Part shown: positions 1 through 64,000 of the stretch, piece by piece
How positions within the stretch are numbered: position 1 is the stretch's first letter
How the letters are laid out: the number at the start of each line of letters is the position of its first letter
Sequence record: OQ845958.1
Origin: Escherichia phage pEC-M719-6WT.2
Direction: 5' to 3' (one strand)
Length of the DNA stretch: 64,000 nucleotides
Made by a program: the position numbers and the translations under genes
The notes under the pieces: generated by a model
The model's database searches: none
The model's input: only the letters and a program-made list of their open reading frames with translations
Told to the model about the DNA's origin: nothing

Positions 1-116
1 TAACCCAGCTCTTCCTGGGAAGTCTCCGACCATGTGTTGTCGTATGGCGTTTGTTAACTCTAATCGTCTGGAAGGAAAAATTAGCACAAAAGTGATTTAT
101 ATCTAATGGGGAATTC

Positions 117-659
117 ATGAAAAAAGTAATCGCCACCTTACTATTGACAGTTAGTATGTCTGCCCATAGCGTAGAGCCTACTTTCAGTAATGAACAAATG
201 GAGAACCTCCAATATGCTTATGCGTTTGGAGAACAGTTCCAGAAAAATGGTAAGTACAAAGAAAATCCGCACCAACATAATGGTTTGGGATATATCATGG
301 CTGGTTTAACCTGGCAGGAAAGTTCTGCTGGGATTAATACTGGATTAAATAAAGATAAGCATCATGCATATGGTATATTCCAAAATTATCTTCCAACCGT
401 GCGCGAACGCGTGAAACAGGTTGGGTGGACAATGACAGATAAAGAAATAATCAAGATGATAAGCAAGAGAGAGAACAGTGCACGCTGGGCTTATATTGAG
501 CTTTCATATTGGTTGAATATTCATAAGGGGGATATAAGGAAAACACTATCATCATATAACGCAGGGTGGAATGTGAAAGCTGGTAATAAGTATGCTTCAC
601 AGGTCCTAGAAAAAGCTAACTACTTAAAATCACGAGGCCTATTAAAAACGGTGGATTAA
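117..659 (+). CDS. secreted lytic-transglycosylase-like protein
   Basis: 180 aa; N-terminal signal peptide (MKKVIATLLLTVSMSAHS); motifs TWQESSAG, YGIFQ and SSYNAG resemble family-1 lytic transglycosylase (SLT) signatures. Confidence 0.5.
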   Translation: MKKVIATLLLTVSMSAHSVEPTFSNEQMENLQYAYAFGEQFQKNGKYKENPHQHNGLGYIMAGLTWQESSAGINTGLNKDKHHAYGIFQNYLPTVRERVKQVGWTMTDKEIIKMISKRENSARWAYIELSYWLNIHKGDIRKTLSSYNAGWNVKAGNKYASQVLEKANYLKSRGLLKTVD

Positions 660-661
660 AA

Positions 662-1021
662 ATGGTAAGAGTTATCACTTTAGCCATAGGGTTAGTATTC
701 AGCATGGGAGGAATAGCTTCAGTACAGAGCGACGACAACAACAGCATCGTAGAATATGCAACGAGGACGGCTAAAGATTATTGCGCATCAAGCAATGTGG
801 ATTGTGTAATCCGGTTCAGTGCCAAGCTCACCGCGGCATATAAAGATGGTCAAAATGATGTTGAACATACGCTTTTGAAAAAGAATGTATTATCCAACAA
901 ATATGAAAAGAAATTATTTGAAATGGATTGCATTCTATCAAGTGCAAAATATAAGGCGGCCTGCACCAGTATGGTTGACAGGTTAGTGGATTCATATAAT
1001 AGAGGATTGAACTCTAAATGA
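662..1021 (+). CDS. hypothetical secreted protein
   Basis: 119 aa; hydrophobic N-terminal signal-like segment; start abuts stop of upstream gene. Confidence 0.4.
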   Translation: MVRVITLAIGLVFSMGGIASVQSDDNNSIVEYATRTAKDYCASSNVDCVIRFSAKLTAAYKDGQNDVEHTLLKKNVLSNKYEKKLFEMDCILSSAKYKAACTSMVDRLVDSYNRGLNSK

Positions 1022-1482
1022 TTACCCAGTATATTAAGGGCGATATCGTCGCCCTCTTTCTTAGCGGTAAAAACATTGCTCATGGCTGTAATTGCTTCCA
1101 TACAATGGGCTCTGGAGTAGCTGGACAATTGGCGAAGGCTTATCCAAGGATTTTAGAAATAGACAAAACCACTACTGAATATGGTTCTCGTGATAAATTA
1201 GGCGATATGTCTATTGTTTTCAAATATTCCCGTGGTCCGTCAACTTGCTTTAATCTTTACACCCAATATGAACCAGGACCAAATCTCGACTATCACGCTT
1301 TAGTAAATTGTATGGTAGAATTAAATCGAGTCCTGAGTGAAGGAACACTATTCCGACCAGTGGTTTATATCCCACGGATTGGATGTGGTATTGCAGGTGG
1401 AGATTGGGAAAAGGTCTCTATGTTAATTGATATTTTTACCCCTGACATTGATTTGATAGTGGTGGATTATGAGCCTGAATGA
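1018..1482 (+). CDS. macro domain protein (ADP-ribose binding/processing)
   Basis: 154 aa; GDIV...AHGCNC...MGSGVAGQ motifs typical of macro domains; ATGA overlap with upstream gene. Confidence 0.6.
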   Translation: MITQYIKGDIVALFLSGKNIAHGCNCFHTMGSGVAGQLAKAYPRILEIDKTTTEYGSRDKLGDMSIVFKYSRGPSTCFNLYTQYEPGPNLDYHALVNCMVELNRVLSEGTLFRPVVYIPRIGCGIAGGDWEKVSMLIDIFTPDIDLIVVDYEPE

Positions 1483-1645
1483 AGAACAAGAACGTATTGT
1501 TGAAAACTTAGATAAGCTTATTCATTTAGCTAAAAAGGTGGCAGCTTTACAACCCCACGGCAGTAAAGAAGATTATGACCAAGCTGCCGAGGCTCTCAAG
1601 GCCCAACGAAAAAGAATTTTGGCTATGGACGGAATTGAATTATGA
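1469..1645 (+). CDS. small hypothetical protein (58 aa)
   Basis: ATG-initiated ORF below the 60 aa track cutoff; stop overlaps start of next gene (ATGA); hand-translated. Confidence 0.2.
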   Translation: MSLNEEQERIVENLDKLIHLAKKVAALQPHGSKEDYDQAAEALKAQRKRILAMDGIEL

Positions 1646-1848
1646 GCCAAGCCCGAATTCTTAAAACGGCCAAATGTGAAAAATGTGAATGGCCAGTAAT
1701 CGCAGCTTTATGCAACGATGAAATGGAATGTGAATTTGATTACTGGTGGTACTGTTCCAATAAAGGGTGCATTAATCATAAGGGTGAAGGTTTTCATTCT
1801 GGTTATTGCGAACATCCTAAATTTGTGCGATATGGTGAACCGAAATGA
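1642..1848 (+). CDS. Cys-rich small protein (putative zinc binding)
   Basis: 68 aa with CxxC and multiple Cys/His; translationally coupled. Confidence 0.4.
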   Translation: MSQARILKTAKCEKCEWPVIAALCNDEMECEFDYWWYCSNKGCINHKGEGFHSGYCEHPKFVRYGEPK

Positions 1849-2030
1849 GTTTAAGTATTAGTCAGAAAAGTAGATTGTTTGAGCTTATCCATGAGCTTTT
1901 GGAAGAGCACGCAGAAGCAAACGCTTTTTACGATGAATATGGCCCGATAGACGCCGACCATCAGGAAGAATTTGCTAATCGATTTGATGCGAAAGAAAAC
2001 GAATTAATAGCTTATGTGAATACGCTTTAA
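1845..2030 (+). CDS. hypothetical protein
   Basis: 61 aa acidic ORF immediately upstream of tk; ATGA overlap. Confidence 0.4.
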   Translation: MSLSISQKSRLFELIHELLEEHAEANAFYDEYGPIDADHQEEFANRFDAKENELIAYVNTL

Positions 2031-2039
2031 GAAGGTGAT

Positions 2040-2612
2040 ATGGCGAGTTTAATTTATCATTACGCAGCAATGAATGCAGGCAAAACAGCTTCATTGCTGA
2101 CTGCAGCTTATTCCTATAAAGAGCGTGGAATGAGTGTGCTTTTGCTAAAACCTGTTATTGATAATCGGGACTCGGAATCTGAAATCAAATCACGTATTGG
2201 TATTAGCCAGGAAGCAAACCTGGTAACGGCCGACATGAACCTGTTTGAATTCTATAAATGGGCCGAGTCTCAAAAGGATATCCATTGTGTCCTGGTCGAT
2301 GAAGCTCAATTTTTGTTACCAGAGCAAATTGACCAGTTAGCTCAAGTGGTTGATAATTACAATATCCCCGTTATGTGTTACGGGTTAAGAACAGATTTTC
2401 GGGGTCAATTATTTCCCGGTTCAGCCAGACTTCTGGCTATTTCGGATAAACTGGTTGAATTAAAGGGCGTCTGTCATTGCGGCCGGAAAGCAACCATGAC
2501 CGCGAGAGTAATCGACGGTGCTGCTGTAAAGGACGGCGAGCAAGTGTTAGTCGGTGGGAATGAATCGTACGTATCTTTATGCAGAAAACATTGGCTCGAA
2601 TTAACAAGCTGA
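2040..2612 (+). CDS. tk: thymidine kinase
   Basis: 190 aa; P-loop NAGKTASLL, conserved VDEAQF and C-terminal Cys pairs typical of type II thymidine kinase; T4 tk-like. Confidence 0.9.
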   Translation: MASLIYHYAAMNAGKTASLLTAAYSYKERGMSVLLLKPVIDNRDSESEIKSRIGISQEANLVTADMNLFEFYKWAESQKDIHCVLVDEAQFLLPEQIDQLAQVVDNYNIPVMCYGLRTDFRGQLFPGSARLLAISDKLVELKGVCHCGRKATMTARVIDGAAVKDGEQVLVGGNESYVSLCRKHWLELTS

Positions 2613-2619
2613 GGTTCGC

Positions 2620-2895
2620 ATGGTATACAAGGTTTGGACGTATATCTCTATTTTTGTTATTGCTGGAATTGCATTTATTCCCACACAAACAGATAGCGAG
2701 AGATATGAAAGGGAAATTGAAATAGTAGCAAGCACGTACCATTCTGTTAATAAAGAATGCCCGAATAAAAATGGAATAAATTTACAAAAATCACATTATA
2801 TGCTGACTGTTACTAGTCCAGTGCAAAGAATATGGGTTGATAGACATTTTTCTGATTTATTTGCAATGTATTGTTTCAAATTTAAAAGATTATAA
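2620..2895 (+). CDS. hypothetical membrane-anchored protein (rI.-1 position)
   Basis: 91 aa; N-terminal hydrophobic helix; sits between tk and rI as in T4. Confidence 0.4.
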   Translation: MVYKVWTYISIFVIAGIAFIPTQTDSERYEREIEIVASTYHSVNKECPNKNGINLQKSHYMLTVTSPVQRIWVDRHFSDLFAMYCFKFKRL

Positions 2896-2898
2896 ATA
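2891..2898 (+). promoter_or_regulatory. T4-type late promoter (TATAAATA)
   Basis: exact TATAAATA octamer about 70 nt upstream of the rI-like gene. Confidence 0.4.
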
Positions 2899-2970
2899 CA
2901 GTTACTAACTAGTATTCCGCTATGTTAAGGCTGCAAAGCGTAATCATGACCAACAATAAGGAGTCCTTTT

Positions 2971-3264
2971 ATGGACCTTATTCGAGGACTTTCTCTAAGT
3001 CTATTACTAATGGGCTGTTTAGGCCCAAATATGTCCTCTGCTACAGATGGTAAATTTACCCAGTATGCAGATAGTGCGATGCAAATCTATTCGCAATTCA
3101 AAGAACCCAGCGTCGAGCAGTCCGAACAATTTTGGGCTTTTATTAAAACTGAATGGAACAATAAGAGTCAATGTGTAAATGAAATCACATGTCAAATTGA
3201 TGGCCGTGCGGCTGCAGTCGAATACGCTAAATTAATGAAGGTAAAATTGGAAGATGAAATTTGA
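2971..3264 (+). CDS. rI: lysis inhibition regulator RI-like periplasmic protein
   Basis: 97 aa (same as T4 RI); N-terminal signal-anchor segment; SVEQSEQFWAFIKT and C-terminal AKLMKVKLEDE match my recollection of T4 RI; next to tk as in T4; SD AAGGAG upstream. Confidence 0.7.
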   Translation: MDLIRGLSLSLLLMGCLGPNMSSATDGKFTQYADSAMQIYSQFKEPSVEQSEQFWAFIKTEWNNKSQCVNEITCQIDGRAAAVEYAKLMKVKLEDEI

Positions 3265-3637
3265 TGATTTCGTAACGGGTCGTGGGTCTGAGGTGGATTC
3301 ATATATTGGGTGGTTGTTAGTCTCTTTGGCTTATTTTAAATCCGCCCATCTTGAAACCAAAAGTTACGCCCGCCATAAAGCTTATGATTTCTACTTCACA
3401 GAAATCCAAGGTCCACTCGACCAGTTCAGTGAGCAATGGTTAGGTTACAGCGGGAAACAATACAAAGCTGCATTACCGTCCGCCTCGGACTTGCCGAAAG
3501 ATACAATTTTGTTTTTAGATGAAATGATTAAAAGCTCGGAAAGAGTCTATAAAGTTGTACCTAAGGCTATTCAATCGACTCTGGACGATATCGTTGGAGT
3601 TTTCTTTCAAACTAAGTATCTGTTAACACTAGAGTAA
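3254..3637 (+). CDS. hypothetical protein (rI.1 position)
   Basis: 127 aa; overlaps rI end; followed by intrinsic terminator. Confidence 0.45.
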   Translation: MKFDDFVTGRGSEVDSYIGWLLVSLAYFKSAHLETKSYARHKAYDFYFTEIQGPLDQFSEQWLGYSGKQYKAALPSASDLPKDTILFLDEMIKSSERVYKVVPKAIQSTLDDIVGVFFQTKYLLTLE

Positions 3638-3644
3638 TTCAAAA

Positions 3645-3673
3645 GGTCTGCCTTCGGGTGGACCTTTTTTTTT
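3645..3673 (+). terminator. rho-independent terminator
   Basis: GGTCTGCC-TTCG-GGTGGACC hairpin followed by a 9-T run. Confidence 0.65.
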
Positions 3674-3683
3674 CATTTAGGGG

Positions 3684-3713
3684 GTTTACATCCTCATAAA
3701 AAGGGTGTACTAT
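3684..3713 (+). promoter_or_regulatory. early promoter (GTTTACA -35, 17 nt, TACTAT -10) with conserved leader
   Basis: -35/-10 spacing of 17 nt; followed by conserved leader TATCCCATCAACTACTGAGGAG and ATG at 3742. Confidence 0.5.
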
Positions 3714-3741
3714 TATCCCATCAACTACTGAGGAGAATACA

Positions 3742-3945
3742 ATGAGAATTAAAAATATCAAGATTGATGCAGTTAATACTGGTGATGAGGTTGTTATCTA
3801 TCTTAATGATTATGCAATCTTTATGGACAGTGCCACTGATGAAGAAGTTGTTGAACTCTTACAGAAAGCTCCATTTGAACTGTGCGAAGAAGATGCTACT
3901 CATCTTTCATCAGCAATTTTCTCATTATCATATGTGGTGGAATAA
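3742..3945 (+). CDS. hypothetical protein
   Basis: 67 aa acidic ORF downstream of early promoter; SD GAGGAG. Confidence 0.45.
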   Translation: MRIKNIKIDAVNTGDEVVIYLNDYAIFMDSATDEEVVELLQKAPFELCEEDATHLSSAIFSLSYVVE

Positions 3946-4181
3946 TGAAACTTACAAATACCATGGTTTCATTGGAATATGAAACCAATAATCATATTCT
4001 TGAAATTAAGATATTTGATGACAGAAGCATATTTGCTGATTACCGCGGATATAGAATTCGCCTGGAAAAGGACGAGCTCAAAGAACCATGGCTCCTTAAA
4101 GATACCTTAAAGGGTTGTGGGTGTAAGCTGAAGACCACTCAAGCCCAAGAATTAATTTCTACCATCAACAAATACTGGTGA
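3945..4181 (+). CDS. hypothetical protein
   Basis: 78 aa; internal ATG of track ORF 3882-4181 chosen because of TAATG overlap with upstream stop. Confidence 0.4.
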   Translation: MKLTNTMVSLEYETNNHILEIKIFDDRSIFADYRGYRIRLEKDELKEPWLLKDTLKGCGCKLKTTQAQELISTINKYW

Positions 4182-4185
4182 TATT

Positions 4186-4368
4186 ATGTTAACTACTGAA
4201 CAGATTGAACAAATCCTTAAACTTGCTACTGCTATTGAACGCGATTCTTATGATATTGCAGTAGAACATTGTGAAGGCTATTCATATTCCGGAATAGAGC
4301 AGTGTAAACGAGATTTAGCGAATTCTAAAGCAGCATTGGTTGAGTATCTGAATGAGTTGAAAGAATAA
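4186..4368 (+). CDS. hypothetical protein
   Basis: 60 aa; translationally coupled. Confidence 0.4.
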   Translation: MLTTEQIEQILKLATAIERDSYDIAVEHCEGYSYSGIEQCKRDLANSKAALVEYLNELKE

Positions 4369-4625
4369 TGGCTGTTGGATTTGCAAAAGACGGAGCTGAA
4401 CAGCTAGAGATGGAAGCGGTTGTACAAGCCGCTATCACCCATGCGAGAGCACAAGTTGCAGTTGAAAGGGAGTCTGCTGAATTCTGTTTTGACTGCGACG
4501 AAAAAATTCCTGAAGCGCGGAGACAAGCGATTAGGGGTGTGATATATTGTGTTGGTTGTCAATCAATGCATGATGAAATTTTTAAACGTGAGCCACGAAA
4601 CTGTTGGCACAGGAGCATGAGATGA
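4368..4625 (+). CDS. DksA/TraR-family C4 zinc-finger protein
   Basis: 85 aa; CFDC-x17-CVGC four-Cys zinc finger at C-terminus preceded by helical region, as in TraR/DksA. Confidence 0.55.
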   Translation: MAVGFAKDGAEQLEMEAVVQAAITHARAQVAVERESAEFCFDCDEKIPEARRQAIRGVIYCVGCQSMHDEIFKREPRNCWHRSMR

Positions 4626-4716
4626 TTTACTATCTTGAACCTTGGGCTTGGTTAACAATGGCTATAGGGCCTGTTTTAATTGGTTTATTCTTTTCATGGT
4701 TAGCGAGGAAACTGTA

Positions 4717-4932
4717 ATGTTGTATGACCCAAGTGGTAATTTTGAAAATGGTGTGATTGTTCTGGAGCCTGAGCATCCAATTGGTGACGTATACCGCCCA
4801 GTTGAAGTGTGCGAATGTAATTTTGTTGCAGGTAATACTGGTGGGATTTCCATTGAGCAAGATGATGATGTTATTTACCTGGATGCAAGCCAAGTAGAAG
4901 CGCTTTATAGTATTTTAAAACATAACCGTTGA
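4717..4932 (+). CDS. hypothetical protein
   Basis: 71 aa; ATG preceded by GAGGAA; track ORF 4642 appears to begin at a non-ATG codon. Confidence 0.4.
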   Translation: MLYDPSGNFENGVIVLEPEHPIGDVYRPVEVCECNFVAGNTGGISIEQDDDVIYLDASQVEALYSILKHNR

Positions 4933-4942
4933 GGAACAGAAA

Positions 4943-5503
4943 ATGATTATTGAAACAACTGAATTGTTTGGCGAACTGACTGCTGAAGTGGTTAATAACG
5001 CAATCGAGCTTTGTCAAGAAGACGATAAAATCGTACTGACTATCCAAGATATTAAACCACTTTATAATTTAATGGTTTTGGATAGAGCTGACTATCTCAA
5101 TGGACGTAATAGTGCTCCTGTCGATATTAACGATGAGCTATACGCTTATATCTATAAAAATGAAAATGGGTTTAATCTGGAAAATGGTATAGAATGCCTG
5201 AGCATTAGCGATTCTGATAAATTCTTTGATTGTATTTTCAAACTCTTCCAGGAAGAATGTAAACCGGAAGTTGAATGGAAAGTTCCGGGACAAGATGCAC
5301 TGATTCGCTCTAGTGAAACGTTTGAAGGCGATGAAGAGGAACTAGATTATAATACTGAATTAACTGTGCATCAACATAACGGCCGTGACCTGTTATCTAT
5401 TGTCCAAAGACATGACGGCGAAAGTGAAGTGGTATTTACTAAGGACGAGCTAAAAGTTTTAGTCTCTTATCTGAACTCTGTTATCCCAACTATGAACTCT
5501 TAA
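4943..5503 (+). CDS. acidic hypothetical protein
   Basis: 186 aa, strongly acidic; SD upstream. Confidence 0.5.
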   Translation: MIIETTELFGELTAEVVNNAIELCQEDDKIVLTIQDIKPLYNLMVLDRADYLNGRNSAPVDINDELYAYIYKNENGFNLENGIECLSISDSDKFFDCIFKLFQEECKPEVEWKVPGQDALIRSSETFEGDEEELDYNTELTVHQHNGRDLLSIVQRHDGESEVVFTKDELKVLVSYLNSVIPTMNS

Positions 5504-5514
5504 GGAAAATTATT

Positions 5515-5967
5515 ATGATTATCAATACAAACTCATGGCACGCTCGTTTCCACGACCGTTTTTATGACCGTCATTCTCGTCCACACTCTTTGTGTGCTTA
5601 TTTCTGGAAAATGGTTTGGGCTTGTTTTGTTTGTGCCGTTTTTATCGGTAGTATGGTTTTTGGATTAACTGTCGCGGGTGCAGGTGTATTAGAGCATTTC
5701 TTTGTATTAAGCACCCCGGTCGGTTTAGGCTTAGGGTTTATTTTAGGACTAGCTACACTGGCTCTTATTCTGACGGTAGCATTTGGTCTAATGTATGGTC
5801 TAATGAATTTATGGGCCTGGTACGATTTACGTAAAGAAGAAAAAGAATGGGAACGCATTAAAGCTAAACGTGAAGGAAAGGAAATTAAAGAAAATGTTTT
5901 CATTCAATATATCAAAGCTCGTAAATCTAAGATGTGCCCAGTAATCCACTTCGAGGACAAAGAATGA
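5515..5967 (+). CDS. integral membrane protein
   Basis: 150 aa; two to three hydrophobic helices, basic C-terminal tail. Confidence 0.5.
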   Translation: MIINTNSWHARFHDRFYDRHSRPHSLCAYFWKMVWACFVCAVFIGSMVFGLTVAGAGVLEHFFVLSTPVGLGLGFILGLATLALILTVAFGLMYGLMNLWAWYDLRKEEKEWERIKAKREGKEIKENVFIQYIKARKSKMCPVIHFEDKE

Positions 5968-6974
5968 AAACTATTATGAAAGGCTACTTCGGTAGCCACC
6001 TTTATGGAACAAGCACCCCAGAATCTGATGTTGATTTTAAAGAAATCTTTGTTCCTCATCCGCGAGATATCCTGCTCGGAACCGCGATGAATCATACAAA
6101 CCTGAACACGAATAACACGGCTACCAAAAACACAAAAGACGATATCGATCATGAATTATTCAGTCTGAAATATTTCTTTAAACTGGCTGCCGAAGGCGAA
6201 ACCGTTGCCCTGGATATGATTCACACCCCGGCTGACCTGGTAGTCAAATCCGATTTACCAGATGTATGGAAGTTTATTCAAGACAACCGTTCGCGGTTCT
6301 ATACAACTAACATGAAAGCCTATTTGGGGTACGTCCGTAAGCAAGCTTCCAAATATGGTGTTAAAGGTTCTCGATTGGCTGCACTGCGTGGTGTACTGAC
6401 AATTGTTAACCAGATTCCTGAACAGTGTGTCGATTATCAAGAAGATGGTTCTATTAAACAACGTCGAACTAAAGTAGAAGATATTAAGCACCGGCTCCCT
6501 GAAAACGAGTTCTGTGAATGGGTATTTCATAACCATGAGAAAACAGGTCCTCAAACGTTCTATACTGTTCTTGGACGTAAGTACCAAACCACCCTGTCTT
6601 TAATCGAGCTCAAGCAATCTCTGAATAAACTTGATGCCGAATATGGTGAACGTGCTCGTAAGGCTGAAGCCAATGAAGGTATTGACTGGAAAGCATTGAG
6701 TCATGCTTACCGAGCTGGATATCAGCTGAAGGAAATCTATCAAACTGGTGACCTGGTTTATCCACTTAAAAATGCTTCTATTATTAAAGCAATAAAAGCT
6801 GGTGATATGCCTTTCAAAGTAGTTCAAGGCCTGTTGGAAAATACTGTTGATGAAGTTGAAGTCCTGGCCATCCAGGCTGCTAAGAATGGTATGCCTGCGA
6901 AGGTGGACATGAAGTTCTGGGACAAGTTTGTTGAGGAGGTATATCTTGACAACCACAATTCCTATTATCGATAA
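5964..6974 (+). CDS. Pol-beta-superfamily nucleotidyltransferase-like protein
   Basis: 337 aa from ATG at 5964; N-terminal GS-x10-DVD pattern (GSHLYGTSTPESDVDF) characteristic of minimal nucleotidyltransferase fold; ATGA overlap with upstream gene. Confidence 0.5.
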   Translation: MKTIMKGYFGSHLYGTSTPESDVDFKEIFVPHPRDILLGTAMNHTNLNTNNTATKNTKDDIDHELFSLKYFFKLAAEGETVALDMIHTPADLVVKSDLPDVWKFIQDNRSRFYTTNMKAYLGYVRKQASKYGVKGSRLAALRGVLTIVNQIPEQCVDYQEDGSIKQRRTKVEDIKHRLPENEFCEWVFHNHEKTGPQTFYTVLGRKYQTTLSLIELKQSLNKLDAEYGERARKAEANEGIDWKALSHAYRAGYQLKEIYQTGDLVYPLKNASIIKAIKAGDMPFKVVQGLLENTVDEVEVLAIQAAKNGMPAKVDMKFWDKFVEEVYLDNHNSYYR

Positions 6975-7170
6975 CCAGGAAATCAAGGTCTTCTTATCGT
7001 ATGGAAGACCTAATAAAGGTCGGCGCTGGTATCTCGAAGCAGTCTGTCGGGAAACTGGCAGACGAATCAACAATAAGTACATATGCAAACCAACTCCCAA
7101 ACAAACTCGCAGGTTTGTTAACTGGGCTATCAATACTATAAGATTCCATAATTTTTGGAGTGCAATCTAA
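6946..7170 (+). CDS. hypothetical basic protein (possible TTG start)
   Basis: track ORF 6928-7170; TTG at 6946 lies 6 nt after a GAGGAGG SD; ends just before bidirectional terminator. Confidence 0.25.
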   Translation: MTTTIPIIDNQEIKVFLSYGRPNKGRRWYLEAVCRETGRRINNKYICKPTPKQTRRFVNWAINTIRFHNFWSAI

Positions 7171-7190
7171 GGGCCATCTGGCCCTTTTTT
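7171..7190. terminator. terminator hairpin between convergent genes
   Basis: GGGCCATCTGGCCC hairpin plus T6; lies between stop of + gene (7170) and stop of - gene (7193). Confidence 0.55.
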
Positions 7191-7192
7191 GT

Positions 7193-7939
7193 TTATGAAG
7201 TCACTGTTTGTTCGGCTACTAACAATGCAGAGGTTATTGTAAAGTTGCCGCCATTTGGCATAACAGTTATCGCTGTACCATTGGTTGCCATTGCCCCATC
7301 TTTATCAATGCTAAAGAACGTTGTAAAAGACAAAATATCTGTAGCATTTTCCGGACGATTTTGTATATAAGTGTTTCCGTTGGTTCCAACGAAATTTAAT
7401 GTTATACTTCGAGCTTGCGAGCTTCCTGTAAAATTACCAATAAGGTTGAGTTTAAATAATAGGCTTCTGTCTTGGTTATATGGCCACAACTTATCATCAG
7501 TGGTTCTAAAAAACGGAGATAGAGTCCCTGCTGTCGGCGGAATCCCCTTTAAAACACTAATTATGTTTGACGTCACACCATTAGTTAATAGAACGTTTAT
7601 ACCACTCCAAAACACCTCGGATTTTTCCCTCTTTCCTGCTGTATCAGTTAAAAAATCATCAACAGTTCCTGTATTTCCCAAGTCAAGCCATATCTGATAA
7701 GAAGACTTTCCATCCCCGCCTGGGTCTCCTTTTGGTCCTGGTACACCCGGTTCTCCTTTGGGACCAGGCGGACCCGGTATCTGAGTTTCCGAGCTGGACA
7801 TAGTTTGGAAAAAACGCTCTTTGCTATCTGTAGGAGTATTCGGCAACACCATAGTAGAACCAAACAAATACCAATTATTAGCCAAGGCAGCCTGGACTTT
7901 TTCATTGAGTTCATCAACAGTTCTTCCGGATAAAATCAT
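7193..7939 (-). CDS. collagen-like repeat protein with tail-fibre-like motif
   Basis: 248 aa on minus strand; strong SD (AAGGAGA) 7 nt before ATG; eight Gly-X-Y triplets (GPPGPKGEPGVPGPKGDPGGDG) followed by KSSYQIWLDLGNTGT, resembling the SAYEIW..GF.GT motif of phage fibre proteins. Confidence 0.6.
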   Translation of the reverse strand: MILSGRTVDELNEKVQAALANNWYLFGSTMVLPNTPTDSKERFFQTMSSSETQIPGPPGPKGEPGVPGPKGDPGGDGKSSYQIWLDLGNTGTVDDFLTDTAGKREKSEVFWSGINVLLTNGVTSNIISVLKGIPPTAGTLSPFFRTTDDKLWPYNQDRSLLFKLNLIGNFTGSSQARSITLNFVGTNGNTYIQNRPENATDILSFTTFFSIDKDGAMATNGTAITVMPNGGNFTITSALLVAEQTVTS

Positions 7940-7985
7940 AAACTTTCTCCTTTATGGTTTTATTAAGTATTTTTATTTAGTATAT

Positions 7986-8015
7986 GTGTACAACCAGATG
8001 GTCATGATGCATAAT
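7986..8015 (+). promoter_or_regulatory. early promoter (GTGTACA, 17 nt, CATAAT)
   Basis: followed by conserved leader GATTCCATACTGAGTTACCAAAT...GGAGAATAAAATG. Confidence 0.5.
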
Positions 8016-8056
8016 GATTCCATACTGAGTTACCAAATAAACAAACGGAGAATAAA

Positions 8057-8263
8057 ATGTTAGAATTAATCAAAGCTGCTGGTGAAAAAGGTCTGATGGT
8101 TAACACTCGTGACCCTGAACAACGTCAAGCATTTGGTGAGTTAAAAGCCAAAGGTCTGGTTAAAGCATCCCTTGGTATTGGTAATGCTTTGCGTGTGACT
8201 TTGACCCCTGCAGGTAAAGCAATGTTCTTCCCTAAACCATTACCAAAACGTCGTCGCAAGTGA
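8057..8263 (+). CDS. hypothetical basic protein
   Basis: 68 aa; C-terminal KRRRK; own early promoter. Confidence 0.45.
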   Translation: MLELIKAAGEKGLMVNTRDPEQRQAFGELKAKGLVKASLGIGNALRVTLTPAGKAMFFPKPLPKRRRK

Positions 8264-8269
8264 GGAATT

Positions 8270-8572
8270 ATGAAAAAGTATGAACTTGACATGATTGAGG
8301 CATGTCTGAAATCTGCTGACCATTTTAAGTTGAAAATGCACAAGTTAAGAGGAATGGTCAAAACCCCAGAAGAGAAGAAGCGATATGCTCTGAAGGAGAA
8401 ATGTAAAGCTCTTATCATGATGGATAAGTTGCAAATAGTCGCCGCAGAAGCCCACAGGACACGTAAGGCTGAGGCCCTTGGTGTTTATATGGCAGAGCAG
8501 CTACATCGCGCCCAGCAAGCCGTTAAGAGCGTCTGGTTCAGTGGTGAAAATACTGAAAGAACTTTTAATTAA
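8270..8572 (+). CDS. hypothetical protein
   Basis: 100 aa; SD GAGGAA. Confidence 0.45.
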   Translation: MKKYELDMIEACLKSADHFKLKMHKLRGMVKTPEEKKRYALKEKCKALIMMDKLQIVAAEAHRTRKAEALGVYMAEQLHRAQQAVKSVWFSGENTERTFN

Positions 8573-8574
8573 AT

Positions 8575-8604
8575 GTGTACATGGTATGGGGATAGACGTA
8601 TAAT
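8575..8604 (+). promoter_or_regulatory. early promoter (GTGTACA, 17 nt, TATAAT)
   Basis: same cassette and leader as at 7986; precedes ATG 8641. Confidence 0.5.
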
Positions 8605-8640
8605 GTTCCCATACTGAGTTACCAAATACTGGAGAATAAA

Positions 8641-9165
8641 ATGGAAGCTAAATCAATCTTTAATCTGATTAATTACAATAATGGTAATTTTAAATCAGAA
8701 GCACAAAGCAAGTTCTTTAATGATGTTGCTTGTGCGGGTGAGATTACAGTATCAGGTGGTCAGACTTATAAAAATGCCTGGAACTGGATTGTGACTGTTG
8801 ATTCAGTTGGTATTGTTGATGTGTATAAAAACACCAACAAAAACCGCTCTTTGTTCTGGTCAAGAGAGACTAATGCAGAATATCAGGCGGCAAGAGCGAA
8901 GAAAAATATGCCTACTGAATCTGATGTACAAAACATCAAATCAGATATCCAATATTATGATGGTCTGATTGCTGAACAACAAGCGGTGCTTGATAAGTTC
9001 AATGAAATCAAAGCATGTAAAGAGATTCCTGAATTCATGAGGGAATCAGTTAATGAACAATACAATCTCACTTCAGAGCGTATTGAAACCTATACCAAAC
9101 AAAGAGCAGAGCGCCAGGTACTCCTTCAGAAGTTTGAAGAGCGTTTAAAGACGGTTCTCGCATAA
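8641..9165 (+). CDS. hypothetical protein with C-terminal coiled coil
   Basis: 174 aa; heptad-rich C-terminus. Confidence 0.5.
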   Translation: MEAKSIFNLINYNNGNFKSEAQSKFFNDVACAGEITVSGGQTYKNAWNWIVTVDSVGIVDVYKNTNKNRSLFWSRETNAEYQAARAKKNMPTESDVQNIKSDIQYYDGLIAEQQAVLDKFNEIKACKEIPEFMRESVNEQYNLTSERIETYTKQRAERQVLLQKFEERLKTVLA

Positions 9166-9191
9166 ACGCTTTATACCAAGGATGGTATAAT
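9164..9191 (+). promoter_or_regulatory. possible MotA-dependent middle promoter
   Basis: AAACGCTTTA (close to MotA box TGCTTtA), 12 nt, then extended -10 TGgTATAAT. Confidence 0.35.
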
Positions 9192-9228
9192 GGTTCTGAC
9201 CTTTGATTAATCTATTGAGGAAATTATT

Positions 9229-10074
9229 ATGTCACAAGCAATTAATGAAATTCGTTCTGAAGTTAAAAAAGTTGTTAAATTTGGTCGTATACCAAGCACC
9301 AAAGATGTGGTTTTAAATGTTCTATATATGATGTGGAATAAGTTCAATGTTTGTACTAATTCCGCTGAATTCACTAAAATCTTTGAAAAGACCACTGGTC
9401 TTCTTACATTAGAAGACCGAGTCATGAAATCTCTTCATCGTTCAGGTATGTTGTCTCGTGCTAATGCCAAAATTTTACTTAAAAATTATAATAAAGGTTA
9501 TGACCTTTATGGTCGTGCGATTAACACCATGACGTTTGATGAAGTGGTTAAAGACCTTTGGAAAAACCAGCGCCGTTTATTGGCATTAGGCGCTCGTTTA
9601 GCAAGCGGTCAAGATAAACAAATGACCTTTAAAACCAATAATTCTTTAGATTATAAACTATTTAATGTTATTAAAGGTCAAAAAGAAGGTGAATACAGTA
9701 TTTCTTCTTTTAGTGGATGTCAATATGATAATTGGAAATTCCATCTTCGTTTGGCATTGTCTGTACTGGAATGTCACGGTATTCTTACCTTTTATGATGT
9801 TAAAACTGGAGGCGTCCAGCGTATTAAATTATGCCAAATTAAAGACCAATTTGAAGTCAGCCCTTCAGAACAAGCTCCTAAAATGGAACCTGTTCCAGTG
9901 CGAAGCAATGAAAAATATTCAGAGCAAATTGAGCTTTTCACTAAACAGATTGAAGAGCTTAACATCACCATCCAGCAGCAAGATGATGAAATTTTCCGTC
10001 TGTCAGGACTGAATAACGCGGCGAAAGCCGAACGTCAGAAACTGATGAACGTTATTGAATTGCTTAAGGATTAA
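9229..10074 (+). CDS. hypothetical protein with C-terminal coiled coil
   Basis: 281 aa; heptad-rich C-terminal 70 aa. Confidence 0.5.
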   Translation: MSQAINEIRSEVKKVVKFGRIPSTKDVVLNVLYMMWNKFNVCTNSAEFTKIFEKTTGLLTLEDRVMKSLHRSGMLSRANAKILLKNYNKGYDLYGRAINTMTFDEVVKDLWKNQRRLLALGARLASGQDKQMTFKTNNSLDYKLFNVIKGQKEGEYSISSFSGCQYDNWKFHLRLALSVLECHGILTFYDVKTGGVQRIKLCQIKDQFEVSPSEQAPKMEPVPVRSNEKYSEQIELFTKQIEELNITIQQQDDEIFRLSGLNNAAKAERQKLMNVIELLKD

Positions 10075-10075
10075 T

Positions 10076-10291
10076 ATGACTATTTTGATTATCAGCATTA
10101 TTTTTGGTTATCTTGTGATAGGTTTTATTACTACCCTGTTGCTCCACAAGTTTGATAGTCCCTACGAAAGTGGGGACGAGTATGATGCGGTGTTCACAAC
10201 ATTTTGCTGGCCTATATTCTGGGTAGTCGCTGTTATAATGTGTGTGGCCTGGCCTTTTGCTAAACTCTATAAAAAATTATTTGGATTATGA
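10076..10291 (+). CDS. small membrane protein
   Basis: 71 aa; two hydrophobic helices; ATG 1 nt after upstream stop. Confidence 0.4.
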   Translation: MTILIISIIFGYLVIGFITTLLLHKFDSPYESGDEYDAVFTTFCWPIFWVVAVIMCVAWPFAKLYKKLFGL

Positions 10292-10292
10292 T

Positions 10293-11174
10293 ATGAACAT
10301 TAAAACACGTAAAGAATATTCTCGATTTGAACAGCGTGAAGGTCGTGCAACCCGTCTTATCGCGATGAATTCTCTGGTTAACTTTGGTAAAATCAAATCA
10401 GGTTCTGCCACCCAGGGGTATGGACAACGTATTGTAAGAATTAACTCTCTGAATGATTACTGCCGCCGCCCTGCGTTTTTGTTTGGTGCCACAGTTCGTA
10501 AGAGCATTAAGGAAATCCTGGCTGCAGGGCTTCGTATTCGCAAGGCTCCGGTTAACATCAAGAACTATAATTTTAACTCCAGTAACTTGATTATCAATAT
10601 CAAGAATGATGGTATACAGATTAAGTTCAAACCAACCACCAAGGGCGACGTTGCTCTTTGTGATACCTTTAAAGAGGTTATGGGTATCGCACTGTTTTAT
10701 ATGCGCCATGCTGTTGAAGCATACACGTTTGAAGAAGATACAAATTATATCCACCAAACGGAAAAATTCCTTAAAACTATAGTCATTGATATTAAATTAA
10801 CTAAAGAATATCTTTTGTCTTATGCACCTTATCAAGAGAAAAAGGAACCAGAAATGGCAGAACATATCCCTACTGCGACATATAACCCAGCAGTTACAGG
10901 TCAGTTTAAATCTTACGACCAGGCTAAAATTTCACCACTGGAAGTTAAAAATATGTATCAATGGAAAATCCAGCCAAACAGCTCTCTTGAAATCTTTAAC
11001 CCACCAATGAAGCCTATTGAGAGCTATCATGCTGATGCTATCCAGGAATCAGTCAACCGCTTAAACGGTCTGATTGAAGATGAGAAAAAGGGTATCCAGG
11101 ATGTTCTGAATCGCATCAAGAACATGGAAAAACAACGCAATAAATTGCAGGCGGCGATTTTAGCATTAAAATAA
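10293..11174 (+). CDS. hypothetical protein with C-terminal coiled coil
   Basis: 293 aa from ATG 10293 (track ORF 10242 begins at non-ATG codon). Confidence 0.45.
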   Translation: MNIKTRKEYSRFEQREGRATRLIAMNSLVNFGKIKSGSATQGYGQRIVRINSLNDYCRRPAFLFGATVRKSIKEILAAGLRIRKAPVNIKNYNFNSSNLIINIKNDGIQIKFKPTTKGDVALCDTFKEVMGIALFYMRHAVEAYTFEEDTNYIHQTEKFLKTIVIDIKLTKEYLLSYAPYQEKKEPEMAEHIPTATYNPAVTGQFKSYDQAKISPLEVKNMYQWKIQPNSSLEIFNPPMKPIESYHADAIQESVNRLNGLIEDEKKGIQDVLNRIKNMEKQRNKLQAAILALK

Positions 11175-11175
11175 T

Positions 11176-11205
11176 GTTTACTTCCAAGGATGGAGGGGGT
11201 ATAAT
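11176..11205 (+). promoter_or_regulatory. sigma70-like promoter (GTTTAC, 18 nt, TATAAT)
   Basis: upstream of ATG 11233 with SD GAGGAG. Confidence 0.4.
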
Positions 11206-11232
11206 GAATTCCTACTTTATGAGGAGAACACT

Positions 11233-12222
11233 ATGACACGTAATGAATATATCCAGGCCTTTAACACCACTATCGATGCAAAAGTAAAACCATTAATAGG
11301 TGAATCGGCTATCCTTTTAATTATCAATTACTGGTTAAATCAGATTGACTCGACGATTGTTGCATCCGGTCGCTTCAAGAAAGACATTGCGACTATTGCG
11401 AGTCGTGCCGGTAAAGATGATATCAAGAAAACTTTTAAAGGTTCCCGAGTCCTGGCATACCTAGTTAATAAAGACCTTCTTAATAAGTTTGGTGTTGAAT
11501 CCAGACGTGGTAAAGGTACAATTGGATATCATTGGTTTGGTGATGTTGAAAAATACTACCTTGATAAACAAGGCTATACTGTTTCTGAATTCGCAAATTG
11601 TTGGGCTCGTGAATTCAGAGATAACAAAATGTCTATCATAAAATCAGCGACAAAATTGATGGGCAGCGATTATCGCACTATCTCCCATTTGGCTGAGCAC
11701 ATGATAAATGTTAAAGAGTCTGGTGAAAACCAGGTAATTATTACAGTTAAGTATGAATTCTTTACGCCGGTGGCTACTCCAGAAAATGTCAAAAAGTATC
11801 TTGATGCCGCGAGCACGCTTACTTCACAGCTGCAGTGTGCCCTTAATTATATGCGCACTGTTGAAAAAATTAAAGTAGACCCTATCACCAGTACTCATGG
11901 TTGGAAAGGTTGGAAAATTGTGGTGACATTACGCGAAGTTAAATGTGCAAAGCAACCAACTGTTGCAGAAATTTATAAAAAGAAAAGTGAGGAAATTATG
12001 AATGCTCCGCAAGAAACCACCCTTGAAGACCTGATTGATAATCTGAATAATGAGCCAGTGGAACAAAAAGCGCCTGAAATTGTTGCTCTGGAAATGGCGT
12101 ATAATAAAGCTCTTGCTGTTAATAAAAAGGCAACTGAAGACTATACCAAAGCCAAGCGACTTTGGGAAGAATCAACTAATCGTCTGGATAAACTGGAACA
12201 GGCTCTGGAGCTGCTGAAATGA
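11233..12222 (+). CDS. hypothetical protein with C-terminal coiled coil
   Basis: 329 aa. Confidence 0.5.
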   Translation: MTRNEYIQAFNTTIDAKVKPLIGESAILLIINYWLNQIDSTIVASGRFKKDIATIASRAGKDDIKKTFKGSRVLAYLVNKDLLNKFGVESRRGKGTIGYHWFGDVEKYYLDKQGYTVSEFANCWAREFRDNKMSIIKSATKLMGSDYRTISHLAEHMINVKESGENQVIITVKYEFFTPVATPENVKKYLDAASTLTSQLQCALNYMRTVEKIKVDPITSTHGWKGWKIVVTLREVKCAKQPTVAEIYKKKSEEIMNAPQETTLEDLIDNLNNEPVEQKAPEIVALEMAYNKALAVNKKATEDYTKAKRLWEESTNRLDKLEQALELLK

Positions 12223-12557
12223 AACAACGTTTAGCTGAAGATATTGCAGAAACTGCATTTCCAGAATGGACCCCCGCAGCGGGGGTTAATAAAGGTCTTT
12301 TAAAATTTATTGAAAACGCTGAGGGTGTTGACCTTGTTCAGTTAGGAAAGATTCATGGCTGTGATGATTATAGTCAGGTTCCTGATTGGGATATGGTAAT
12401 GGCTATGGTTCGTCGGCGTGAACGTGCTTCTAAACGTGTTCCAAACTGTCCAGAATGCGGAACTGAACAGGTCCAGTTAGTCCATTGGCAGACTAGTAAT
12501 CTTCGTTATAAATGCAGACATTGCAAACACAAATTTGAGCGAGAAGAAAATGAATAA
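12219..12557 (+). CDS. zinc-ribbon protein
   Basis: 112 aa; CPEC-x16-CRHC at C-terminus. Confidence 0.45.
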   Translation: MKQRLAEDIAETAFPEWTPAAGVNKGLLKFIENAEGVDLVQLGKIHGCDDYSQVPDWDMVMAMVRRRERASKRVPNCPECGTEQVQLVHWQTSNLRYKCRHCKHKFEREENE

Positions 12558-12861
12558 TTTAAACCCATTTAAAAGTCAAAATATCATTGAGACTGATGAG
12601 ATGAAAGGCTTGTTTAAAGAACTTCAGGAATTAACGACCCGAATATGTCTCCAATACGTTGAAGATTGCGGTACAACAGTTAGTATAGATTCCATCCATC
12701 GTAATATTCAATCTTCAATTGATTATGCCATTACTGTTTTTAAAATCCGGGCTAATTCGGCTTTAATAAACCAACCAAATACAAATTTACCGTTAGAAGA
12801 GTGTATTGCAATAGCGGCCTATACAGCTTATAATGAGATTGTAGATAATGACAAAGCGTAA
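12550..12861 (+). CDS. hypothetical protein
   Basis: 103 aa from ATG 12550 (track ORF starts at TTG 12535). Confidence 0.4.
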
Positions 12862-13090
12862 AGAATATCTTGAGACTGCTGATAAGGCGGTCCGTGAATT
12901 AACTCTGGCCTATTATAAAGAACACGGTAAACTTCCGGATAGTTATTCAGTATTGAAATCTGCTTTAACTCGTTCATATAATAATATGCGTTCAGAAGTT
13001 TATGGTATTATGGTCAAACATAAAGAACAAACCGGTCAATACCCCGATTATACTGAGACCTTCAAACAAGTATTAGGAATTAAGGAATAA
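12848..13090 (+). CDS. hypothetical protein
   Basis: 80 aa. Confidence 0.4.
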
Positions 13091-13091
13091 T

Positions 13092-13355
13092 ATGTTTAAA
13101 GTATATGGTTATGATTCATCTATTCATCGCTGTGTATTCTGCGATAATGCAAAACGTTTTTTGGATGTTAAAAAACAACCTTACGAGTTCATCAACGTTA
13201 TGCCAGAAAAAGGTGTGTTTGATGATGAGAAGATTGCCCAACTCCTGGCTGCACTTGGTCGCGAATCTCAAATTGGTTTGACCATGCCGCAAGTATTTGC
13301 TCCTGACGGAAGTCATATTGGCGGATTCACTGAACTGCGAGAATATTTTAAATGA
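13092..13355 (+). CDS. nrdC: glutaredoxin (NrdC-type thioredoxin)
   Basis: 87 aa (same as T4 NrdC); CVFC active site near N-terminus; glutaredoxin fold. Confidence 0.85.
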   Translation: MFKVYGYDSSIHRCVFCDNAKRFLDVKKQPYEFINVMPEKGVFDDEKIAQLLAALGRESQIGLTMPQVFAPDGSHIGGFTELREYFK

Positions 13356-13519
13356 TTGAATTATTGTTGGGTATTTTGTATCTTATCATCGGTATTGGTT
13401 ATGCTAAGACCCTAGCTAAAATAGATGATTTCGGTGCGGGTGACTTTTGTTGGTGGCTGACGTCTATGATTTGTTGGCCTTTATTTCTGGTTGGTGCTTC
13501 ATTCTGGAACTTTAAATGA
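13352..13519 (+). CDS. small membrane protein (55 aa)
   Basis: hand-translated; two hydrophobic segments; ATGA overlaps at both ends. Confidence 0.3.
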   Translation: MIELLLGILYLIIGIGYAKTLAKIDDFGAGDFCWWLTSMICWPLFLVGASFWNFK

Positions 13520-13692
13520 CCGAATTTGATATGGCCTATAAAACCTGCGCAAGAGAGTTTGATACTCCTGCGCCTAGTAAAGAAACCGTATTGGCAAATC
13601 TCCCGGATTGGTTAAAAGAAGAAGCCAACGAATGGGGTTGGACTGATACTTGTGTACGCGACCAGTTATTTGAATTTATGGTGGAATTATGA
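13516..13692 (+). CDS. small hypothetical protein (58 aa)
   Basis: hand-translated; start-stop overlaps with neighbours. Confidence 0.3.
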   Translation: MTEFDMAYKTCAREFDTPAPSKETVLANLPDWLKEEANEWGWTDTCVRDQLFEFMVEL

Positions 13693-13997
13693 GTGAATTA
13701 GACGGACAAACAATTTATCTGGGCGATGGCAACGAAGACGACCTGGAATATAAACTATACGAATACATGGTCGCCCTGGCAAAGGAAGAAGGTATTGACT
13801 TTGCTGTGGCTAACCCGTATGGTGAGAACACTGTTGTAATTGGTGGCACTGCTTATGAAGTCCAATGGCAATACGTTGGGCTTGAATCTATAGAATATGA
13901 AGAAGATAAGCATGGCGATTGGCATCCGGTGGGTCCCTGGTACTGGGACGACGGTGAGCCTGATTTTGAAGTATCAAGCTATTGGAGTGACCAATGA
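13689..13997 (+). CDS. highly acidic W/Y-rich protein
   Basis: 102 aa; about 25 percent D/E, almost no basic residues. Confidence 0.5.
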   Translation: MSELDGQTIYLGDGNEDDLEYKLYEYMVALAKEEGIDFAVANPYGENTVVIGGTAYEVQWQYVGLESIEYEEDKHGDWHPVGPWYWDDGEPDFEVSSYWSDQ

Positions 13998-14314
13998 CTA
14001 TTGAAAATGAATTAGATGTTGATGCTGTTTTAAGCGAAATCATTGAAGACCATGATGCGTTTACTGAATCATACGAGTTTGAATTTTCGGACTACCTGGT
14101 TCCGGTTGAATTAGGCGAATGGACACAATCTGGCAAATACCAATATCGCCAGGCAATTTATTTCAGCAAAAAACATAATGTACATGTGGCTGTAAACGAA
14201 ACTCGTACCGGCTCTTATCATACCGACTGGGACCATATGGTCCCGACTGTTGAACTGGTCAAGCTCCAAGAACGTGTCGTAACCCAAACTATCAGAGAAT
14301 GGATTACGCTATAA
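13994..14314 (+). CDS. acidic hypothetical protein
   Basis: 106 aa; acidic N-terminal half. Confidence 0.5.
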   Translation: MTIENELDVDAVLSEIIEDHDAFTESYEFEFSDYLVPVELGEWTQSGKYQYRQAIYFSKKHNVHVAVNETRTGSYHTDWDHMVPTVELVKLQERVVTQTIREWITL

Positions 14315-14431
14315 AACCATGGTACACCGCTCGATGGGAAACCGTCGAGCCAGAGGAACCTGTTTACAACGATTCCGAAATAGATTATAATGAACCTTCA
14401 AACAATGATTTAATCGATATGGAGTTTGGAT

Positions 14432-14605
14432 ATGAGTACCAAAATTGAAATTGGCCGTCATAAAGGCCGCCTGATTGAAAAATCACTTTATGAACTGTCG
14501 GATTCCCGTAAGTTACCCGATGAAGAATCTGCTTTAATTTTTGCCGCGGCGGATTATATCCATTGGCTTGAAGCTCAACTTCGCTTTGCTGATAAGGCCT
14601 TTTAA
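14432..14605 (+). CDS. small hypothetical protein (57 aa)
   Basis: hand-translated; stop overlaps next ATG (TAATG). Confidence 0.25.
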   Translation: MSTKIEIGRHKGRLIEKSLYELSDSRKLPDEESALIFAAADYIHWLEAQLRFADKAF

Positions 14606-14877
14606 TGTTTTTAGAAATTGTTAATATTCATGCGGCTGCTCAATCAGGTTTTATGAAAGAGCTTCAAGACGCAGGATTTAAAAATGGTGATGTTATCCAT
14701 GCGTTAAGACAACGTTTTGACCCTGACGTTGAATGTAATGTTTGGGACGTTGTTGAAACGGATGAATACCTTTTTGATACCATAGAAATTGAAGGGTCAT
14801 GGACCTGTATCACTGAGTATATGATAATTGATAATGGTAACGTTGAATGCCATTATCCTTGTTTTAGGATTGTTTAA
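14605..14877 (+). CDS. hypothetical protein
   Basis: 90 aa. Confidence 0.45.
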   Translation: MFLEIVNIHAAAQSGFMKELQDAGFKNGDVIHALRQRFDPDVECNVWDVVETDEYLFDTIEIEGSWTCITEYMIIDNGNVECHYPCFRIV

Positions 14878-15053
14878 TGAAAACTGCATTAGTCTATACC
14901 GAAAAGTTAAACGGTGACAAGGTCTGGAAACTTCTTATCAAAGGAAGCCCTACTGACCAGTTTATGGCCACCTGTGTGGGATTGTATACTCGTCCTACTA
15001 AAAAGATGATTCGTCAATTTAAACGGTTACACCGCGCGTTTTATAAGATTTAA
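14877..15053 (+). CDS. small basic protein (58 aa)
   Basis: hand-translated; TAATG overlap with upstream gene. Confidence 0.3.
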   Translation: MKTALVYTEKLNGDKVWKLLIKGSPTDQFMATCVGLYTRPTKKMIRQFKRLHRAFYKI

Positions 15054-15083
15054 TAAATACCCTTATCTAATAATGGTAAGGGT
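15051..15083 (+). promoter_or_regulatory. gene 49 control region: late-promoter-like TAATAAATA plus SD-sequestering hairpin
   Basis: ATAAATA at 15053-15059; perfect 7-bp stem ACCCTTA/TAAGGGT (15059-15065 and 15077-15083) whose 3-prime arm contains the SD AAGGG, 6 nt before ATG 15089. Confidence 0.5.
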
Positions 15084-15088
15084 TTATT

Positions 15089-15562
15089 ATGTTGTTGACT
15101 GGCAAATTATACAAAGAAGAAAAACAAAAACTTTATGATGCACAAGCTGGTAAGTGTCCAATTTGCCACCGTGATTTGGACTCCGATGTTCAGGCCAACC
15201 ATCTTGACCATGACCACGAATTGAACGGGCCAAAAGCCGGTAAGGTTCGCGGGTTACTATGCAATCTGTGCAATGGGACAGAAGGACAAATGAAGCATAA
15301 GTTCAGCCGTTCGGGTCTGAAAAGTCGCGATGTTGACTACCTGGAATGGTTAGAGAGTTTGCTTGTCTATCTGAAATCTGATTATACCGAAAACAATATT
15401 CACCCCAATTTTGTAACAGACAAAGCCAAAGAGTTCGGTCGTCTGGGGAAAGAAGAAATGATTCGGGAAATGCTTTTGAATGGTATGACTTATAATGAAT
15501 CTGACACCAAAACACAATTAATGGCTTCATTTAAGAAGCAGCTTAGAAAGAGTTTAAAATGA
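15089..15562 (+). CDS. 49: recombination endonuclease VII
   Basis: 157 aa (same as T4 gp49); CPIC...HLDHDH...CNLC zinc-binding and catalytic motifs. Confidence 0.9.
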   Translation: MLLTGKLYKEEKQKLYDAQAGKCPICHRDLDSDVQANHLDHDHELNGPKAGKVRGLLCNLCNGTEGQMKHKFSRSGLKSRDVDYLEWLESLLVYLKSDYTENNIHPNFVTDKAKEFGRLGKEEMIREMLLNGMTYNESDTKTQLMASFKKQLRKSLK

Positions 15563-17376
15563 CAATTGAAAACGAAATTGAAGGATTGATTCATAAAACT
15601 AATAAAGACCTTTTAAACGAGAATGCTAATAAAGATTCTCGTGTTTTTCCAACTCAACGGGACCTTATGGCTGGTATTGTATCTAAACACATTGCCAAAA
15701 ATATGGTTGCGCCTTTTATTATGAAAGCACATGAAAGTGGAATTATTCATTTCCATGATATTGATTATTCCCCTGCTCTTCCATTTACTAATTGCTGTTT
15801 AGTAGATTTAAAAGGAATGCTTGAGAACGGATTTAAGCTTGGTAATGCACAGATTGAAACTCCTAAATCAATCGGTGTTGCTACTGCAATTATGGCACAA
15901 ATTACTGCACAGGTTGCTTCTCACCAATATGGCGGAACGACTTTTGCTAATGTAGACAAAGTATTTTCTCCTTATGTTAAACGTACATACGCAAAACATA
16001 TTGAAGATGCAGAAAAATGGCAAATCACTGATGCATTGAATTATGCCCAATCTAAAACAGAAAAAGACGTATACGATGCATTCCAAGCTTATGAATATGA
16101 AGTAAATACTCTCTTTAGTTCAAACGGACAAACGCCTTTTGTAACCATTACATTTGGTACGGGAACTGACTGGACTGAACGAATGATTCAGAAAGCAATT
16201 CTGAAAAATCGTATCAAAGGTCTTGGTCGCGATGGGATAACTCCTATTTTCCCTAAACTTGTTATGTTCGTTGAAGAAGGTGTTAATCTTTATAAAGACG
16301 ACCCGAACTATGATATTAAGCAGCTTGCTCTAGAGTGTGCAAGCAAAAGGATGTATCCTGATATTATTTCAGCTAAGAATAATAAAGCTATCACTGGTTC
16401 ATCTATTCCTGTTTCTCCAATGGGTTGCCGTAGTTTCTTGGGCGTATGGAAAGATTCGACTGGTAATGAAATTCTTGATGGACGTAATAATCTTGGTGTT
16501 GTAACACTGAATCTTCCTCGCATTGCGTTAGATTCTTATATTGGAACACAGTTCAATGAACAGAAATTTATCGAATTGTTCAATGAGCGAATGGATTTGT
16601 GTTTTGAAGCTTTGATGTGTAGAATTAATTCCTTAAAAGGAGTTAAAGCGACTGTTGCTCCTATTCTTTACCAAGAAGGTGCATTCGGGGTTCGTCTTAA
16701 ACCTGATGATGATATAATTGAGTTATTTAAAAACGGTAGAAGTTCAGTGTCTTTGGGATACATTGGTATTCACGAATTGAATATTCTTGCCGGTCGTGAT
16801 ATTGGGCAAGAAATTTTAACTAAAATGAATGCTCGTCTTAAGCAGTGGACTGAAAGAACCGGTTTTGCTTTTAGTTTGTATTCTACACCTGCTGAAAACC
16901 TTTGTTATCGCTTCTGTAAACTTGATACTGAAAAATATGGAAGTGTAAAGGATGTTACTGATAAAGGCTGGTACACTAATAGTTTCCATGTTTCAGTAGA
17001 AGAAAATATCACCCCGTTTGAAAAGATTTCCCGCGAAGCTCCATATCATTTCATTGCGACAGGTGGTCACATTTCTTATGTTGAACTTCCTGATATGAAA
17101 AATAACTTAAAAGGTCTTGAGGCTGTATGGGATTATGCTGCGCAACATTTAGATTATTTTGGTGTTAACATGCCAGTAGATAAATGTTTTACGTGTGGAA
17201 GTACCCATGAAATGACTCCTACTGAAAACGGATTTGTTTGTTCTATTTGTGGAGAAACTGACCCTAAAAAGATGAACACAATAAGAAGAACTTGTGGTTA
17301 TTTGGGAAATCCGAACGAACGCGGATTTAATCTCGGCAAAAATAAAGAAATCATGCATAGGGTTAAACACCAATGA
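15559..17376 (+). CDS. nrdD: anaerobic ribonucleoside-triphosphate reductase
   Basis: 605 aa; C-terminal glycyl-radical motif RRTCGYLG and Cys cluster; uninterrupted ORF. Confidence 0.92.
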   Translation: MTIENEIEGLIHKTNKDLLNENANKDSRVFPTQRDLMAGIVSKHIAKNMVAPFIMKAHESGIIHFHDIDYSPALPFTNCCLVDLKGMLENGFKLGNAQIETPKSIGVATAIMAQITAQVASHQYGGTTFANVDKVFSPYVKRTYAKHIEDAEKWQITDALNYAQSKTEKDVYDAFQAYEYEVNTLFSSNGQTPFVTITFGTGTDWTERMIQKAILKNRIKGLGRDGITPIFPKLVMFVEEGVNLYKDDPNYDIKQLALECASKRMYPDIISAKNNKAITGSSIPVSPMGCRSFLGVWKDSTGNEILDGRNNLGVVTLNLPRIALDSYIGTQFNEQKFIELFNERMDLCFEALMCRINSLKGVKATVAPILYQEGAFGVRLKPDDDIIELFKNGRSSVSLGYIGIHELNILAGRDIGQEILTKMNARLKQWTERTGFAFSLYSTPAENLCYRFCKLDTEKYGSVKDVTDKGWYTNSFHVSVEENITPFEKISREAPYHFIATGGHISYVELPDMKNNLKGLEAVWDYAAQHLDYFGVNMPVDKCFTCGSTHEMTPTENGFVCSICGETDPKKMNTIRRTCGYLGNPNERGFNLGKNKEIMHRVKHQ

Positions 17377-17843
17377 ATTATGATAGAATTTATCCTTGTG
17401 ATTTTATTAATGGCCCTGGATGCAGGGTCGTTCTTTTCGTCACAGGTTGTTTGCATAAATGCGAAGGGTGTTATAATAAATCAACATGGAATGCTAGAAA
17501 TGGTGTTCCATTCACTGGTGAAACACTAGAACAATTAATTGAATGTTTGGATAATGATTATATAGAAGGATTAACTATAACTGGAGGAGACCCTCTCTAT
17601 CCTGATAACCGAGATGTTATTCAATCTGTGGTTCAAACTGTTAAAAATCTTTATCCAAATAAAAGCATTTGGATGTGGACAGGATATAAGTTTGAAGATA
17701 TTAAACAACTAGAAATGCTTAAATATGTTGATGTTATTATTGATGGGAAGTATGAGAAAAATCTTCCGACCAAAAAACTGTGGCGAGGGTCAGATAATCA
17801 GCGACTTTGGTCAAATACCGATGGGGTGTGGAAACATGATTAA
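17373..17843 (+). CDS. nrdG: anaerobic RNR activating enzyme (radical SAM)
   Basis: 156 aa; CLHKCEGC radical-SAM cluster motif; overlaps nrdD stop. Confidence 0.9.
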   Translation: MNYDRIYPCDFINGPGCRVVLFVTGCLHKCEGCYNKSTWNARNGVPFTGETLEQLIECLDNDYIEGLTITGGDPLYPDNRDVIQSVVQTVKNLYPNKSIWMWTGYKFEDIKQLEMLKYVDVIIDGKYEKNLPTKKLWRGSDNQRLWSNTDGVWKHD

Positions 17844-17957
17844 ATTTAATTATATTATGGATACTATAAATGATATGATTTTTCATTTTGGTCCAGAATT
17901 TTATTCGCAGTATAGTTTAGTGCTTATCAATGCTTGGTTAATCAATTAAGGGTAAAT

Positions 17958-18173
17958 ATGAATAAATTTCGTAATGCTGTTTCTGATATCCTGGCCAATA
18001 TTACATTTGTCCTGTTTATTGTGTGCCTTTTAATCCTGGTTATCCCATTTGGATTGCTGTTTGTGATGATTGGTGCCCTGAGTACTGAAAAGGGCCTCGA
18101 AGGGTCTGAGTTCGACAAACGAATCCAGGCTGTGCATAGTGTTATTGCTAAAATGATGAAGGTGAAAGAATGA
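17958..18173 (+). CDS. small membrane protein
   Basis: 71 aa from ATG 17958; one long hydrophobic helix. Confidence 0.4.
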   Translation: MNKFRNAVSDILANITFVLFIVCLLILVIPFGLLFVMIGALSTEKGLEGSEFDKRIQAVHSVIAKMMKVKE

Positions 18174-18469
18174 AACGTTTTGAAGAATATGTAGCTACTA
18201 ATTGGACCGCGTGGGACAAGTTCGGTGATGAATGGTACTTCCACGACTGTGACCTGGACCCGAAATTCTTTGCTGATAAAGAAGAAGACCTTAAAGATAT
18301 CTATGCTCTATCTGAGATTCATGGAATCAAACCGACGGTTTATTTCTCTTTCGATGACACAGGTTTCCTTATTCAGATTTATGTCCCGTATGCAACCGCC
18401 AGCGATGAAGAAGTTATTAAAACCTGGAACTACCAAGGAGTGATTTCCTGTGGGCCAAAACTCGACTAA
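18170..18469 (+). CDS. acidic hypothetical protein
   Basis: 99 aa. Confidence 0.45.
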   Translation: MKRFEEYVATNWTAWDKFGDEWYFHDCDLDPKFFADKEEDLKDIYALSEIHGIKPTVYFSFDDTGFLIQIYVPYATASDEEVIKTWNYQGVISCGPKLD

Positions 18470-18767
18470 GATTGAAATCTATGGTATCCCCGAAGAAGTC
18501 GGTCGATGCCCTGGTTGTATGCACGTCAGGGGCCTTCTGGGCTCCTTAAACCTTCCTTATACATTCTATTCAGTCCTTAACAAACAAGGCTCTGAAATCG
18601 CTTATGACAGGCCTTTAATCGTGTCTTTGGCTAAGCGTGGTGGATATCCTACTCTTAACATTCGTTACCCGGTGATTTTTGTCAATGATGAAAAAATGAC
18701 CAATATTCCTGCCTTTAAAACAAAACTGATATCCCTGGGGTACGACCAGGACTTAATTGAAGATTAA
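18450..18767 (+). CDS. nrdH: glutaredoxin-like protein (NrdH-like)
   Basis: 105 aa; apparent GTG start 8 nt after AAGGAG; CPGC redox motif near N-terminus. Confidence 0.55.
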   Translation: MGQNSTKIEIYGIPEEVGRCPGCMHVRGLLGSLNLPYTFYSVLNKQGSEIAYDRPLIVSLAKRGGYPTLNIRYPVIFVNDEKMTNIPAFKTKLISLGYDQDLIED

Positions 18768-18770
18768 AAA

Positions 18771-18804
18771 AGGGGTGTACAAGCCCCTTTGAACGGTGTA
18801 TCAT
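18771..18804 (+). promoter_or_regulatory. terminator-like hairpin with early promoter -35 in its loop
   Basis: AGGGG-TGTACAAG-CCCCT hairpin then TTT; GTGTACA (-35), 17 nt, TATCAT (-10), then conserved leader TATCCCATCAACTACTGA. Confidence 0.5.
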
Positions 18805-18835
18805 TATCCCATCAACTACTGATGAGGAAAACAAA

Positions 18836-19012
18836 ATGGTTATTGAAGATAAAGAAATTAAAGTCAACCAGTATTATTCAATCAACGGCAAAGCTGTTTT
18901 AGTAACTGAAATATCTAGCCTGGATGTGTGGTATACCATAATTGACCTTGGTATTAAAATGATTTGTGACCGTGGAGTGTTTTGTTCGATAGCTAAGGAA
19001 ATTAAATTATGA
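18836..19012 (+). CDS. small hypothetical protein (58 aa)
   Basis: hand-translated; follows conserved leader; ATGA overlap with next gene. Confidence 0.3.
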   Translation: MVIEDKEIKVNQYYSINGKAVLVTEISSLDVWYTIIDLGIKMICDRGVFCSIAKEIKL

Positions 19013-19263
19013 GCCTGAAATTACACTCAATGAAAAATATCATTACCCTTAATCTGGATGATGAGCGCCTAATTTTTCTCACCGTCACTGATAAGAATAT
19101 TGAAATTGCAAATGGTCCTAAGACTTATTGCTGCCCAGTGAAGAATTGGAAGCATGTAACCTTTTTGACCCTGTGCGACCGTCTGAAAGACCTTAAGTTG
19201 GATTTGGATGTCAAAGATATCCAGTACATTAAAAATCTTATTGGATACAAACTGTTGAGGTAA
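19009..19263 (+). CDS. hypothetical protein
   Basis: 84 aa. Confidence 0.45.
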   Translation: MSLKLHSMKNIITLNLDDERLIFLTVTDKNIEIANGPKTYCCPVKNWKHVTFLTLCDRLKDLKLDLDVKDIQYIKNLIGYKLLR

Positions 19264-19265
19264 CT

Positions 19266-19559
19266 ATGGGTAAAACTATCCGTCGTAAAGAATTGTCTTC
19301 TAAAGATTTTAATTGCATAGCTAGACGTAAAGCACCTGACGGTGTATCAGAAGAAACTTTGAATAAAAATATCTTCCGTTCGGACAAATGGAAACGTTTT
19401 TGTGGTGTTGATTCTGAAGTCAAGAATGAGATGAATCGTCAACTGCGCAAAGAAGTTCGTCAGTTGAAAAAAGATGTATACGTTGAGGATGATTTGGATT
19501 ATAATACTTCTCACCGTGTTGCAAAACGTAAATCAAACGAATGCTATCGTTACAGCTGA
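19266..19559 (+). CDS. hypothetical basic protein
   Basis: 97 aa, K/R-rich. Confidence 0.45.
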   Translation: MGKTIRRKELSSKDFNCIARRKAPDGVSEETLNKNIFRSDKWKRFCGVDSEVKNEMNRQLRKEVRQLKKDVYVEDDLDYNTSHRVAKRKSNECYRYS

Positions 19560-19566
19560 GGAAAAT

Positions 19567-19698
19567 ATGAATATCAAACGTATGCTTTTTAAACAAGGGT
19601 TATACACTTTAAATTCTGCTCCAAAAGGCGATACAACCAAGTGGTCAGTAAATGACTGGATTGAATTTATTGATGAAAACGGTAACTGGAAAATTTAA
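19567..19698 (+). CDS. small hypothetical protein (43 aa)
   Basis: internal ATG of track ORF 19474-19698, placed after stop of upstream gene with SD GAGGA. Confidence 0.3.
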   Translation: MNIKRMLFKQGLYTLNSAPKGDTTKWSVNDWIEFIDENGNWKI

Positions 19699-19896
19699 AT
19701 GAACCCTGAATCTAAATTATCACAACGAATTGCTGAAGCCCGTCGCCAGTTCTTTGAAAATATGATAGCTCAAGGCATTGATGACGAAGTTTTTCTGAAC
19801 TGGTTTTGGAATCACAAATATTCAAGTTGCTCAGGAGCAATATTGATATCAGCCGCAATGATGTATGAAGGCTGGAAAGCGGCTAAAGCGCAATAA
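19699..19896 (+). CDS. hypothetical protein
   Basis: 65 aa; TAAATG junction. Confidence 0.4.
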   Translation: MNPESKLSQRIAEARRQFFENMIAQGIDDEVFLNWFWNHKYSSCSGAILISAAMMYEGWKAAKAQ

Positions 19897-19904
19897 AAAT
19901 CAAC

Positions 19905-19926
19905 GGGGTCATGGTATAATGACCCC
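19905..19926 (+). promoter_or_regulatory. promoter -10 embedded in palindrome GGGGTCA...TGACCCC
   Basis: GGGGTCA tgg TATAAT GACCCC; same palindrome type as at 48758-48779 and 59968-59989. Confidence 0.4.
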
Positions 19927-19968
19927 AGGATAATAAAATTTTAATTTAATGAGACTGAGGAATATATC

Positions 19969-20295
19969 ATGACTGCATCTATCACTAACATCATCGCTAA
20001 TTTCGCATTTGCTAAAGTTAACACTCTGATGAAATCTGGTTTTGTTACCCCTGAGATTCTGGACCAGTGGGAAGGCGATGTACAGAAACTGATTATTGCA
20101 GAAGGTCAGACAATGGGTAAAGCGCGTATTCGTGAAAGCCTTGTCCAGTATATCCTGAATGAATTTGATGTAGCAGCGTTTGGTCTGCCGCTTCTGCGCG
20201 AAAACAAAGAAGTTTCTGATAAAGCTATCAAGCGTATGAAGTCCCAGCGCAAGAAAGGTTTTGTTGACCTGAAAATTGTTAAGGGTGCAAAATGA
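19969..20295 (+). CDS. hypothetical protein
   Basis: 108 aa. Confidence 0.45.
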   Translation: MTASITNIIANFAFAKVNTLMKSGFVTPEILDQWEGDVQKLIIAEGQTMGKARIRESLVQYILNEFDVAAFGLPLLRENKEVSDKAIKRMKSQRKKGFVDLKIVKGAK

Positions 20296-20555
20296 TGTGC
20301 CCTGCTATTGAATTACCTGAAGGTGTTGCGGTAATAGTATCTTACAAACATACGTATGCTAATGGAATTCGCCGAGCTCATAAAATTAGTCACGGTTACT
20401 ATTTACAAAGGACTTTAAATTATTTCATTTCAATGGGATATGAATTCAGAATCTATCCTATGTGTACTAAAACCAAGTACACTAAAATCGATGCTTGGGA
20501 AGCTTGGGCGGAAGGCATGACATTAGACGAATTCCTGGACTACTTAAATGATTAA
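20292..20555 (+). CDS. hypothetical protein
   Basis: 87 aa. Confidence 0.4.
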   Translation: MMCPAIELPEGVAVIVSYKHTYANGIRRAHKISHGYYLQRTLNYFISMGYEFRIYPMCTKTKYTKIDAWEAWAEGMTLDEFLDYLND

Positions 20556-20814
20556 AATAAAACTCTCTAATTACGATAAAAACCTGGAAATGATTACTAT
20601 GAAAGAAGAACTCCTGAATGATGTACGTCTGGCGGGTTATGCAGTTCAATTTAATGATGTTGGTGTTCTCCAGATTGAAGGTGACCACTTTATTATTGAA
20701 TATGAATTCCATCAGTATTGGTTGTATGCCAAAGATGAAGTAGGTGGGATTGATTATGTTGACCAGTTTGATAAGCTTGACGATGTTTTAGAAGCTGCTC
20801 AGATGGTGTACTGA
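20548..20814 (+). CDS. acidic hypothetical protein
   Basis: 88 aa. Confidence 0.4.
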   Translation: MIKIKLSNYDKNLEMITMKEELLNDVRLAGYAVQFNDVGVLQIEGDHFIIEYEFHQYWLYAKDEVGGIDYVDQFDKLDDVLEAAQMVY

Positions 20815-21080
20815 TGCACATCAATCATACAATGATATCCGTCCAGGACCTGGGAACGTTTTGGGTGGATGAATTTATGAAAATAACATTCTTCCCGCAC
20901 GCAGAAGGGTATGGCTCTTGGGAGTCCCATATTAGTATGCTGAATGAAGGGCAATACCGCAACAAACATGACCGCCTGATGGAATTCATTAGCGATGCCG
21001 AGGTTATCCCTTATATTGACATTCATGAATTTAAGGCAATTATGGAGAAGGTCTTTCAGGCTTACTGTTTACTTCGCTAA
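20814..21080 (+). CDS. hypothetical protein
   Basis: 88 aa. Confidence 0.4.
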   Translation: MHINHTMISVQDLGTFWVDEFMKITFFPHAEGYGSWESHISMLNEGQYRNKHDRLMEFISDAEVIPYIDIHEFKAIMEKVFQAYCLLR

Positions 21081-21105
21081 TGCTTTGTATTAAGGATGAT
21101 ATAAT
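21079..21105 (+). promoter_or_regulatory. possible MotA-box middle promoter upstream of gene 55
   Basis: AATGCTTTG (MotA-box-like), 12 nt, TGaTATAAT extended -10. Confidence 0.35.
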
Positions 21106-21128
21106 ATTCATATACTAAGCGAGGCGAT

Positions 21129-21686
21129 ATGAACGAAATTAAATTAACCAAGAATAACTATGTAAATAATAAAGAGCTTCTGAAAGCTATTTCGGAGTGG
21201 AAACAGAAGCTGAATGCGAACACCGACCCGAATAAAATTATTCGCCAGAACGATGTTATTGGTCTGGCAATTATGCTTATAGCCGAAGGTCTTAGCAAAC
21301 GTTTCAACTTCTCCGGATATACCCAATCCTGGAAGCAAGAAATGATTGCAGACGGAATTGAGGCCGCAATAAAAGGTCTTCATAACTTCGACGAAACAAA
21401 ATACGATAATCCACATGCTTACATAACAATGGCTTGCTTCAATGCTTTCGTTCAGCGTATCAAAAAAGAACGTAAAGAAATGGCAAAGAAATATAGCTAC
21501 TTCGTTCATAACGTGTATGATTCACGTGACGACGATATGGTGGCTCTGGCTGATGAAACATTTATCCAGGACATCTATGACAAAATGACACAGTACGAAT
21601 CCTCTTTAGTTAAAGCGCCAGGGTCTGATAAGAGCGCCAAAGATAAAGAAGGTGATTTGGATTTTTTATATGGAACATCAATTTGA
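21129..21686 (+). CDS. 55: late-transcription sigma factor gp55
   Basis: 185 aa (same as T4 gp55); long stretches matching remembered T4 gp55 ([35 protein letters not shown]). Confidence 0.92.
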
Positions 21687-21903
21687 TATTACCGATTTTT
21701 TAGATAAAATCGAGGAAGACTTTACTGCGCTCCCATATTTCATTAAACTTTATCTGCGAGACATAAAAGGTCTTCCAATTGATATCGACCCTTTAAACGT
21801 CCGGAATCTGGAATTTACTTCGCCGGATAATAACGTTGATTACCGTTATCATGTGGATAATGCTAATCTATATTTTACAATTGAGTTAACTCCCAAGGAT
21901 TAA
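21670..21903 (+). CDS. hypothetical protein
   Basis: 77 aa from ATG 21670; overlaps 55 stop. Confidence 0.35.
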
Positions 21904-21904
21904 T

Positions 21905-22216
21905 ATGCAAGCTCCAGATATTTCTCAACTGACCGATAAGCAGATTGAAGAAGCACAGGAACGTCTCGAAGAAGCGAACGCGCTCGAAGCACAGAGTCAA
22001 GCGGCAAAGATTCTGAAAAAGAATGCTCGTGAAATTGCACGACTGAATAAGCATGCTCAAGGGGCAGTGCTGGAAAACAATTTTGAAGCATACAAATATG
22101 CTTTAGTTAAACTGCGTGGAATTTACCGCCAACCAGTTACGGAAGACCTGATTAAGTTGATGTGGGAAACTACTCGCAAACAAATTTGGGAAATCGTAAA
22201 TGGCATTAGTAAATAA
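21905..22216 (+). CDS. hypothetical coiled-coil protein
   Basis: 103 aa. Confidence 0.45.
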   Translation: MQAPDISQLTDKQIEEAQERLEEANALEAQSQAAKILKKNAREIARLNKHAQGAVLENNFEAYKYALVKLRGIYRQPVTEDLIKLMWETTRKQIWEIVNGISK

Positions 22217-22400
22217 ACCTTTTAAACGGCTTCTTGTTGGAGCCGCTTTCAGACTTCGCTCATATGGTAATATCTGTATCAAGCAGACTGAAACCGAATA
22301 TAAAATGGTTGGGCAGTATTCCGATGAAATTTTTCGGATTGAGCCTGTAGCCAAGGTTTGGGTGGATTCACATCAACTTAAGAAGTGGTGGCAACGATGA
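22200..22400 (+). CDS. hypothetical protein
   Basis: 66 aa. Confidence 0.35.
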   Translation: MALVNKPFKRLLVGAAFRLRSYGNICIKQTETEYKMVGQYSDEIFRIEPVAKVWVDSHQLKKWWQR

Positions 22401-22555
22401 TAACATGGACTGCTGGTTAATGAATGACGAATACGAAAAAGTTTAAGAGGTGTATTATGACTATTGATGATGTAGATATTCTTACTTCCGACGAATTAAA
22501 ACGATTGGGTAATATATTTCAAGACGAACATCCTGATTTTTAAGAGGTCATATGA

Positions 22556-22729
22556 ATGACGAATTCGACGGATTTTGATAAGATTAAATCTGATAAAAAT
22601 GAGATGATACTTCAATTTGAAGCCGCTCGTATTAAAGCAGAAAATGAAGGTACTATTAAATATAAGCCTATCAAGTTCAGGTCTTCTCATGAACCTCTGT
22701 ATGGTGTATTAATTGGAAAGGAAGCCTAG
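22556..22729 (+). CDS. small hypothetical protein (57 aa)
   Basis: hand-translated from ATG 22556; SD AAGAGG upstream; followed by terminator. Confidence 0.3.
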   Translation: MTNSTDFDKIKSDKNEMILQFEAARIKAENEGTIKYKPIKFRSSHEPLYGVLIGKEA

Positions 22730-22743
22730 TGCTTCCTTTTTTG
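22717..22743 (+). terminator. rho-independent terminator
   Basis: AAGGAAGC-CTAGT-GCTTCCTT hairpin followed by T-run. Confidence 0.55.
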
Positions 22744-22786
22744 CTTTATATTCGGGATGATAAAATGAACCAACTGAGGAGAGTAT

Positions 22787-22930
22787 ATGGTATTATTTTT
22801 AGGATATGTCGTGTTATTCATGGCATTCTACACATTCACACGAGCTTGTTGGATAGGATTCTTTTCTACTCCCGACGGGTTCATTTCAATAATTTTATTT
22901 TGCACTGCGATAACGGCGCTTGGCTTATGA
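22787..22930 (+). CDS. small hydrophobic protein (47 aa)
   Basis: hand-translated; SD GAGGAG; stop overlaps gene 47 ATG (ATGA). Confidence 0.3.
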   Translation: MVLFLGYVVLFMAFYTFTRACWIGFFSTPDGFISIILFCTAITALGL

Positions 22931-23946
22931 AAATTTTAAATTTAGGCGATTGGCACTTGGGTGTCAAAGCTGACGACCCATGGGCTCAAAACATTCAACG
23001 TGATGGTATTTTACAGGCGATTGCATATTCCAAAGCGAATGGAATTAAAGTCTGGATTCAATATGGTGATATTTTTGACGTCCGTAAGGCCGTAACGCAT
23101 AAGACAATGGAATTCAGCCGCGAGATTATGGAACTCCTTCGTGAAGCAGGAATTACTATGCACACGATAGTCGGGAACCATGACATGAATCTGAAGAATA
23201 AGATTCATCCTAATGCTATCACTGAACTCCTGAATAAGTATGACCATGTTAAAATCTACGACAAGCCAACGACTGTTGATTTTGACGGTTGTCAGATTGA
23301 TATGATTCCATGGATGTGTGACGAGAACGCGACTGACATTCATCAACACATCAAAACTTCTGGTGCCGAATATTGCATCGGTCACTGGGAATTAACCGGG
23401 TTTTATTTCTATAAAGGATTGAAATCCCATGGGCTTGAGCCCGATTTCCTTAAGAAGTACAAGCAAGTTTGGTCTGGGCACTTCCATACCATTTCGGAAG
23501 CTGCGAACGTTAAGTACATAGGGACACCATGGACATTAACAGCAGGTGATGAGAATGACCCGCGCGGATTCTGGGAATTTGATACAGAAACCGAAGAGAT
23601 GAAATTTATTCCGAATGAAACCACCTGGCATCGGAAGATTTTTTATCCAAACGAAACTATTAACTACGACGACTTCAAAGACTTATCAGTCCGTGTTATT
23701 GTAGAAAAAGTCGATAAAGACCTGACCAAGTTCGAATCTGAATTAGAAAAGCGTGTACATGAATTGCGTGTTGTCAATAAGGTTGATAACAGTGTTGATA
23801 CGACTGACTCCGAAGAAGAGTTAGACATAAAACGCTTAACTGATATGATGGCAGAATATATTGATGCATTACCTGACACCAATGAGAAAGAATCAAAAGC
23901 TCTTAAAGCATTGGCCAACAAATTATATCTTGAGGTGCAACCGTGA
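22927..23946 (+). CDS. 47: recombination endonuclease subunit gp47 (Mre11-like)
   Basis: 339 aa from internal ATG of track ORF 22729-23946 (same length as T4 gp47); phosphoesterase motifs LGDWHLG and GNHD. Confidence 0.9.
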   Translation: MKILNLGDWHLGVKADDPWAQNIQRDGILQAIAYSKANGIKVWIQYGDIFDVRKAVTHKTMEFSREIMELLREAGITMHTIVGNHDMNLKNKIHPNAITELLNKYDHVKIYDKPTTVDFDGCQIDMIPWMCDENATDIHQHIKTSGAEYCIGHWELTGFYFYKGLKSHGLEPDFLKKYKQVWSGHFHTISEAANVKYIGTPWTLTAGDENDPRGFWEFDTETEEMKFIPNETTWHRKIFYPNETINYDDFKDLSVRVIVEKVDKDLTKFESELEKRVHELRVVNKVDNSVDTTDSEEELDIKRLTDMMAEYIDALPDTNEKESKALKALANKLYLEVQP

Positions 23947-24206
23947 AACTTTATGATTTTAATGAAGCGGGTCTTGAACATATCCGCGAATGTGATGTGG
24001 TCGACGACGATAATCAACCGAATACTATTAAGTATTGGTTTGAAGCTATCACTGACCGGGAAACCGGTCAACTTATCAAAGTCTATGTAGTCACCGATTG
24101 GGCCGTGGAATTTAGCTTTAATGTAATGGTAGATGATACTCCAGAAACATTAATTCATATGGCTGAATCATGCATCAAGGATGCTTATAATGATGAAAAT
24201 GTATAA
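23943..24206 (+). CDS. hypothetical protein
   Basis: 87 aa; GTG start overlapping gene 47 stop, SD GAGGTG. Confidence 0.4.
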   Translation: MKLYDFNEAGLEHIRECDVVDDDNQPNTIKYWFEAITDRETGQLIKVYVVTDWAVEFSFNVMVDDTPETLIHMAESCIKDAYNDENV

Positions 24207-24405
24207 ACATGATTTTCATATTGGCGATGGCTGGTTCGGTAATGTAGAATGGGACGTGGATGGTTCTTGGTATACCGGAACTATGTATGTCACTTCTGAA
24301 TATTCTGAAGGTGTTTCATGGGCCATGGAACTTGACGACGTGTTTGCTTCTTCCGAAGAAATGCTAGAATATGCTGAACAAACAATTCGTGAGAACAATA
24401 CATGA
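24190..24405 (+). CDS. acidic hypothetical protein
   Basis: 71 aa from ATG 24190 (alternative ATG at 24181). Confidence 0.4.
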   Translation: MMKMYKHDFHIGDGWFGNVEWDVDGSWYTGTMYVTSEYSEGVSWAMELDDVFASSEEMLEYAEQTIRENNT

Positions 24406-26084
24406 AAACGTTTAAGCTAAAGAAAGTCATCTACAAAAATATTATGTCGGTTGGTGCTCAACCGATTACTGTTGAACTGGATAAAGTCCAAAAAACTCTG
24501 GTCACCGGCAAGAATGGTGCGGGTAAATCTACGTTCCTTGAAGCGGTTACCTTTGCTATGTTCGGTAAGCCTTTCCGTGATGTAAAGAAAGGCCAGTTGA
24601 TTAACTCGAGCAACAAAAAAGATATGCTCGTTGAATTGTGGATGGAATATGATGGAAAAGAATACTATATCAAACGCGGGCAAAAACCCAATGTTTTTGA
24701 AATCTCTTGTGGCGGTAAACGTCTTGATGAATCTGCCAGCAGTAAAGACTTCCAAGCGGAATTTGAACAGCTTATCGGAATGTCATACGCCAGTTTCAAA
24801 CAAATTGTCGTACTCGGCACAGCTGGATATACCCCTTTTATGGGCCTATCCACTCCTGCCAGAAGAAAGCTTGTCGAAGACCTTTTAGAGGTTTCTGTAC
24901 TGGCCGATATGGATAAGCTGAACAAATCTCTTATCCGCGAAGTCAATAGCCAAATCCAGGTAATGGATGTGCAGCATGATGGTATCGTTCAACAGATTAA
25001 AATCTATCAGGACAACGAAGACCGTCAAAGAAAATTGTCAGGTGATAATCTGTTGCGACTGCAAACGATGTATGATGAACTTGCTACAGAAGCACGTGGA
25101 ATCAAGGCAACTATCGAAGAAGCAACAACAAGACTGACCGAGATAATTTTGGGAGAAGACCCCGAGCACGAACTCACAAAGTTAAAGCAGGAATCATTCC
25201 TGATTAAATCGAAGATTGACGATTACCGAAAGGTTGTTGGTCTGTACGAGAAGGGCGGTTGTTGTCAGACTTGTGCCAGTCAGTTACATCCAGGAGACCC
25301 TATTGTCGCCAGGATTGAGTCAAAGATTGAAGAATGTAATGCATCAGCTGATAAGCATAAAGCTCGCCAGAATGCTGTTCAAGAGCAATTTGATGCGTAT
25401 ACCAAGGCAAGACAAAACCAGCGTACAATAGCTCAAGACATTCAAACTAAGAAACAAACCTTAGTCCAGACTGTCGAAAAAGCTAAAAAGGTTAAAGCAT
25501 TAATTGAGCAGGCCAAGTCAGAATTCATTGACCACGCAGCAGACATTAAAATGCTTCAAGACCAGCTTGATAAAATAGTCAAACAGAAATCTGACCTTGT
25601 GATGGAAAAATATCAACGTGGTATCCTAACGGATATGTTGAAAGATTCTGGTATCAAGGGCGCGATTATTAAGAAATATATTCCCATCTTTAATAAGCAG
25701 ATAAACGCTTATCTTAAAGTTATGGAAGCTGATTATAGCTTTACGTTAGATGAAGAGTTCAACGAAACGATTAAATCTCGTGGGCGTGAAGACTTTAGCT
25801 ATGCATCATTTAGCCAGGGTGAAAAAGCTCGTATAGATATTGCATTGCTGTTTACATGGCGCGATATTGCGGCAAAAGTATCTGGTGTTAATATTAACAC
25901 ATTGATTCTGGATGAAGTTTTTGACTCGGCCACAGATGTAGAGGGTGTTAAAGCAATTGCTACCATCCTGAACAAATTGGAAGACACCAACATCTTTATC
26001 ATCAGTCACCGAGACCATGACCCGGAAGCATACGGACAACATCTCCAGATGAAAAAAGTTGGTCGATTCACTGTTATGGAATAA
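24402..26084 (+). CDS. 46: recombination endonuclease subunit gp46 (Rad50-like ATPase)
   Basis: 560 aa (same as T4 gp46); Walker A GKNGAGKST, long coiled-coil middle with CxxC hook, signature and D-loop motifs. Confidence 0.92.
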   Translation: MKTFKLKKVIYKNIMSVGAQPITVELDKVQKTLVTGKNGAGKSTFLEAVTFAMFGKPFRDVKKGQLINSSNKKDMLVELWMEYDGKEYYIKRGQKPNVFEISCGGKRLDESASSKDFQAEFEQLIGMSYASFKQIVVLGTAGYTPFMGLSTPARRKLVEDLLEVSVLADMDKLNKSLIREVNSQIQVMDVQHDGIVQQIKIYQDNEDRQRKLSGDNLLRLQTMYDELATEARGIKATIEEATTRLTEIILGEDPEHELTKLKQESFLIKSKIDDYRKVVGLYEKGGCCQTCASQLHPGDPIVARIESKIEECNASADKHKARQNAVQEQFDAYTKARQNQRTIAQDIQTKKQTLVQTVEKAKKVKALIEQAKSEFIDHAADIKMLQDQLDKIVKQKSDLVMEKYQRGILTDMLKDSGIKGAIIKKYIPIFNKQINAYLKVMEADYSFTLDEEFNETIKSRGREDFSYASFSQGEKARIDIALLFTWRDIAAKVSGVNINTLILDEVFDSATDVEGVKAIATILNKLEDTNIFIISHRDHDPEAYGQHLQMKKVGRFTVME

Positions 26085-26109
26085 TGTTTTAAAACAAGGA
26101 TGTTATAAT
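26085..26109 (+). promoter_or_regulatory. possible promoter (extended -10 TGtTATAAT)
   Basis: AAGGATGTTATAAT box shared with promoters at 9181 and 21092. Confidence 0.3.
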
Positions 26110-26119
26110 AGAGGCTATT

Positions 26120-26311
26120 ATGGCTGACTTCTTAACCGGGCAGCATTTATTGGCTGTCCCTGAAATTAAACGGTATGTGTTAGTTAATACCTTTTCGAAA
26201 GATGAACACCTTGTCACTGAACGTGACTTGCAAAACGCTTTCGGTGAAGAATATGTTAAAATAATCGCGAACAGACACAATGCCTGGTTCGCATATGAAT
26301 ACTTTGATTAA
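26120..26311 (+). CDS. hypothetical protein
   Basis: 63 aa. Confidence 0.4.
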   Translation: MADFLTGQHLLAVPEIKRYVLVNTFSKDEHLVTERDLQNAFGEEYVKIIANRHNAWFAYEYFD

Positions 26312-26335
26312 TTGATAATGAATAGAGAGAATATT

Positions 26336-26743
26336 ATGAACAACGTAACTGCTAAAGATATCCAAGTTAAAACCATCCGCACCGACGCTAACCCGCATAA
26401 CCAAAACCGTGTTCGTAAATCCTGGGTTCTGGCCTGTGATGAAGCATCTGCTACCCGTCTGCAGTCTCTGCCGCAAGAAATTAAATTTATGCTGTATGGT
26501 GTGATTGATACTGATGTATCTGATAAGTGGATTGAACTGATGCGTAATCACTATAACGATTCACTGGCTGCTGGTGCTAAACTGGTTATCGACCGTGACG
26601 GTTCCGAACGTCTTGAAGATGATTATTGCGTTAACTCTGATGACCATCTGGTGCAAGCTGGTTCTATTATTGCTGCACAACTTCCAGAGTATATTGAATC
26701 TCTTCCGGAAGCTATCCGCAAACAAATGGCAGTTGTTGCTTAA
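26336..26743 (+). CDS. rpbA: RNA polymerase binding protein RpbA-like
   Basis: 135 aa; position between 46 and 45 as T4 rpbA; alternative start ATG 26318. Confidence 0.6.
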   Translation: MNNVTAKDIQVKTIRTDANPHNQNRVRKSWVLACDEASATRLQSLPQEIKFMLYGVIDTDVSDKWIELMRNHYNDSLAAGAKLVIDRDGSERLEDDYCVNSDDHLVQAGSIIAAQLPEYIESLPEAIRKQMAVVA

Positions 26744-26770
26744 TTTTTGATTTGAATAAAAGGTAATTAA

Positions 26771-27466
26771 ATGAAATTCTCTAAAGACACTATCGCAGTT
26801 CTGAAAAACTTCACTTCCATTTACTCTGGCATTATGCTTAAGCCAGGTAATACCATCCTGACTCGTTCCGTAACTGGAGCGTCATATGGCGAAGCCGAAA
26901 TCAATGATACAATTGACTTTGAAGCTGCAATTTATGACCTAAACGGCTTCTTAAGTATCCTGGGCCTGGTAACTGACCAAGCTGAAGTATCTCTGGCTGA
27001 AGATGCATCAAACATCATTATCAAAGACCAACGTTCAACGATTCACTGGCCTGCTGCAGACCCGAGCACTATCGTGTTCCCTGCTAAGAAGATTCCTTTC
27101 CCGGTAGCTAAGGTTATTTTCGACCTGAAAGGTAGTGACCTGCAACAGCTTCTGCGTGTGGCTGGTGGTTTGTCTCTGGATACTTTTGCAATCACCAACA
27201 AAGACGGTAAGATTGTTATCCATGGTTATAATCAGCTCGAAGATAAAGAGTTAGCGCGTCCATTGTATTCCCTGGTGTGTGGCGATTACGAAGGTGATGC
27301 AGCGTTTAAATTTATCATTAACAAACTGAACATGAAAATGATTCCGGCTGATTATCGTGTTATGCTTTGGGCAAAAGATGATAAATTTGCTACGAAGTTT
27401 GAAGGCACACAAGCAAGCTATGTGATTGCAATGGAACAAGGCTCTAGCCACGAATTCCAAGATTAA
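26771..27466 (+). CDS. 45: sliding clamp gp45
   Basis: 231 aa; N-terminus MKFSKDTIAVLKNFTSIYSGIMLK close to remembered T4 gp45. Confidence 0.92.
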   Translation: MKFSKDTIAVLKNFTSIYSGIMLKPGNTILTRSVTGASYGEAEINDTIDFEAAIYDLNGFLSILGLVTDQAEVSLAEDASNIIIKDQRSTIHWPAADPSTIVFPAKKIPFPVAKVIFDLKGSDLQQLLRVAGGLSLDTFAITNKDGKIVIHGYNQLEDKELARPLYSLVCGDYEGDAAFKFIINKLNMKMIPADYRVMLWAKDDKFATKFEGTQASYVIAMEQGSSHEFQD

Positions 27467-27470
27467 TAAA

Positions 27471-27486
27471 TGGGGCTTCGGCCCCA
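27471..27486 (+). other. RNA hairpin (UUCG tetraloop) without T-tract
   Basis: TGGGGC-TTCG-GCCCCA immediately after gene 45 stop. Confidence 0.4.
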
Positions 27487-27522
27487 TGGAGTACAAAGTA
27501 GAAACTAATATGAGGAAAATAT

Positions 27523-37067: not shown

Positions 37068-37307
37068 ATGAATATCACATTAATGAAACCTACCCCTAGT
37101 TCTTTTTGGAATAAATCTTTTGGTAAGCATAATATGTTTATCCAACGCACCGTAAGCAGCTGGGAACTAGTTCTTTCAGTCGGCCACAATGATTATGAAC
37201 AAGAATACGTAGAGTTCTTCGAATTTCCTGTGAAACCTACCAAGCGTCAGATTCGTCAGACAAAACGCAAATTCCGCAAAATTTATCTGGAAGATGCATT
37301 AAAATAG
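37068..37307 (+). CDS. hypothetical basic protein
   Basis: 79 aa. Confidence 0.4.
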   Translation: MNITLMKPTPSSFWNKSFGKHNMFIQRTVSSWELVLSVGHNDYEQEYVEFFEFPVKPTKRQIRQTKRKFRKIYLEDALK

Positions 37308-37336
37308 TGTACAACAAAGGGATAATGCTGTATATT
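37307..37336 (+). promoter_or_regulatory. early promoter (GTGTACA, 17 nt, TATATT)
   Basis: followed by conserved leader ATCCCTATCAACTACTGAGGAG. Confidence 0.5.
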
Positions 37337-37364
37337 ATCCCTATCAACTACTGAGGAGATTGAA

Positions 37365-37658
37365 ATGAAAAAGTTATTAATCGCGGCAATTCTTACCGTA
37401 GCATCATGTGGTACAGCTCCAGTTACTGCTGGACTTGATAAAGACCTTTGTGAGTGGTCTATGACTGCTGACCAGACTGATGTTGAACATCAGATTTATG
37501 CTGATATTATGAACATAACTAAACGTGACCGCCCTGATATGGTTAAAGAAGTATCTGACAAATTGACTTCTGGTGACGTTATGCAGTATAACTATGTTCT
37601 GTATTGCGATGCTTCATTTGACAATAGCAAAATTGTTCAATGGGTTACAGGTGAATAA
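37365..37658 (+). CDS. sp: Spackle (periplasmic superinfection exclusion protein)
   Basis: 97 aa (same as T4 Sp); signal peptide; DKDLCEWSMTADQT and QYNYVLYCD match remembered T4 Sp; located between 41 and 61. Confidence 0.75.
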   Translation: MKKLLIAAILTVASCGTAPVTAGLDKDLCEWSMTADQTDVEHQIYADIMNITKRDRPDMVKEVSDKLTSGDVMQYNYVLYCDASFDNSKIVQWVTGE

Positions 37659-37659
37659 A

Positions 37660-38097
37660 ATGATTAACAGAAATTTAGTTATCAAAAAACTTCGCTGTAA
37701 AAATCCAAATGCACAGGCATACCGGGTGTTTTGGAGCGACGAAATTCAATACCTGGGTTATTTTCTTGTTGATAGTGATGATAGAATTACGTTTGCTCAT
37801 AAGCTTCTTAACAAAGAATTAAACCATTGGCAAGAACTTATTGCAGTCAAGTCTAAATTATTTTCGCGCAATACAATGCACCAATTGGTTTATTTTTTCG
37901 CTGATGGTATTCCTGACAAGGTTGAGTTTGATGGGTTTGAATTTAAAGACATCAATCCTAACAATGAATTGAATGACAGTATTGTTAATATGGGTATTCC
38001 TGGTAAGTACATCAAAAACAGTCTTTTGAAAATTCTGGAAACCCCTGTATATTCAGTTGACGACCAAATTTTTAATGCCTTTATGAAGCGAGATTAA
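37660..38097 (+). CDS. hypothetical protein, paralog A (C-terminal DDQIFNAFMKRD)
   Basis: 145 aa from ATG 37660; C-terminal 11 aa nearly identical to next gene. Confidence 0.45.
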   Translation: MINRNLVIKKLRCKNPNAQAYRVFWSDEIQYLGYFLVDSDDRITFAHKLLNKELNHWQELIAVKSKLFSRNTMHQLVYFFADGIPDKVEFDGFEFKDINPNNELNDSIVNMGIPGKYIKNSLLKILETPVYSVDDQIFNAFMKRD

Positions 38098-38098
38098 T

Positions 38099-38467
38099 AT
38101 GTATATTCAAAGCGATTTGTCTTATCTGAATTTTGAATTAGTTAAAAATAATGATGGTAATGCTCATTATGAATTCCGCGAGCCTCGTTATAATCAGGCG
38201 ATTGGTTATATTATTGTTAAAGATGGCGTTATCATAAAGGCTCGCTCATTTATGGTAATGAATGGGCCTTATGAAGATACTCGTGGCTATCCATTTGATA
38301 AAAAGAATGTACGCGATTGTGCAGCGTGGATAACCGGAAATCCTGAAATTGGGGTCATGCTATCTACTGAAGCAAATGACATTCTGGATGCTGGCTGGGT
38401 TAAATCTCAAGAACCGCCTACTGATATTGATGACCAGATTTTTAATGCTTTCATGAAGCGAGGTTAA
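38099..38467 (+). CDS. hypothetical protein, paralog B (C-terminal DDQIFNAFMKRG)
   Basis: 122 aa. Confidence 0.45.
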   Translation: MYIQSDLSYLNFELVKNNDGNAHYEFREPRYNQAIGYIIVKDGVIIKARSFMVMNGPYEDTRGYPFDKKNVRDCAAWITGNPEIGVMLSTEANDILDAGWVKSQEPPTDIDDQIFNAFMKRG

Positions 38468-38468
38468 T

Positions 38469-38660
38469 ATGACTGCAATGTGTACGGGCTCTAAGATTTC
38501 GGTCTTCCAGATTTTTGAAGAATATGAAATCGTGTCGCAAGACCAAGAAGCAATCCATGTTATCGCTGATGATGGTGTTACCTGGATTATTCCGTTGTAT
38601 CATGAAGACACCTATGAAGTGACTGATGCAAATGGCGATAAAGCTATCTTCGTTGTATAA
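38469..38660 (+). CDS. hypothetical protein
   Basis: 63 aa. Confidence 0.4.
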   Translation: MTAMCTGSKISVFQIFEEYEIVSQDQEAIHVIADDGVTWIIPLYHEDTYEVTDANGDKAIFVV

Positions 38661-38663
38661 ATA
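38656..38663 (+). promoter_or_regulatory. T4-type late promoter (TATAAATA)
   Basis: exact octamer overlapping stop of upstream gene, 18 nt before SD/ATG of 38681. Confidence 0.5.
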
Positions 38664-38680
38664 GCGGAAAGGGGGGTGTT

Positions 38681-38848
38681 ATGAAAACATTCAAAGATTT
38701 TATCAATGAAGATATGGTTGCCGGTGATGCAGGTGGAAACCCAACTAATATCGCAACAGGTACCACTTCCGGGGCAGTTGTCAATAAAGGTCCTGAACAA
38801 ATCCCATCAAAAAAGCGTAAGAATAAAGACGATAAACCTACAGTATAA
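38681..38848 (+). CDS. small late protein with capsid-targeting-sequence-like N-terminus (candidate internal/injected peptide)
   Basis: 55 aa, hand-translated; N-terminus MKTFKDFINE resembles T4 internal-protein CTS MKTYQEFIAE with I-x-E prohead-protease site; late promoter; basic C-terminus. Confidence 0.45.
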   Translation: MKTFKDFINEDMVAGDAGGNPTNIATGTTSGAVVNKGPEQIPSKKRKNKDDKPTV

Positions 38849-38880
38849 TGGTCCTCCGGGACCATTGAAATGAGGAAACT

Positions 38881-39909
38881 ATGTCATATATTGATAGAGA
38901 ATTTGCAGTCAAAGCTTTATCGTATCAACCACGTTACAGAGAAGTCACCGGGAGCACATTTAAGGCAAACTGTCGTTGTAAGGTTTGTGGTGACTCCCAG
39001 AAAGATTCGCACAAGGCTCGATTCTGGGCGTATACCAATCCATCTGATGGTGCGGTTTACGTGAAATGTTTTAACTGTGACTACTCCACGCATATAAGCA
39101 AATACATAAAAGAGTTTGAGCCGGATTTGCACCGGGAATATATGGTTGAGAAGTACAAGGAAAACGCCTTCGGTCGACAACGTAATGAAGTTGCAGAAGC
39201 TCCGAAAGAACCAGAAAAAACTCCGGTTATTGAAGAGCTTGCTTTTTGTGAAAGAATTGATACTTTACCAGAAGAGCATCCGATAGTTAAGTATGTAAAA
39301 AGTCGGTGTATTCCGAGCAATGTTTGGAACCGGTTATGGTTTACAAACAAATGGCCTGCATTAGTTAACTCCGTTAATCCTGGGACGTATAAGAATGAAA
39401 CGAATGAACCACGCTTGGTTATTCCTATCTTCAACGGCAAAAAAGAAATCGAATCTTTCCAAGGACGAGCTCTTCGCAAAGATGCACCACAAAAATATAT
39501 CACAATCAAAGCTCACCCAGAAGCTTCCAAAGTCTATGGCGTAGACAAGATTGATGAGCGCAAGCGCGTGTGGGTAATGGAAGGTCCGATTGATAGTTTG
39601 TTTATCCCTAACAGCATTGCGATAACTGGTGGAACATTAGCATTGGAAGCCGTTCCTTATGCTGAAACCCGAGTATGGGTAATGGACAACGAGCCAAGAC
39701 ATCCGGATACGATTAAACGTATGAAGAAGCTCGTTGAAGCGGGTGAAGCCGTTATGTTCTGGGACAATGCACCATGGCATACGAAAGACATAAATGAGAT
39801 GGTTAAATCGGAGGGCGCAACCCCTGAACAAATCGAATCATATATGGCCGATAACATTGCTCAAGGGTTGATGGCGAGAATGCGACTTTCGAAGTACGCA
39901 AAAGTTTAG
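38881..39909 (+). CDS. 61: DNA primase gp61
   Basis: 342 aa (same as T4 gp61); N-terminal zinc ribbon CRCKVCG...CFNCDY; toprim-like core. Confidence 0.9.
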   Translation: MSYIDREFAVKALSYQPRYREVTGSTFKANCRCKVCGDSQKDSHKARFWAYTNPSDGAVYVKCFNCDYSTHISKYIKEFEPDLHREYMVEKYKENAFGRQRNEVAEAPKEPEKTPVIEELAFCERIDTLPEEHPIVKYVKSRCIPSNVWNRLWFTNKWPALVNSVNPGTYKNETNEPRLVIPIFNGKKEIESFQGRALRKDAPQKYITIKAHPEASKVYGVDKIDERKRVWVMEGPIDSLFIPNSIAITGGTLALEAVPYAETRVWVMDNEPRHPDTIKRMKKLVEAGEAVMFWDNAPWHTKDINEMVKSEGATPEQIESYMADNIAQGLMARMRLSKYAKV

Positions 39910-40027
39910 GAAGGAATTCCGGTAAGTTCCGCAGAAAAACATCAAGAGCTAAAAAGCCCATGATGTTTCTTGTCTTTCTTACTGGTTAATTTCCAAATCC
40001 GATGGAATAATATTCACATTATTCCAT

Positions 40028-40225
40028 CTATATAAGGCCGATTAATGCCAGTAAAATATCTACAACTGATTCGAGTGCAATGACTGGTAATATAACACCA
40101 TGTGTCAATGCAACAGGGGCAACAACGAAGTTCCATAGTAGAACTAAACAGAGTATCGAAAGGACCAGAATCGTTCGCTTACGACTGCCTTTGATGGCTT
40201 GAATTAGACTAGATAGTTTGAGCAT
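40028..40225 (-). CDS. small two-helix membrane protein (minus strand)
   Basis: 65 aa from ATG preceded by strong SD GGAAGGAGGA; two hydrophobic helices; ATAAATA late-promoter-like element about 20 nt upstream on minus strand. Confidence 0.45.
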   Translation of the reverse strand: MLKLSSLIQAIKGSRKRTILVLSILCLVLLWNFVVAPVALTHGVILPVIALESVVDILLALIGLI

Positions 40226-40310
40226 ATATCCTCCTTCCGTGTATTTATGCTTCAAACCAATATGATATAATTAACATACAAAATAACATGAATTGATAAG
40301 GAAAAATATA

Positions 40311-40829
40311 ATGGCTCATTTTAATGAATGTTCACAACTGATTGCCGGTGTTGATAAAGCTGCTCTGGCTTATGACAATGCAATTACAAAAGGTACTGAC
40401 CCGCTGCAGATTATGCTTGATATGCAGAAATCATTGCAAGTTCGTCTGGCTACTGAAAAACCAGAATATAACTCACATCCAGATGAATTGGCTACTGCAG
40501 GTGATGTTGTTGCATGGCTTCGTAACCAGAAAGATTATATCGACGACGAATTCCGTGAACTTCTGACTTCTCTCGGTGGTATGTCTAATGGCGAGAAAGC
40601 TGCATCTAGTGTATGGAAACCATGGAAAGTCCAACATGCTGAATTCCGTAATCGTCGTATTGATGAGTTGTCTCCCGAAGACCAGCTCGAAATTAAATTT
40701 GAGATGATTGATATCCTGCACTTTGTTCTGAACATGTTCCATGGCCTTGGACTGACTGCAGAAGAAATCTTTAAATTGTATTACCTGAAAAACGCTGAGA
40801 ACTTTGCTCGTCAGGACCGGGGTTATTAA
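40311..40829 (+). CDS. 56: dCTP pyrophosphatase gp56-like (MazG-type)
   Basis: 172 aa from ATG 40311; N-terminus MAHFNEC and C-terminal EEIFKLYYLKNAENFARQDRGY match remembered T4 gp56. Confidence 0.8.
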   Translation: MAHFNECSQLIAGVDKAALAYDNAITKGTDPLQIMLDMQKSLQVRLATEKPEYNSHPDELATAGDVVAWLRNQKDYIDDEFRELLTSLGGMSNGEKAASSVWKPWKVQHAEFRNRRIDELSPEDQLEIKFEMIDILHFVLNMFHGLGLTAEEIFKLYYLKNAENFARQDRGY

Positions 40830-40831
40830 GT

Positions 40832-40839
40832 TATAAATA
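40832..40839 (+). promoter_or_regulatory. T4-type late promoter (TATAAATA) for soc
   Basis: exact octamer about 30 nt upstream of soc ATG. Confidence 0.55.
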
Positions 40840-40870
40840 CACCCGTAATTAAACAACAAAGGAGTTAATT

Positions 40871-41104
40871 ATGGGTGGTTTCGTTAATATCAAAACCTTT
40901 ACGCATCCAGCTGGTGAAGGTAAAGAAGTTAAAGGTGTTGAAGTATCTGTTCCGTTTGAAATCTATTCAAATGAGCATCGTATTGCGAATGCACACTATC
41001 AGACTTTTCCTTCCGAAAAGGCCGCTTATGTCACCGTAGCGTCTAGTGCAGCTGATTGGCGAACTAAGAACGCGGCGATGTTTACGCCTACCCCAGTAGT
41101 TTAA
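40871..41104 (+). CDS. soc: small outer capsid protein Soc
   Basis: 77 aa; YVNIKTF and AHYQTFPSEKAAY match remembered T4 Soc; late promoter; next to 56. Confidence 0.85.
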   Translation: MGGFVNIKTFTHPAGEGKEVKGVEVSVPFEIYSNEHRIANAHYQTFPSEKAAYVTVASSAADWRTKNAAMFTPTPVV

Positions 41105-41109
41105 TTATA

Positions 41110-41133
41110 GGGAACCTTCGGGTTCCCTTTTTG
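41110..41133 (+). terminator. rho-independent terminator
   Basis: GGGAACC-TTCG-GGTTCCC hairpin plus T5. Confidence 0.65.
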
Positions 41134-41180
41134 CTTTTAATAGAAGCGGTATAATTATTTCAATTACAGAGGAGAATACT

Positions 41181-41378
41181 ATGTTAAACCGTTGGATTAA
41201 ACCAAACAAAGCTTTAGATGAAATTATTGCTCATGATGTCCATTTTAAGTATGGCCTGGGTGTGTTTGATGAAGTCATCGTACATTCATTCATGATGCAT
41301 GACGATGACTCTTTAGAATTCAATATTGAAATCCGTTATGATGATGGTCAAGTTGAATTTAAACGAGGTTTCCTATGA
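41181..41378 (+). CDS. hypothetical protein
   Basis: 65 aa; SD GAGGAG. Confidence 0.4.
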   Translation: MLNRWIKPNKALDEIIAHDVHFKYGLGVFDEVIVHSFMMHDDDSLEFNIEIRYDDGQVEFKRGFL

Positions 41379-41728
41379 TTAGTTGGCTCAAGAATTTGTT
41401 CAAGACCAAACCAAACGAGGGTGTGGTTCCGGTTAGCCTGCCGGATGTTAAGCTAAGAGAATATGTTTACATGGGTGACGGCATGATGGAAGAAGTGGTC
41501 AAATCGAAATCAAAAGACCTATATTCTACAATGTCAGAAGAAGACTTACAAAAACGTTTAACTCGACTGCAAGAACAAAGAGCTCAAGCTCAAGCCCAAG
41601 CGCAAAGTAGTATCGATACTACTTCGATTGTGGTCACCGCCGCCGCAGTTAGTTCGTGGACCGGTGATTCGTCTTATTCCTCCTATGATTCGGGAAGCTG
41701 TGATTCGTCTTCCAGCTCGTGTGATTAA
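41375..41728 (+). CDS. hypothetical protein with Ser/Tyr-rich C-terminal tail
   Basis: 117 aa; QAQAQAQ linker then SSYSSYDSGSCDSSSSSCD. Confidence 0.45.
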   Translation: MISWLKNLFKTKPNEGVVPVSLPDVKLREYVYMGDGMMEEVVKSKSKDLYSTMSEEDLQKRLTRLQEQRAQAQAQAQSSIDTTSIVVTAAAVSSWTGDSSYSSYDSGSCDSSSSSCD

Positions 41729-41923
41729 ATGAGAATTACAAGTTGGCTTAAAGATTGGTTGGTTACTCCAGGGATTGATGATTCCTGGGTAGCCAGGGCC
41801 GAGGAAGAAATGCAACGTGAAGCCGAAGAATGGGCCGTTAACGGGCTTAAAGCCATGCAGGAAAAGAAGACTGAACGAGCAGCGCTTAAACTGATGCGTG
41901 ATATCTACGGAGATAAATCATGA
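41729..41923 (+). CDS. hypothetical protein
   Basis: 64 aa. Confidence 0.4.
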
Positions 41924-42069
41924 CACAAGAAGATGCTGAACGCCGAGCAAAAGAAGCACTGGATTTGCTTTTGAAAATTGGCAGTAAAATGATGGAAGAA
42001 AACGAAAAGTACATCAAGGAAAATAAAGTTCCTGATGGTCCATTAGTCGGTAAGAGGAAATCATTATGA
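41920..42069 (+). CDS. small hypothetical protein (49 aa)
   Basis: hand-translated; ATGA overlaps both sides. Confidence 0.25.
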
Positions 42070-42548
42070 AAGTATATGAATTAGAATTCTATGTCCGTGA
42101 TTCCGCTGGACAGACACGTCCTTACGATGCAACAGCCTGTCTTATCTTGCCATATAATGGCATGGATTCAGTTACTGAGTTGGAAACAAAATTAATGAAC
42201 CTGACGATGCCAGAAAACGTTATGCTGAAGGTATTTCATAGAAAAAACGTTGATGTTGCCGAAGGGTGTCCGTTTACTGTTTCTGAAGCTCTGCACATCA
42301 AAGGCTATCGCCACCCGGACCTTTATGGCGAAGATACCATTTTCTATAAAGATAGAGATAAAATGGCCACTGAACGACTTAAAGGTCGCACATATCTGAT
42401 TTCTGCACCTGAAGACCTTGCTGAAGTTGAACGTCAGATTTGGAAGCACTTTGATATTGGCCTACGCTTTACTTTAACAGAAGAAGCTATGCACGATACT
42501 AAAGTCCGAGCTCGTATGTATGGTTACGGCCCTATCGGTGGTTACTAA
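42066..42548 (+). CDS. hypothetical protein
   Basis: 160 aa. Confidence 0.5.
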
Positions 42549-42727
42549 TGGATTTATTTGAACTTTTTGAAGAGCCTAAAGCTCCTACGGAAGCCCGTGT
42601 GGACCTAGTTGACGAACTTGATGCGATTATACAGAAGCACGGTTTTAGCCTCCCAATGGAAGTTCTACGCGACCTGGCCTCATATTACGACGACCCACCT
42701 CCATGGGCACCATGGGTGAAACAATGA
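42548..42727 (+). CDS. small acidic protein (59 aa)
   Basis: hand-translated; TAATG and ATGA overlaps. Confidence 0.3.
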   Translation: MDLFELFEEPKAPTEARVDLVDELDAIIQKHGFSLPMEVLRDLASYYDDPPPWAPWVKQ

Positions 42728-42972
42728 ACTGGTTAACAAATATTCCCACATCGGCGCTGGATATCGACCGTAAACATGCTCATAAGGAAATCGAGCAACA
42801 AAAAATTAATCGTTTACAAAGGCTTAAGACTGAATCCGAGACAATTAAAGTCGAAACCCCGATAAAATCGAAAAGTTCTTACTCATCATATCAATCTCCA
42901 TCATATCAATCTCCGATTGGTATGGCCGTAGACATTGCAGTCTTTGGCGTTCCACTTGGAGTGTTTAAGTAG
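42724..42972 (+). CDS. hypothetical protein with SSYSSYQSPSYQSP segment and C-terminal hydrophobic helix
   Basis: 82 aa from ATG 42724. Confidence 0.4.
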   Translation: MNWLTNIPTSALDIDRKHAHKEIEQQKINRLQRLKTESETIKVETPIKSKSSYSSYQSPSYQSPIGMAVDIAVFGVPLGVFK

Positions 42973-43028
42973 TTTACTTACTCCCCTCCTAATGACATAA
43001 TGGTCTTTCTTACAACAGAGAGACCATT

Positions 43029-43589
43029 ATGAACATCATCAAATCTGATACCGAACCCAACCAGTTAAAATTTAGTGAAATGGAGATAGCTTCATTATTT
43101 GAATGCCGTACATCAAAGGTTGATAAGACCTTGCATTCAAATGTCAACTCAATCATCAAGTCAAGGTTGTCTATACCCGATACAGTCTTGTGGCGCGGGG
43201 TAACCCAGCAAGAGATTGATTTATTAGATGAAGCAAAAGAATCAATGCAACCTTTTGAATTTGGACGGGTAACCTCCTTTACAGAAGACTATGGTATTGC
43301 CAGGGATTTTGCTGCAATGGAATATGTGACAAGGACTATCGTCAGATTGAATCAGACCAAAGCTTTTTGTTACCATGATGCGATGCGCAAAATCGCACTT
43401 GATGTTCCACTTGAATTCTTCAATACAGCTTCTGGTTCCGCCCAGGCAGCTACATTAAGGCGTGAAGAATACATGGACATGATTGATTCTGAGCTTGAAT
43501 GGTTTGTTCCAGTTGACCAGAAATTCGTGGTAGTTGATGCTGGATTTATTGATGATTATTATGTTCTTGACTGTGTACAAGAGCAATAA
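43029..43589 (+). CDS. ADP-ribosyltransferase (ModA/ModB family)
   Basis: 186 aa; R-S-E triad elements: LWRG, TSFT, ELEW; located between soc and dda as T4 modA/modB. Confidence 0.65.
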   Translation: MNIIKSDTEPNQLKFSEMEIASLFECRTSKVDKTLHSNVNSIIKSRLSIPDTVLWRGVTQQEIDLLDEAKESMQPFEFGRVTSFTEDYGIARDFAAMEYVTRTIVRLNQTKAFCYHDAMRKIALDVPLEFFNTASGSAQAATLRREEYMDMIDSELEWFVPVDQKFVVVDAGFIDDYYVLDCVQEQ

Positions 43590-43602
43590 GACACGTTAAG
43601 AT
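43573..43602 (+). promoter_or_regulatory. early promoter inside 3-prime end of upstream gene (GTGTACA, 17 nt, TAAGAT)
   Basis: followed by conserved leader GTTCCTATCAACTACTGATGAGG; supports ATG 43634 as true start. Confidence 0.45.
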
Positions 43603-43633
43603 GTTCCTATCAACTACTGATGAGGATAATAAA

Positions 43634-44248
43634 ATGCTGTACACTGATGACGTTTTGAATGGAATTATTAACACTGCCGCTTCTAGTGAGTCTTTTCGTA
43701 ACCAATGTCAAGCGGAGATTGATGCTCTTTATACAGATAATGAGCAATCAGTACTCTGGCAGTGTATGGAAAATAAACCTGACCTGATTCAAGAAGACTT
43801 GTCCAGGATTATCCGCAACAATCTGAATACTGCACCGCCGGCAGCATTGTTCCGTGGTATATCAAAGAAAACCATGGAATACCTGGAAGATTTAAGATAT
43901 GTTGGTGCAACAATTGAATTCAATCGTGTAATGAGTTTTTCCAGGGACTGGCAGGTTGCAAGAAATTTCGCATCATACAGTTTCTATGGAACAAGGAACA
44001 TTTTCTGTATAAACAATGCACCATATGCGTATAACTATCAGGAAGCAATCTTCAAAATGATTTGTGGTGCTCCTCCTGAAGAGTTCAATGGTGCATATCC
44101 AGAAGCAACCAGGAAGTCAAACTTGCACCTGGTTAATGATGAAGATGAGTTTATGTTTCCCGCTGGGACTACGCTCCGCGTAGACTTGATTGAAACACAC
44201 CCATTGAATAACCTGTATACTGTTTGGCATTTAACTGTTTTGAACTAA
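43634..44248 (+). CDS. ADP-ribosyltransferase (ModA/ModB family)
   Basis: 204 aa; LFRG, MSFS, EDEF motifs; paralogous to upstream gene. Confidence 0.65.
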   Translation: MLYTDDVLNGIINTAASSESFRNQCQAEIDALYTDNEQSVLWQCMENKPDLIQEDLSRIIRNNLNTAPPAALFRGISKKTMEYLEDLRYVGATIEFNRVMSFSRDWQVARNFASYSFYGTRNIFCINNAPYAYNYQEAIFKMICGAPPEEFNGAYPEATRKSNLHLVNDEDEFMFPAGTTLRVDLIETHPLNNLYTVWHLTVLN

Positions 44249-44307
44249 CCAAAGACCTTAGAACCATTATACACAATAAAAATAAAAGCGTTAAAGGTGA
44301 AAAAGTA

Positions 44308-44336
44308 GTGTACATAAAAGATGAATAGTATATAAT
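44308..44336 (+). promoter_or_regulatory. early promoter (GTGTACA, 16 nt, TATAAT)
   Basis: AAAAGTAGTGTACA upstream box shared with promoters at 47666, 58201 and 62381. Confidence 0.45.
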
Positions 44337-44381
44337 GATTCCGTACTGAGTTATTCACGTCCGTAAGATGAGAAAAATATC

Positions 44382-45125
44382 ATGAATATGTCAAAAGAAG
44401 AGTTTGAATTAAAAGTTTACAAACGTCGCGAGCATACCAAAACGTCTGCAAAACGTCGTAACAAGGATTTCAATCTGTCTAGTAAGTATATTGCCAATCT
44501 TTTGAAACAAGAATTCTGTGCGTATTCTGGTGAACGTTTTGATGAAAATTCAACTCAAGATAAAGTTTCCTTTGAACGCTTTAACAATGATATAGGTTAT
44601 ATTGAAGGCAATGTTATCCCTGTCAAAACTAAGTACAACGGTTTACGTGCTGATTTATCTCTTGATGAACTTAAACGTGCACAGACTCGTTTGGCGGTGC
44701 GTATTAATGGCGGTTCTAAGATGCCCAATAGTTTTAAAGTAACTCCCGCTGACTATTATAAAATTCGCAAAATTGTTAAAAATATTAAAGATACCGAACG
44801 TGGAATCAAGAAGCGTCAAAAACATTTAAAAGAGCTTTATAAAAGTGGCGCTAAAGATACCACCCCTTCTGTGATTGCAGTCAAGGCTCGTATCCATGGA
44901 CAAATGGCTTCCATCGGAACTAGTCAACGTGGGCTGAAAATGGTTATGGGTGGTCCTGACTGGCGTCTGAAAATGAAATCATCTGACGCTGAAACGCGTT
45001 ACGATATGTATGATAAAATTATTCAAGGTCTGGAGCGTTTAGATAAGTTGTCATTCATTGACCGCCTTAAACTGAAACGTGGTCTGCCTTTGAACGCGTC
45101 AATTTTTAAACTGATTAGAGGTTAA
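44382..45125 (+). CDS. Srd-position protein (assignment by synteny and size only)
   Basis: 247 aa; lies between mod genes and dda like T4 srd (about 250 aa); basic N-terminus; contains an HNH-reminiscent stretch. Confidence 0.35.
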   Translation: MNMSKEEFELKVYKRREHTKTSAKRRNKDFNLSSKYIANLLKQEFCAYSGERFDENSTQDKVSFERFNNDIGYIEGNVIPVKTKYNGLRADLSLDELKRAQTRLAVRINGGSKMPNSFKVTPADYYKIRKIVKNIKDTERGIKKRQKHLKELYKSGAKDTTPSVIAVKARIHGQMASIGTSQRGLKMVMGGPDWRLKMKSSDAETRYDMYDKIIQGLERLDKLSFIDRLKLKRGLPLNASIFKLIRG

Positions 45126-45129
45126 TGTG

Positions 45130-45426
45130 ATGTACTACGCATATGTGCTGGTCCACAAAGATAAAGATGGTTTTGAACACCCATTGGAGTATGATGGAAA
45201 GGTTACCTTATACACCACAAAAGTGGGCGCAGAATATGAACTTGCCAACTATTCATATACTACAAGCCGCTATTTACGCATGGGACGTATTGAAACAGTA
45301 TGCACACCTAGAAAATGGTGGTTTGATAAGTGGGAAACAAAAACTGTTTTTCCTACTGAAGAACACGCACGAGAATTGAAATTAATTTTAGATACTTTAT
45401 ATGTTAAGCGAGTAAAATTGGCATGA
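45130..45426 (+). CDS. hypothetical protein (dda.1 position)
   Basis: 98 aa from ATG 45130. Confidence 0.4.
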   Translation: MYYAYVLVHKDKDGFEHPLEYDGKVTLYTTKVGAEYELANYSYTTSRYLRMGRIETVCTPRKWWFDKWETKTVFPTEEHARELKLILDTLYVKRVKLA

Positions 45427-46751
45427 TTAAATTTGAAGACTTGAACACAGGACAAAAAGAAGCTTTTGATTATATTACTGAAGCTATTCAGCGACGTTCA
45501 GGGGAATGTATCACTCTGAATGGTCCAGCTGGCACAGGTAAGACCACTCTGACAAAATTTGTCATTGACCACTTAGTGCGTAATGGAGTTATGGGAATTG
45601 TGCTTGCTGCACCAACTCACCAGGCGAAAAAAGTTTTATCTAAATTGTCTGGTCAAACAGCGAATACAATCCATAGTATCTTGAAGATTAACCCAACGAC
45701 ATATGAAGACCAAAACGTTTTTGAACAGCGCGAAATGCCTGACATGTCAAAATGCAATGTTCTGGTTTGTGATGAAGCAAGTATGTATGACGGGTCTCTG
45801 TTTAAGATTATTCTTAACTCTGTTCCTGAATGGTGCACTATTCTTGGAATTGGTGATATGCACCAGCTGCAGCCGGTTGACCCAGGAAGCACACAGCAAA
45901 AGATAAGCCCGTTCTTTACGCATCCTAAGTTCAAACAGATTCATCTGACTGAGGTCATGCGAAGCAATGCTCCTATCATTGAAGTGGCGACAGAAATTCG
46001 CAATGGCGGCTGGTTTCGCGACTGTATGTATGAAGGCCATGGTGTGCAAGGTTTCACCTCACAAACCGCTTTAAAGGATTTCATGGTAAACTATTTCAGT
46101 ATTGTAAAAGATGCTGATATGTTGATGGAAAACAGGATGTATGCATACACGAATAAATCAGTTGAAAAACTGAACAATATTATTCGTCGCAAGCTCTATG
46201 AAACGGATAAAGCATTTTTACCGTATGAAGTCCTGGTTATGCAAGAGCCGCACATGAAAGAGTTGGAATTTGAAGGTAAGAAATTCAGCGAAACCATTTT
46301 TAATAATGGTCAGTTGGTTCGCATCAAGGATTGCAAATACACTTCCACCATTCTCCGTTGTAAAGGCGAATCGCACCAGTTAGTGATTAATTACTGGGAC
46401 CTGGAAGTTGAGTCAATTGATGAAGATGAAGAATATCAGGTTGACCGCATCAAAGTTTTACCAGAAGACCAGCAACCAAAATTCCAGGCATATCTGGCGA
46501 AAGTTGCTGACACATACAAACAGATGAAAGCCGCTGGTAAACGTCCAGAGTGGAAAGACTTCTGGAAAGCGCGCAGGACCTTCTTGAAAGTCCGTGCTCT
46601 TCCGGTCAGTACAATCCACAAGGCCCAAGGCGTTTCAGTGGACAAAGCATTCATCTATACTCCATGCATCCATATGGCCGAAGCTTCATTAGCGAGCCAG
46701 TTGGCTTATGTAGGAATCACACGAGCGAGGTACGACGCATATTATGTATAA
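45423..46751 (+). CDS. dda: DNA helicase Dda (SF1B)
   Basis: 442 aa; Walker A GPAGTGKTT; C-terminal motifs of SF1B helicases. Confidence 0.9.
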   Translation: MIKFEDLNTGQKEAFDYITEAIQRRSGECITLNGPAGTGKTTLTKFVIDHLVRNGVMGIVLAAPTHQAKKVLSKLSGQTANTIHSILKINPTTYEDQNVFEQREMPDMSKCNVLVCDEASMYDGSLFKIILNSVPEWCTILGIGDMHQLQPVDPGSTQQKISPFFTHPKFKQIHLTEVMRSNAPIIEVATEIRNGGWFRDCMYEGHGVQGFTSQTALKDFMVNYFSIVKDADMLMENRMYAYTNKSVEKLNNIIRRKLYETDKAFLPYEVLVMQEPHMKELEFEGKKFSETIFNNGQLVRIKDCKYTSTILRCKGESHQLVINYWDLEVESIDEDEEYQVDRIKVLPEDQQPKFQAYLAKVADTYKQMKAAGKRPEWKDFWKARRTFLKVRALPVSTIHKAQGVSVDKAFIYTPCIHMAEASLASQLAYVGITRARYDAYYV

Positions 46752-46983
46752 AGTACATAAAGAAGATTTAGATAATCTTATCTATGGTATTCAGGACGCG
46801 GTTGAATTTTTCGAAGATAATCCGACTATCGTCGTGCAGGGTAATTACGTTTTGCTGGAACTGAATCTTATTCGGAAACGTATGGCCGCGATTGAATATT
46901 TTAACAATGAAGAGCCAGGGATTTTTATCTCCGACTATGTTGCTGGTGAAATTCAAAAATTAAAAGAGATGTGCGATGATTGA
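46744..46983 (+). CDS. hypothetical protein
   Basis: 79 aa. Confidence 0.4.
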   Translation: MYKVHKEDLDNLIYGIQDAVEFFEDNPTIVVQGNYVLLELNLIRKRMAAIEYFNNEEPGIFISDYVAGEIQKLKEMCDD

Positions 46984-47659
46984 TGCTATTATTGACTTTG
47001 AAACTCTGGGAAACGGCTCGAAGGGAGCCGTTATTGACCTGGCTCTGATTACATTCGAATCTGACCCTGCTATTGTGGAATCATTCGAAACCCTGGTTAA
47101 TCGCGGCAAACGTATCAAGTTTAGCCTTGAATACCAAAAAGGTAAGCGTCTGTTCGATACAACAACCATGGGTTGGTGGAAAAAGCAATCAGCAGAAGCC
47201 CGTGTTAACTTGGCTCCTTCTGCGCAAGATGTTGATACTCTGACCGGTATCCAACAGGCAATTGATTATCTGAATGGTAATGGAATTAACAAATACGAAA
47301 GCCTTATGTGGTGTCGTGGAATGTCTTTTGACTTCCCGTTGTTTGTTGACCTTATCCGTGACCTACAGCGCAATGAGGGTATTCCCGAGCGTGAATTGAA
47401 TACCTATGGCCTGGAGCCAGTTGTATTCTGGAACCAGCGAGATATCAGGACAGCAATCGAAGCCCTATCACTCGTCCGTAAGATGTGTGAAACTCCATTA
47501 CCAAAGGGGACTTTAGATGGATTTGTGGCGCATGATTCGGTGCATGACTGCGCGAAAGATATTTTGATGCTTAAGTATGCCCAGCGCTATGCTCTTGGTT
47601 TGGATGAAGTTCCTTCCGAAGAAGATGCAGACCCGTTATCTTTACCGAAAAAACGATAA
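46976..47659 (+). CDS. dexA: exonuclease A (DEDDh 3-prime to 5-prime exonuclease)
   Basis: 227 aa (same as T4 DexA); DFETLG Exo I motif and HDSVHDCAKD Exo III motif. Confidence 0.85.
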   Translation: MIDAIIDFETLGNGSKGAVIDLALITFESDPAIVESFETLVNRGKRIKFSLEYQKGKRLFDTTTMGWWKKQSAEARVNLAPSAQDVDTLTGIQQAIDYLNGNGINKYESLMWCRGMSFDFPLFVDLIRDLQRNEGIPERELNTYGLEPVVFWNQRDIRTAIEALSLVRKMCETPLPKGTLDGFVAHDSVHDCAKDILMLKYAQRYALGLDEVPSEEDADPLSLPKKR

Positions 47660-47665
47660 AAAGTA

Positions 47666-47695
47666 GTGTACAAGGCCAATGGAAAGAGACATAAT
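47666..47695 (+). promoter_or_regulatory. early promoter (GTGTACA, 17 nt, CATAAT)
   Basis: followed by conserved leader CATCTCATCAACTACTGATGAGG. Confidence 0.5.
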
Positions 47696-47726
47696 CATCT
47701 CATCAACTACTGATGAGGATAACAAA

Positions 47727-47984
47727 ATGATTACTTCTTTTGAAATTGGCCAACAATATGAAATGTCTGCTCTTCAAGCTGCTGAAGCAGGTCTGACTGA
47801 AGCGTTTGAATGTGCATTTACAAATATTCGTGGTAAAATCTTTACTGTCAATAAAATTGCGGTATATGATAAAGAAACAGACATGAACAAAGGCATCTAC
47901 TTGAACGTGTCAAACGCAAAAGGCCGTCGTGAAATTATGGTTGTACAACCTAACCAACTGGCGATGTTCAATAAGGTTACATAA
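47727..47984 (+). CDS. hypothetical protein
   Basis: 85 aa from ATG 47727. Confidence 0.4.
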   Translation: MITSFEIGQQYEMSALQAAEAGLTEAFECAFTNIRGKIFTVNKIAVYDKETDMNKGIYLNVSNAKGRREIMVVQPNQLAMFNKVT

Positions 47985-48736
47985 TGAAACCAGAATTTAT
48001 TGACTTTGATGTTGTAAGCATGTATGTTCGCCCAATTAAACCATTAAAACTTGAGAAACAAAATATGACTATTGAAATTAACAAAACTTATCAACTGATT
48101 GAACCTATTATTCAAAACGCAGCTATGGTTTCTGGGTATAATACTCTGACTGATGCTTTAGGCGAAGGTGAATTTATTGTTGAAACTTTTGTAAAAAGTA
48201 ACTGGTTTGATAAAGCATATATTTTGCATGCACGTCGCCTTGATACAAATGAAGTAGAAAAAATTATGGTTTATGAAGCTGAGATTGAACTCTTCAAAGA
48301 AGTTGAAGAAACTCCTATCAAAGTTGACAAAACCTATCAACTTGTTGGATATGGTGATTTTGATAATACTAATGCATTGAATGCCGGTTGGCGCGTACTG
48401 AAAGGTATTTTTGGATTTGCTCCATTTACCGTTAAAACAGTTAAGTACCACAATCACCAAAGCATCTTTGAATTTACTGCGGTCAATGAATCAGGTGACA
48501 ATCTTGAAGCCATCCTTTATCCGCGTGAATCTGTACTGCTGGAAGAAGTTAGCGAACTGGGTGACCCTATTGACTTGTTATGCAAACCAGTTCAAATCAA
48601 ACGCCCATTTAACAGTTCCATTTGTGGTTGGGTAACAGACCAGTGGATTGAAGATGGTGTTGAACTCCTGAACGTTGTCCATGCTGGTGAATTTACTGTT
48701 GTACCACGTTCTATGGTTGTTGAAATTTTTAATTAA
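47984..48736 (+). CDS. hypothetical protein with internal repeat and conserved C-terminal domain
   Basis: 250 aa; C-terminal 40 aa homologous to the next gene. Confidence 0.5.
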   Translation: MKPEFIDFDVVSMYVRPIKPLKLEKQNMTIEINKTYQLIEPIIQNAAMVSGYNTLTDALGEGEFIVETFVKSNWFDKAYILHARRLDTNEVEKIMVYEAEIELFKEVEETPIKVDKTYQLVGYGDFDNTNALNAGWRVLKGIFGFAPFTVKTVKYHNHQSIFEFTAVNESGDNLEAILYPRESVLLEEVSELGDPIDLLCKPVQIKRPFNSSICGWVTDQWIEDGVELLNVVHAGEFTVVPRSMVVEIFN

Positions 48737-48743
48737 ATTTAAA

Positions 48744-48779
48744 GTGTACAAACTCTTGGGGTCAGAGTATAATGACCCC
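48744..48779 (+). promoter_or_regulatory. early promoter with -10 inside palindrome (44-bp exact copy of 59953-59996)
   Basis: GTGTACA, 17 nt, TATAAT; GGGGTCA/TGACCCC arms flank the -10. Confidence 0.5.
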
Positions 48780-48815
48780 ACTGGAGAATAAACTTATTAA
48801 CCAAGAGAGAAAATT

Positions 48816-49370
48816 ATGAAAGTTGAAGCTGGTGATATTGTACGTGTTTCTAAAGAATCTCGTTCTAAAGCTGCTGGTCGTTTTGTTGAGGTTGCGGGTC
48901 TTCGCACTAATTTAGTAGGTGGAATTAAAGAAGTTAAAGTGCGTATCATTCCTAAAAATGGTCAGACTGAAACTCAATTGGCTTATGTGCATCCTAAATT
49001 CCTGGAATCAACCGAATTTACTGGATATATCGCTCCTGTGTCTGAGGAAGTTGAATCCCATGATGGATATGTGTGCGAAAGCAATGATATCCGTGGTGTA
49101 ATTGCTCAAGACGTTGAAACCATTGACCAGTCTCATGTTGGGGTTGATTTTAAATGGAAATTGGGCAAAGGTGTCTTTTTTGTTTCACCTAAACCGTTTG
49201 AATACAATTGCATGTACGGTCCGACTTATGAAACCACTAGCATGTCTGGTTACATCACAGACCAGTGGGTTGAAGAAGGTGTCAAACTGTATAATATCGT
49301 ATTCCTTGGAACCTTTAAGGTTGTTCCTGAGAGCTTTATCGTTGAGTATGCCGATATTCATTTTGCCTAA
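48816..49370 (+). CDS. hypothetical protein, paralog of 47984-48736 C-terminal domain
   Basis: 184 aa; ...SGYITDQWVEEGVKLYNIVFLGTFKVVPESFIVE. Confidence 0.5.
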   Translation: MKVEAGDIVRVSKESRSKAAGRFVEVAGLRTNLVGGIKEVKVRIIPKNGQTETQLAYVHPKFLESTEFTGYIAPVSEEVESHDGYVCESNDIRGVIAQDVETIDQSHVGVDFKWKLGKGVFFVSPKPFEYNCMYGPTYETTSMSGYITDQWVEEGVKLYNIVFLGTFKVVPESFIVEYADIHFA

Positions 49371-49418
49371 ATTATAAAAATGATAGGGTAATTTTGCCCT
49401 ATCAATGAGGAGAATATT

Positions 49419-49643
49419 ATGTTTAATGAAGATTGTGTGACCACTTCCCTGACTGCTGAAGAGTTTTGGGACACTGCCGAAAGTGATAAAGTGATTGTGA
49501 AGAAAAACATCAATGAATTTCTTTGCACCACTGATATCATTTATGTGTATGCAGACAAAGACGCAGAACTACCTAGCTATGCGCTGTTCCGCGAAGAATC
49601 AGAAGATGGTACAGATTTTTGGAAGGAGATTTATAATGTCTAA
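49419..49643 (+). CDS. acidic hypothetical protein
   Basis: 74 aa. Confidence 0.4.
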   Translation: MFNEDCVTTSLTAEEFWDTAESDKVIVKKNINEFLCTTDIIYVYADKDAELPSYALFREESEDGTDFWKEIYNV

Positions 49644-50007
49644 ATTTGAAACTGATAAGTGGTATTATTTTAAAGATAATGTTGCTGAAAGCAGATTCCG
49701 TTTGTTATGCACAGATAATGATAATATAGCCAATGCTATAATCAATGGCGAGGGATTTAGACCAGTCAGAATTGAAGATGGTGATGTGTATAAAATGGAA
49801 TTATCAACTGGTGAATTTGTGAGCCTATTCATAAAGGAAGACGAATTCCGTTTCTTTGAAGAAGAAAAAGATGACGATACTGAAGATGAATGCGAAGACG
49901 CAGCTCCATCTGAGCCAAGCGAATTCCCTTTGACTAAAATCACCATCTCTAATAACTCCGAAGCCTGGACCGTTTACCAGATGTTGAAAGCACACTTTAA
50001 GGAATAA
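49636..50007 (+). CDS. acidic hypothetical protein
   Basis: 123 aa from ATG 49636 (SD GGAGAT); D/E-rich C-terminal half. Confidence 0.4.
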   Translation: MSKFETDKWYYFKDNVAESRFRLLCTDNDNIANAIINGEGFRPVRIEDGDVYKMELSTGEFVSLFIKEDEFRFFEEEKDDDTEDECEDAAPSEPSEFPLTKITISNNSEAWTVYQMLKAHFKE

Positions 50008-50008
50008 C

Positions 50009-50185
50009 ATGCCACTTTATGATTACAAATGTCAATCCAATGACTGCGCGAAAGAATACGAAAAAATCAAGAAAATCTCTGAAAGAGATAATGATGTTTG
50101 TCCTGATTGCCATCGGCTGGCTGTTCGGTTAGTCTCGGCCCCTAAACATGTTAATGGCGGTTTTTACGACCTGCTGACTAAGTGA
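50009..50185 (+). CDS. FmdB-type zinc-ribbon protein (58 aa)
   Basis: hand-translated MPLYDYKCQSNDCAKEYE...CPDCHRL: N-terminal YxCxxC plus second CxxC as in FmdB-family regulators; below the track size cutoff. Confidence 0.45.
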   Translation: MPLYDYKCQSNDCAKEYEKIKKISERDNDVCPDCHRLAVRLVSAPKHVNGGFYDLLTK

Positions 50186-50191
50186 GAAATT

Positions 50192-50452
50192 ATGAAATAC
50201 ATTAATCGTTCTATTGCAGCGCTGGTGCTGGCGGTTTCATTAGCTGGTTGTACTGATGCAGATAACGCCATTCGTGTATTAGATGCAAACGGCTATGAGC
50301 AAATCCAAATCACCGGATATAATTGGTTCTCTTGTGGTAAAGATGATTTCCAACACACAGGCTTTACGGCCGTGGGTCCAACTGGTAAGAAAGTTGAAGG
50401 AACTGTTTGTTCTGGTTTGTTGTTCAAGAATTCAACCATCCGATTTGAATGA
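50192..50452 (+). CDS. lipoprotein
   Basis: 86 aa; signal peptide with lipobox LAGC. Confidence 0.5.
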   Translation: MKYINRSIAALVLAVSLAGCTDADNAIRVLDANGYEQIQITGYNWFSCGKDDFQHTGFTAVGPTGKKVEGTVCSGLLFKNSTIRFE

Positions 50453-50459
50453 GGATATT

Positions 50460-50861
50460 ATGTTTAAAATTGGAAAGAGTTATTGCATTAAAGATTTAGA
50501 TGGCTTCCTTAAACATGTCGGTATGCCCGGTTGCATTTTGAACCAGCAAGGAACCTCTATCATTGATTTGATTACTACCAAAGAGTTTTCAGTCACCAAG
50601 ATGGAAGCAAATGTTGTGACGGAATTTAGTACTATCGATGGAACTGGATTTTCTTTCCATAGTCGTAATGGAACCGGTCTTATTTTTGGTGATGAATTTA
50701 AATATTTTGAAGAAACCCCAAAGGAATGTGATTCTGAAATAACCGAACAGGAATCAAAAGAGGATATTGTTGTTACCGGTGGCGATGTTATTATTACGGT
50801 TAAAACTGAAGCCGGGCGCCTACAAGCTATTAAAATGTTAGAGCAGCTTCGATTCAAATAA
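50460..50861 (+). CDS. hypothetical protein
   Basis: 133 aa from ATG 50460 (SD GAGGA). Confidence 0.45.
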   Translation: MFKIGKSYCIKDLDGFLKHVGMPGCILNQQGTSIIDLITTKEFSVTKMEANVVTEFSTIDGTGFSFHSRNGTGLIFGDEFKYFEETPKECDSEITEQESKEDIVVTGGDVIITVKTEAGRLQAIKMLEQLRFK

Positions 50862-50881
50862 AAGGCCTTCGGGCCTTTTTG
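50861..50881 (+). terminator. rho-independent terminator
   Basis: GGCC-TTCG-GGCC hairpin plus T5. Confidence 0.6.
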
Positions 50882-50926
50882 CTTTAAAATATGTGACTTA
50901 TAATACCTCCATACACAAGAGGAAAG

Positions 50927-52759
50927 ATGATGATTAATAATGAAATTAAAGTACTCTCGGACGTCGAGCATATCAAAAAACGTTCCGGGATGTATATTGG
51001 TTCCAGTTCAAATGAAGCGCATGAGCGATTCTTGTTTGGTGAATATAAGTCCGTAAGCTATGTTCCTGGTATTGTAAAACTGATTGATGAAATTATCGAT
51101 AACTCTGTTGATGAAGCAATTCGCACCAGTTTTAAATTTGCCAATAAAATTGATGTCCAAATTAAAGATAATCAGATTTCGGTTTCCGATAATGGCCGTG
51201 GTATTCCACAAGCAATGGTTACAGACCAAAACGGTGAACAAATCCCTGGCCCGGTTGCAGCATGGACTATTCCAAAAGCAGGTGGTAACTTCGGTGATGA
51301 TGCTGAACGTAAAACTGGTGGGATGAATGGCGTCGGGTCTTCTCTGACCAATATTTTCTCTGTATTGTTCACCGGGATTACTGCCGACGGCACAAATGAA
51401 ATCACCGTTAACTGCTCCAATGGTATGGAAAACAAAGGTTGGTCTACCAAGAAATCTAAGGGTAAAGGTACAACTGTTATTTTTGTTCCGGACTTCAGTC
51501 ACTTTGAAGAAAATAGCCTGTCCCAGATTTATCTGGATATTACATTGGACCGTCTGCAGACTCTTGCGGTTGTTTATCCGGATATTCAGTTTACCTTTAA
51601 TGGTAAAAAGGTTGATGGCAATTTCAAGAAGTTCGCCAAGCAATTCGGAACCGAAGTTGTTATCCAGGAAACTGATACAGTATCGATGGCCTTTACGACT
51701 AGCCCGGATGGTTTCCGCCAGTTGACTTATGTCAACAACATTCATACAAAGAATGGTGGGCACCACGTTGAATGTGTTATGGATGATATCTGTGAACATC
51801 TTCAGCCAGCCATTAAACGCAAATATAAAGGCATTGAGGTGACAAAGGCACGAGTTAAAGAATGCCTCACCATGCTTATGTTCATTCGCGATATGAGCAA
51901 CATGCGATTTGATTCCCAGACTAAGGAGCGATTGACTTCTCCGGCTGGTGAAATTCGAAATCACATTAAGATTGATGCCAAGAAAATCGCACAAGCTATT
52001 CTGAAAAATGAACCACTGATTATGCCGATTGTTGAAGCTGCATTAGCCCGTAAATTGGCTGCAGAGAAAGCAGCAGAGACCAAGGCGAATAAGAAAGCTT
52101 CAAAGGCCAAGGTGCAAAAGCATATCAAGGCCAACGAATGGGGCAATGATAAGCTGGAAACGACTCTATTCCTGACCGAAGGTGATTCTGCAACCGGTCC
52201 ATTTATCAAGGTCCGCGACCGTGAATTACAAGGTGCTTATCCGTTACGTGGTAAGTTCAAAAACACATGGGGTCTGAAAGCTGTTGACGTTATGAAGAAC
52301 GCCGAAGCCTTTGATGTGTGTGCGATTACTGGTTTAACGATTGGACAACCGGCCGAGAATATGAATTACCGAAACATTGCTATCATGACAGATGCGGATG
52401 TGGATGGTGTCGGTAGTATCTATCCATCGTTATTGGCGTTTTTCAGTAACTGGCCAGAGCTGTTCCATGAAGGACGAATTCGCTTTGTGAAAACTCCTGT
52501 TATTATTGCGCAGCTCAAAGATAAACAAGAATGGTTCTATTCTCTTCCTGACTATGAAGAAGCTAAGGATAAACTTCCGAAGCACACCATCCGATATATC
52601 AAGGGGCTTGGTTCTCTGGAAGATGCCGAGTACAAACGCGTATTGCTCGAACCAGTATTCGAAGTTGTTCAATTGCCCGACAACTGGAAAGAACTGTTCG
52701 AAATGCTCTTCGGTAAAGATTCCCAGCAGCGTAAAGATTGGATGAATGCGACACTATAA
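50927..52759 (+). CDS. 39: DNA topoisomerase II large (ATPase) subunit, fused gp39+gp60 form
   Basis: 610 aa; GyrB-like ATPase N-domain and toprim region; length about T4 gp39 (about 519) plus gp60 (about 160). Confidence 0.88.
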   Translation: MMINNEIKVLSDVEHIKKRSGMYIGSSSNEAHERFLFGEYKSVSYVPGIVKLIDEIIDNSVDEAIRTSFKFANKIDVQIKDNQISVSDNGRGIPQAMVTDQNGEQIPGPVAAWTIPKAGGNFGDDAERKTGGMNGVGSSLTNIFSVLFTGITADGTNEITVNCSNGMENKGWSTKKSKGKGTTVIFVPDFSHFEENSLSQIYLDITLDRLQTLAVVYPDIQFTFNGKKVDGNFKKFAKQFGTEVVIQETDTVSMAFTTSPDGFRQLTYVNNIHTKNGGHHVECVMDDICEHLQPAIKRKYKGIEVTKARVKECLTMLMFIRDMSNMRFDSQTKERLTSPAGEIRNHIKIDAKKIAQAILKNEPLIMPIVEAALARKLAAEKAAETKANKKASKAKVQKHIKANEWGNDKLETTLFLTEGDSATGPFIKVRDRELQGAYPLRGKFKNTWGLKAVDVMKNAEAFDVCAITGLTIGQPAENMNYRNIAIMTDADVDGVGSIYPSLLAFFSNWPELFHEGRIRFVKTPVIIAQLKDKQEWFYSLPDYEEAKDKLPKHTIRYIKGLGSLEDAEYKRVLLEPVFEVVQLPDNWKELFEMLFGKDSQQRKDWMNATL

Positions 52760-52762
52760 ATA
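52755..52762 (+). promoter_or_regulatory. T4-type late promoter (TATAAATA)
   Basis: exact octamer overlapping gene 39 stop; followed by hairpin CGGGAGAATATTCTCCCG and SD AGGAGA. Confidence 0.45.
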
Positions 52763-52801
52763 GATACGGGAGAATATTCTCCCGTCTTATAGGAGAAGTC
52801 C

Positions 52802-52954
52802 ATGAAAAAGTGGTGGGTTACGTTGTCAAATGGCGAATACGGTTATCTGTGGGCCGATACTAAACCTCTGTTTGCATCCTTTGTCACCATTATGTGCGAG
52901 ACTTGGGATGGCGAATACTATACCGCATATGGGCAAGTCTATAAAGTTGAGTAG
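52802..52954 (+). CDS. small W/Y-rich protein (50 aa)
   Basis: hand-translated; late promoter and SD upstream, terminator downstream. Confidence 0.35.
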   Translation: MKKWWVTLSNGEYGYLWADTKPLFASFVTIMCETWDGEYYTAYGQVYKVE

Positions 52955-52956
52955 CC

Positions 52957-52982
52957 AAAAGGACCTTCGGGTCCTTTTTTAT
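52957..52982 (+). terminator. rho-independent terminator
   Basis: GGACC-TTCG-GGTCC hairpin plus T6. Confidence 0.6.
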
Positions 52983-52983
52983 T

Positions 52984-53013
52984 ATGTACAAGCCACAAAA
53001 ATTGCGTTAAGAT
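52984..53013 (+). promoter_or_regulatory. early promoter (ATGTACA, 17 nt, TAAGAT)
   Basis: upstream of ATG 53031. Confidence 0.4.
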
Positions 53014-53030
53014 ATCCTTGAGGTGAACAT

Positions 53031-53315
53031 ATGATTATGTCTGACGGAAGTTTAGTTAATCTGCAGAATGTTGCACGTTGTATTATGGAAGCAGGTCTGA
53101 GGAAGGTACAGGAGCTCCCAGATAGCGACAGGAAGCGAAGTTACTTGTTGGCTGTAAGAGCATCAGCCATGAGCATTAAGGCTGGCCAGAAGGTTCCTGA
53201 GGAGCGAATTGAAGCACTCCTTGCATTGATATACCATGGCCAAGAACATAAAGCTACCATGCGTAGTATGAGAAAAATATTGCAGGAGATTGGAAATGAC
53301 AAACTTCAAAGTTAA
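53031..53315 (+). CDS. hypothetical protein
   Basis: 94 aa. Confidence 0.45.
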   Translation: MIMSDGSLVNLQNVARCIMEAGLRKVQELPDSDRKRSYLLAVRASAMSIKAGQKVPEERIEALLALIYHGQEHKATMRSMRKILQEIGNDKLQS

Positions 53316-53499
53316 TATGGAACTGTTTGATAAAGCTGTCCATAAAGAATACCGTGTTATCCAACGATTTTTTGATATAAGAGAAGCTGAAGAGTTTAAA
53401 GAACGCTTCAAAGAAATCCGTATTAAAATAGCTTCAGACACCGCAACAAAGGATGAACTTCTTGAAGTTGCAGAATTAATCAAACGTAACATAAAGTGA
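53296..53499 (+). CDS. hypothetical protein
   Basis: 67 aa from ATG 53296. Confidence 0.4.
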   Translation: MTNFKVNMELFDKAVHKEYRVIQRFFDIREAEEFKERFKEIRIKIASDTATKDELLEVAELIKRNIK

Positions 53500-53506
53500 G
53501 AAAAAC

Positions 53507-55741
53507 ATGATTTTAGAAACTGAAAAGGAAACAATCCTTGGTAATGGTGCCAAGGCATCAGCATTCACAATCCAGGCATCTCCAAAGGTGTTTAAGATTC
53601 TGACCAGCGACCTTTACACAAATAAGGTGCGTGCAGTTGTTCGTGAGCTGATTACCAATATGATTGATGCTCATATGCTCAATGGTTGTCAGGATAAATT
53701 CATTGTTCAAGCTCCTGGTGAACTGGACCCACGCTTTGTGTGTCGTGACTTTGGTCCAGGTATGAGTGATTTCCAGATTCGTGGTGATGAAAATACCCCA
53801 GGTCTGTATAACAGTTTCTTTGCATCATCCAAGGCTGAATCCAATGATTTTATTGGTGGCTTTGGTCTGGGTTCTAAATCTCCGTTCAGTTATACAGAGA
53901 CGTTTAGCCTGATTTCGTATCATGATGGTCAAGTTAATGGTTATGTCGCTTATATGGATGGTGATGGTCCACAGATTAAGCCAACCTTTAGCGAACCAAT
54001 GAAACCTGGCGACCGCACAGGGATTGAAGTTGTTGTCCCGGTTGATAGTAATGATTTTGGTAAGTTCCGCCACGAGATTGCATATATCATGCGTCCATTT
54101 GCTGGACTGGCTGAAGTACAAGGCGTAGGCGAAATTAATTATTTCCCGGAATTTGATGATTATTATGCTCCAGAGCGTATTAATTATAGCAGCCCAGAAC
54201 GTTATGGTCTTTATGCAATTTACGGTGGAATTGTTTATCCAATTGCCGACGGTTATACAAAGAAAACCTGGATGACTGCCAAAAATGATGTTGTCTTTAT
54301 TAAGTTCCCGATGGGTTCGTTGGATATTGCACCTTCTCGCGAAGCATTATCACTGGACAAACGTACGGTCGCAAATATCGTTGAACGTATCGAATCCCTT
54401 GATAAGAAAGTCATGGAAGATGATTGTAAGAAATGGCAGGAATCAGAATGTATCCGCCACACGTATCGCGAATTACAGAGTCTGAGTTATGAAGCTCGTA
54501 ATTTTCTGAAAGCTCGTAATGCTGAAACGAAATTTACGAAATCGCAATTGACCTTTAACCAGATGTATGAAATGTTCGAGCTGGACAAAGACCTTATTAA
54601 TGCCGGGGTTGTCTATGATATCTATAGCACTACCCGTCTGAAACGTCTGCGTAACTCAAGCTCGAACACGAATACTGCAAGCCTGACGAGCATGTTTGGT
54701 ATTCAGAATAATACCTTGAACATTGTTATTGACGATGCTAAAGGGCGAATTGCGATGATTCGGGGCATCAGTTCAATGCTGTATGACACCAGCGCGAAAG
54801 CCAAAAAGCTCAAAGCATCTGGTAAAGTCCCGACTGTACAAGGTAGTAGTCTATTGTTCGTTGACCCAACCAGCGAAATTCAAACACGTCTGATGGTTCA
54901 ACTTCAAGAACGATTTAAAGGCGATACAGTTAATATCTATCGTACGTCTGAACTGACCGCCCTTGTAAAAGACTGGATTCCGGTTGCTGACCCGAAAGCG
55001 CGCGTTAAGTCAAAGACTCCATCATTGATTCGTTGGACTAAAACCAATGGCAAATGGCAGTCTGTTGAAGAATTTACATGTGCAGCTGATGCAGAGGAAA
55101 TCGATGGTTATGCTGTATTCATTAACCGCAGTAGCATTTCCCCGTTGAATCAGGATTATGGCGTCACGAACTTCGGGACCCAGACATTGTGTAAACTGGC
55201 AAACCTGTTGGAAATCAATGAATTCTGTGTTATTCGTCCACAGCTTCAGAAAAAGATTACCAAGCTGGCGCAGTGTGATTGTCTGATTGAAGCTGCAGTC
55301 AATCGTTATGTGGAATTGATTGATGCGGTTGATGCGGACCAGTACATTGCCGCTTCAAGCCGTTCGCGTTATTATATTCCTATCCTGTCTGAATATGCAG
55401 AACTGAATTTTATGTTCAAGTATTTTTATGCAAAAGATGTTCAGAAAGATGTGAATACTGACTATGCCGAATTAATGCAGTTCAATAAGTTCTTTGCTTA
55501 TAACGCATATAACAGTGGAACAGTTGATAAGACCATGCAGGAAACTCTGGTCCTTTGTAATAAGATTTATGACGACCTGACCAAAAACGCTTCGGTAACA
55601 AGCGATAAAATGGTTTTTGAATTTGAAAAGAATCACCCGATTGTTTCACACTTTTTATATAACCGTAACGCCATGTCAACTGAACAAGTACAGAACGTTG
55701 CTCAAATCATGAAGGCCGTGGAAGCGGCCAATAAGGAATAA
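53507..55741 (+). CDS. rIIA: rIIA protein (membrane-associated, GHKL ATPase-like)
   Basis: 744 aa; N-terminal HATPase-like motifs (ITNMIDAH, GGFGLGSKS); followed by rIIB. Confidence 0.88.
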   Translation: MILETEKETILGNGAKASAFTIQASPKVFKILTSDLYTNKVRAVVRELITNMIDAHMLNGCQDKFIVQAPGELDPRFVCRDFGPGMSDFQIRGDENTPGLYNSFFASSKAESNDFIGGFGLGSKSPFSYTETFSLISYHDGQVNGYVAYMDGDGPQIKPTFSEPMKPGDRTGIEVVVPVDSNDFGKFRHEIAYIMRPFAGLAEVQGVGEINYFPEFDDYYAPERINYSSPERYGLYAIYGGIVYPIADGYTKKTWMTAKNDVVFIKFPMGSLDIAPSREALSLDKRTVANIVERIESLDKKVMEDDCKKWQESECIRHTYRELQSLSYEARNFLKARNAETKFTKSQLTFNQMYEMFELDKDLINAGVVYDIYSTTRLKRLRNSSSNTNTASLTSMFGIQNNTLNIVIDDAKGRIAMIRGISSMLYDTSAKAKKLKASGKVPTVQGSSLLFVDPTSEIQTRLMVQLQERFKGDTVNIYRTSELTALVKDWIPVADPKARVKSKTPSLIRWTKTNGKWQSVEEFTCAADAEEIDGYAVFINRSSISPLNQDYGVTNFGTQTLCKLANLLEINEFCVIRPQLQKKITKLAQCDCLIEAAVNRYVELIDAVDADQYIAASSRSRYYIPILSEYAELNFMFKYFYAKDVQKDVNTDYAELMQFNKFFAYNAYNSGTVDKTMQETLVLCNKIYDDLTKNASVTSDKMVFEFEKNHPIVSHFLYNRNAMSTEQVQNVAQIMKAVEAANKE

Positions 55742-55742
55742 T

Positions 55743-56714
55743 ATGTTTAATATCAAATGTATGTCTAAAGCCGAACAAGCTGATGTGGTCCAGATGTATT
55801 CAACGGGCAATTATACCCAGCCTGAATTGGCAGAATATTTTGCTGTGTCCGTTGACACCATTCGCCGCGTTTTGAAAAATGATAAAGAATCAAAATTAGC
55901 TAAAACCATTTCTGCATCACTGAAAGCAGCTGTTGGTGTGGCGATTAATGCTCCGGTGACAGTAACGGTTGAAGTCCCGGTTGCTGATACAATCGGCGGT
56001 AGCCGCCCGGAAATCGTATGGAACGCATCAAGCAAATTCGTTTCCATCACCGAAGGTCGCACGGTCTGGAACGCAACAAAAGACCATAAACACTTTAATG
56101 ATATTATTCAGGCACTCAAAGAATCTCGTTTTGACGATGCTATCGAGTTTATCTCAATCAAAGCTGCGGTGCAAAAATATGTGAAAGGTGATGTGCGTAT
56201 TGAAGGTGGTAGTCTGTTCTATCAGGGAATTGAACTGCGCTCTGGTTTGGTTACTCGTATCATTGATTCAATGCAAAATGGTGAAGATTTTGAATTCTAT
56301 CTGCCGTTCCTTGAGAATCTCCTTGAGAACCCGAGTGAAAAAGCAGTACAGCGTTTGTTTGACTTCCTGGTTGCTAACGATATCGAAATCACCGAAGATG
56401 GTCATTTCATCGCCTGGAAAATGGTTCGTTCAACCTACAAAGATTGTCACTCAAACACATTCGACAACAGCCCTGGCCAATATGTTAAAATGCCACGCTC
56501 TCGTGTGAATGACAATGACGAACAAACCTGTTCAACTGGGCTGCACGTTTGTTCTAAAGGTTATATCGGAAGTGGCTTTGGTCATGGTGATGGGCGCATC
56601 GTATCCTGTAAAGTTCACCCGCGCGATGTTGTAAGTATCCCGGTGGATTATAATGATTCAAAAATGAGGGTTTGTGGTTACCTGGTTCTTGATGATGTAA
56701 CTGAACAATTCTAA
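55743..56714 (+). CDS. rIIB: rIIB protein
   Basis: 323 aa (T4 rIIB 312 aa); immediately downstream of rIIA. Confidence 0.85.
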   Translation: MFNIKCMSKAEQADVVQMYSTGNYTQPELAEYFAVSVDTIRRVLKNDKESKLAKTISASLKAAVGVAINAPVTVTVEVPVADTIGGSRPEIVWNASSKFVSITEGRTVWNATKDHKHFNDIIQALKESRFDDAIEFISIKAAVQKYVKGDVRIEGGSLFYQGIELRSGLVTRIIDSMQNGEDFEFYLPFLENLLENPSEKAVQRLFDFLVANDIEITEDGHFIAWKMVRSTYKDCHSNTFDNSPGQYVKMPRSRVNDNDEQTCSTGLHVCSKGYIGSGFGHGDGRIVSCKVHPRDVVSIPVDYNDSKMRVCGYLVLDDVTEQF

Positions 56715-56721
56715 ATTAATC

Positions 56722-56735
56722 GGGGCTTCGGCCCC
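56722..56735 (+). other. RNA hairpin (UUCG tetraloop) without T-tract
   Basis: GGGGC-TTCG-GCCCC right after rIIB stop. Confidence 0.4.
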
Positions 56736-56747
56736 TAATGAGGCTTT

Positions 56748-56945
56748 ATGTTAGGTTTCCAAGCACGTGTAGTTGAAGAATATGACCAGCTGGTTTTGAA
56801 AATCAATGCTCTTGAAGAGTTTATTAAGGGTGGTGTTTTTGAAACTCTTGATATCCGTCAACAAGGTCTTTTGATTGCCCAACTGGATGCGATGGGCGCA
56901 TATGCTCATGTACTGGCAATCCGTATCTCTTATTTTGGTGAATAA
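56748..56945 (+). CDS. hypothetical protein
   Basis: 65 aa. Confidence 0.4.
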   Translation: MLGFQARVVEEYDQLVLKINALEEFIKGGVFETLDIRQQGLLIAQLDAMGAYAHVLAIRISYFGE

Positions 56946-56948
56946 ATT

Positions 56949-57269
56949 ATGATTAACTATATGAACGTTGGCGATGAATCTATTAACGAAATCCGGTTGC
57001 ATGGTAATCATGTTGCGGATATTGTTTATTGTGTGGATTGTCATTATGCTTCTACAAAGTCAACTGGGCGGTTATATGCGAGGGACATCATTCTTGCAAC
57101 GAAAGAAGAACTTCGTAGTCTGGACCATTCTACACTAGCCGAAAGTGCCAGAATTTATTATGGCGTCGTTCATGTGGACAAAGTTTATATTGGCAGCGAT
57201 TATCAAGAGCAAGCTGAGCAAAATTCTTTAGATATTGTCGAAAAATCCGATATGTATTTTAAAGGATGA
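56949..57269 (+). CDS. hypothetical protein
   Basis: 106 aa. Confidence 0.45.
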   Translation: MINYMNVGDESINEIRLHGNHVADIVYCVDCHYASTKSTGRLYARDIILATKEELRSLDHSTLAESARIYYGVVHVDKVYIGSDYQEQAEQNSLDIVEKSDMYFKG

Positions 57270-57273
57270 CATT

Positions 57274-57867
57274 ATGATTCAGAAGAGTAAAACATGGGAG
57301 CATCTGAAAAAGATGCCCTCCTTTCTTTATACAAAAGAAGACTTAACCCCCGAATCCCTGCAAAAGATTGTAGACACTGCCAGGTATTCATTGCGTAAAG
57401 ACCCTGGTCAGGACCGTGAGCAAGTCATGCAAAGATGTATGGTGGCTACAATGGCTGAACAAGCTATTGCTAAATGGACCTCCGGTTTTTTATGTGGTGG
57501 CGATGAAGATTACGATAATCCTTATTCCTTTGCATTTGATGTAGTTTCGAAGGAAGGGGTAAGAATCGAAGTCAAGACCCATCAGTCTGGTTCCAAATGG
57601 ATATCCGTGCACACTGGCAGCCATGGCGATTACCCACACGGTTACGGAGTTAATCTTGGCCCTTTTATGCAGCACAAGCTTGCTGACCTTATGATTATGT
57701 TTAATGTAAAAGAGACTATCAAAGGTTATAGATTTAAACCAAAATTCCTTGCTGGGCCGGGTGCTTTCGTTCCTGAGTCTGGTCTTGTGCAGAAGTCACA
57801 AGGGGATGGCTGGTACCTCCGTTCTTGTTCAGAAGAAAAATTTCCCTATCACCGGTTTACAAGCTGA
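57274..57867 (+). CDS. hypothetical protein with possible PD-(D/E)xK nuclease motif
   Basis: 197 aa from ATG 57274; FAFDVVSKEGVRIEVK fits D...E-x-K pattern. Confidence 0.35.
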   Translation: MIQKSKTWEHLKKMPSFLYTKEDLTPESLQKIVDTARYSLRKDPGQDREQVMQRCMVATMAEQAIAKWTSGFLCGGDEDYDNPYSFAFDVVSKEGVRIEVKTHQSGSKWISVHTGSHGDYPHGYGVNLGPFMQHKLADLMIMFNVKETIKGYRFKPKFLAGPGAFVPESGLVQKSQGDGWYLRSCSEEKFPYHRFTS

Positions 57868-57914
57868 ACCAACCATGTAATAATGTCCTCACACCAACAA
57901 ATGAGGACATTATC

Positions 57915-58190
57915 ATGGAACACGTTACTACTAATAACATCAAACAAATTCTTATTCAAGCACTCAAAAACAACAACATCAATTTTCCAACCCATGAAAT
58001 TTTTGATGTAGTATTCAACGAAGTCCAGGGACAAGTTGCCTATTATGACGTTATCATTTATCTTTCAGAATTTGAAGTCTACCACCTGACTGAAATCGCT
58101 TTCTATCTCTATCGTGGAACAGCAGATTTTACTGGGGTCGTGAATGCAGTTGGTGCATATAAAGAAGTTAAAGAACAAATGCACAATTAA
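57915..58190 (+). CDS. hypothetical protein
   Basis: 91 aa from ATG 57915 (SD GAGGA). Confidence 0.4.
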   Translation: MEHVTTNNIKQILIQALKNNNINFPTHEIFDVVFNEVQGQVAYYDVIIYLSEFEVYHLTEIAFYLYRGTADFTGVVNAVGAYKEVKEQMHN

Positions 58191-58200
58191 TCAAAAAGTA

Positions 58201-58230
58201 GTGTACATCAGTATGGAGTCTATGTATAAT
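58201..58230 (+). promoter_or_regulatory. early promoter (GTGTACA, 17 nt, TATAAT) flanked by inverted repeat
   Basis: CAGTATGGA (58209-58217) and TCCATACTG (58234-58242) flank the -10. Confidence 0.5.
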
Positions 58231-58266
58231 GATTCCATACTGAGTTACCAAATACTGGAGAATAAA

Positions 58267-58422
58267 ATGAAACCTGCTCAATATGCAATGACTTTATACC
58301 TTGAAGTTAATGGCGATATTACTGAATTTTTTAAATTAATGCAACAGCGTGGAAAAAGTTTTGCAGTTACTGAGCGTCAATTTTACGCATGTCGCAAAAA
58401 TACATACAATCGTTATGCATGA
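58267..58422 (+). CDS. small hypothetical protein (51 aa)
   Basis: internal ATG of track ORF 58144-58422 following conserved leader. Confidence 0.35.
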   Translation: MKPAQYAMTLYLEVNGDITEFFKLMQQRGKSFAVTERQFYACRKNTYNRYA

Positions 58423-58432
58423 GGAAAATAAA

Positions 58433-58699
58433 ATGGATATTAAATTATACTACGCCAAACACAAAGTTACAGGTATGGTTGTTGCTGCTATGTATGATGC
58501 ATCAGGTGATGGTGATGATGTTACCACAGAATTGTCTCTTTCTGATTGTAAATTTCTTCGTCCATTGATTGCATCAAAGGAAGATTTAAAAAAGCTTATT
58601 GATGGAAAACTGGATAATGTTGATGGCATAGATATTCTTTATGACCTTCGCACTGCATTGTACAGAGGATTGATTGAAATCAAAGAGGTGATATTTTGA
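58433..58699 (+). CDS. hypothetical protein
   Basis: 88 aa from ATG 58433. Confidence 0.4.
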   Translation: MDIKLYYAKHKVTGMVVAAMYDASGDGDDVTTELSLSDCKFLRPLIASKEDLKKLIDGKLDNVDGIDILYDLRTALYRGLIEIKEVIF

Positions 58700-58789
58700 G
58701 CAGCAAAACCTGGTGCCTTATCTGGATGCTGTGTATCCCAGTAATTTGCGTTTGTTTTAGTTTATTATTAATGAAACTTGCATAAAAGA

Positions 58790-58818
58790 GTGTACATCTC
58801 CAGTGGTTGTAGTATAAT
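58790..58818 (+). promoter_or_regulatory. early promoter (GTGTACA, 16 nt, TATAAT)
   Basis: followed by leader GAACCTATCAACTACTGGAG. Confidence 0.45.
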
Positions 58819-58844
58819 GAACCTATCAACTACTGGAGATGATT

Positions 58845-58961
58845 ATGAAAAAGTTACTTAAAGCCATTTGGAACATGTTTGTACTGTTTGTTGTCCTGAG
58901 CATTTTCCCAATTGTTTTTATGATTGACCATGTGCGTGTTTACTTTAACTATTTCTTTTGA
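58845..58961 (+). CDS. small membrane peptide (38 aa)
   Basis: hand-translated; one TM helix. Confidence 0.25.
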   Translation: MKKLLKAIWNMFVLFVVLSIFPIVFMIDHVRVYFNYFF

Positions 58962-58971
58962 GGATAATATT

Positions 58972-59178
58972 ATGAATTACAATTCACAATTTCAGAAATC
59001 CAATCGTCGCTTTGACTTTATGTTCAAGTTTATTGTGGCGATGATTATCCTGATTTTCATTGGTGCCATTGCAATGATTGGTTTCCAGCTCTGGATTGCT
59101 GCTGAAGTGTTCACACAAATCCAGGATAATGGTTTGAAGTCTGTTGTTGATGTAATTTGGAATGGAGCTAAGCAATGA
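58972..59178 (+). CDS. small membrane protein
   Basis: 68 aa from ATG 58972 (SD GAGGA); long hydrophobic helix. Confidence 0.4.
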   Translation: MNYNSQFQKSNRRFDFMFKFIVAMIILIFIGAIAMIGFQLWIAAEVFTQIQDNGLKSVVDVIWNGAKQ

Positions 59179-59420
59179 AACTTTTTAAAGACATTGCAGT
59201 TGGTGAAAAATTTGTCCTTGGTAATGGTCAACAACTGATTCGCATTTCGCCTTTAATGGATAACAGCGAGCGCCCTGTGCGCACTGAAAACTGTTTGGAT
59301 TATCCTTTTTATCAGAAGCGTTTTGCAATTGAAAATAATACTGAGTGCTTCACGGTTGATGAACTGATGGAATCATCAGAAGAAGTTGACTTGTGGGATG
59401 GCGCGGTAGACCCTGAATAA
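59175..59420 (+). CDS. hypothetical protein
   Basis: 81 aa; ATGA overlap. Confidence 0.4.
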   Translation: MKLFKDIAVGEKFVLGNGQQLIRISPLMDNSERPVRTENCLDYPFYQKRFAIENNTECFTVDELMESSEEVDLWDGAVDPE

Positions 59421-59435
59421 ACTGAGGAAAATATT

Positions 59436-59582
59436 ATGGACAATAGAATTTATAAAGTAAAGCTTCATGGTAAAGTGATTAAAACTCTTAGTTTTAATGC
59501 GTATATTAGCGCAAATTGTGCGCGGGATATCCTCATTGAGGAAGGTTACAGCAAGTACATTCAGATTGAAGAAGTTCTTTAA
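59436..59582 (+). CDS. small hypothetical protein (48 aa)
   Basis: hand-translated; SD GAGGAA. Confidence 0.25.
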   Translation: MDNRIYKVKLHGKVIKTLSFNAYISANCARDILIEEGYSKYIQIEEVL

Positions 59583-59609
59583 AAAGGTTTACTTACTGGG
59601 GAAAATATT

Positions 59610-59954
59610 ATGTCTAAAGTATTTTTTGGTAATGCTAAAGTTATGTTCTTTAAACAGATTAGCCTTCAGGAGGCGTCGGAGGCATTCAATCAAAGTATGA
59701 TTCCTGACGTACATCCAAAAGTTATGACGAGTGCTGATTTCGTTTTCGTCCAAGACCCGGAAACAGGCTTTTATCGGTTCATTAAATTTCGTATGAGTAT
59801 GGAGCCAGGTTATCATAGTGCTTACTACGTGAGTTATGAAAATGTTATCAAAGAATTGCGTAATACCTATAAGCGCGCTTTGACCCCGCTGAATAAGGTG
59901 TATAATGCTTCCTTTTATACGAGCGGATTTATTTTAGAACAGCTTCAAAAATAG
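59610..59954 (+). CDS. hypothetical protein
   Basis: 114 aa. Confidence 0.45.
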   Translation: MSKVFFGNAKVMFFKQISLQEASEAFNQSMIPDVHPKVMTSADFVFVQDPETGFYRFIKFRMSMEPGYHSAYYVSYENVIKELRNTYKRALTPLNKVYNASFYTSGFILEQLQK

Positions 59955-59989
59955 TGTACAAACTCTTGGGGTCAGAGTATAATGACCCC
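59954..59989 (+). promoter_or_regulatory. early promoter with -10 inside palindrome (44-bp exact copy of 48743-48786)
   Basis: GTGTACA, 17 nt, TATAAT flanked by GGGGTCA/TGACCCC. Confidence 0.5.
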
Positions 59990-60027
59990 ACTGGAGCAAA
60001 AAACTTTAACTTACTGAGGAAATTAAT

Positions 60028-60477
60028 ATGACTACTTACATGACCCGTCGTGACGTACTGAATGCTGGTGCTACCACTGTTGCTTATATCCATAATGGTA
60101 ATTATGTTGCCGGTCGCCCAACTAAAGAAGCTATCACTCAACCAGGTTTTTATTTCGTGGTTAAAGGTGAAGGTGAATCGCGTATTGTTGCCGCACGTTT
60201 TTATGTTGGTAACCAACGTTCACAACAAGGGTTTGACACTGTATTAAGTCACATCCGCAAACAGCGTTCTCAACTGTCTCGCACAATGGCGAACAATGGG
60301 GTTATCTATGAAGTCCTGTTTGTCCCAGTTTCTAAAATGAAACCTCTGACAACTGGTTATGGTAAAGGTCAAATTGCAATGGCGTTCACTCGCTCGCATA
60401 GTTCTGATTGCCAGACCCTTTCAGAAATGAATCGCATGCTTGCTGATAACTTTAAATTCATTCTGCAGAGCTATTAA
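60028..60477 (+). CDS. hypothetical protein
   Basis: 149 aa. Confidence 0.5.
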
Positions 60478-60566
60478 TATGAGTAATTTCCATAATGAAC
60501 ACGTGATGCAATGGCATCGTCATAATCTGAAATTAACTGGCGTCTTTGGACGCCCTTGAGGAAAAT

Positions 60567-60719
60567 ATGAAATTTGTTCATGGCGTAGCTTTTTTCTGTT
60601 GGTCATTTTTATTTGTTGGAACATTAATAACTGGAGAAACTTCAGTATTTCTGCAGTCAACAGCTCAAGGTGTATTAGCGACTTTAACACTATTTAAATT
60701 ATTGGATAAAAATGATTAA
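60567..60719 (+). CDS. small membrane protein (50 aa)
   Basis: hand-translated; hydrophobic. Confidence 0.25.
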   Translation: MKFVHGVAFFCWSFLFVGTLITGETSVFLQSTAQGVLATLTLFKLLDKND

Positions 60720-60852
60720 GAAAATCTTGGGCTACTCGTTAGCCCTTGCTACTTTGTTGGTGGCGCTGTATTACGGAGTTGTGTTTGCATTAGTGCAGGT
60801 TGTGCTTTTTATTTCTGATGCTATAATGGCAGTACATTCGTTAATTTGGTAA
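60712..60852 (+). CDS. small membrane protein (46 aa)
   Basis: hand-translated; hydrophobic. Confidence 0.25.
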   Translation: MIKKILGYSLALATLLVALYYGVVFALVQVVLFISDAIMAVHSLIW

Positions 60853-60860
60853 GGTGATAT

Positions 60861-62240
60861 ATGTCTGACGTTTTAAGTATGATGTCCAAACAGTTCAGTG
60901 ATTCCATGGGGACCCTTAACCCACGCAGTCTAAAAGACATTATTGATGTGGAAGCATTGTCATATGCTATCTACACTGTGGAAGGTCGTGCCATCCCAAA
61001 CATGATTGATGGTTTTAAACCAGTTCACAGATTTGTTATGGCGAGAGCATTAGACCTGGCACGTGGTGATAAGAATAAATTCCATAAGGTTGCATCCATT
61101 GCAGGTGGCGTAGCTGATTATGGTTATCACCATGGTGAAGCATCAGCTGAAGAAGCAACTTCTGGGTTGGTCGCAACATATAAAAATGAATATCCCATGT
61201 TTGATGGGCAAGGTAACTTTGGTTCCAGAATGGTGCCAGAAGCATCATCGGCTCGTTATGTATTCGCAAGGGTTTCAAAGAACTTTTACAACTTGTTTAA
61301 GGATACAGAATATGCTCCGGTCCATCCTGATGAAGAACATAAGCCTCCTGCTTTTTATCTTCCTGTTATTCCTACTGTATTACTTAACGCCACTTCTGGG
61401 ATTGCTGTTGGCTTTGCTACTGATATCCTTCCTCATTCGTTCCAGGACGTCAAGGAAGCTGTTAAAGCTATCGTGGAAGGTCGTGAGCCGGTTGCTCCGA
61501 AAGTAAAATATCCAGAATTCCGTGGTAAAGTTGTTGAGCTGGAAGAGCCTGGTAAGTATGAGCTTCACGGCACATACAAAATGACCTCAAGGACTCAAAT
61601 GGAAATTACTGAAATCCCGGTCCAATGGAACCTGGAAAAATATACAAGTAAAATCCTGGACCCACTGGAAGAGAAAGGTTTTATCACCTGGAAAGATAAC
61701 TGCGGCGAGCATGGTTTTGGGTTTAAGATTAAATTCCGCAAAGAATACAAGTTGGATGGCACTGAAGAAGAGAATCATGAGAAAATCATGAAAGACTTTG
61801 GTCTGATTGAGAAACTCTCCCAGAACTTAACTGTGCTTAATCACAAAGGCAAATTAGCTGAATACACCAACACGCTTGACCTGATTCGCGATTTCGTTGA
61901 TGTCCGTAAGACTTATGTTCAAGTGCGAATTGACAGTAAGATTAAAGAAACTGAAGCGGCATTTAAACTGGCCCGGGCAAAAGTCTTCTTTATTAAAGAA
62001 GTGATTGATGGTAAGGTTGTTATCCAGGGGAAACCTCGTAAGAAGTTGATTGAGGAGCTCCAGGCGAGTGAAATATATGGCGATTATGCAGAGAAGTTAG
62101 TGGCGATGAACATCTACCATATGACCTCTGATGAAGCTAAGAAGCTTGCGGACGAAGCTAAGGCTAAGAAAGCTGAGCATGAGTACTGGAAGACAACTGA
62201 CGTTAAAACTGAGTACCTTAATGATTTGGAGGCTCTATGA
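60861..62240 (+). CDS. 52: DNA topoisomerase II medium subunit gp52 (GyrA-like cleavage subunit)
   Basis: 459 aa (T4 gp52 442 aa); N-terminal region aligns with remembered T4 gp52 / GyrA breakage-reunion domain. Confidence 0.88.
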   Translation: MSDVLSMMSKQFSDSMGTLNPRSLKDIIDVEALSYAIYTVEGRAIPNMIDGFKPVHRFVMARALDLARGDKNKFHKVASIAGGVADYGYHHGEASAEEATSGLVATYKNEYPMFDGQGNFGSRMVPEASSARYVFARVSKNFYNLFKDTEYAPVHPDEEHKPPAFYLPVIPTVLLNATSGIAVGFATDILPHSFQDVKEAVKAIVEGREPVAPKVKYPEFRGKVVELEEPGKYELHGTYKMTSRTQMEITEIPVQWNLEKYTSKILDPLEEKGFITWKDNCGEHGFGFKIKFRKEYKLDGTEEENHEKIMKDFGLIEKLSQNLTVLNHKGKLAEYTNTLDLIRDFVDVRKTYVQVRIDSKIKETEAAFKLARAKVFFIKEVIDGKVVIQGKPRKKLIEELQASEIYGDYAEKLVAMNIYHMTSDEAKKLADEAKAKKAEHEYWKTTDVKTEYLNDLEAL

Positions 62241-62335
62241 GTTTTGGAGTTGAGTTTGCATTGCTTTGTATTTTCGCGGCAATCGCAGGTGTGATTGTTG
62301 GTATGTTTATTGGTAATAAGATAGATAAAGACTAG
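62237..62335 (+). CDS. small membrane peptide (32 aa)
   Basis: hand-translated; ATGA overlap with gene 52 stop. Confidence 0.2.
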   Translation: MSFGVEFALLCIFAAIAGVIVGMFIGNKIDKD

Positions 62336-62357
62336 GACCCTTCGGGGTCCTTTTTTA
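62335..62357 (+). terminator. rho-independent terminator
   Basis: GGACCC-TTCG-GGGTCC hairpin plus T6. Confidence 0.65.
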
Positions 62358-62380
62358 TTTTAAAATATTTTAAAAAAGTA

Positions 62381-62410
62381 GTGTACATGACCCTTGACCT
62401 GATGCATAAT
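62381..62410 (+). promoter_or_regulatory. early promoter (GTGTACA, 17 nt, CATAAT)
   Basis: AAAAGTAGTGTACA box and GATTCCATACTGAGTTAC leader. Confidence 0.5.
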
Positions 62411-62459
62411 GATTCCATACTGAGTTACAAACTGAATCACAAAAACTTTGGAGAATAAA

Positions 62460-62675
62460 ATGTTTACTGCACAACAGAATGAAGGTCAAGAATACATTAA
62501 CGCTAAATTCAAATCTAATAAAGAAGCTTGCTATTATTACTTTGACATGTTCAAACTGGCGAATTCTAAAGAAGAACGTAAACAAGCGATTGATGTTATT
62601 GTTTCTACTTCCCATATGAAACGTACTGTGGTACAATCATATGCATCAAATTACATGAAATCTATTAAGGGATAA
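62460..62675 (+). CDS. hypothetical protein
   Basis: 71 aa from ATG 62460 (SD GGAGAA). Confidence 0.4.
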   Translation: MFTAQQNEGQEYINAKFKSNKEACYYYFDMFKLANSKEERKQAIDVIVSTSHMKRTVVQSYASNYMKSIKG

Positions 62676-62677
62676 TT

Positions 62678-64000: not shown

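Follow-up and report, generated by a model that had tools for sequence, protein, structure and literature searches.

The early-gene region of a T4-like coliphage of the genus Gaprivervirus carries 19 repeated promoter–leader cassettes, all on the same (+) strand, which most probably represent the immediate-early promoters of this phage, used by the host sigma-70 RNA polymerase and organized as 'plug-in' expression cassettes of the PeSL type. The window, that is, the whole stretch of 64,000 nucleotides analysed here, shows ~97% identity to MN01 and ECML-359 and 96–98% identity to Gaprivervirus genomes, and its + strand is the direction of early transcription (55-47-46-45-44-62-regA-43-imm-uvsX-41-61-modA/B-dda-dexA-39-rIIA-rIIB-motA). 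Each cassette consists of an A-rich upstream tract, G(T/C)(G/T)TAC(A/T), a spacer of 16–17 nt, a TATAAT-like −10 element, a C-rich discriminator, a conserved 5′UTR and a Shine–Dalgarno (SD) sequence with an ATG that opens an ORF in all 19 cases. Functionally, this would amount to an UP-like tract, a −35 of the T4 type and the remaining parts of a promoter and leader, placed directly before a single, usually small gene and in most cases accompanied by a stem-loop of variable position; promoter activity, start sites and timing are predicted from the sequence. The preliminary description of this DNA listed 13 such sites and put their number at 14 or more. All 13 are present, although 32228 should read 32229, the position of the G of GTTTACA, and six more share the architecture (11176, 14362, 42972, 48744, 57855 and 59954). 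The spacing of 16–17 nt given there is correct as a range, but measured from TGTACA to the −10 hexamer it is 17 nt at 17 sites and 16 nt at just two.

An unbiased repeat finder returned the cassettes as the top families, and an untrained loose regular expression matched 20 times on the + strand and once on the − strand, compared to 1.78 ± 1.35 matches in dinucleotide shuffles. A position weight matrix (PWM) yielded 20 matches on the + strand and none on the − strand of the window (0.85 in shuffles), and 15–26 and 0–1 matches, respectively, in the relatives. The A/T content upstream of the cassettes is 75% versus 60% (p = 4e-7), with the A-tract located where it has been reported for UP elements of T4-like phages (PMC1524935). 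Among orthologues from eight relatives, the −35 and −10 elements are the most conserved positions, diverging by 1.0% and 0.4%, compared to 4.1% for the spacer, 4.8% for the upstream region, 3.1% for the leader and 2.4% for the coding sequence; this purifying selection on the two elements bears out the original reading of the repeats as early-type sigma-70 promoter–leader cassettes. The enrichment is limited to this promoter family, as a scan with the generic sigma-70 consensus gave no enrichment over shuffles, and the cassette −35 TGTACA matches TTGACA at just four of six positions. A half copy that lacks the −35 is found at 19897, and a weaker candidate, below the PWM threshold, at 52957..53035 (terminator 52957–52978, ATGTACA at 52984, TAAGAT at 53008 and ATG at 53031; + strand). 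The cassettes resemble T4 early promoters (UP/−35 GTTTAC/−10 'uber'; PMC2988021, PMC1524935) in the A-rich tract around −40 to −44, the G-TTAC-type −35, shifted one base relative to TTGACA, the 17-nt spacer, TATAAT, the C residues at −3 to −1 and the location 5′ to early genes and novel small ORFs. Unlike in T4, the third position of the heptamer is G rather than T at 13 of the 19 sites (GTGTACA), there is no regular TGn, and the transcribed leaders form discrete conserved families.

Multi-copy intergenic repeats of ~60–100 nt, some with adjoining insertions, could also be taken for a non-autonomous, MITE-like mobile element or for target sites of homing endonucleases rather than regulatory DNA. 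Such an origin is highly improbable, given that all copies share a single orientation and a fixed distance to the start codon, that conservation peaks at the −35 and −10, and that the spacers differ between copies. Furthermore, neither terminal inverted repeats nor target-site duplications were seen, and the window, the eight relatives and JS10 contain neither intragenic copies nor copies in both orientations flanked by duplications.

Whereas two conserved leaders had been proposed initially, the leaders fall into three classes, A (8 cassettes), B (5) and C (2), plus four singletons. Class A includes the cassettes at 3641..3744 (upstream terminator 3641–3668, dG −16.7; −35 GTTTACA at 3684, −10 TACTAT at 3708, ATG at 3742), 18769..18838 (ATG at 18836), 32229..32301 before imm (ATG at 32299), 36482..36548 (ATG at 36546), 37307..37367 before sp (spackle; ATG at 37365), 43573..43636 before a second ADP-ribosyltransferase gene (ATG at 43634), 47666..47729 (ATG at 47727) and 58790..58847, which has a 16-nt spacer and precedes a 38-aa ORF (ATG at 58845). 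Class B is represented by 7986..8059 (ATG at 8057), 8575..8643 (ATG at 8641), 58201..58269 (ATG at 58267), 62334..62462, upstream of a small ORF and motA (terminator 62334–62351, −35 at 62381, ATG at 62460), and a variant with a 16-nt spacer at 44308..44384 before srd (ATG at 44382). The two class C cassettes precede motB (48744..48818, with GGAGAATAAAC in the leader; ATG at 48816) and ndd (59954..60030; ATG at 60028). Leaders of their own are found at 11176..11235 (GAATTCCTACTTTATGAGGAG; ATG at 11233), 14362..14434 (ATG at 14432) and 57855..57917 (ATG at 57915), and the remaining cassette, 42972..43031, precedes a modA-like ADP-ribosyltransferase gene. In the Dhakavirus JS10, which belongs to another genus, the orthologue of the 11176 cassette has the same spacer and a class A leader, and that of the 14362 cassette is near-identical in promoter and leader, with a difference at the last spacer base.

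RegB/S1 cleavage sites offer the most concrete functional reading of the leader 3′ end, one missing from the preliminary description. The exact T4 consensus for RegB/S1 cleavage, GGAGAAUAAAA or GGAGRAYARAA (PMC1702504, PMC3014915), is present in five copies in the window, compared to 0.10 expected, and all five are cassette SDs, namely, those of the 7986 (GGAGAATAAAA, 8047–8057), 8575 (8631–8641), 36482 (36536–36546), 58201 (58257–58267) and 62381 (62450–62460) cassettes. In these five cassettes, the leader ends in the exact T4 RegB/S1 target, GGAGAAUAAAA(UG). In the relatives, 36 of 39 RegB consensus sites are no more than 110 nt away from a cassette promoter. More generally, GGAG is found in the SD region of 10 of the 19 cassette genes versus 14 of 118 others (p = 1.5e-4); the GGAG sites at 3684, 11176, 37307 and 59954 break the rules of PMC1702504, for instance, by a C at position 9 or 5. 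The 3′ end of regB itself lies at 2..106 on the + strand (Pfam PF10715 REGB_T4, 38.9 bits versus a cut-off of 27), and regB is annotated in EAWsc9 at the place syntenic to the start of the window; the endoribonuclease would act in trans on the cassette leaders. As in T4 (Durand et al., 2006, PMC1702504; Uzan and Miller, 2010, PMC3014915), the exact 11-nt motif is part of the translation initiation region of genes that come first after an early promoter, in a phage that encodes regB, but the full consensus is present in only 5 of the 19 cassettes and the sites are predicted.

RegB leaves the conserved 5′ half of the leader (AUCAACUACUG; AUACUGAGUUACCAAAUACUG) unexplained, because the enzyme was found to require nothing specific 5′ of GGAG (PMC1702504). 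This part could be a specific cis-acting RNA element, such as a translational enhancer or a site bound by S1 or by an RNA-binding protein of the phage, which would define two or three post-transcriptional immediate-early regulons, rather than a by-product of promoters or recombination. Consistent with such a role, the classes are discrete, the 5′UTR starting with AUCAAC in class A and with AUACUGAG in class B, and their cores are multi-copy and strand-specific (ATCAACTACTG, eight copies on the + strand and none on the − strand; CATACTGAGTTA, four and none), both long leader patterns having an expectation of 0.00. Likewise, TACTG stands 5′ of the SD in 10 of the 19 cassette genes versus 3 of 118 other genes, class B is maintained at about 11–16 places per genome among the Gaprivervirus records listed, and flanking sequences stimulate RegB/S1 cleavage (PMC1702504). 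Nevertheless, we consider a dedicated RNA element unlikely. A search of Rfam produced no family matching the leaders, and no fold is kept across the class A variants, the hairpin of 47666 being absent in 3684 and 37307. Between close orthologues, the leader is not better conserved than the coding sequence, and the genes that follow each class show no apparent functional logic. Moreover, the orthologous nrdC.8 and srd genes of the two genera have different leaders (promoter and 5′ leader of class A in JS10, class B in this phage), so that the class does not follow the gene.

The stem-loops fit PeSL-type early promoter cassettes. A stem of at least 7 bp is present in 13 of the 19 cassettes (dG −8.5 to −21.4) versus 9.7% of random windows (p = 1e-9) and lacking in six, and all positions listed for PeSLs by Arbiol et al. 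are occupied. The −35 had been described as often residing in the loop of the preceding terminator. This arrangement exists at 18769–18790 (TGTACA in the loop; dG −12.4) and 36482–36506 (CTTACA; dG −15.2), but at only these 2 of the 19 sites; a proper + strand U-run accompanies the second hairpin alone, which is terminator-like, whereas the first is flagged as such on the − strand only. Elsewhere, the hairpin lies within the spacer (32236–32253), in the leader (47699–47717) or astride the −10 (8584–8614, 37318–37342, 48757–48780 and, with 10 bp, 58208–58243); the ndd cassette has one at 59967–59990. The former stem-loop of the 7986 cassette is the terminator at 7169–7186; a 791-nt insert, absent from five relatives, now lies between the two. 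The JS10 imm promoter has, by eye, an apparent spacer hairpin of different sequence. In the hairpin straddling the −10, 96.9% of cells are paired, with five double-sided changes, a result equalled by 1 of 500 shuffles.

Stem-loops upstream of or around the −35 that carry a U-run may terminate incoming transcription. By contrast, where a hairpin straddles the −10, its 5′ arm precedes the predicted start site, so that the structure would be confined to read-through RNA from upstream or to single-stranded DNA. In the modA-like cassette, an 11-bp hairpin (42996–43031, dG −20.8) pairs the −10 and discriminator with the start-codon region, with the same architecture but a different sequence in JS10, and in the 57855 cassette the −10 and SD regions pair in a 12-bp hairpin (57880–57913). 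Such read-through-only hairpins would bury the SD and ATG, so that translation is predicted to proceed only from transcripts of the cassette's own promoter. The T4 genes e, soc and 49 have hairpins that sequester the ribosome-binding site and contain an internal late or middle promoter. The hairpins at 42972 and 57855 are similar in having the 5′ arm upstream of the predicted start and the 3′ arm over the SD and ATG, but differ in that the promoter of this predicted arrangement is of the early type. For the mobE hairpin, a reference is listed in PMC3014915.

The cassettes do recombine. The cassettes before two different genes, motB (48744) and ndd (59954), match without a difference across 43 nt, spacer included, and in different phages the gene-41 locus shares a spacer with the 3684 locus and with the 62381 locus. 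The array 3′ of gene 41 contains zero, one or two extra ORFs, each with its own cassette; the 36482 cassette marks the site where relatives have one or two extra cassette–ORF units, with junctions either within the loop that holds the −35 or in the interval from the −10 to the leader. Cassette sequence flanks the MN01 insert, with a 41-nt overlap, and breakpoints coincide with cassettes at 37301 (a replacement), 7986 and 58269, the 58201 cassette being cut exactly at the ATG by a deletion in TH40 and TH54. Finally, promoter modules have been swapped with the junction inside the leader in TH54 and at srd, where the class A promoter and 5′ leader of JS10 are joined to the same 3′ leader. The idea that leaders are substrates for the gene shuffling behind hyperplastic regions is upheld by these cassette-bounded events and by identical cassettes before unrelated ORFs, but not by the distribution of breakpoints. 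Among 39 distinct indels or replacements against eight relatives, cassette junctions were hit in ~4–5 of 19 cases versus 43 of the 115 other gene junctions, which amounts to no enrichment, and 6 of 78 indel boundaries fall in cassette intervals, which make up 4% of the window (p = 0.09); most single-gene indels use SD-to-ATG microhomologies of 7–17 nt at junctions without a cassette.

This distribution suits ordinary early promoters with optimal ribosome-binding leaders, kept alike by the same selection and having neither mobility nor a special role in recombination, as do the mostly unrelated paralogue spacers (mean identity 0.33) between shared −35, −10 and leader sequences, the presence of the class A core CCTATCAAC in JS10 and the account of the leader 3′ end provided by the RegB consensus. 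We regard this as a tenable view but lean against it, as it does not explain the identical or near-identical spacers at non-orthologous loci before unrelated ORFs, the cassette flanks of the MN01 insert or the swaps within leaders. Nor does it explain class B, which among the matches listed is otherwise found only as isolated or weak matches (four places in Morganella phage MP1 and one each in a few Escherichia/Shigella records of unchecked genus) and is missing from JS10; such confinement mainly to Gaprivervirus implies the spread of one variant within a lineage. In the favoured model of PeSL-type cassettes, the copies act as homology patches because they have 25–75 nt of near-identical sequence in common, and via these patches promoter modules and cassette–ORF units are exchanged from time to time between loci and between phages.

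PeSLs have been described in RB49/phi1 (Arbiol et al., 2010, PMC2839356) and in T4/PST and nt-1/KVP40 (Comeau et al., 2014, PMC4122927), where they are defined as an AT-rich tract, −35/−10 and a variably placed stem-loop, which can overlap the −35, followed by an SD and ATG. The resemblance noted in the preliminary description extends point by point: a composite intergenic motif that joins sigma-70-type elements to the SD and start codon (ATG) of a small ORF, a stem-loop (often GGGG...CCCC) that takes one of several positions and can overlap the −35 or −10, clustering in plastic regions but not in core replication blocks, crossovers in the loop or from the −10 to the ATG, and arrays with one cassette per ORF. 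The differences from these accounts are the genus, the −35 GTGTACA in place of TTGACA or TTTACW, the discrete leader families, and an indel association that, set here against a gene-junction null, shows no enrichment; the link between cassette SDs and the RegB/S1 consensus is likewise absent from the available PeSL descriptions. Given that PeSL cassettes are already known from other T4-like phages, the finding is real but mostly ordinary. The co-location of RegB-consensus sites with the cassettes is new here, and with the target in the SD, RegB of this phage would cut it soon after infection, turning off the first cistrons.

By megablast, the window belongs to the genus Gaprivervirus (Straboviridae, Tevenvirinae), with 96-98% identity to MN01, ECML-359, EAWsc9, VR20 and SP18; it is a mosaic that matches none of the records exactly. 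In annotated relatives, early transcription runs along the + strand, and the genes follow the order regB (the C-terminus of RegB is coded at 2-106; PF10715, 38.9 bits), vs, tk, nrdC region, nrdD/G, 55, 47, 46, 45, 44, 62, regA, 43, imm, uvsX, 41, 61, modA/B, srd, dda, dexA, motB, 39, rIIA, rIIB, ndd, 52 and motA.

All 13 promoter-leader sites quoted in the preliminary description are present in the window, and inspection of all G(T/C)(G/T)TAC occurrences on the two strands yielded six more (11176, 14362, 42972, 48744, 57855 and 59954, named, as all cassettes here, by the -35 position). The resulting 19 cassettes all lie on the + strand and share one layout, consisting of a -35 heptamer G(T/C)(G/T)TAC(A/T), which is GTGTACA at 13 of the 19 sites, a TATAAT-like hexamer located 17 nt (16 nt at two sites) beyond TGTACA, a C-rich discriminator, a leader and, at the 3' end of every cassette, a Shine-Dalgarno sequence (SD) and an ATG 26-49 nt past the -10. 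The ORFs opened by these 19 ATGs encode 38-329 aa. Judged qualitatively by position, the cassettes cluster at 3.7-18.8, 32.2-48.7 and 57.9-62.4 kb; none of them falls within 18.8-32.2 kb (genes 55 to 43) or 48.8-57.8 kb (genes 39, rIIA and rIIB). The only candidate in the latter interval, at 52984, is weak: this would-be 20th cassette (52957-53033; terminator, ATGTACA, 17 nt, TAAGAT, SD, ATG) scores under the threshold of the position weight matrix (PWM) derived from the sites.

The cassettes greatly exceed chance expectation and are confined to one strand. A loose, untrained regular expression matched 20 times on the + strand and once on the - strand, against 1.78 +/- 1.35 in dinucleotide shuffles; the PWM gave 20, 0 and 0.85 matches, respectively, and 15-26 matches on the + strand versus 0-1 on the - strand in eight aligned relatives. 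An unbiased repeat finder returned the cassettes as its largest families. A generic sigma-70 TTGACA/TATAAT scan of the window showed no excess over shuffles and thus cannot discriminate the cassettes; only this specific family stands out.

Several lines of evidence point to promoter function. The 25 nt upstream of the cassettes are 75% A+T, compared to 60% window-wide (p=4e-7), with an A-tract that spans -8 to -4 relative to the heptamer, where T4-like UP elements sit (PMC1524935). T4-type early promoters combine a GTTTAC-like -35 at -36 to -31, a 17-nt spacer, TATAAT and an A-rich stretch at -40 to -44, and are active at once after infection without phage proteins (PMC1524935); the cassettes have these sequence features in common with them. 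Among orthologous cassettes of the eight relatives, divergence is 1.0% in the -35 heptamer and 0.4% in the -10 hexamer, compared to 4.1% in the spacer (4-10 times more), 4.8% in the upstream 40 nt, 3.1% in the leader and 2.4% in the first coding bases. Taken together, these patterns suggest that the cassettes are functional early promoters, with both activity and timing inferred from sequence. We also considered MotA-dependent middle promoters, in which the box (a/t)(a/t)(a/t)TGCTT(t/c)a centred at -30 replaces the -35, and rejected this reading, given that TGCTT at -30 occurs in none of the 19 cassettes. Two separate MotA-box-type middle promoters (TGCTT, 13 nt, TATAAT) are found at 40248-40271 and 41109-41155. 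The TGCTT of the second, at 41132, lies directly 3' of a terminator (41109-41128), an arrangement that resembles the 'PmSL' reported for phage nt-1 (PMC4122927).

Perfect stems of at least 7 bp with at least three G-C pairs are present in 13 of the 19 cassettes and in 9.7% of equal-size random windows (p=1e-9); the remaining six cassettes lack a stem of this length. The folding energies of the cassette hairpins range from -8.5 to -21.4 kcal/mol, and their positions vary. There are upstream terminators with U-runs (3641-3668 and 62334-62351), hairpins around the -35 (18769-18790 and 36482-36506), a hairpin within the spacer (32236-32253), hairpins straddling the -10 (8584-8614, 37318-37342, 48757-48780, 59967-59990 and 58208-58243), hairpins pairing the -10/discriminator with the SD/ATG (42996-43031 and 57880-57913) and one in the leader (47699-47717). 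The -35, previously said to lie often inside a terminator loop, does so at only two sites, 18769-18790 and 36482-36506, and of these two hairpins only the latter has a convincing + strand U-run. The stem that straddles the -10 in cassettes with the class C leader changes from GGGGTCA/TGACCCC to GGGAGCA/TGCTCCC in TH44 and to GGGACCA/TGGTCC in JS10, a phage of another genus, Dhakavirus; 96.9% of the cells in the alignment are paired, with five double-sided changes, a result equalled in 1 of 500 shuffles, although the sample is small. Likewise, the hairpin between the -10/discriminator and the SD/ATG of the modA-like gene is kept in JS10 with other sequence (ATGACCTC...GAGGTCAT against CATAATGGTCT...AGACCATTATG). 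Thus, the cassette hairpins appear to be under selection. A half cassette at 19897-19939 carries the class C hairpin straddling the -10, GGGGTCA-TGGTATAA-TGACCCC, and a TGn extended -10, without the GTGTACA -35; a complete version, with GTTTACA and the stem variant GGGACCA/TGGTCC, is found in JS10 at 39059, upstream of gene 55.3.

Promoter-early stem-loops (PeSLs), as defined in the two papers that describe them (PMC2839356, PMC4122927), combine an AT-rich tract with a -35/-10 of sigma-70 type and a stem-loop, often GGGG...CCCC, followed by an SD and an ATG. The stem-loop can sit upstream, overlap the -35 or the -10, lie in the spacer or lie downstream of the -10, and PeSLs reside mostly in hyperplastic regions before small ORFs. 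They have been described in RB49/phi1, T4/PST and nt-1/KVP40 (PMC2839356, PMC4122927), and PeSL-like sequences have been reported near gene 43 of JS98 (PMC2839356). Reporter assays and inverse PCR have revealed strong promoter and terminator/attenuator activities as well as mini-circles formed between neighbours (PMC2839356). The window cassettes display all sequence-level features of this definition, and all five stem-loop positions are represented among them. Their placement, in qualitative terms, also fits, being in hyperplastic regions and 5' of small or unknown ORFs. The preliminary description was therefore right to liken the repeats to PeSLs, and, from their sequence features, PeSL-type early promoter cassettes are very probably the main explanation of the repeats as a whole. 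The literature searched contained nothing specific on PeSLs or promoters in Gaprivervirus.

The leaders had been sorted into two conserved types; instead, there are three families and four cassettes with leaders of their own. Class A, C(C/T)(C/T)ATCAACTACTG(A/G/ATGA)GG, is found at 3684, 18775, 32229, 36490, 37307, 43573, 47666 and 58790, and its core, ATCAACTACTG, occurs eight times on the + strand and never on the - strand. Its start, (AGA)CCTATCAAC, located at the predicted start site, is common to Gaprivervirus and JS10. Class B, GATTCC(A/G)TACTGAGTTA, comprises 7986, 8575, 44308, 58201 and 62381, and its spacer is often complementary to the first leader bases. It is lacking in JS10; among the BLAST matches listed, it occupies about 11-16 places per Gaprivervirus genome, four places in Morganella phage MP1 and single places in a few other Escherichia/Shigella records of unchecked genus, with weak partial matches elsewhere. 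Class C, GACCCCACTGGAG, is represented by 48744 and 59954, which are identical over 43 nt, spacer included. No Rfam family was detected in the window at gathering thresholds. A conserved RNA fold for class A was rejected as well: the CUCAUCA/UGAUGAG hairpin of 47666 is only partial in 18775 and 43573 and missing from 3684, 36490, 37307 and 58790, so that no fold is common to all copies. Inspection of the 5' leader by eye for signs of NAD-capping or 16S complementarity (a translational enhancer) gave no clear match. The 5' half of the leader is accounted for neither by a RegB/S1 site nor by Rfam or a common class A fold.

The 3' end is more telling. In T4, RegB together with ribosomal protein S1 cleaves early mRNAs inside GGAG, between G and A; the optimal target is the 11-mer GGAGAAUAAAA, in general form GGAGRAYARAA, which most often serves as an early gene's SD (PMC1702504, PMC3014915), and there is no specific requirement 5' of GGAG (PMC1702504). 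Such targets are single-stranded and belong to intergenic translation initiation regions of early transcripts. The phage of the window has its own regB. The exact sequence GGAGAATAAAA occurs five times in the window, against 0.10 expected, and all five copies (8047, 8631, 36536, 58257 and 62450) are cassette SDs, with the last base being the A of the ATG. The full consensus is present in only these 5 of the 19 cassettes; GGAG within 22 nt before the ATG is found in 10 of 19 cassette genes versus 14 of 118 other genes (p=1.5e-4). In the minimum free energy folds of 8575 and 36482 (start of the motif only), the two whose folded stretch extends to the motif, it is unpaired. Of 39 consensus sites that the early strand carries across the relatives, 36 are located at most 110 nt downstream of a cassette promoter, but most of these sites are orthologues and hence not independent. 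Most plausibly, the leader's 3' end is in many cases a putative RegB-sensitive ribosome-binding site, which would produce a burst of expression followed by shut-off.

To assess the proposed role of the cassettes in gene shuffling, we aligned the window to the eight relatives (EAWsc9, TH40, TH44, TH41, TH55, TH22, TH54 and part of MN01). Clear cassette-bounded events are found downstream of gene 41 (36475-36508), where the window has one cassette. At this locus, MN01 has an extra class B cassette and a 100-aa ORF, with cassette sequence flanking the insert (41-nt overlap), and TH44 and TH41 have two extra units of cassette and ORF. TH54 differs in its ORF, and its promoter, of Dhakavirus type, is fused to the same leader. 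Junctions at this locus are located either in the -35 loop or in the stretch that separates the -10 from the leader, places to which Arbiol et al. mapped mini-circle crossovers (PMC2839356). At the equivalent of 36474-36508, the otherwise Gaprivervirus genome of TH54 carries promoters of the form GTTTACT tctcc...TATTAT AGACCTATCAAC, as at JS10 18717, which indicates intergeneric exchange whose junction falls inside the leader. Similarly, nrdC.8 and srd have a class A promoter and 5' leader in JS10 and class B in the window, the srd junction lying within the leader. Further boundaries coincide with cassettes at 37301, 7986 and the ATG of 58201 (58269). Between a terminator (7169-7186) and the promoter at 7986 lies a 791-nt segment (7195-7985) with a lone minus-strand ORF (7193-7939, 248 aa), annotated in relatives as 'tail-NK domain' or 'tail needle knob'. 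Five relatives lack this segment: TH44, TH55, TH22, MN01 and, as part of a longer missing stretch (6975-7985), TH41. It looks like an insertion into an earlier stem-loop and promoter unit. Finally, the same cassette and spacer precede unrelated ORFs at 48744 and 59954, at the 3684 locus of TH44 and the gene-41 locus of TH41, and at the 62381 locus of TH44 and the gene-41 locus of MN01.

Enrichment of breakpoints at cassettes is nonetheless not supported in this sample. Against a gene-junction null, 39 distinct events relative to the eight relatives involve about 4-5 of 19 cassette junctions versus 43 of 115 other junctions, and 6 of 78 boundaries fall in cassette intervals, which make up 4% of the window (p=0.09). 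Most single-gene indels occur at cassette-free junctions, through SD...ATG microhomologies of 7-17 nt, such as GGAGAATAAAATG with GGAAAATAAAATG. Where relatives have lost a single gene, the deletion is bounded by direct repeats of 7-17 nt, consisting of the SD, spacer and ATG of successive genes (for example, 58257/58411, 58960/59408 and 1460/1624), implying that ordinary translation-initiation regions act as microhomology for gene loss. The shuffling proposal is therefore only partly supported: the cassettes serve as homology patches that are not favoured in this sample over ordinary gene boundaries. Mobility in the manner of a MITE or a homing site was rejected, since all copies keep one orientation and a constant distance to the ATG and lack terminal inverted repeats and target-site duplications.

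Other variable segments were observed in the same alignments. A region of about 2.4 kb with nrdD and nrdG (15549-17958) has no counterpart at that place in TH44 and MN01, where about 125-135 nt separate the flanks. In five relatives, the intergenic region between regA and gene 43 (29420-29430) is longer by about 200 bases immediately 5' of gene 43, adjoining a hairpin (29430-29449); the operator region of gene 43 is known to be plastic, and the extra bases may be related to it. Between genes 46 and 45.2, MN01 (16361-17077; window 26082-26129) carries a 773-nt insert with a minus-strand ORF that is missing from the window and may be a homing-endonuclease-type insertion.

These results make modest additions, namely, leader families that are discrete, perfect RegB/S1 sites that coincide exclusively with cassettes, covariation in support of the hairpins and a negative breakpoint result; neither the tie between RegB/S1 sites and cassette SDs nor the breakpoint null was found in the parts consulted of the PeSL papers (PMC2839356, PMC4122927). 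A more ambitious view, which we consider rather unlikely, is that the cassette is a transferable immediate-early timing module in which the leader families are specific RNA elements that set different post-transcriptional fates. Such a module would give any ORF placed behind it a strong early promoter, its hairpin would insulate the gene from upstream read-through or tie translation to its own promoter, and an SD cleavable by RegB/S1 would end expression.

None of these results overturns the current understanding of T4-like phages, and the breakpoint null tempers the idea that PeSLs drive hyperplasticity. With the cassettes, the PeSL concept reaches a further genus of therapeutic-type coliphages, Gaprivervirus, whose early transcription units can be annotated with the promoter/leader model obtained here. 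With all perfect RegB/S1 sites in 64 kb being cassette SDs, transcriptional and post-transcriptional early control would be tied together in one portable unit.

Follow-up and report, generated by a model that had tools for sequence, protein, structure and literature searches.

A YbiI-like protein of the TraR/DksA superfamily in the early region of a T4-like Gaprivervirus, with TraR-type contact residues, an altered tip motif and an additional C-terminal tail

As described by the Gourse and Darst laboratories, TraR-like regulators are built from three elements, namely an N-terminal helix, a globular zinc domain and a C-terminal helix (PMC9239242, PMC6970531). In TraR itself, the N-terminal helix (residues 2-27) carries the DxxDxA motif, with S2 located 4.3 Å from the catalytic Mg2+, R48 contacts the β′ rim helices, E46, R49 and K50 contact β′ Si3, and the C-terminal helix makes the β lobe-Si1 contact (PMC9239242, PMC6970531). 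The DxxDxA tip motif is needed for the function of TraR and DksA, and the D3N substitution in lambda Orf73 strongly reduced activity (PMC9239242). All five of the five phage TraR homologues tested in that work bound RNA polymerase (RNAP), inhibited the rrnB P1 promoter and complemented a dksA deletion; Gp34 of X. bovienii, which lacks D3, and Orf8 of VHML, which has an N-terminal extension, were both active, with IC50 values at rrnB P1 of 415 nM and 800 nM, respectively, as against about 50 nM for TraR (PMC9239242). The mBio 2022 authors cautioned that many C4 proteins classed as TraR/DksA can be inactive when the motif is missing. TraR-like proteins allow mobile elements to redirect the transcription of their hosts with no stringent response being triggered. 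To our knowledge, the TraR homologues tested to date are all of plasmid or temperate-phage origin. T4-type phages possess a large set of RNA polymerase modifiers, to which a secondary-channel binder from a lytic phage would add a further level of regulation; the literature on T4-like phages yielded no characterised DksA-like protein.

Overexpression of YbiI was reported, as data not shown, to rescue the amino-acid auxotrophy of a dksA deletion, and the authors leaned towards an iron-related role (PMC2613031); apart from this complementation remark, no biochemistry was found in the literature on YbiI-type proteins. The YbiI branch is large and includes an unstudied E. coli K-12 gene, and a result obtained with a phage protein would inform that gene too. 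DksA/TraR-like genes are already annotated in phages (GenBank, PHROG 54), and for the gene described here such an annotation is correct and unsurprising.

The window analysed is a stretch of 64,000 nucleotides from Escherichia phage pEC-M719-6WT.2 (OQ845958.1). A sequence-only reading of this DNA had claimed an 85-aa ORF with a CxxC-x17-CxxC arrangement at positions 4368-4625, which corresponds exactly to the ORF list and its translation. That is, the zinc-finger CDS (4368..4625, plus strand; ORF list and Pfam) has an ATG start and its stop codon within these coordinates, and the encoded protein of 85 aa reads MAVGFAKDGAEQLEMEAVVQAAITHARAQVAVERESAEFCFDCDEKIPEARRQAIRGVIYCVGCQSMHDEIFKREPRNCWHRSMR (ORF translation). 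Its cysteines follow the pattern C40-x2-C43-x17-C61-x2-C64, made up of C40-F-D-C43, 17 residues and C61-V-G-C64. This spacing is no chance motif, as the protein is matched both by Pfam PF01258 (zf-dskA_traR; residues 38-66, 35.7 bits versus a gathering score of 24.9, E-value 8.5e-9) and by PHROG 54 ('DksA-like zinc-finger protein'; E-value 6e-20). An identical translation (100%) was found in Escherichia virus TH54, SP18_gp103 is 97.6% identical, the best protein-cluster representative shows 99% identity, and GenBank labels close relatives either 'DksA C4-type domain-containing protein' or 'TraR/DksA C4-type zinc finger protein'.

Among the NCBIfam models, the YbiI-type model NF008243 gave the strongest match (E-value 2.9e-21), although its 75.7 bits lie below the curated cutoff of 96 and the match covers residues 1-71, leaving the tail uncovered. 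The TraR family model TIGR02419 followed (E-value 6.5e-14, 52.3 bits, below its cutoff of 59.7), and the DksA model NF033459 did not recognise the protein (E-value 0.11, 12.8 bits versus a cutoff of 105). The best sequence matches in the PDB were YbiI (2KGO, E-value 1.5e-9) and RNAP-bound TraR (5W1S/6N57, E-value 1e-4). When a profile of 57 homologues was compared by hhalign with a profile of TraR, lambda Orf73, VP882 Orf61 and PsP3, residues 13-73 aligned with TraR 10-70 at 99.4% probability. An AlphaFold2 model (mean pLDDT 73.7) comprises a helix at residues 5-31, a zinc ribbon, a helix at residues 62-71 and a low-confidence tail, and Foldseek ranked YbiI first, then RNAP-bound TraR (6N57_M; TM 0.56/0.64, rmsd 3.7 Å over 70 columns) and, more weakly, DksA (7KHI_M; TM 0.51/0.34); in BFVD it retrieved viral DksA-like proteins. 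The TraR/DksA C4 zinc-finger assignment proposed earlier is thus borne out by Pfam, NCBIfam, PHROG, PDB, hhalign and Foldseek, and the helical segment that had been placed before the zinc finger is indeed predicted by AlphaFold2 at residues 5-31. We conclude that the 85-aa protein is a member of the TraR/DksA superfamily and belongs to its YbiI-like branch. The TraR query was confirmed by matches of 100% identity named TraR and by the PDB alignments; YbiI residues 1-69 were confirmed by the 2KGO alignment, and its tail agrees with P0217 and with many other members. A TraR search of a collection of 5.8 billion proteins returned close TraR relatives only (at least 64% identity). The lambda Orf73 sequence was taken from NC_001416, where orf73 (593-814, minus strand), a characterised TraR homologue, carries no CDS annotation in RefSeq.

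In the predicted model, the protein has the three-part build of TraR, that is, an N-terminal helix, a zinc domain with the IPEARR contact residues and a C-terminal helix, a build that it has in common with TraR, lambda Orf73, P2 Orf82, VP882 Orf61, VHML Orf8 and X. bovienii Gp34. The predicted long N-terminal helix (residues 5-31; 4380..4460, plus strand; AlphaFold2) is the counterpart of the TraR helix 2-27, which enters the RNAP secondary channel, and as modelled it is a single helix able to span this channel. The C4 zinc ribbon, CFDC-x17-CVGC (residues 40-64; 4485..4559, plus strand), includes by alignment the stretch I47-P48-E49-A50-R51-R52, which is identical to TraR I44-P45-E46-A47-R48-R49, so that the residues equivalent to those contacting the rim helices (R48) and Si3 (E46, R49) are present. 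C40, C43, I47, R51, R52, G57, C61 and C64 are invariant in the homologue alignment, and E49, equivalent to TraR E46, is at least 90% conserved; the equivalent of TraR K50 is a glutamine in the phage protein. The predicted C-terminal helix (residues 62-71; 4551..4580, plus strand; AlphaFold2), the counterpart of the TraR C-helix, is aligned by hhalign with TraR 59-68, and the extra conserved tail comes after it. With the TraR group the protein further shares the second Asp and the Ala of DxxDxA, and, as a likewise small product of a mobile element whose host is a gammaproteobacterium, it would meet an RNAP in which the lineage-specific Si1 and Si3 inserts are available. It differs from TraR by a Phe in place of the first Asp, two extra N-terminal residues and a conserved tail of 12-14 residues, overall identity being about 29%; moreover, the TraR group belongs to plasmids and temperate phages, whereas this protein comes from an obligately lytic T4-like phage. 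The likeness to DksA (E. coli, 151 aa) consists of the C4 zinc-finger Pfam family and of D8/A10, corresponding to DksA D74/A76. Unlike DksA, the phage protein has a single N-terminal helix instead of a two-helix coiled coil and about half the length, and we infer that it would act without ppGpp, as TraR does.

The closest described protein, by both sequence and fold, is E. coli YbiI (2KGO; NF008243 / PRK11019), with 88 aa compared with 85 aa for the phage protein. The two have in common the MA-x-G-[FW]-A-x-D-x-A beginning, the IPxARR motif, the zinc-finger spacing and a conserved basic tail that has R as its last residue. They differ in the sequence of that tail (FKREPRNCWHRSMR in the phage, YNRRGSKDSQLR in YbiI) and at two positions, Glu11 and His25 of the phage protein being Val and Arg, respectively, in YbiI; and, unlike chromosomal YbiI, the present gene is carried by a phage within an early operon and its product scores below the NF008243 equivalog cutoff. 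For the wider family, a profile search of the full protein library gave 2794 cluster representatives at E ≤ 1e-3, 349 of them at E ≤ 1e-10. Nearly all of the best 150 of the 2794 are about 88 aa long, begin with MA-x-G-[WF]-x-x-D-G-A-V-Q and end in ..YNRRGSKDSQLR. The N-terminal signature of the branch, MA-x-G-[FW]-x-x-D-G-A, is present in the phage protein as MAVGFAKDGA, the bacterial versions being MAGGFAKDGA or MASGWANDDA.

The subfamily with the phage-type tail was found in Gaprivervirus, Kanagawavirus, Marfavirus, Citrobacter phage Moon, Yersinia phages and Asteriusvirus jumbo phages, and YbiI-type genes with the bacterial tail occur in Slopekvirus KP27, Karamvirus PG7, Jiaodavirus KPV15 and Acinetobacter phage Acj61. 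In Klebsiella phage KP27 the gene (301-561 of L013) occupies another locus, where the primase gene 61 follows it immediately. The bacterial tail in these genera and, at least in KP27, the other locus suggest several independent acquisitions or relocations.

Codon-level comparison of the gene with its homologues in six other phages (SP18, Edwardsiella PEi26, Klebsiella Marfa, Enterobacter Entb_45 and two Asteriusvirus jumbo phages) gave dN/dS values of 0.05-0.16 where these were computable; between distant homologues, synonymous sites were saturated. Purifying selection on the gene is thus strong.

The N-terminal tip (codons 1-12, MAVGFAKDGAEQ; 4368..4403, plus strand) has F5..D8.A10 in place of TraR D3..D6.A8. 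These residues are unchanged in five of the six phage homologues, the sixth, from Asteriusvirus Ecwhy_1, showing the conservative change F5Y, although up to 91% of synonymous sites differ. M1, A2 and G4 do not vary across 57 phage and bacterial homologues, and conservation is at least 90% at A6, K7, D8, G9, A10 and Q12. A lack of the acidic tip residues had been named beforehand, together with a lack of RNAP interaction, as what would refute the functional reading, and for the tip the outcome is divided: the second Asp is there as D8, but the position of the first is taken by F5. That is, the phage tip F5-A-K-D8-G-A10 is an FxxDxA rather than a full DxxDxA motif, with the second Asp and the Ala kept, and Phe or Trp occupies the position of the first Asp throughout the subfamily. 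The more distant YbiI-type proteins of T4-like genera, namely those with the bacterial tail (KP27, PG7, KPV15 and Acj61), lack the Ala and have GFGPADG or GWGPSDD as their tip. MAFFT placed F5-A-K-D8-G-A10 on TraR D3-E-A-D6-E-A8, with the phage N-terminus two residues longer, and the distance from the Asp to the first Cys is 32 residues from D8 in the phage protein, 31 from D8 in YbiI and 31 from D6 to C37 in TraR. Since the local hhalign alignment of the phage/YbiI profile with TraR starts at residue 13 and leaves the tip outside, the equivalence of D8 with TraR D6 rests on MAFFT and on this spacing; the correspondence of D8/A10 with TraR D6/A8 and DksA D74/A76 is therefore reasoned rather than proven. 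The two extra N-terminal residues may mean that the fit in the channel differs from that of TraR. With the first Asp missing and the N-terminus longer, we would expect the protein either to inhibit in the manner of TraR but less strongly, or to act on the active site in a modified way.

The second peculiar segment is the C-terminal tail (residues 72-85, FKREPRNCWHRSMR; 4581..4622, plus strand), which is nearly invariant in the phage subfamily and absent from TraR. The phage homologues share residues 72-85 except for residue 75, where E is changed to D or P in both Asteriusvirus genes, and R77-S83 is invariant in 40 of the 41 full-length phage-type clusters, the subfamily consensus being FKRxPRNCWHRSMR. 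Most codons of the tail and tip stretches differ synonymously among phages, and in Asteriusvirus the tail is conserved with no gene overlapping the 3′ end; this indicates that tail conservation acts on the protein, and an overlapping gene or an RNA element was rejected as its cause. The ..YNRRGSKDSQLR ending of bacterial YbiI proteins is not retained in the phage protein, which has ..PRNCWHRSMR instead. Two intermediate tails, ..HNRKVWHRSMR in P0206 and YNRKANYHTQLR in P0225, suggest from sequence that the phage and bacterial tails are homologous. A nearly invariant tail with no counterpart in TraR could indicate another target.

Regarding its genomic setting, the 4 kb around the gene share 97.7% identity with Escherichia phage ECML-359; for SP18, VR7, VR20 and further Gaprivervirus genomes the figure is 88-95%. 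Nucleotide identity thus confirms that the window is of phage origin, as had been proposed, and assigns it to Gaprivervirus within the T4-like Tevenvirinae. The gene order tk, rI, mobD.6, mobD.5, mobD.3, zinc-finger gene, mobD.1, nrdC.11 is that of the T4 early region in its direction of transcription. An intrinsic terminator-like hairpin with a 12-bp stem followed by a T-run (3641..3668, plus strand) ends the upstream unit after mobD.6/rI.-1 and is kept at the equivalent position in SP18, T4 and Marfa. Between mobD.6 and mobD.5, a promoter scan found a σ70 / T4-early-type promoter-like site (3685..3713, plus strand; (GG)TTTACA-17-TACTAT), which reads GGTTTACA-17-TACTAT and in which GGTTTAC and TA.TAT are invariant across the window, SP18, T4 and Marfa. 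The layout of terminator and promoter-like site is also kept in the T4 rI.-1/mobD.5 intergenic region, and the hexamers and layout resemble those of a T4 early promoter. This site probably drives the genes from mobD.5 through the zinc-finger gene to nrdC.11, the next strong terminator downstream being located after nrdC.11 at 7169-7186. A scan for the MotA-box middle-promoter pattern gave none near the zinc-finger gene, the nearest match being at 10061. Position and conserved promoter context thus support the earlier description of the gene as an early one.

The stop codon of the upstream mobD.3-like gene (DUF7438; 4186..4368, plus strand) overlaps the start of the zinc-finger gene (TAATG), and the ATG of a downstream ORF for a hydrophobic peptide of 31 aa (4622..4717, plus strand; MIYYLEPWAWLTMAIGPVLIGLFFSWLARKL), preceded by GGAG 6 nt upstream, overlaps the stop of the zinc-finger gene (ATGA), an overlap through which the short ORF is translationally coupled to the zinc-finger gene. 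The peptide of Mosigvirus ZQ3 differs from this one at a single residue (I15V) and is annotated there, whereas the SP18 copy is unannotated; no Pfam match was found for the 31-aa ORF. A partner-dependent mode of action is known for QisA-TraR of VP882 (bioRxiv 10.64898/2026.07.27.740977). By analogy, an obligatory partner gene was considered and rejected, as both the upstream and downstream neighbours vary among phage genera; since the upstream neighbour differs in other phages, the mobD.3-like gene is no obligatory partner. Several other features of the region are worth recording. A 78-aa ORF (3945-4181, plus strand; MKLTNTMVSLEYETNNH...), for which no Pfam match was found, occupies 240 nt for which neither EAWsc9 nor the RefSeq entry of SP18 has an annotation. 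The mobD.6/rI.-1 homologue (3254-3637, plus strand) is named 'starvation-inducible transcriptional regulator' by RefSeq in SP18, T4 and Marfa; it matches Pfam DUF5856 only, and the product name looks unsupported. The mobD.1 homologue (4943-5503, plus strand) matches Pfam T4_y05I_N and T4_y05I_C ('y05I-like putative transcription factor'); it is a further uncharacterised candidate regulator within the early unit of the zinc-finger gene. A tRNA scan and Rfam at the gathering threshold detected nothing in the whole 64-kb window (1-64000).

Taken by analogy with the characterised proteins, the most likely function, which we regard as probable though well short of certain, is ppGpp-independent binding in the RNAP secondary channel, with exclusion of DksA and Gre factors and a TraR-like shift of initiation. 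Host σ70 RNAP would transcribe the gene soon after infection from the conserved promoter at about 3685-3713, and the protein, which would not bind DNA, would enter the secondary (NTP-entry) channel of the host enzyme. Its zinc domain would contact the β′ rim helices and Si3 through I-P-E-A-R-R, the long N-terminal helix would run down the channel and bring D8/A10 beside active-site elements, and the C-terminal helix would pack against the β lobe. Occupation of the site would exclude DksA, GreA and GreB and, without ppGpp, promoters whose open complexes are short-lived (those of rRNA and ribosomal-protein genes) would be disfavoured, releasing polymerase and resources to phage genes. Host DksA lowers T4 early transcription and halves the burst size, deletion of dksA doubling the burst and raising early transcripts (PMC6024815). 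This effect of DksA on early transcription and burst provides a plausible selective reason for a T4-like phage to occupy the site. Weighing against this function are the incomplete tip motif, the longer N-terminus, the missing Ala in more distant relatives, NCBIfam scores below the curated cutoffs, the tail without a TraR counterpart, the dispensability of the gene and the finding that DksA did not inhibit T4 early promoters in vitro (PMC6024815). Binding to RNAP and redirection of host transcription by the phage protein, as the sequence-only reading suggested, are plausible by homology. The analysis shows homology, a predicted fold, conserved contact residues, purifying selection and an early-type promoter context; that the protein binds RNAP, how strongly and in which direction transcription would change, and what the phage would gain are points that we infer.

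The altered tip and the extra tail could also mean that YbiI-type proteins, including the phage branch, form a mechanistically distinct class of secondary-channel proteins, a tentative idea that we would entertain as possible. The MAxG[FW] beginning would then reach two residues further than TraR towards or into the catalytic centre, and the basic tail would make a second contact, with RNAP or with some other target. If so, the outcome would be unlike that of TraR or DksA, e.g. occlusion of the active site or selective displacement of DksA and Gre factors during lytic infection.

It is rather unlikely, in our estimate, that the protein is an occupier of the channel without TraR-like allostery, one that would keep DksA and GreA/GreB off RNAP and so relieve the effect of DksA on early transcription, with no shutdown of rRNA promoters. 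Such a role would be consistent with the retention of the rim-helix and Si3 contact residues while the first tip Asp is absent, with the requirement of the DksA tip aspartates for function but not for binding (PMC9239242), and with the doubled T4 burst and raised early transcripts on dksA deletion (PMC6024815). However, the tip MAVGFAKDGAEQ is among the most conserved segments of the protein, which argues for an active role over that of a passive plug, Gp34 still inhibited rrnB P1 without D3 (PMC9239242), and YbiI reportedly complemented dksA, something that a pure competitor should not do (PMC2613031).

We consider it improbable that the protein has a YbiI-type function unrelated to RNAP, in which the zinc ribbon would serve as a scaffold and the two nearly invariant ends peculiar to the subfamily, MAxG[FW]..D and the basic tail, would bind another conserved host target; candidates would be nucleic acids, factors associated with the ribosome, or proteins related to stress or iron. 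TraR residues in contact with RNAP are conserved in the phage protein, its best structural matches are RNAP-bound TraR and DksA, the bacterial YbiI genes examined had no conserved operon pointing to another pathway, and no defence-system model was matched, all of which speak against such a function, even though TraR lacks the tail (YNRRGSKDSQLR / RNCWHRSMR), which bacterial and phage members alike conserve, and, according to the mBio 2022 authors, many C4 proteins classed as TraR/DksA act unlike them without the motif. The defence models were those of PADLOC, and the genomic context of two bacterial YbiI-type genes revealed neither conserved neighbours nor any functional hint.

Finally, a chance ORF or a decaying remnant without function, which might be suspected from the truncated fusion derivatives of 49-64 aa in Mosigvirus-type phages and from the lack of the gene at this locus in T4, has practically no probability left and is effectively ruled out by the selection analysis, given the low dN/dS with saturated synonymous change and the full-length form of 84-86 aa kept in Gaprivervirus, Kanagawavirus, Marfavirus, the Citrobacter phage Moon lineage, Yersinia phages and Asteriusvirus. 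No homologue was found at the equivalent locus of T4, and Mosigvirus retains only a fusion remnant of 54 aa; the absence in the former and the truncation in the latter indicate that the gene is dispensable. The fusion ORFs of 49-64 aa (P0048, P0050, P0058, P0059 and P0063; PHROG 25948; e.g. 2459-2623 of L006, Mosigvirus vB_EcoM-ZQ3) join roughly 24 N-terminal residues from a DUF7189-like protein (MLYDYTGKSEDGVLELLPESAEDD) to the 30 C-terminal ones of the zinc-finger protein (VIYCVGCQSMHDEIFKREPRNCWHRSMR). They lack the N-terminal helix and the first CxxC, yet an open frame and the tail are retained. At the junction both parental sequences read D/G-V-I-Y, suggestive of a deletion at microhomology.

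Follow-up and report, generated by a model that had tools for sequence, protein, structure and literature searches.

Genomic setting of the locus

The locus examined here raises the question of what function a T4-like phage assigns to a Pol-beta-type nucleotidyltransferase (NTase) whose gene is coupled to that of a 150-amino-acid (aa) membrane protein. The window, i.e., the whole stretch of DNA that was analyzed (64,000 nucleotides), shares 99.7% nucleotide identity with phage ECML-359, a T4-like Gaprivervirus, and the encoded NTase is 100% identical to GenBank WMU95809.1. Sequence comparison shows that this Gaprivervirus gene is orthologous to nrdC.11 of T4: its counterpart in phage SP18, with which it shares 89% nucleotide identity, is annotated as nrdC.11, and the protein shares 82% identity with the T2-type cluster. 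The gene was originally predicted to reside in a hyperplastic region, which is correct, as it lies within the tk-mobD-nrdC stretch of the T4-like genome. Orthologues of nrdC.11 are often annotated as "nucleotidyltransferase" and often, wrongly, as "thioredoxin." The features of the locus are the following.

5515..5967, plus strand: upstream membrane-protein gene, 150 aa, phrog_944; its stop codon overlaps the NTase start (ATGA)
5953..5957, plus strand: Shine-Dalgarno-like GAGGA, 6 nt 5' of the ATG and within the end of the upstream open reading frame (ORF), as read from the sequence
5964..6974, plus strand: nrdC.11-type NTase coding sequence, 336 aa plus stop; ATG at 5964, TAA at 6972-6974
7169..7186, plus strand: terminator-like GC-rich hairpin with a T-run, between the NTase gene and a convergent collagen-like ORF (consensus scan only)

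The product had initially been given as 337 aa, yet it comprises 336 aa, the count of 337 codons being reached when the stop is included. Position 5964 is assigned as the best start codon because GAGGA precedes it by 6 nt, M1 and T3 do not vary among 36 T4-like orthologues, and distant homologues start at the same position as the window protein. The presumed translational coupling to the upstream membrane protein is reflected in the ATGA overlap with the 150-aa ORF, which was confirmed, and the RefSeq annotation of phage vB_EcoM_RZ shows an identical overlap of 4 nt. The hairpin downstream of the NTase gene is likely to represent the end of the transcription unit, and a scan for sigma-70-like promoters returned 17 matches versus 17.0 expected, i.e., no excess over shuffled sequence. 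No tRNA genes were found in the 64-kb window.

Catalytic signature and family assignment

The earlier reading of the protein as an NTase was founded on a GS-x10-DVD signature, which is found within MKGYFGSHLYGTSTPESDVDF and is retained in a proper alignment.

5991..6035, plus strand: NTase signature G10-S11, 10 residues, D22-V23-D24 (direct reading, alignment, and pattern control)

Within this signature and its surroundings, G10, S21, D22, and D24 are invariant in 145 sequences sharing 33 to 53% identity with the window protein, with S11 retained in at least 90% of the same set. The acidic residues D60, D62, and D84 are each conserved in at least 90% of relatives, and R230, D241, K243, H247, R250, P267, K278, and G280 form an invariant set toward the C terminus; conservation over all of these positions ranges from 90 to 100%. 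A loose NTase pattern, G[GS]x9-13Dx[DE], would constitute weak evidence if taken alone, because it is matched five times among the 126 frames of 100 aa or more in the window; the strict signature with hydrophobic flanks, searched in the same 126 frames, occurs solely in the NTase ORF. The protein also carries the Pol-beta catalytic combination expected of an RlaP, namely, hG[GS], Dx[DE], and a third conserved carboxylate, with D62 and D84 as candidates for the third ligand.

Profile comparisons assign the window protein to the RlaP family (PF10127) of Pol-beta NTases, with an E value of 1.3e-11 and 45.2 bits versus a gathering cutoff of 23, a match that lends support independently of the signature pattern; the Pol-beta-type fold that had been proposed is upheld. 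The match spans aa 6-133 and profile positions 23-141 of 249 only, and since bacterial members of the same clade likewise match PF10127 only in their N-terminal half, the NrdC.11-like clade is classified as a divergent RlaP branch. Membership is shared by 144 of 145 diverse relatives (PF10127 at E <= 0.001), and a match to the phrog_388 "nucleotidyltransferase" group was obtained at E = 1e-129. The profile search retrieved 3067 cluster representatives at E <= 1e-3, 805 of which were below E <= 1e-30; the best 150 of the 3067 matching representatives were mostly aligned across nearly the whole length.

Several enzyme families had been listed as possible identities for the protein, and among these "RNA-tailing enzymes" come nearest to RlaP, while most of the others are unsupported by profiles. 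The suggestion of a cyclic-oligonucleotide synthase (CD-NTase) failed, since no PADLOC-DB family matched even at E <= 10; the CD-NTase, CBASS, Pycsar, and OAS readings were rejected, with no SMODS or OAS match in Pfam at E <= 1. A toxin-antitoxin enzyme of the MNT type (type VII; MntA, AbiEii-like) was discarded as well, the NCBIfam MntA match covering 18 residues at 13.7 bits versus a cutoff of 60. This result bears on the view that the NTase domain, with its fused HEPN-like helical bundle, nucleotidylylates (AMPylates) a host or phage protein or metabolite in an MNT/KNTase-like manner, thereby neutralizing a toxin or a defense, which we regard as very unlikely. Sequence membership is with RlaP and not with MNT/ANT, two Pseudomonas RlaPs left E. 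coli proteins unlabeled (PMC12776372), and the arrangement of an NTase followed by a helical domain is a generic layout of many Pol-beta NTases, RlaP included.

Besides the RlaP assignment, NTP_transf_2 (Pfam) was matched with 14.5 bits, under its cutoff of 21, and the PolyA_pol head domain of CCA-adding enzymes and poly(A) polymerases was absent from the Pfam (E <= 1) and NCBIfam matches. No HEPN-family partner is encoded by the two upstream genes, which specify the membrane protein and a y05I-like protein. Sequence searches of the PDB produced nothing meaningful, whether the query was the protein itself or profile A1 or A2; a weak alignment of SAMTOR (7vkk) with aa 213-275, at best E = 0.0079 with A1 and 0.36 with A2, looks like chance and was set aside.

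Predicted structure

A confident AF2 model (pLDDT 89.8, pTM 0.76) was obtained with an alignment rebuilt from 120 distant homologues of the profile search; with the 36 close orthologues (66 to 97% identity), aa 1-66 remained below a pLDDT of 50 and the N-terminal domain was unusable. The fold is predicted to comprise three parts.

5964..6368, plus strand: N-terminal Pol-beta NTase domain, aa 1 to ~135 (Pfam match at aa 6-133, AF2, and conservation)
6411..6593, plus strand: beta-rich middle module, aa 150 to ~210 (AF2: five strands and one short helix)
6600..6968, plus strand: C-terminal helical bundle, aa 213-335, HEPN/KNTase_C-like (AF2 and conservation)

The NTase domain, with modeled strands at E2-8, E23-30, E44-48, and E61-67 and a pLDDT mostly above 90, holds G10-S11 and D22-x-D24 as well as the conserved acidic positions D60, D62, and D84. 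It is followed by the beta-rich module (strands E154-158, E164-168, E184-191, E195-202, and E205-208) and by the helical bundle (H213-235, H242-261, H271-278, H284-307, and H316-335), the last helix of which is long and confidently modeled. In the model, the 250 aa that had previously been left unassigned thus divide among the last part of the NTase domain, the beta-rich module, and the helical bundle, although the beta-rich module remains without a family: for its approximately 60 aa, no Pfam match and no known counterpart were found. This module is common to the whole NrdC.11-like clade, including its bacterial members, and homologues are collinear over the full length. In the crystal structure of PfRlaP, an N-terminal NTase domain is joined to a C-terminal helical domain whose last helix packs on the NTase domain (PMC12776372).

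Genomic neighborhoods of relatives

In 45 of 83 viral loci, a homologue of the membrane protein is encoded within 2.5 kb upstream of the NTase gene, yet only in 13 does it directly abut that gene, and no recurrent membrane-protein neighbor was detected across 80 bacterial loci. The membrane-protein gene is probably a neighbor rather than an obligate partner, and, because the coupling is not conserved in the clade of the enzyme, it says little about function.

The same distribution is relevant to a signaling role. In the Hailong system, one operon encodes just a transmembrane protein and an NTase (review PMC13434031), and the translational coupling seen in the window would suit a HalA/HalB-like pair in which oligo-dA or a cyclic nucleotide made by the NTase gates the membrane protein or acts as a decoy against a host defense. 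We consider this most improbable, given that identity with HalB amounts to 14% and concerns only the generic NTase core, that PDB profile searches miss HalB, and that PADLOC yields no match for either protein at E <= 10 (a 2023 library in which Hailong models are unconfirmed). Furthermore, the 150-aa membrane protein has no significant NCBIfam or PDB match, its pairing with the NTase is seen in T4-like phages only and is frequently broken up there, and the links of the wider clade are to RNA-repair and HD genes.

The RNA-repair and HD links were counted for full-length relatives at 31 to 50% identity. In bacteria, 17 of the 80 loci harbor, at a distance of up to 6 kb, a gene for RtcB, Pnkp, Hen1, or Ro60 (RtcB in 11 loci, Ro60 in 6). 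Pnkp is encoded directly upstream on the same strand, with a gap of 0 to 34 nt, in five bacterial loci (Hen1-Pnkp-RlaP arrays); Hen1 is present in four of these, and the fifth (L058) lies on a contig that ends early. A small HD phosphohydrolase is paired with the gene in 10 of 26 non-T4-like phage loci, usually with a stop/start overlap, and shows weak local likeness to the HD region of a CCA addition/repair protein (NF008137, E = 7.6e-8, far under the cutoff); no such partner was detected in the window by tblastn (best E = 0.12). A survey of jumbo phages predicts the same RNA-repair role and points out the co-occurrence of RlaP and RNA ligases (PMC7824862). Within the lineage of the window's phage, nrdC.11 adjoins neither a ligase nor a kinase gene: related phage SP18 encodes pseT and rnlA at about 88 kb from nrdC.11, and no ligase gene is annotated there within 12 kb of it.

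Proposed role in tRNA repair

Repair of tRNA cut by a host suicide nuclease through T4 Pnkp and Rnl1 is a textbook example of viral RNA repair. Hosts have responded with nucleases that take out a nucleotide as well, so that plain religation should be of no use, and a nucleotide-adding enzyme that is conserved across T4-like phages represents an obvious candidate for the phage's next move. A spontaneous deletion of nrdC.11-mobD.3 has been recovered in viable T4 mutants; nrdC.11 is, therefore, accessory and should matter only on hosts with such anticodon nucleases.

The activity of the family is documented biochemically for just two proteins, PfRlaP and PaRlaP of Pseudomonas, which add one or two NMPs to RNA 3'-OH ends only, are inactive on DNA, protein, and 3'-phosphate ends, prefer Mn2+, and favor the 5' half of a cleaved-tRNA mimic (PMC12776372, a December 2025 preprint). 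These enzymes partly restore the aminoacylation of a tRNA that is short by one nucleotide, while their in vivo role is only proposed, and the nucleotide inserted without a template would in most cases be a wrong one (PMC12776372).

The best explanation for the window protein, which we favor with slightly better than even confidence, is RlaP-type nucleotide addition in tRNA repair, between healing by Pnkp and sealing by Rnl1. In this scheme, a host anticodon nuclease would cut a tRNA, with some such nucleases, as RloC, also removing one nucleotide. The phage Pnkp (pseT) would then convert the 2',3'-cyclic or 3'-phosphate end into a 3'-OH and phosphorylate the 5' end, following which the NrdC.11-type enzyme would add one or two NMPs, untemplated, to the 3'-OH. 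Two divalent metals, probably Mn2+, would be held for this purpose by D22, D24, and a third acidic residue, D62 or D84. Finally, the break would be sealed by Rnl1, which ligates 5'-P to 3'-OH ends and so has a substrate requirement in keeping with this product, and a fraction of the tRNA would return to full length. Of the host-takeover or counter-defense functions once suggested for the gene, a counter-defense role is plausible, exerted via RNA repair and not via nucleotide signaling.

A different use of the same chemistry would be general tailing of intact or trimmed RNA 3' ends or repair of the tRNA CCA end, e.g., of damaged CCA or for host-RNA marking, as opposed to filling of the anticodon loop, and this we judge to be unlikely. 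The host CCA-adding enzyme is needed for some of the tRNAs of T4, an argument against a CCA activity supplied by the phage itself. The conserved neighbors of the clade are break-repair enzymes (Pnkp, Hen1, and RtcB) rather than tRNA-maturation genes, and no CCA-adding or poly(A)-polymerase family was matched, although the weak resemblance of the phage HD partner to the CCA-repair protein would point toward CCA ends. The Pseudomonas RlaPs labeled rRNA-, tRNA-, and fragment-sized RNA in total E. coli RNA and accepted any NTP, as would befit a general tailing enzyme, but the 5' half of cleaved tRNA was a better substrate for them than the end bearing the 3' terminus (PMC12776372).

Returning to nucleotide addition between healing and sealing, a more far-reaching version may be formulated, in which NrdC.11 is the missing third enzyme of T4 tRNA repair ("heal, fill, seal"), restoring the nucleotide whose excision by RloC-type anticodon nucleases defeats repair, and in which the phage NTase-HD pairs and the bacterial Hen1-Pnkp-RlaP arrays are variants of the same logic. 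This version is put forward tentatively, as we hold it to be possible but, on balance, doubtful.

Neither the gene nor its fold class or family is new to the record: the NTase prediction for T4 NrdC.11 dates from 2006 (PMC1524935), and the 2025 preprint already points to T4 NrdC.11, placing it within PF10127, in sequence-network cluster 5, under the label "unknown function" (PMC12776372). The present findings, therefore, represent context rather than discovery, that context being the operon links of the clade (Hen1-Pnkp, RtcB/Ro60, and the HD phosphohydrolase), the three-part predicted structure, and the widespread "thioredoxin" misannotation.

Comparison with known systems

Like the window NTase, Hailong HalB (PDB 9dbh), which is defined by tyrosine-primed synthesis of oligodeoxyadenylate, is paired with a membrane-protein gene, that of the channel protein HalA; however, HalB comprises ~217 aa, has neither a beta-rich module nor a long helical bundle, and has no detectable sequence-level relation to the window protein. 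The NTases of KNTase and MNT-HEPN systems differ in that the window protein is without membership in their HMMs, the known substrate of the RlaP family being RNA, and in that its C-terminal motif reads D-W-K...S-H-A-x-R, as opposed to the HEPN Rx4-6H motif.

The closest counterpart is T4 NrdC.11 (COG3541/PF10127), whose gene has the same length as the window gene and occupies the same position (mobD ... nrdC.11 ... nrdC.9, nrdC.8). The flanks differ, in that a membrane-protein gene abuts the NTase start in the window and a collagen-like gene follows on the opposite strand, where SP18 carries small ORFs.

In comparison with the characterized RlaPs (PMC12776372), the window protein falls into network cluster 5 rather than 1a, fits the Pfam model only at aa 6-133, possesses a predicted beta-rich module of ~60 aa without a family match, and is encoded outside any ligase operon. 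It has in common with them the Pfam family and the catalytic motif, its model likewise predicts an NTase domain followed by a C-terminal helical region, and relatives of the window protein, too, are found beside RtcB or Pnkp/Hen1.

Identification of the nucleotidyltransferase gene

On sequence similarity, the source phage is T4-like: megablast found matches to the window in 434 phage records, and the window shares 99.7% identity with Escherichia phage ECML-359 (Straboviridae, Tevenvirinae, Gaprivervirus). The nucleotidyltransferase (NTase) gene comprises 337 codons including the stop and encodes a protein of 336 aa, not 337 aa as in the original prediction. Its ATG overlaps the TGA of the upstream open reading frame (ORF) as ATGA, and an identical 4-nt overlap is annotated for a related phage, vB_EcoM_RZ, in RefSeq; this bears out the predicted start-stop coupling to a membrane-protein gene.

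Features of the window around the NTase gene
3641-3668, plus strand: strong terminator-like hairpin (12-bp stem followed by a T-run; sequence scan)
3685-3713, plus strand: promoter-like site (TTTACA, 17 nt, TACTAT) directly after the hairpin
4943-5503, plus strand: gene for a putative transcription factor like T4 y05I/MobD.1 (PF24449, E = 1e-36; PF24448, E = 1e-19), two genes upstream of the NTase gene
5515-5967, plus strand: gene for a 150-aa membrane protein (phrog_944) with a long hydrophobic stretch
5953-5957, plus strand: Shine-Dalgarno-like GAGGA 5′ of the ATG at 5964
5964-6974, plus strand: NTase gene
7193-7939, minus strand: 248-aa collagen-like ORF with the Gly-X-Y run GPPGPKGEPGVPGPKGDPGGDG, convergent with the NTase gene

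The N terminus, MKTIMKGYFGSHLYGTSTPESDVDF, carries the G-S-x10-D-V-D signature as predicted (G10-S11, 10 residues, D22-V-D24). By itself, this motif would be weak evidence of NTase function; across all 126 long reading frames of the window, the loose pattern G[GS]x9-13Dx[DE] occurs five times, and a strict form with hydrophobic flanks is unique to the NTase ORF. The assignment is solid because of profile searches and residue conservation. The predicted Pol-beta-type fold proved correct, as the protein matched RlaP (PF10127) in Pfam (E = 1.3e-11; 45.2 bits versus a gathering score of 23) and phrog_388, “nucleotidyltransferase,” in PHROGs (E = 1e-129). RNA tailing lies nearest to this outcome among the functions originally suggested, given the RlaP family. 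The other families named, comprising cyclic-oligonucleotide synthases, toxin/antitoxin enzymes, and OAS-like and tRNA-NTase proteins, were unsupported: the Pfam search found no CD-NTase, OAS, or CCA/poly(A)-polymerase model, PADLOC returned zero matches, and the sole NCBIfam match was a sub-threshold one to MntA over 18 residues.

The orthologous gene of Shigella phage SP18 is annotated nrdC.11 and lies within the same stretch (tk, mobD, nrdC.11, nrdC.9, nrdC.8, and nrdC). The protein is 100% identical to GenBank entry WMU95809.1 and 82% identical to a T2-type cluster of 751 members. Counted as cluster representatives at 50% identity, its profile retrieved 3067 relatives at E <= 1e-3 and 805 at E <= 1e-30, with near-full-length alignment for most of the best 150 of the 3067, and PF10127 was matched by 144 of 145 diverse members. 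As the Pfam RlaP model covers the N-terminal half alone, in the window protein as well as in bacterial relatives from the NrdC.11-like clade, this clade is a divergent RlaP branch. We consider it almost certain that the window encodes an RlaP-family NTase orthologous to NrdC.11. Many GenBank and UniRef entries, including the identical WMU95809.1, name the orthologue “thioredoxin,” and single entries call it “HNH homing endonuclease” or “ArsR family regulator”; these are probably erroneous annotations that propagated from neighboring genes or from the gene name nrdC.x.

Predicted structure and conserved residues

An AF2 model built from 138 sequences, 120 of them distant homologues, reached a pLDDT of 89.8 and a pTM of 0.76; with close orthologues alone, the N-terminal domain was not modelled usably.

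Parts of the AF2 model
aa 1 to about 135: alpha/beta NTase domain
aa 150 to about 210 (window 6411-6593, plus strand): beta-rich module, confidently predicted
aa 213-335: five-helix bundle

Structural matches (score; extent)
HalB of the Hailong system (8.9; 130 aa, NTase core)
JCSG NTase-like protein 3c18 (8.0; 123 aa)
Several HEPN-domain proteins (6-7.4; about 90 aa)
Lincosamide and kanamycin nucleotidyltransferases (6.5-6.7; 109-132 aa)

The 250 aa originally left unassigned are thus partly accounted for, as the tail of the NTase domain and a C-terminal bundle which, in the model, is HEPN/KNTase_C-like and putatively substrate binding. The beta-rich module matched no Pfam model and no fold assignment was reached; it is common to the whole NrdC.11-like clade, bacteria included, and perhaps binds RNA. 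The same overall fold is seen in many phage and giant-virus “nucleotidyltransferases” (BFVD). The crystal structure of an RlaP has an N-terminal NTase domain and a C-terminal helical domain whose last helix docks back on the former (PMC12776372). Nucleotidylylation of a protein or small molecule in the manner of MNT/KNTase enzymes is given little credence.

Across alignments of 145 sequences (33-53% identical to the query) and 138 sequences, residues conserved at >= 90% were G10, S11, S21, D22, D24, N56, D60, D62, D84, Y123, Q127, Y131, and G135 in the N-terminal part and R230, D241, W242, K243, H247, R250, P267, K278, and G280 in the C-terminal part; the GS...DxD signature therefore holds in a proper alignment. 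The candidates for the third metal-binding carboxylate are D62 and D84.

Neighboring genes in the phage lineage

The hydrophobic stretch of the phrog_944 protein suggests several membrane spans; Pfam, NCBIfam, PADLOC, and PDB searches gave it no assignment. Of 83 viral loci, 45 encode a homologue no more than 2.5 kb upstream of nrdC.11, in many cases separated from it by small ORFs. The coupled membrane-protein gene and the HalB match raised the possibility of a Hailong-like pair (HalA membrane protein and HalB NTase) or a signalling NTase, yet this has zero sequence support, and the pairing is not conserved beyond T4-like phages and is often interrupted even within them, leaving such a reading highly improbable.

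The collagen-like ORF, called “tail needle knob” or “tail-NK domain” in relatives, has homologues near nrdC.11 in 4 of the 83 viral loci, and looks like an inserted gene of the hyperplastic region because it is absent from this position in SP18. The hairpin at 3641-3668 and the site at 3685-3713 may mark the start of a transcription unit ending at the hairpin at 7169-7186; promoter-like matches were no more frequent than expected by chance and so lend no support to the predicted early expression of the NTase gene. In ECML-359, the closest genome in GenBank, about 3 kb of the record (OL631482.1, 47313-50436; locus L168), corresponding to window positions of about 4900-8050, is without annotation, although nrdC.11 lies there together with the mobD.1-like, membrane-protein, and collagen-like genes.

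Genomic context of relatives

RlaP stands for RNA ligase-associating Pol-beta, the naming of PF10127 being credited to Burroughs and Aravind in PMC12776372 and PMC7824862. A December 2025 preprint characterised two RlaPs from Pseudomonas, whose genes lie between rtcB and rtcA: the enzymes extend RNA 3′-OH ends by one or two NMPs (or dNMPs), do not use DNA, protein, or 3′-phosphate ends, prefer Mn2+, act preferentially on the 5′ half when given a mimic of cleaved tRNA, and partly restore aminoacylation of tRNA missing one nucleotide (PMC12776372).

Eighty bacterial/archaeal loci with full-length relatives (31-50% identity) were compared by clustering neighboring ORFs and annotating cluster representatives with Pfam. 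RtcB was found near 11, Pnkp (kinase-phosphatase-ligase) and Hen1 near 7 each, and Ro60/TROVE near 6, with at least one of RtcB, Pnkp, Hen1, and Ro60 within 6 kb at 17. At five loci, a same-strand Pnkp gene lies directly upstream of the NrdC.11-like gene, separated from it by 0-34 nt; rough reasoning gives a chance expectation of well under one such locus. Four show the full Hen1-Pnkp-RlaP order (L052, L054, L070, and L075; Asticcacaulis and a chlamydial MAG), and the fifth, L058, is a short contig showing Pnkp-RlaP alone. Two further loci are grouped with these arrays: L036, and L032 from Nitrosospira, which carries Ro60, RtcB, RlaP, Hen1, and Pnkp all on one strand.

Among 26 non-T4-like phage loci, 10 have a 130- to 185-aa HD-domain protein adjoining the NTase, its start overlapping the NTase stop in 8 of the 10.

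Gene order in NTase-HD loci
RlaP then HD: L004 (8001-9325), L005 (8001-9439), L150, L155, L157, L160, L162, L165
HD then RlaP: L166

The HD protein bears the motifs HHPEGDV...H and LHDVGK; PhnZ-type proteins and CCA addition/repair enzymes (HD region) are the only named families that it resembles, in both cases below threshold. Because RlaP cannot use 3′-phosphate ends, an adjoining phosphohydrolase fits an end-healing step, which we infer to be the part this partner may play. No published description of the module turned up in the literature searched, and the window contains neither an HD homologue nor tRNA genes. General RNA tailing or CCA-end repair by the window NTase is considered unlikely.

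Proposed role and comparison with known systems

The window NTase probably extends RNA 3′ ends by adding nucleotides. In the favored interpretation, a NrdC.11-type enzyme would fill in nucleotides on broken RNA after healing by Pnkp, the pseT product, and before sealing by the RNA ligase Rnl1, the rnlA product. Both genes are present in the lineage, about 88 kb from nrdC.11 in SP18. The product would fit Rnl1, which needs the 3′-OH and 5′-P ends that such an enzyme would yield; RtcB, by contrast, requires a 3′-phosphate end (PMC12776372). That the NTase counters nucleotide-excising anticodon nucleases is proposed tentatively; a jumbo-phage survey predicted that RlaP puts back nucleotides taken by RloC-type nucleases before ligation (PMC7824862).

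The searched literature yielded no functional study of nrdC.11, and T4 NrdC.11 is placed in RlaP sequence-network cluster 5 with its function unknown (PMC12776372); viable genome-reduced T4 mutants include a spontaneous nrdC.11-mobD.3 deletion (PMC9825161). The gene, the family, and the likely role have all been reported previously, the NTase prediction (COG3541) dating from 2006 (PMC1524935). To these known systems the present analysis adds context, namely, clade-specific operon evidence for NrdC.11-like genes, the NTase-HD module of other phages, a three-part predicted structure including a beta-rich module matching no Pfam model, and the widespread “thioredoxin” mis-annotation of nrdC.11 orthologues.

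Follow-up and report, generated by a model that had tools for sequence, protein, structure and literature searches.

The window, a 64,000-nucleotide stretch of Escherichia phage pEC-M719-6WT.2 (OQ845958.1), derives from a Gaprivervirus-type T4-like phage (Straboviridae), and on its minus strand, antisense within the plus-strand early block, we found an intact open reading frame (ORF) at 7193-7939 that begins with ATG and ends with TAA. On one flank lies nrdC.11 (5934-6974), encoding a nucleotidyltransferase, and on the other a small ORF followed by homologues of nrdC.9, nrdC.8, and nrdC.6, so that these neighbours agree with the site between rI and nrdC that an earlier note on this DNA had given. 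Among minus-strand ORFs of at least 110 aa in the window, no other looked convincing. Over the gene and its flanks, identity to ECML-359, vB_EcoM_RZ, vB_YenM_P8, TH40/TH54, DK-13, and EAWsc9 is 95-99%, and Gaprivervirus-type records annotate the product as hypothetical, as "tail-NK domain-containing protein," or as "tail needle knob." The locus comprises the following features.

About 7195-7985, minus strand: accessory cassette (late-type promoter, Shine-Dalgarno sequence, and coding sequence) that is present or absent among Gapriverviruses
7968-7975, minus strand: TAAAAATA, 28 nt before the ATG, agreeing at 7/8 positions with the T4 late promoter TATAAATA
7946-7952, minus strand: Shine-Dalgarno sequence AAGGAGA, 6 nt upstream of the ATG
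7193..7939, minus strand: coding sequence, stop codon included; 248 aa, 26.6 kDa, pI 4.8
7790..7939, minus strand (aa 1-50): N-terminal alpha/beta domain, divergent and DUF1737-like, a proposed virion (capsid) docking domain
7703..7774, minus strand (aa 56-79): eight uninterrupted Gly-X-Y triplets, a collagen-like stalk of about 7 nm if triple-helical
7634..7702, minus strand (aa 80-102): neck SYQIWLDLGNTGTVDDFLTDTAG, with two short helices predicted by AlphaFold2 (AF2) at aa 80-86 and 93-101
7196..7633, minus strand (aa 103-248): Sf6-type knob with a TNF/C1q-like jelly-roll head, recognized through Pfam, PHROG, PDB, and Foldseek
7169-7186: GC-rich hairpin AAGGGCCATCTGGCCCTT between the convergent genes, with a T-run on the plus strand only

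A dN/dS of 0.13-0.24 against orthologues shows that the ORF codes for protein and is subject to purifying selection. Its closest relatives, found in seven sequenced phages (eight records; for example, vB_EcoM_RZ gp126), share 97.6-98.8% amino acid identity with it at a dN/dS of 0.20-0.24 against close copies, and each of the 10 matching records (nine phages) keeps the ORF intact. The earlier note had described a minus-strand ORF with a strong AAGGAGA Shine-Dalgarno sequence and eight Gly-X-Y triplets leading into a KSSYQIWLDLGNTGT motif, and it had taken this for a real structural-type gene; the first description was confirmed, and the second is supported, the collagen run and the fibre-type motif being real. 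Its further suggestion of a secreted adhesin-like factor finds no support, as the protein has neither a signal peptide nor a hydrophobic N-terminus. From N to C terminus the protein consists of four modules, the DUF1737-like domain, the Gly-X-Y stalk, the two-helix neck, and the Sf6-type knob. Apart from a match of the knob to PHROG 1030, searches of PHROG and NCBIfam with the whole protein and with the N-terminal domain were uninformative.

Comparisons of sequence and of predicted structure make it clear that the C-terminal 145 aa represent a knob domain of the Sf6 type, folded as a TNF/C1q-like jelly roll. Pfam PF16532 (Phage_tail_NK) matches aa 99-244 with 111.4 bits (E 4.7e-32), above its gathering cut-off of 27, the match of the knob to PHROG 1030 has an E value of 4e-67, and the solved knobs of Sf6 gp9 (PDB 3RWN) and HS1 (4K6B) match it in sequence with an E value of 2e-31 (2.1e-31 for 3RWN). 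An AF2 model of the monomer, built from 52 homologues, gives the knob a pLDDT of >90, and Foldseek aligns this model with 3RWN at E 5e-17, a TM(target) of 0.89-0.90, an rmsd of 2.2-2.5 Å, and 38% identity; C1q-like heads, the exosporium protein ExsFA, PRD1 P5, and TNF-family ligands are the matches ranked after Sf6. The earlier note had pointed to C1q/TNF-like tips as a place to look, and this was right, the Pfam, PDB, and Foldseek matches all giving the C-terminal domain a fold of this kind. Knobs of the Sf6 type are found behind many different N-terminal anchors. Homologues in T4-like phages, including RB43, have already been listed, with their function called unknown (Leavitt et al. 2013, PMC3741392), and the only characterised setting of the knob is gp9 of Sf6 and HS1, where it sits on the tail organelle's tip and has an influence on DNA delivery (PMC3741392). 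In Vi01-like myophages, a knob-domain protein was detected by mass spectrometry in purified virions (PMC10892097); its N-terminus is unlike that of the window protein.

In front of the knob and neck, glycine recurs at aa 56, 59, 62, 65, 68, 71, 74, and 77 within the triplets GPP GPK GEP GVP GPK GDP GGD GKS, which run directly into SSYQIWLDLGNTGT. Judged from the sequence, eight glycines in register are far beyond chance; proline fills 7 of the 16 X and Y positions, and the run as a whole is rich in proline and charged residues. Because the run is short, the Pfam Collagen model (PF01391) scores 17.9 bits, under its gathering score of 27.2, and relatives with longer stalks match it more strongly (best E value among the aligned relatives, 1.9e-16). 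In the AF2 monomer, aa 53-75 have a pLDDT of <50. Orthologues retain the segment at differing lengths, and the number of triplets varies among relatives as follows.

0 triplets: RB43, Miller, EkoM5VN, and the siphophage Carvaje
8 triplets: the window and RZ
9 triplets: AnYang and C6
10 triplets: PEi20
15 triplets: fHe-Yen9-01
22 triplets: the metagenomic relative P0008

A stalk that ranges from 0 to 22 triplets is behaving like a spacer. The neck motif SxYxxWLxxGNxGTxxxFL recurs 5-13 times between collagen runs in fibre-like proteins of 500-1100 aa, the neck module is present three times in P0017 and in P0133, and the Pfam model of a "collagen-flanked surface repeat" matches one relative weakly and the window protein not at all. 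PHROG neighbours of the collagen/neck module carry tail-fibre annotations. Bacterial genomes of great diversity contain the module as well, and a scan of bacterial and prophage genomes returned this module only and no full-length relatives.

The N-terminal 50 aa, conserved across all full-length orthologues, are probably a divergent DUF1737-like particle anchor, as profile comparisons and the structural model both suggest. Pfam DUF1737 (PF08410) aligns in register at aa 2-50 of the window protein and of six of the eight relatives scanned, in each case below threshold (E 1.8e-4 to 0.15), with 13.8 bits for the window protein and 21.8 for the best orthologue against a cut-off of 24. A profile of nine N-terminal domains aligned by hhalign with the N-terminus of phi24B gp84 (vb_24B_21), a DUF1737 and esterase protein, at a probability of 88.7% and E 2.5e-6 over 42 columns with 17% identity. 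AF2 predicts a beta-alpha-beta-beta arrangement (strand 2-5, helix 8-20, strands 24-32 and 42-48) with a pLDDT of about 80, and in the Foldseek BFVD search, after two orthologues, at least six proteins named DUF1737 were matched (TM 0.64-0.85, E 0.01-0.23). Among solved structures in the PDB, neither a sequence profile nor Foldseek gave a significant match to the domain, and in a 5.8-billion-protein index its profile recovered no other cargo, only copies of the same gene truncated by nonsense mutations or frameshifts. One candidate for sharing the domain, P0133, was rejected on inspection, which revealed a different N-terminus.

In phi24B, cryo-EM and proteomics identified the DUF1737 domain of gp84 as a capsid-decoration domain (bioRxiv preprint, April 2026, 10.64898/2026.04.10.717836). 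A single helix and three antiparallel strands make up the domain, which plugs the pore of the central hexons as a hexamer held by a Tyr42 "tooth," the remainder of the protein being cargo, and gp84 is shed from the capsid to a large extent through proteolysis (10.64898/2026.04.10.717836). The capsid role of DUF1737 is known from this one preprint and one phage. The window protein lacks the Tyr tooth and has PNTPTDSK as the loop between its last two strands, while a Tyr is present at the anchor loop of the RB43, P0015, P0017, and fHe-Yen9-01 orthologues. Our literature search found nothing that links DUF1737 to the knob or to T4-like phages, and the DUF1737 link of T4-like knob proteins appears to be new. 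The DUF1737-like domain and the late-promoter signal are the most informative features of all, and the earlier note contained neither.

To judge by its upstream sequence, the gene is probably expressed late. Of the seven orthologues examined, four have an exact TATAAATA at 22-25 nt upstream, namely, AnYang and C6 (Dhakavirus), fHe-Yen9-01 (Tegunavirus), and PEi20 (Kanagawavirus), and CATAAATA stands at 22 nt in three Pseudotevenvirus genomes, RB43, Miller, and EkoM5VN. Perfect copies are thus spread over three genera and 7/8 matches over two more, the window included, compared with a random expectation per position at that distance of 0.07% for a perfect copy and 1.7% for a match of at least 7/8. 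Because the window shows no excess of TATAAATA-like 8-mers, the argument rests on positional conservation across orthologues; speaking against late expression, the promoter of the window itself agrees at just 7/8 positions. All T4-like carriers have the gene by itself on the late strand within the early block, with a hairpin after it. In the window, this hairpin begins 7 nt after the minus-strand stop codon and is followed on its 3' side by TTTTGTTTAT on the plus strand and by just TTAGATT on the minus strand. Since the T-run exists on the plus strand only, the terminator is asymmetric: it is a good one for the plus-strand nrdC.11 operon and for the minus-strand gene a weak one at best, or merely a 3' hairpin. 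The convergent genes do have the hairpin in common, as the earlier note stated, although as a terminator it is strong for the plus strand only.

Orthologues occur in five other T4-like genera, each as a lone antisense gene near nrdC.11, and because the same antisense site is occupied across six T4-like genera (46-98% identity), the gene is an old resident of T4-like phages, sporadically retained, optional, and modular, rather than a recent import. The earlier note had remarked that the gene looks horizontally acquired; composition led us to reject a recent horizontal acquisition, as the gene has a GC content of 0.408 compared with 0.396 for the window and a GC3 of 0.325, both typical of the window. 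In fHe-Yen9-01, the gene adjoins rI. In Carvaje-like siphophages, the gene starts with an ATG that overlaps the large terminase gene at its stop codon, and the portal gene lies downstream; in one metagenomic lineage of such siphophages, Trp95 is replaced by an amber codon. The genes of C6 and MN04 are mosaics that combine an AnYang-type N-terminal domain, 74% identical to that of the window protein, with a knob that is 94% identical to the window's, and the knob of C6 has been swapped.

The gene can also be missing altogether. VR20 and UPEC07 have, after the terminator, an AT-rich spacer of about 20 nt and then TGTACAACCAGATGG, which corresponds to the window from 7986 onward, and these junctions place the bounds of the cassette at about 7195-7985; in VR7, the same slot is filled by an unrelated plus-strand ORF. 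The presence of the cassette in some Gapriverviruses and its clean absence from others agree with the accessory nature proposed before. Phages with and without it form natural isogenic-like pairs (ECML-359 or RZ versus VR20 or UPEC07), which makes the function directly testable.

Our results lead us to favour, tentatively and with slightly less than even confidence, the interpretation that the protein is a dispensable, trimeric, late accessory fibre of the virion composed of a capsid-docking DUF1737-like domain, a collagen spacer, a neck, and an adhesin knob, and the "accessory fibre or decoration protein" of the earlier note is indeed the best reading we have. Late in infection, a trimeric fibre of roughly 15 nm would be made, and its three N-terminal DUF1737-like domains would dock on the finished particle; since the domain is DUF1737-like and phi24B gp84 occupies such a site, the capsid exterior is the most likely docking place. 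The eight Gly-X-Y triplets would form a short triple-helical spacer, next to which the two-helix neck would stand, and the knob would trimerise and nucleate the stalk, as seen with C1q, BclA, and PRD1 P5, and present a ligand-binding surface away from the particle, thereby possibly acting as an adhesin that sticks the phage to cells or to its surroundings. Trimerisation and the triple helix are suggested by analogy with Sf6 gp9, C1q, BclA, and PRD1 P5. For the window phage, we infer that the gene would be transcribed late and that its product would be incorporated into virions, attached to the capsid, and used as an adhesin.

Several observations touch on the separate parts of this interpretation. 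The secondary-structure makeup of the AF2 model at aa 1-50 is the same as that of phi24B DUF1737, which is in line with the fibre reading, and the position of the Carvaje-like gene in the packaging and head part of the genome is in line with a location on the head. Modularity of the kind seen here, with 0-22 triplets, the C6 knob, and varied anchors, is typical of virion fibres, and the knob-domain relative in Vi01-like phages is present in virions. Dispensability is suggested by the absence of the gene from sister phages and by the amber codon in one siphophage lineage. Against a capsid site, the sixfold symmetry of a DUF1737 ring does not match the threefold symmetry of a trimeric fibre, the window protein is without the Tyr tooth, and the DUF1737 match is sub-threshold.

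The centres of T4-type hexons are normally held by Hoc. Together with intact hoc genes in the closest relatives, this would make the hexon-pore site a contested one. An anticorrelation between the gene and Hoc was considered and rejected, as hoc is intact in RZ (282 aa) and PEi20 (273 aa), exists as a 167-aa version in Miller, and is reduced to fragments in RB43. Our searches of the literature on the carriers fHe-Yen9-01, RB43, GuL6, and Carvaje and on the T4-like "tail needle knob" returned no virion proteomics, EM, structure, or transcript data for the protein and yielded just the 2013 statement on the knob homologues and the mass-spectrometry hit in Vi01-like virions.

The presence of Hoc at hexon centres in close relatives is among the points that speak for a different location, in which the protein would be an accessory fibre or secondary receptor-binding protein of the tail, baseplate, or neck, its N-terminal domain docking on the tail and its knob contacting the cell. 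We regard this as possible, though rather unlikely. It is nearer to what the database label implies, it is consistent with the place of the Sf6/HS1 gp9 knob at the tip of a tail organelle where DNA delivery is influenced (PMC3741392), with the tail-fibre annotations of the collagen/neck PHROG neighbours, and with knob swapping, which is typical of receptor-binding tips. However, the protein has no N-terminal plug of the P22 gp26 type and no coiled coil, and T4-like tails offer no needle socket; the domain that its N-terminus resembles has the capsid as its sole known location. Gene position argues in the same direction, since all tail and fibre modules are distant from the T4-like gene and the Carvaje-like gene is found with terminase and portal genes instead of tail genes.

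Shedding of phi24B gp84, most of which leaves the capsid through proteolysis (10.64898/2026.04.10.717836), implies that DUF1737 fusions can act off the particle, and the window protein might accordingly be a non-virion late product, a soluble, trimeric, lectin-like factor freed at lysis that serves as a decoy or in anti-adsorption or superinfection-related roles; debris of lysed cells, outer-membrane vesicles, or cells nearby might be coated by it. The gene is dispensable, resides in a hyperplastic region full of host-interaction genes, and is a neighbour of rI in fHe-Yen9-01, and the literature searches gave no proteomic placement of the protein in virions, all of which would suit such a factor. 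We consider it improbable, as release of a protein that lacks a signal peptide would depend on lysis, the architecture of anchor, stalk, and head and the late-promoter motif fit virion fibres, and a related knob protein has been found in Vi01-like virions (PMC10892097). Least probable of all, and quite unlikely, is a decaying cassette that is poorly expressed or silent in the window lineage owing to a degenerate late promoter: the window and all Gaprivervirus copies do carry TAAAAATA rather than TATAAATA, the minus-strand terminator is weak, and sister phages have lost the gene, but the ORF is intact in every matching record, with high identity in the eight closest records (97.6-98.8%) and low dN/dS against close copies (0.20-0.24), the Shine-Dalgarno sequence is strong, and the core TAAATA-like sequence has been kept.

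Returning to the accessory virion fibre, a broader and more doubtful extension is that T4-like phages possess an optional head-fibre system beyond Hoc, in which DUF1737-plugged, collagen-stalked knobs, with the knobs swappable and the stalk length tuned to the particle, serve several T4-like genera and an unrelated group of siphophages. A head-anchored adhesin of this kind would be a second modular capsid-display system in the best-studied phage family and would bear on the adhesion of phages to mucus, cell surfaces, and debris. DUF1737 would then be a general, portable "capsid plug" that carries esterase cargo in Stx phages and lectin-like knobs in T4-like phages, and a 50-aa capsid plug combined with a trimeric head would be useful for phage-display engineering. 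Hundreds of myovirus genes annotated as "tail needle knob" would, if this is true, carry a label that is wrong about location. If the protein is merely another minor accessory fibre, the finding is an ordinary one.

Among known systems, the knobs of Sf6 gp9 and HS1 (3RWN, 4K6B) are the nearest, as the C-terminal 145 aa are homologous and form a jelly roll that ends a fibrous protein. The rest is unrelated: the window protein has no gp26-type tail plug and no long coiled-coil needle, its beta-alpha-beta-beta N-terminus is followed by Gly-X-Y triplets, and no needle-type Pfam model matches it, in contrast to the needles of P22 and Sf6. The needle gene of P22-like podoviruses adjoins the tail-hub genes, whereas the window gene occupies the interval between nrdC.11 and nrdC.9 in a T4-like myovirus with a gp5-type puncturing device. 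The protein belongs to the Phage_tail_NK domain family but is not a P22-type tail needle, since it has no plug domain and no coiled coil and resides in a myovirus genome. The widespread automatic label "tail needle knob" suggests a needle of the P22 type for myoviruses devoid of one, and it names a domain, not a function.

With phi24B gp84, the window protein has in common an N-terminal stretch of about 50 aa with a helix and antiparallel strands, followed by a linker and cargo. The cargo is a NanS-p esterase in gp84 and a collagen stalk with a knob in the window protein, gp84 binds as a hexamer whereas a trimer is expected here, the T4-type capsid carries Hoc, and the Tyr42 tooth of gp84 is not conserved. 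Hoc of T4 is likewise dispensable, late, and adhesin-like, and the window protein would project from the capsid surface in a similar manner, but Hoc is a string of Ig-like domains that sits as a monomer at the hexon centre and is unrelated in both sequence and fold; as the carrier phages also encode Hoc, the window protein would be an additional decoration and not a replacement. PRD1 P5, C1q, BclA/ExsFA, and the adenovirus fibre follow the design proposed for the window protein, in which an N-terminal particle anchor bears a short collagen-like or fibrous shaft and a trimeric, TNF/C1q-like C-terminal head. Homology to them is not detectable in sequence (8-16% identity), and both anchors and particles differ, so that the likeness to the window protein is one of architectural analogy only.

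A sigma-70-like promoter abuts the cassette that carries the knob gene:

7987-8015, plus strand, sigma-70-like promoter (TGTACA-17-CATAAT)

The same promoter is kept in the cassette-less relatives, where about 20 nt separate it from the nrdC.11 terminator hairpin upstream (junctions in loci L013 and L012), and the cassette was therefore either inserted or deleted between this terminator and the next early promoter. In vB_EcoM_VR7 (locus L014, about 1500-1800), the slot equivalent to window 7195-7985 holds different cargo, a plus-strand 98-aa ORF with a signal peptide-like N terminus (MKLKLKVAIGLLAAVMSFGVLA...), and the nrdC.11/nrdC.9 junction is thus a putative hot spot at which cassettes are exchanged. 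Next to the cassette there is a second polymorphism, a small indel, namely the presence or absence of a short reading frame:

6928-7170, plus strand, 80-aa basic ORF overlapping the end of nrdC.11

This ORF is annotated in VR7 and UPEC07 and is missing from VR20, in which nrdC.11 leads straight into the terminator.

Phage C6 (locus L017, 1501-2256) and MN04 carry a mosaic knob gene that combines an AnYang-type N-domain and stalk with a knob 94% identical to that of the window, and this arrangement indicates recombination at the neck. In metagenomic Carvaje-like contigs (L008 / L009 8001-8705), codon 95 of the orthologue is changed from TGG to TAG, an amber codon that is identical in at least 24 contigs and leaves a 94-aa fragment consisting of anchor and neck. 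This allele is either a circulating knock-out or suppressor dependent.

Perfect TATAAATA sites in the window all lie on the early strand, and none was found on the minus strand within the window:

2891, plus strand, perfect TATAAATA
38656, plus strand, perfect TATAAATA
40832, plus strand, perfect TATAAATA
52755, plus strand, perfect TATAAATA

These four sites may be chance matches, because their count equals the expectation, or they may act as late promoters for early-strand genes, for example, near rI.

The length of Hoc may be paired with the collagen stalk, or the pairing, seen in two clades only, may be a coincidence. Hoc appears to be broken in RB43, which retains only "Hoc-like" fragments of 61 aa and 47 aa (locus L019, 31353-31856), and short in Pseudotevenvirus, with a 167-aa Hoc-like gene in Miller (locus L020, 6537-7040) at the place of the RB43 fragments. 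The Pseudotevenvirus knob protein has no collagen stalk, whereas stalks of 8-15 triplets occur in the clades whose Hoc measures 270-280 aa.

Follow-up and report, generated by a model that had tools for sequence, protein, structure and literature searches.

What holds together a row of phage genes whose products seem to end in the same kind of coiled coil, and what might such proteins do for the phage? The question is raised by positions 8641-12222 of the window, that is, of the whole stretch of 64,000 nucleotides of Escherichia phage pEC-M719-6WT.2 (OQ845958.1) that was analysed. The original prediction had described four early genes there, each with its own promoter, encoding different N-terminal heads on a common C-terminal tail that would dock to a single partner. 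The phage is T4-like and belongs to the VR7/SP18 group of Gaprivervirus.

All four open reading frames (8641-9165, 9229-10074, 10293-11174 and 11233-12222) are present, on the + strand. They are, in this order, orthologues of T4 nrdC.8, nrdC.6, nrdC.5 (Pfam DUF7235) and nrdC.4, and together they make up the nrdC.8-nrdC.6-nrdC.5-nrdC.4 portion of the block of accessory genes found upstream of nrdC in T-even-type phages. The region had been thought not to be conserved in T4; this was wrong, since T4 carries the same block as nrdC.4-nrdC.8, and a synteny comparison finds gene order and orthology kept in both T4 and VR7. The array itself is not new, its genes being long-known "hypothetical" T4 genes. 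In the databases the label "thioredoxin" has been put on all of them. The features of the locus are as follows.

8576-8604, + strand: promoter-like site of nrdC.8, TGTACA-17-TATAAT, a consensus match
8641-9165, + strand: nrdC.8 orthologue, 174 aa, phrog_2274; weak C-terminal heptad region at about residues 143-174
9167-9191, + strand: promoter-like site of nrdC.6, CGCTTTA-12-TATAAT; the 12-nt spacer contains CCAAGGATGG
9229-10074, + strand: nrdC.6 orthologue, 281 aa, phrog_2257 (homologues carry PF26899); residues 1-205 form the head, 206-227 the linker and 231-280 the terminal helix; the tail is encoded by about 9910-10071
10076-10291, + strand: predicted membrane ORF of 71 aa, placed between nrdC.6 and nrdC.5, with its stop 1 nt ahead of the nrdC.5 start
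10293-11174, + strand: nrdC.5 orthologue, 293 aa, Pfam DUF7235 (PF23882); residues 1-176 form the head, 177-241 are disordered and 242-292 form the terminal helix; the tail is encoded by about 11025-11171
11176-11205, + strand: promoter-like site of nrdC.4, GTTTAC-17-TATAAT; the spacer contains CCAAGGATGG
11233-12222, + strand: nrdC.4 orthologue, 329 aa, phrog_1435; terminal heptad helix at about residues 282-329, coded at about 12076-12219
12848-13090, + strand: nrdC.1 orthologue, 80 aa, 80% identical to T4 NrdC.1

Compared with T4, the window is without nrdC.3 and nrdC.7 and has the small membrane ORF between its nrdC.6 and nrdC.5 orthologues. This ORF, which gave no Pfam match, is kept in VR7 and other Gaprivervirus loci, and Dhakavirus has a small ORF in the corresponding place. 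More generally, a comparison of phage genomes shows that the gene content of the block differs among genera. For this comparison the diversity was drawn from GenBank phage records, as a scan of IMG/VR with an NrdC.4 alignment returned only 8 loci.

The window proteins are 67% (NrdC.8), 49% (NrdC.6) and 50% (NrdC.4) identical to their T4 counterparts, and full-length PHROG matches agree with these assignments. The NrdC.5 of the window is only 27.5% identical to T4 NrdC.5 overall (28% in the head, 44% in the tail) and shorter by 47 residues; both proteins match DUF7235, the window protein with E 1e-115 and 386.8 bits (cut-off 30) over positions 9-307 of 307 and the T4 protein with E 5e-126 and 420.6 bits. 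Its gene occupies the place of T4 nrdC.5, upstream of nrdC with the nrdC.6 orthologue on one side and that of nrdC.4 on the other, and the two proteins share the head-linker-tail architecture and the ending ...QR-x-KL-x-x-A-[IL]-x-A-L-[KN]. For its start, ATG 10293 is favoured over GTG 10242; the N-terminus MNIKTR is invariant in 32 homologues.

Coiled coils were scored with a re-implemented COILS-style procedure (MTK matrix), of which only ranks and shuffles are used. Among the 113 putative genes of the window, the three highest scores belong to NrdC.5 (1.70, residues 246-293), NrdC.4 (1.67, 282-329) and NrdC.6 (1.64, 224-268), whereas the 8641-9165 protein comes only ninth, with 1.39. In 1000 shuffles per tail, heptad order exceeds what composition gives for NrdC.5 (p=0.003) and NrdC.4 (p=0.014), with p=0.13 for NrdC.6 and p=0.095 for NrdC.8; the coiled coil of NrdC.6 is supported mainly by its a/d pattern and predicted helix. 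AlphaFold2 models of the NrdC.6 and NrdC.5 orthologues (mean pLDDT 79 and 58, the latter of low confidence) each contain a single unbroken helix, 231-280 and 242-292 respectively, behind a low-confidence linker. The predicted heptad-rich terminal helix is thus well supported for three of the proteins, at about 48-51 aa instead of 50-70, and weakly for NrdC.8, whose terminal helix is shorter and weaker, a proline (KEIPEF) splitting off an upstream helix-like stretch.

The notion of a shared tail fares similarly: NrdC.4, NrdC.5 and NrdC.6, together with T4 NrdC.3, have one recognisable tail and NrdC.8 does not. The four tails have the same heptad phase and end in ...L-x-x-A-[IL]-x-[LVA]-L-K at the C-terminus; the paralogues also have in common a QR/ER-x-KL motif and a terminal LK. 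In the NrdC.6 family the tail residues DDEIFR are invariant and a neighbouring L is nearly so. In every orthologue pair the tail is better conserved than the head (44-69% against 28-50% identity). Furthermore, gene 094 of Salmonella phage Manna is a natural in-frame chimera of an NrdC.6 head and an NrdC.4 tail, and phrog_26858 has only the tail in common with NrdC.5. NrdC.8 as a bearer of the family tail was considered and rejected: its tail does not keep the phase of the other three, and hhalign gives E 0.05-0.5 with each of the family profiles and merged profiles, which places the protein outside the superfamily. A combined alignment of all four proteins, used as a single protein-search query, gave no significant match among 8000 candidates.

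Do these similar tails sit on related heads? If amphipathic helices of this kind had arisen by convergence on unrelated heads, there would be no family at all, and some of the results are what this would lead one to expect. When end-anchored tail profiles are compared with register-preserving shuffles, only NrdC.3-NrdC.5 stands out (p=0.014), the remaining pairs lying at 0.08-0.25; direct hhalign comparison of NrdC.6 with NrdC.3, NrdC.4 and NrdC.5 is likewise non-significant (E 0.03-0.07), and a link is seen only through bridge sequences. Three remote relatives, metagenomic intermediates from an exhaustive search with the NrdC.6 profile, serve as this bridge. They match NrdC.6 with E 1.5e-16, NrdC.5 with E 3e-12 and, more weakly when taken alone, NrdC.4 with E 3.8e-4, against 0.06-0.3 for controls. 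Merging NrdC.5, bridge and NrdC.6 and aligning them with NrdC.3 plus NrdC.4 gives a probability of 96.8% and E 2e-10; NrdC.5 and bridge against the same pair give E 1.7e-9 over 238 columns reaching the C-terminus, and the head of NrdC.4 is homologous to T4 NrdC.3 (97.5%, E 7e-12). Overall, hhalign controls gave E-values of 0.05-0.8, the negative controls being T4 NrdC.10 (AAA/STAND-like matches) and NrdC.11 (nucleotidyltransferase), both unrelated to the family.

Convergence is therefore a most improbable explanation and already disfavoured: the intermediates join heads as well as tails with E-values of 3e-12 to 2e-10, the members have head motifs in common, and among 21 shifts tried, five of six pairs of tails agree both in phase and in where they end with respect to the C-terminus. 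Since the register-preserving test is mostly non-significant, tail homology rests on the intermediates, the phase and the end motif. Judged by these profile comparisons, NrdC.3, NrdC.4, NrdC.5 and NrdC.6 are diverged tandem paralogues, a single superfamily over head and tail, where Pfam and PHROGs keep NrdC.3, NrdC.4 (phrog_1435), NrdC.5 (DUF7235) and NrdC.6 (PF26899, phrog_2257) separate. The N-terminal domains had been said to differ; for NrdC.4, NrdC.5 and NrdC.6 this is not so, as their heads are very divergent yet homologous. In the family plan, a globular, fast-diverging head, which begins with helices and continues with a strand-strand-helix-strand-strand unit, is joined by a disordered linker containing proline to a C-terminal amphipathic helix of about 50 residues with the conserved end motif. 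The models of NrdC.5 and NrdC.6 share their matches in BFVD, uncharacterised proteins from phages PM2 and fHe-Yen9-01; Foldseek TM-scores are low (0.2-0.5) because the linker is floppy. Against PDB folds, the NrdC.6 model found only designed proteins, H-NOX and histidine-kinase, with E at least 0.026 and TM about 0.2, and it is given no known fold.

Promoter-like sites precede the nrdC.8, nrdC.6 and nrdC.4 orthologues, as predicted, but in none of the lineages examined does the nrdC.5 orthologue, which adjoins the membrane ORF, have its own promoter. By sequence match to the T4 early-type sigma-70 pattern, the nrdC.4 site is exact, the nrdC.8 site has one mismatch and the nrdC.6 site has a spacer of 12 nt; the geometry of the latter resembles that of a T4 MotA-box middle promoter. 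The T4 GenBank records hold no promoter features with which the sites could be compared. The nrdC.4 site is kept in VR7, Dhakavirus and T4, and the window contains two sites of this type where 0.08 are expected. The intergenic position of the nrdC.8 site is occupied in T4, Dhakavirus and Mosigvirus by GTTTACA-17-TACTAT/TATTAT, and the nrdC.6 site is identical in Gaprivervirus and Dhakavirus and near-identical in Mosigvirus. The 10-mer within the nrdC.6 and nrdC.4 spacers has just these two exact copies in 64 kb (about 0.06 expected by our own estimate), which points to duplication of a cassette.

As to function, T4 NrdC.5 is reported to counter Dsr1, a SIR2-domain defence found in E. coli ECOR17, and T4 nrdC.5 restores infection of cells with Dsr1 (Srikant et al., eLife 2022, PMC9391042). 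The window NrdC.5 may have a different target specificity. DSAD1, an SPbeta-type phage inhibitor of DSR2, binds this SIR2 defence protein directly. It is a possible functional analogue of the NrdC.5-type proteins, likened by description only, in that a phage protein neutralises a SIR2 NADase defence; DSAD1 is not known to have a coiled-coil tail.

The first gene of the array has a relative with a phenotype of its own. Its product matches phrog_2274 (E 5.7e-99, positions 1-175) and, compared from end to end, is 69% identical (E 7e-92) to Bas37_0203 of phage KarlGJung, reported in the HIDEN-SEQ preprint to inhibit Druantia type III (10.1101/2025.11.20.689424). Bas37_0203 is not named nrdC.8 in that preprint; the link is drawn here on its sequence, which is 98% identical to T4 NrdC.8 and marks it as an NrdC.8 orthologue. 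The window protein is of the same size (174 versus 175 aa) and has the same position after nrdC.9. Unlike NrdC.3-6, Bas37_0203/NrdC.8 is no member of the superfamily. For T4 nrdC.1 an inhibition of Septu has been reported (10.1101/2025.11.20.689424); its orthologue in the window is a neighbour within the island, outside the coiled-coil family.

We consider it fairly probable (about 60%) that the block is an anti-defence island made up of paralogues that diverge fast and oligomerise by means of their tails. The window copies would then have activities against Dsr1, Druantia III and Septu like those of their T4 or Bas37 relatives. NrdC.3, NrdC.4 and NrdC.6 have no reported phenotype, their T4 versions being listed as hypothetical proteins; we infer an anti-defence role for NrdC.4 and NrdC.6.

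Could the proteins instead serve host takeover or phage physiology, modulating transcription, replication or nucleotide metabolism, with the anti-defence phenotypes of NrdC.5 and the NrdC.8 relative as special cases? The genes do sit in an early region among nrdC, nrdD and nrdG, which belong to nucleotide metabolism, and stray database labels read "replication protein" or "inhibitor of host transcription". Such labels, however, are automatic and inconsistent, as the thioredoxin one illustrates, and nrdC.1-.11 are all non-essential on K-12. Moreover, Pfam, PADLOC and the PDB yield no match of the array proteins to an enzyme or a DNA-binding family, and defence-specific phenotypes are on record for three of the block's genes, so that a general physiological role seems doubtful. 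PDB sequence searches with these proteins came back empty. A PADLOC match to Cmr5 (E 0.004, 15 bits) was dismissed, with nothing else meaningful there, as were weak sub-threshold Pfam matches to UvsY, Glyoxalase_6, DUF3027 and ThiS.

How might an anti-defence island of this kind work? Each head would bind a different host immune protein. The tail is predicted to oligomerise: as a coiled coil it would bring two or three copies of the protein together, and the dimer or trimer would gain avidity or cross-link defence proteins that are themselves oligomeric. NrdC.8 is an unrelated small protein in the island, and a close orthologue of it is reported to block Druantia type III.

The original prediction had seen in the tail a docking module, bringing different heads to one common putative host or phage partner rather than serving self-association. 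The conservation of the tail above the head, at solvent-facing positions too (DDEIFR, QR/ER-x-KL, terminal LK), and the retention of the tail on a foreign head in the Manna chimera agree with docking; yet a specific homo-oligomer would equally be expected to conserve its ends and a buried polar residue, and Mosigvirus has only two family members while Manna has lost one and a half. Docking appears unlikely, and for a coiled coil self-association is the more economical reading. As the tails of NrdC.3, NrdC.4, NrdC.5 and NrdC.6 are alike in length, heptad phase and end motif, it could also be imagined that the tails join different paralogues in mixed complexes with several heads, or bind them all to a single partner. 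This would amount to a modular anti-defence hub, its heads exchanged by recombination in the tail or linker to retarget it at new immune systems, which we regard as rather speculative. The Manna chimera is an example of the head exchange that such a hub would involve.

With the four families joined into one superfamily, NrdC.5 (anti-Dsr1), its sole characterised member, becomes a lead for three uncharacterised members and for further relatives in the Tevenvirinae. The identification of Bas37_0203 as NrdC.8 provides a concrete hypothesis for the first gene of the array, and the conserved tail a handle on mechanism. With the anti-Septu protein NrdC.1 counted in, this block resembles a dense anti-defence island, a useful target both for screening in a systematic way and for engineering the host range of therapeutic T-even phages.

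The four early genes proposed from the sequence are all real open reading frames, and they belong to already-known T4 gene families. The observation is borne out in part, and its interpretation too has partial support. Between nucleotides 8000 and 13000, the window shows 91-99% nucleotide identity to T4-like phages of the VR7/SP18 group (genus Gaprivervirus), and in VR7 the four genes are annotated as nrdC.8, nrdC.6, nrdC.5 and nrdC.4. The same block exists in T4 as nrdC.1 to nrdC.11 on the early strand. Pairwise BLASTP finds a T4 counterpart for each protein, and Pfam DUF7235 matches NrdC.5 over its full length in both the window (E 1e-115) and T4 (E 5e-126). Contrary to the original claim, then, T4 does conserve the region.

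Features of the array and its surroundings (identities of the four array proteins by pairwise BLASTP)
8576-8604: promoter-like site before nrdC.8, short spacer
8641-9165: T4 counterpart NrdC.8, 67% identity
9167-9191: promoter-like site before nrdC.6, short spacer
9229-10074: T4 counterpart NrdC.6, 49% identity
10293-11174: T4 counterpart NrdC.5, 27.5% identity, E 1e-27
11176-11205: promoter-like site before nrdC.4, short spacer
11233-12222: T4 counterpart NrdC.4, 50% identity
12848-13090: nrdC.1 orthologue, 80% identity to T4 NrdC.1
13092-13355: nrdC, glutaredoxin gene

By tblastn, the four families are present in 553-745 phage records, all from T-even-type genera with enterobacterial hosts (Tequatro-, Gapriver-, Dhaka- and Mosigvirus); Mosigvirus contains only NrdC.8, NrdC.6-like and NrdC.3-like genes. 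Many T-even genomes in GenBank label every nrdC.x gene "thioredoxin", a label inherited from the prefix of the gene name; not one of the nrdC.x proteins matches the thioredoxin family. Beside the array, the minus strand at 7193-7939 carries a 248-aa open reading frame, on the strand opposite to all its neighbours. It encodes a tail-needle-knob domain of the Sf6 type (PF16532, E 4.7e-32) as well as a collagen-like G-x-y run (GPPGPKGEPGVPGPKGDPGGDG), an odd find among the early accessory genes of a T4-like phage; at the corresponding place, VR7 has small same-strand open reading frames annotated.

The N-terminal domains had been considered to differ, but the heads of NrdC.4, NrdC.5 and NrdC.6 are homologous. 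When family alignments from 14 phage loci were compared with hhalign, NrdC.3, a family found in T4, matched NrdC.4 over 227 head columns (97.5% probability, E 7e-12), and NrdC.4 aligned directly and colinearly with NrdC.5 over 236 columns (E 0.0066). Direct comparison of NrdC.6 with the other families gave no significant match. An exhaustive profile search with the NrdC.6 alignment against 1.84 billion representatives retrieved 16 clusters only, of which three are remote full-length relatives (P0161, P0163 and P0165); their phage relatives adjoin nrdC.2 in T4-like phages of Edwardsiella, Enterobacter, Klebsiella and Kosakonia. The three bridging proteins, aligned together, match NrdC.6 (E 1.5e-16), NrdC.5 (E 3e-12; 226 columns, head and tail), NrdC.4 (E 3.8e-4; 234 columns) and NrdC.3 (E 6e-3), as against 0.32 for NrdC.8 and 0.18 and 0.055 for the unrelated controls NrdC.10 and NrdC.11. 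With merged profiles, NrdC.5, bridge and NrdC.6 match NrdC.3 plus NrdC.4 at E 2e-10, and NrdC.5 plus bridge do so at E 1.7e-9 over 238 columns extending to the C-terminus (controls 0.05-0.8). The joint alignment reveals a common N-terminal M-(x)-K-T-R-x-x-Y, a head segment S-x-x-h-S-x-x-x-A-x-x-x-L-x-x-F, a helix ...A-R-L-x-x-G-x-x-R-x-M and a common tail. NrdC.8 is a separate family.

The C-terminal coiled coils were assessed with a re-implemented COILS-style score, judged by ranks and shuffles and not by absolute values. The NrdC.5, NrdC.4 and NrdC.6 proteins have the three highest scores among the 113 putative genes of the 64-kb window (1.70, 1.67 and 1.64), each peaking in the last 45-50 residues, whereas NrdC.8 ranks ninth (1.39). 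Tail shuffles indicate heptad order beyond composition for NrdC.5 (p=0.003) and NrdC.4 (p=0.014), and do not clearly do so for NrdC.6 (p=0.13) and NrdC.8 (p=0.095). The NrdC.6 tail has an a/d stripe unbroken across seven heptads (a = I I I I N R I; d = F L Q L A L L). The original prediction of coiled-coil C-termini is thus well supported for three of the four proteins and weakly for NrdC.8.

NrdC.4, NrdC.5, NrdC.6 and T4 NrdC.3 also share the ending ...[KR]-x-x-L-x-x-A-[IL]-x-[LVA]-L-K (one residue longer in NrdC.6), and their predicted heptad register is identical up to the C-terminus. When end-anchored tail profiles were slid against each other (21 offsets, six pairs), the common C-terminal end was the best offset in five pairs, the sixth being off by one whole heptad. 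The NrdC.8 tail, out of phase and unrelated, was rejected as a member, so that the shared tail proposed for all four is confined to the other three and NrdC.3. In all four window-T4 orthologue pairs the tail is better conserved than the head (77 vs 66% for NrdC.8, 69 vs 47% for NrdC.6, 44 vs 28% for NrdC.5, 56 vs 50% for NrdC.4). PHROG family 26858 matches the last 60 residues of NrdC.5 only (E 1e-6). In a stricter test, with columns shuffled within heptad positions only, NrdC.3-NrdC.5 is the sole significant pair (p=0.014; others 0.08-0.25); taken alone, tail similarity is not far above expectation for in-phase coiled coils.

Each gene had been assigned its own promoter. Promoter-like sites do precede nrdC.8, nrdC.6 and nrdC.4 and are kept at the same positions in other genera, but none precedes nrdC.5 in any lineage examined. 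This gene starts 1 nt past the stop of a 71-aa membrane open reading frame in the window phage, and 8 nt past intact nrdC.6 in T-even relatives. The exact 10-mer CCAAGGATGG occurs just twice in the window, in the promoter spacers of nrdC.6 and nrdC.4, and also precedes nrdC.3 in T4 and Mosigvirus; the promoters look duplicated as well. From the homology of heads and tails, together with these apparently duplicated promoters, NrdC.3, NrdC.4, NrdC.5 and NrdC.6 are tandem paralogues. Predicted membrane proteins of small size lie between genes of the array, at differing places: the 71-aa one (10076-10291) between nrdC.6 and nrdC.5 in Gapriver- and Dhakavirus, and T4 NrdC.7 (133 aa; 14902-15303 of NC_000866) between nrdC.8 and nrdC.6, with no detectable similarity between the two.

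Heads and tails have also been recombined in nature. Salmonella phage Manna (PP987310, 6203-7240) encodes a chimera in which an NrdC.6 head (residues 1-262; 93% identity to T4 NrdC.6 across residues 1-258) runs in frame into an NrdC.4 tail (96% identity, last 83 residues). Both nrdC.5 and the head of nrdC.4 have been deleted, and the junction lies at a DDEI/(S/D)EEI microhomology. At 13997-14100 (minus strand) of the T4 reference (NC_000866), a frameshift costs nrdC.6 (275 aa) its coiled-coil tail; a different frame of the "intergenic" DNA ahead of nrdC.5 still gives ...LSGLSSKAKSEREKLIKIVDLLKS* (compare 5028-5915 of phage locus L007). The gene encodes 295 aa in close relatives and has 891 nt in the gene table that the HIDEN-SEQ preprint (10.1101/2025.11.20.689424) gives for T4. 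The probable cause is an error in the reference sequence or a mutation particular to the strain.

AlphaFold2 models built with family alignments have the same layout. In NrdC.6 the head (1-205) is confident, mostly with pLDDT >90, and a disordered linker (206-227) connects it to a single helix (231-280). In NrdC.5 the head (1-176) is of moderate confidence and is followed by disorder (pLDDT <50 for 177-248) and a single helix (242-292). In both, a strand-strand-helix-strand-strand unit closes the head. In accord with the profile comparisons, the two models share full-length structural matches to uncharacterised proteins of about 310 aa from Pectobacterium phage PM2 and Yersinia phage fHe-Yen9-01; furthermore, NrdC.5 matches an NrdC.6-family protein, and NrdC.6 matches proteins of about 300-335 aa from T4-like phages of Enterobacter, Acinetobacter, Citrobacter and Klebsiella. 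The TM-scores are low (0.2-0.5), as expected from the floppy linkers. In P0137, an NrdC.6-family protein of Shigella phage Sf25 (378 aa), about 80 residues spanning head end, linker and tail start are internally duplicated (alignment A4, columns 198-280).

Pfam, PADLOC, PDB sequence search and PDB fold search with the NrdC.6 model revealed no functionally characterised domain. A T4 deletion mutant fails to plate on cells with dsr1 from ECOR17, and nrdC.5 expression restores plating (Srikant et al., eLife 2022, PMC9391042). The HIDEN-SEQ preprint reports T4 nrdC.1 as a Septu inhibitor and bas37_0203 as a Druantia type III inhibitor, found no characterised homologue of either, and lists nrdC.1-.11 as all non-essential on E. 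coli K-12 (10.1101/2025.11.20.689424). The preprint's gene table, combined with GenBank record MZ501089 of Bas37 (phage KarlGJung), shows bas37_0203 to be a 528-nt gene flanked by nrdC.9 and nrdC.7 orthologues; its protein shares 98% identity with T4 NrdC.8 and 69% with the window's 8641-9165 protein: it is NrdC.8. Since the window also has the nrdC.1 orthologue, counter-defence activity has been reported for at least three of the families upstream of its nrdC. Dispensability, fast divergence of heads, gene content varying between genera and three defence-specific phenotypes in one block fit accessory counter-defence genes.

Most probably the heads would recognise different immune proteins, and the tail, as a coiled coil, would make the inhibitor multivalent. 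The R of the QR/ER-x-KL motif, polar and conserved, occupies a core position of the tail; together with the fixed end point, it suggests a specific in-register bundle. The tail may serve homo-oligomerisation, mixed assembly of paralogues or docking on a common partner. Finally, two points are new: the reported Druantia III inhibitor is recognised as NrdC.8, and four "separate" families are joined as one head-linker-coiled-coil superfamily.
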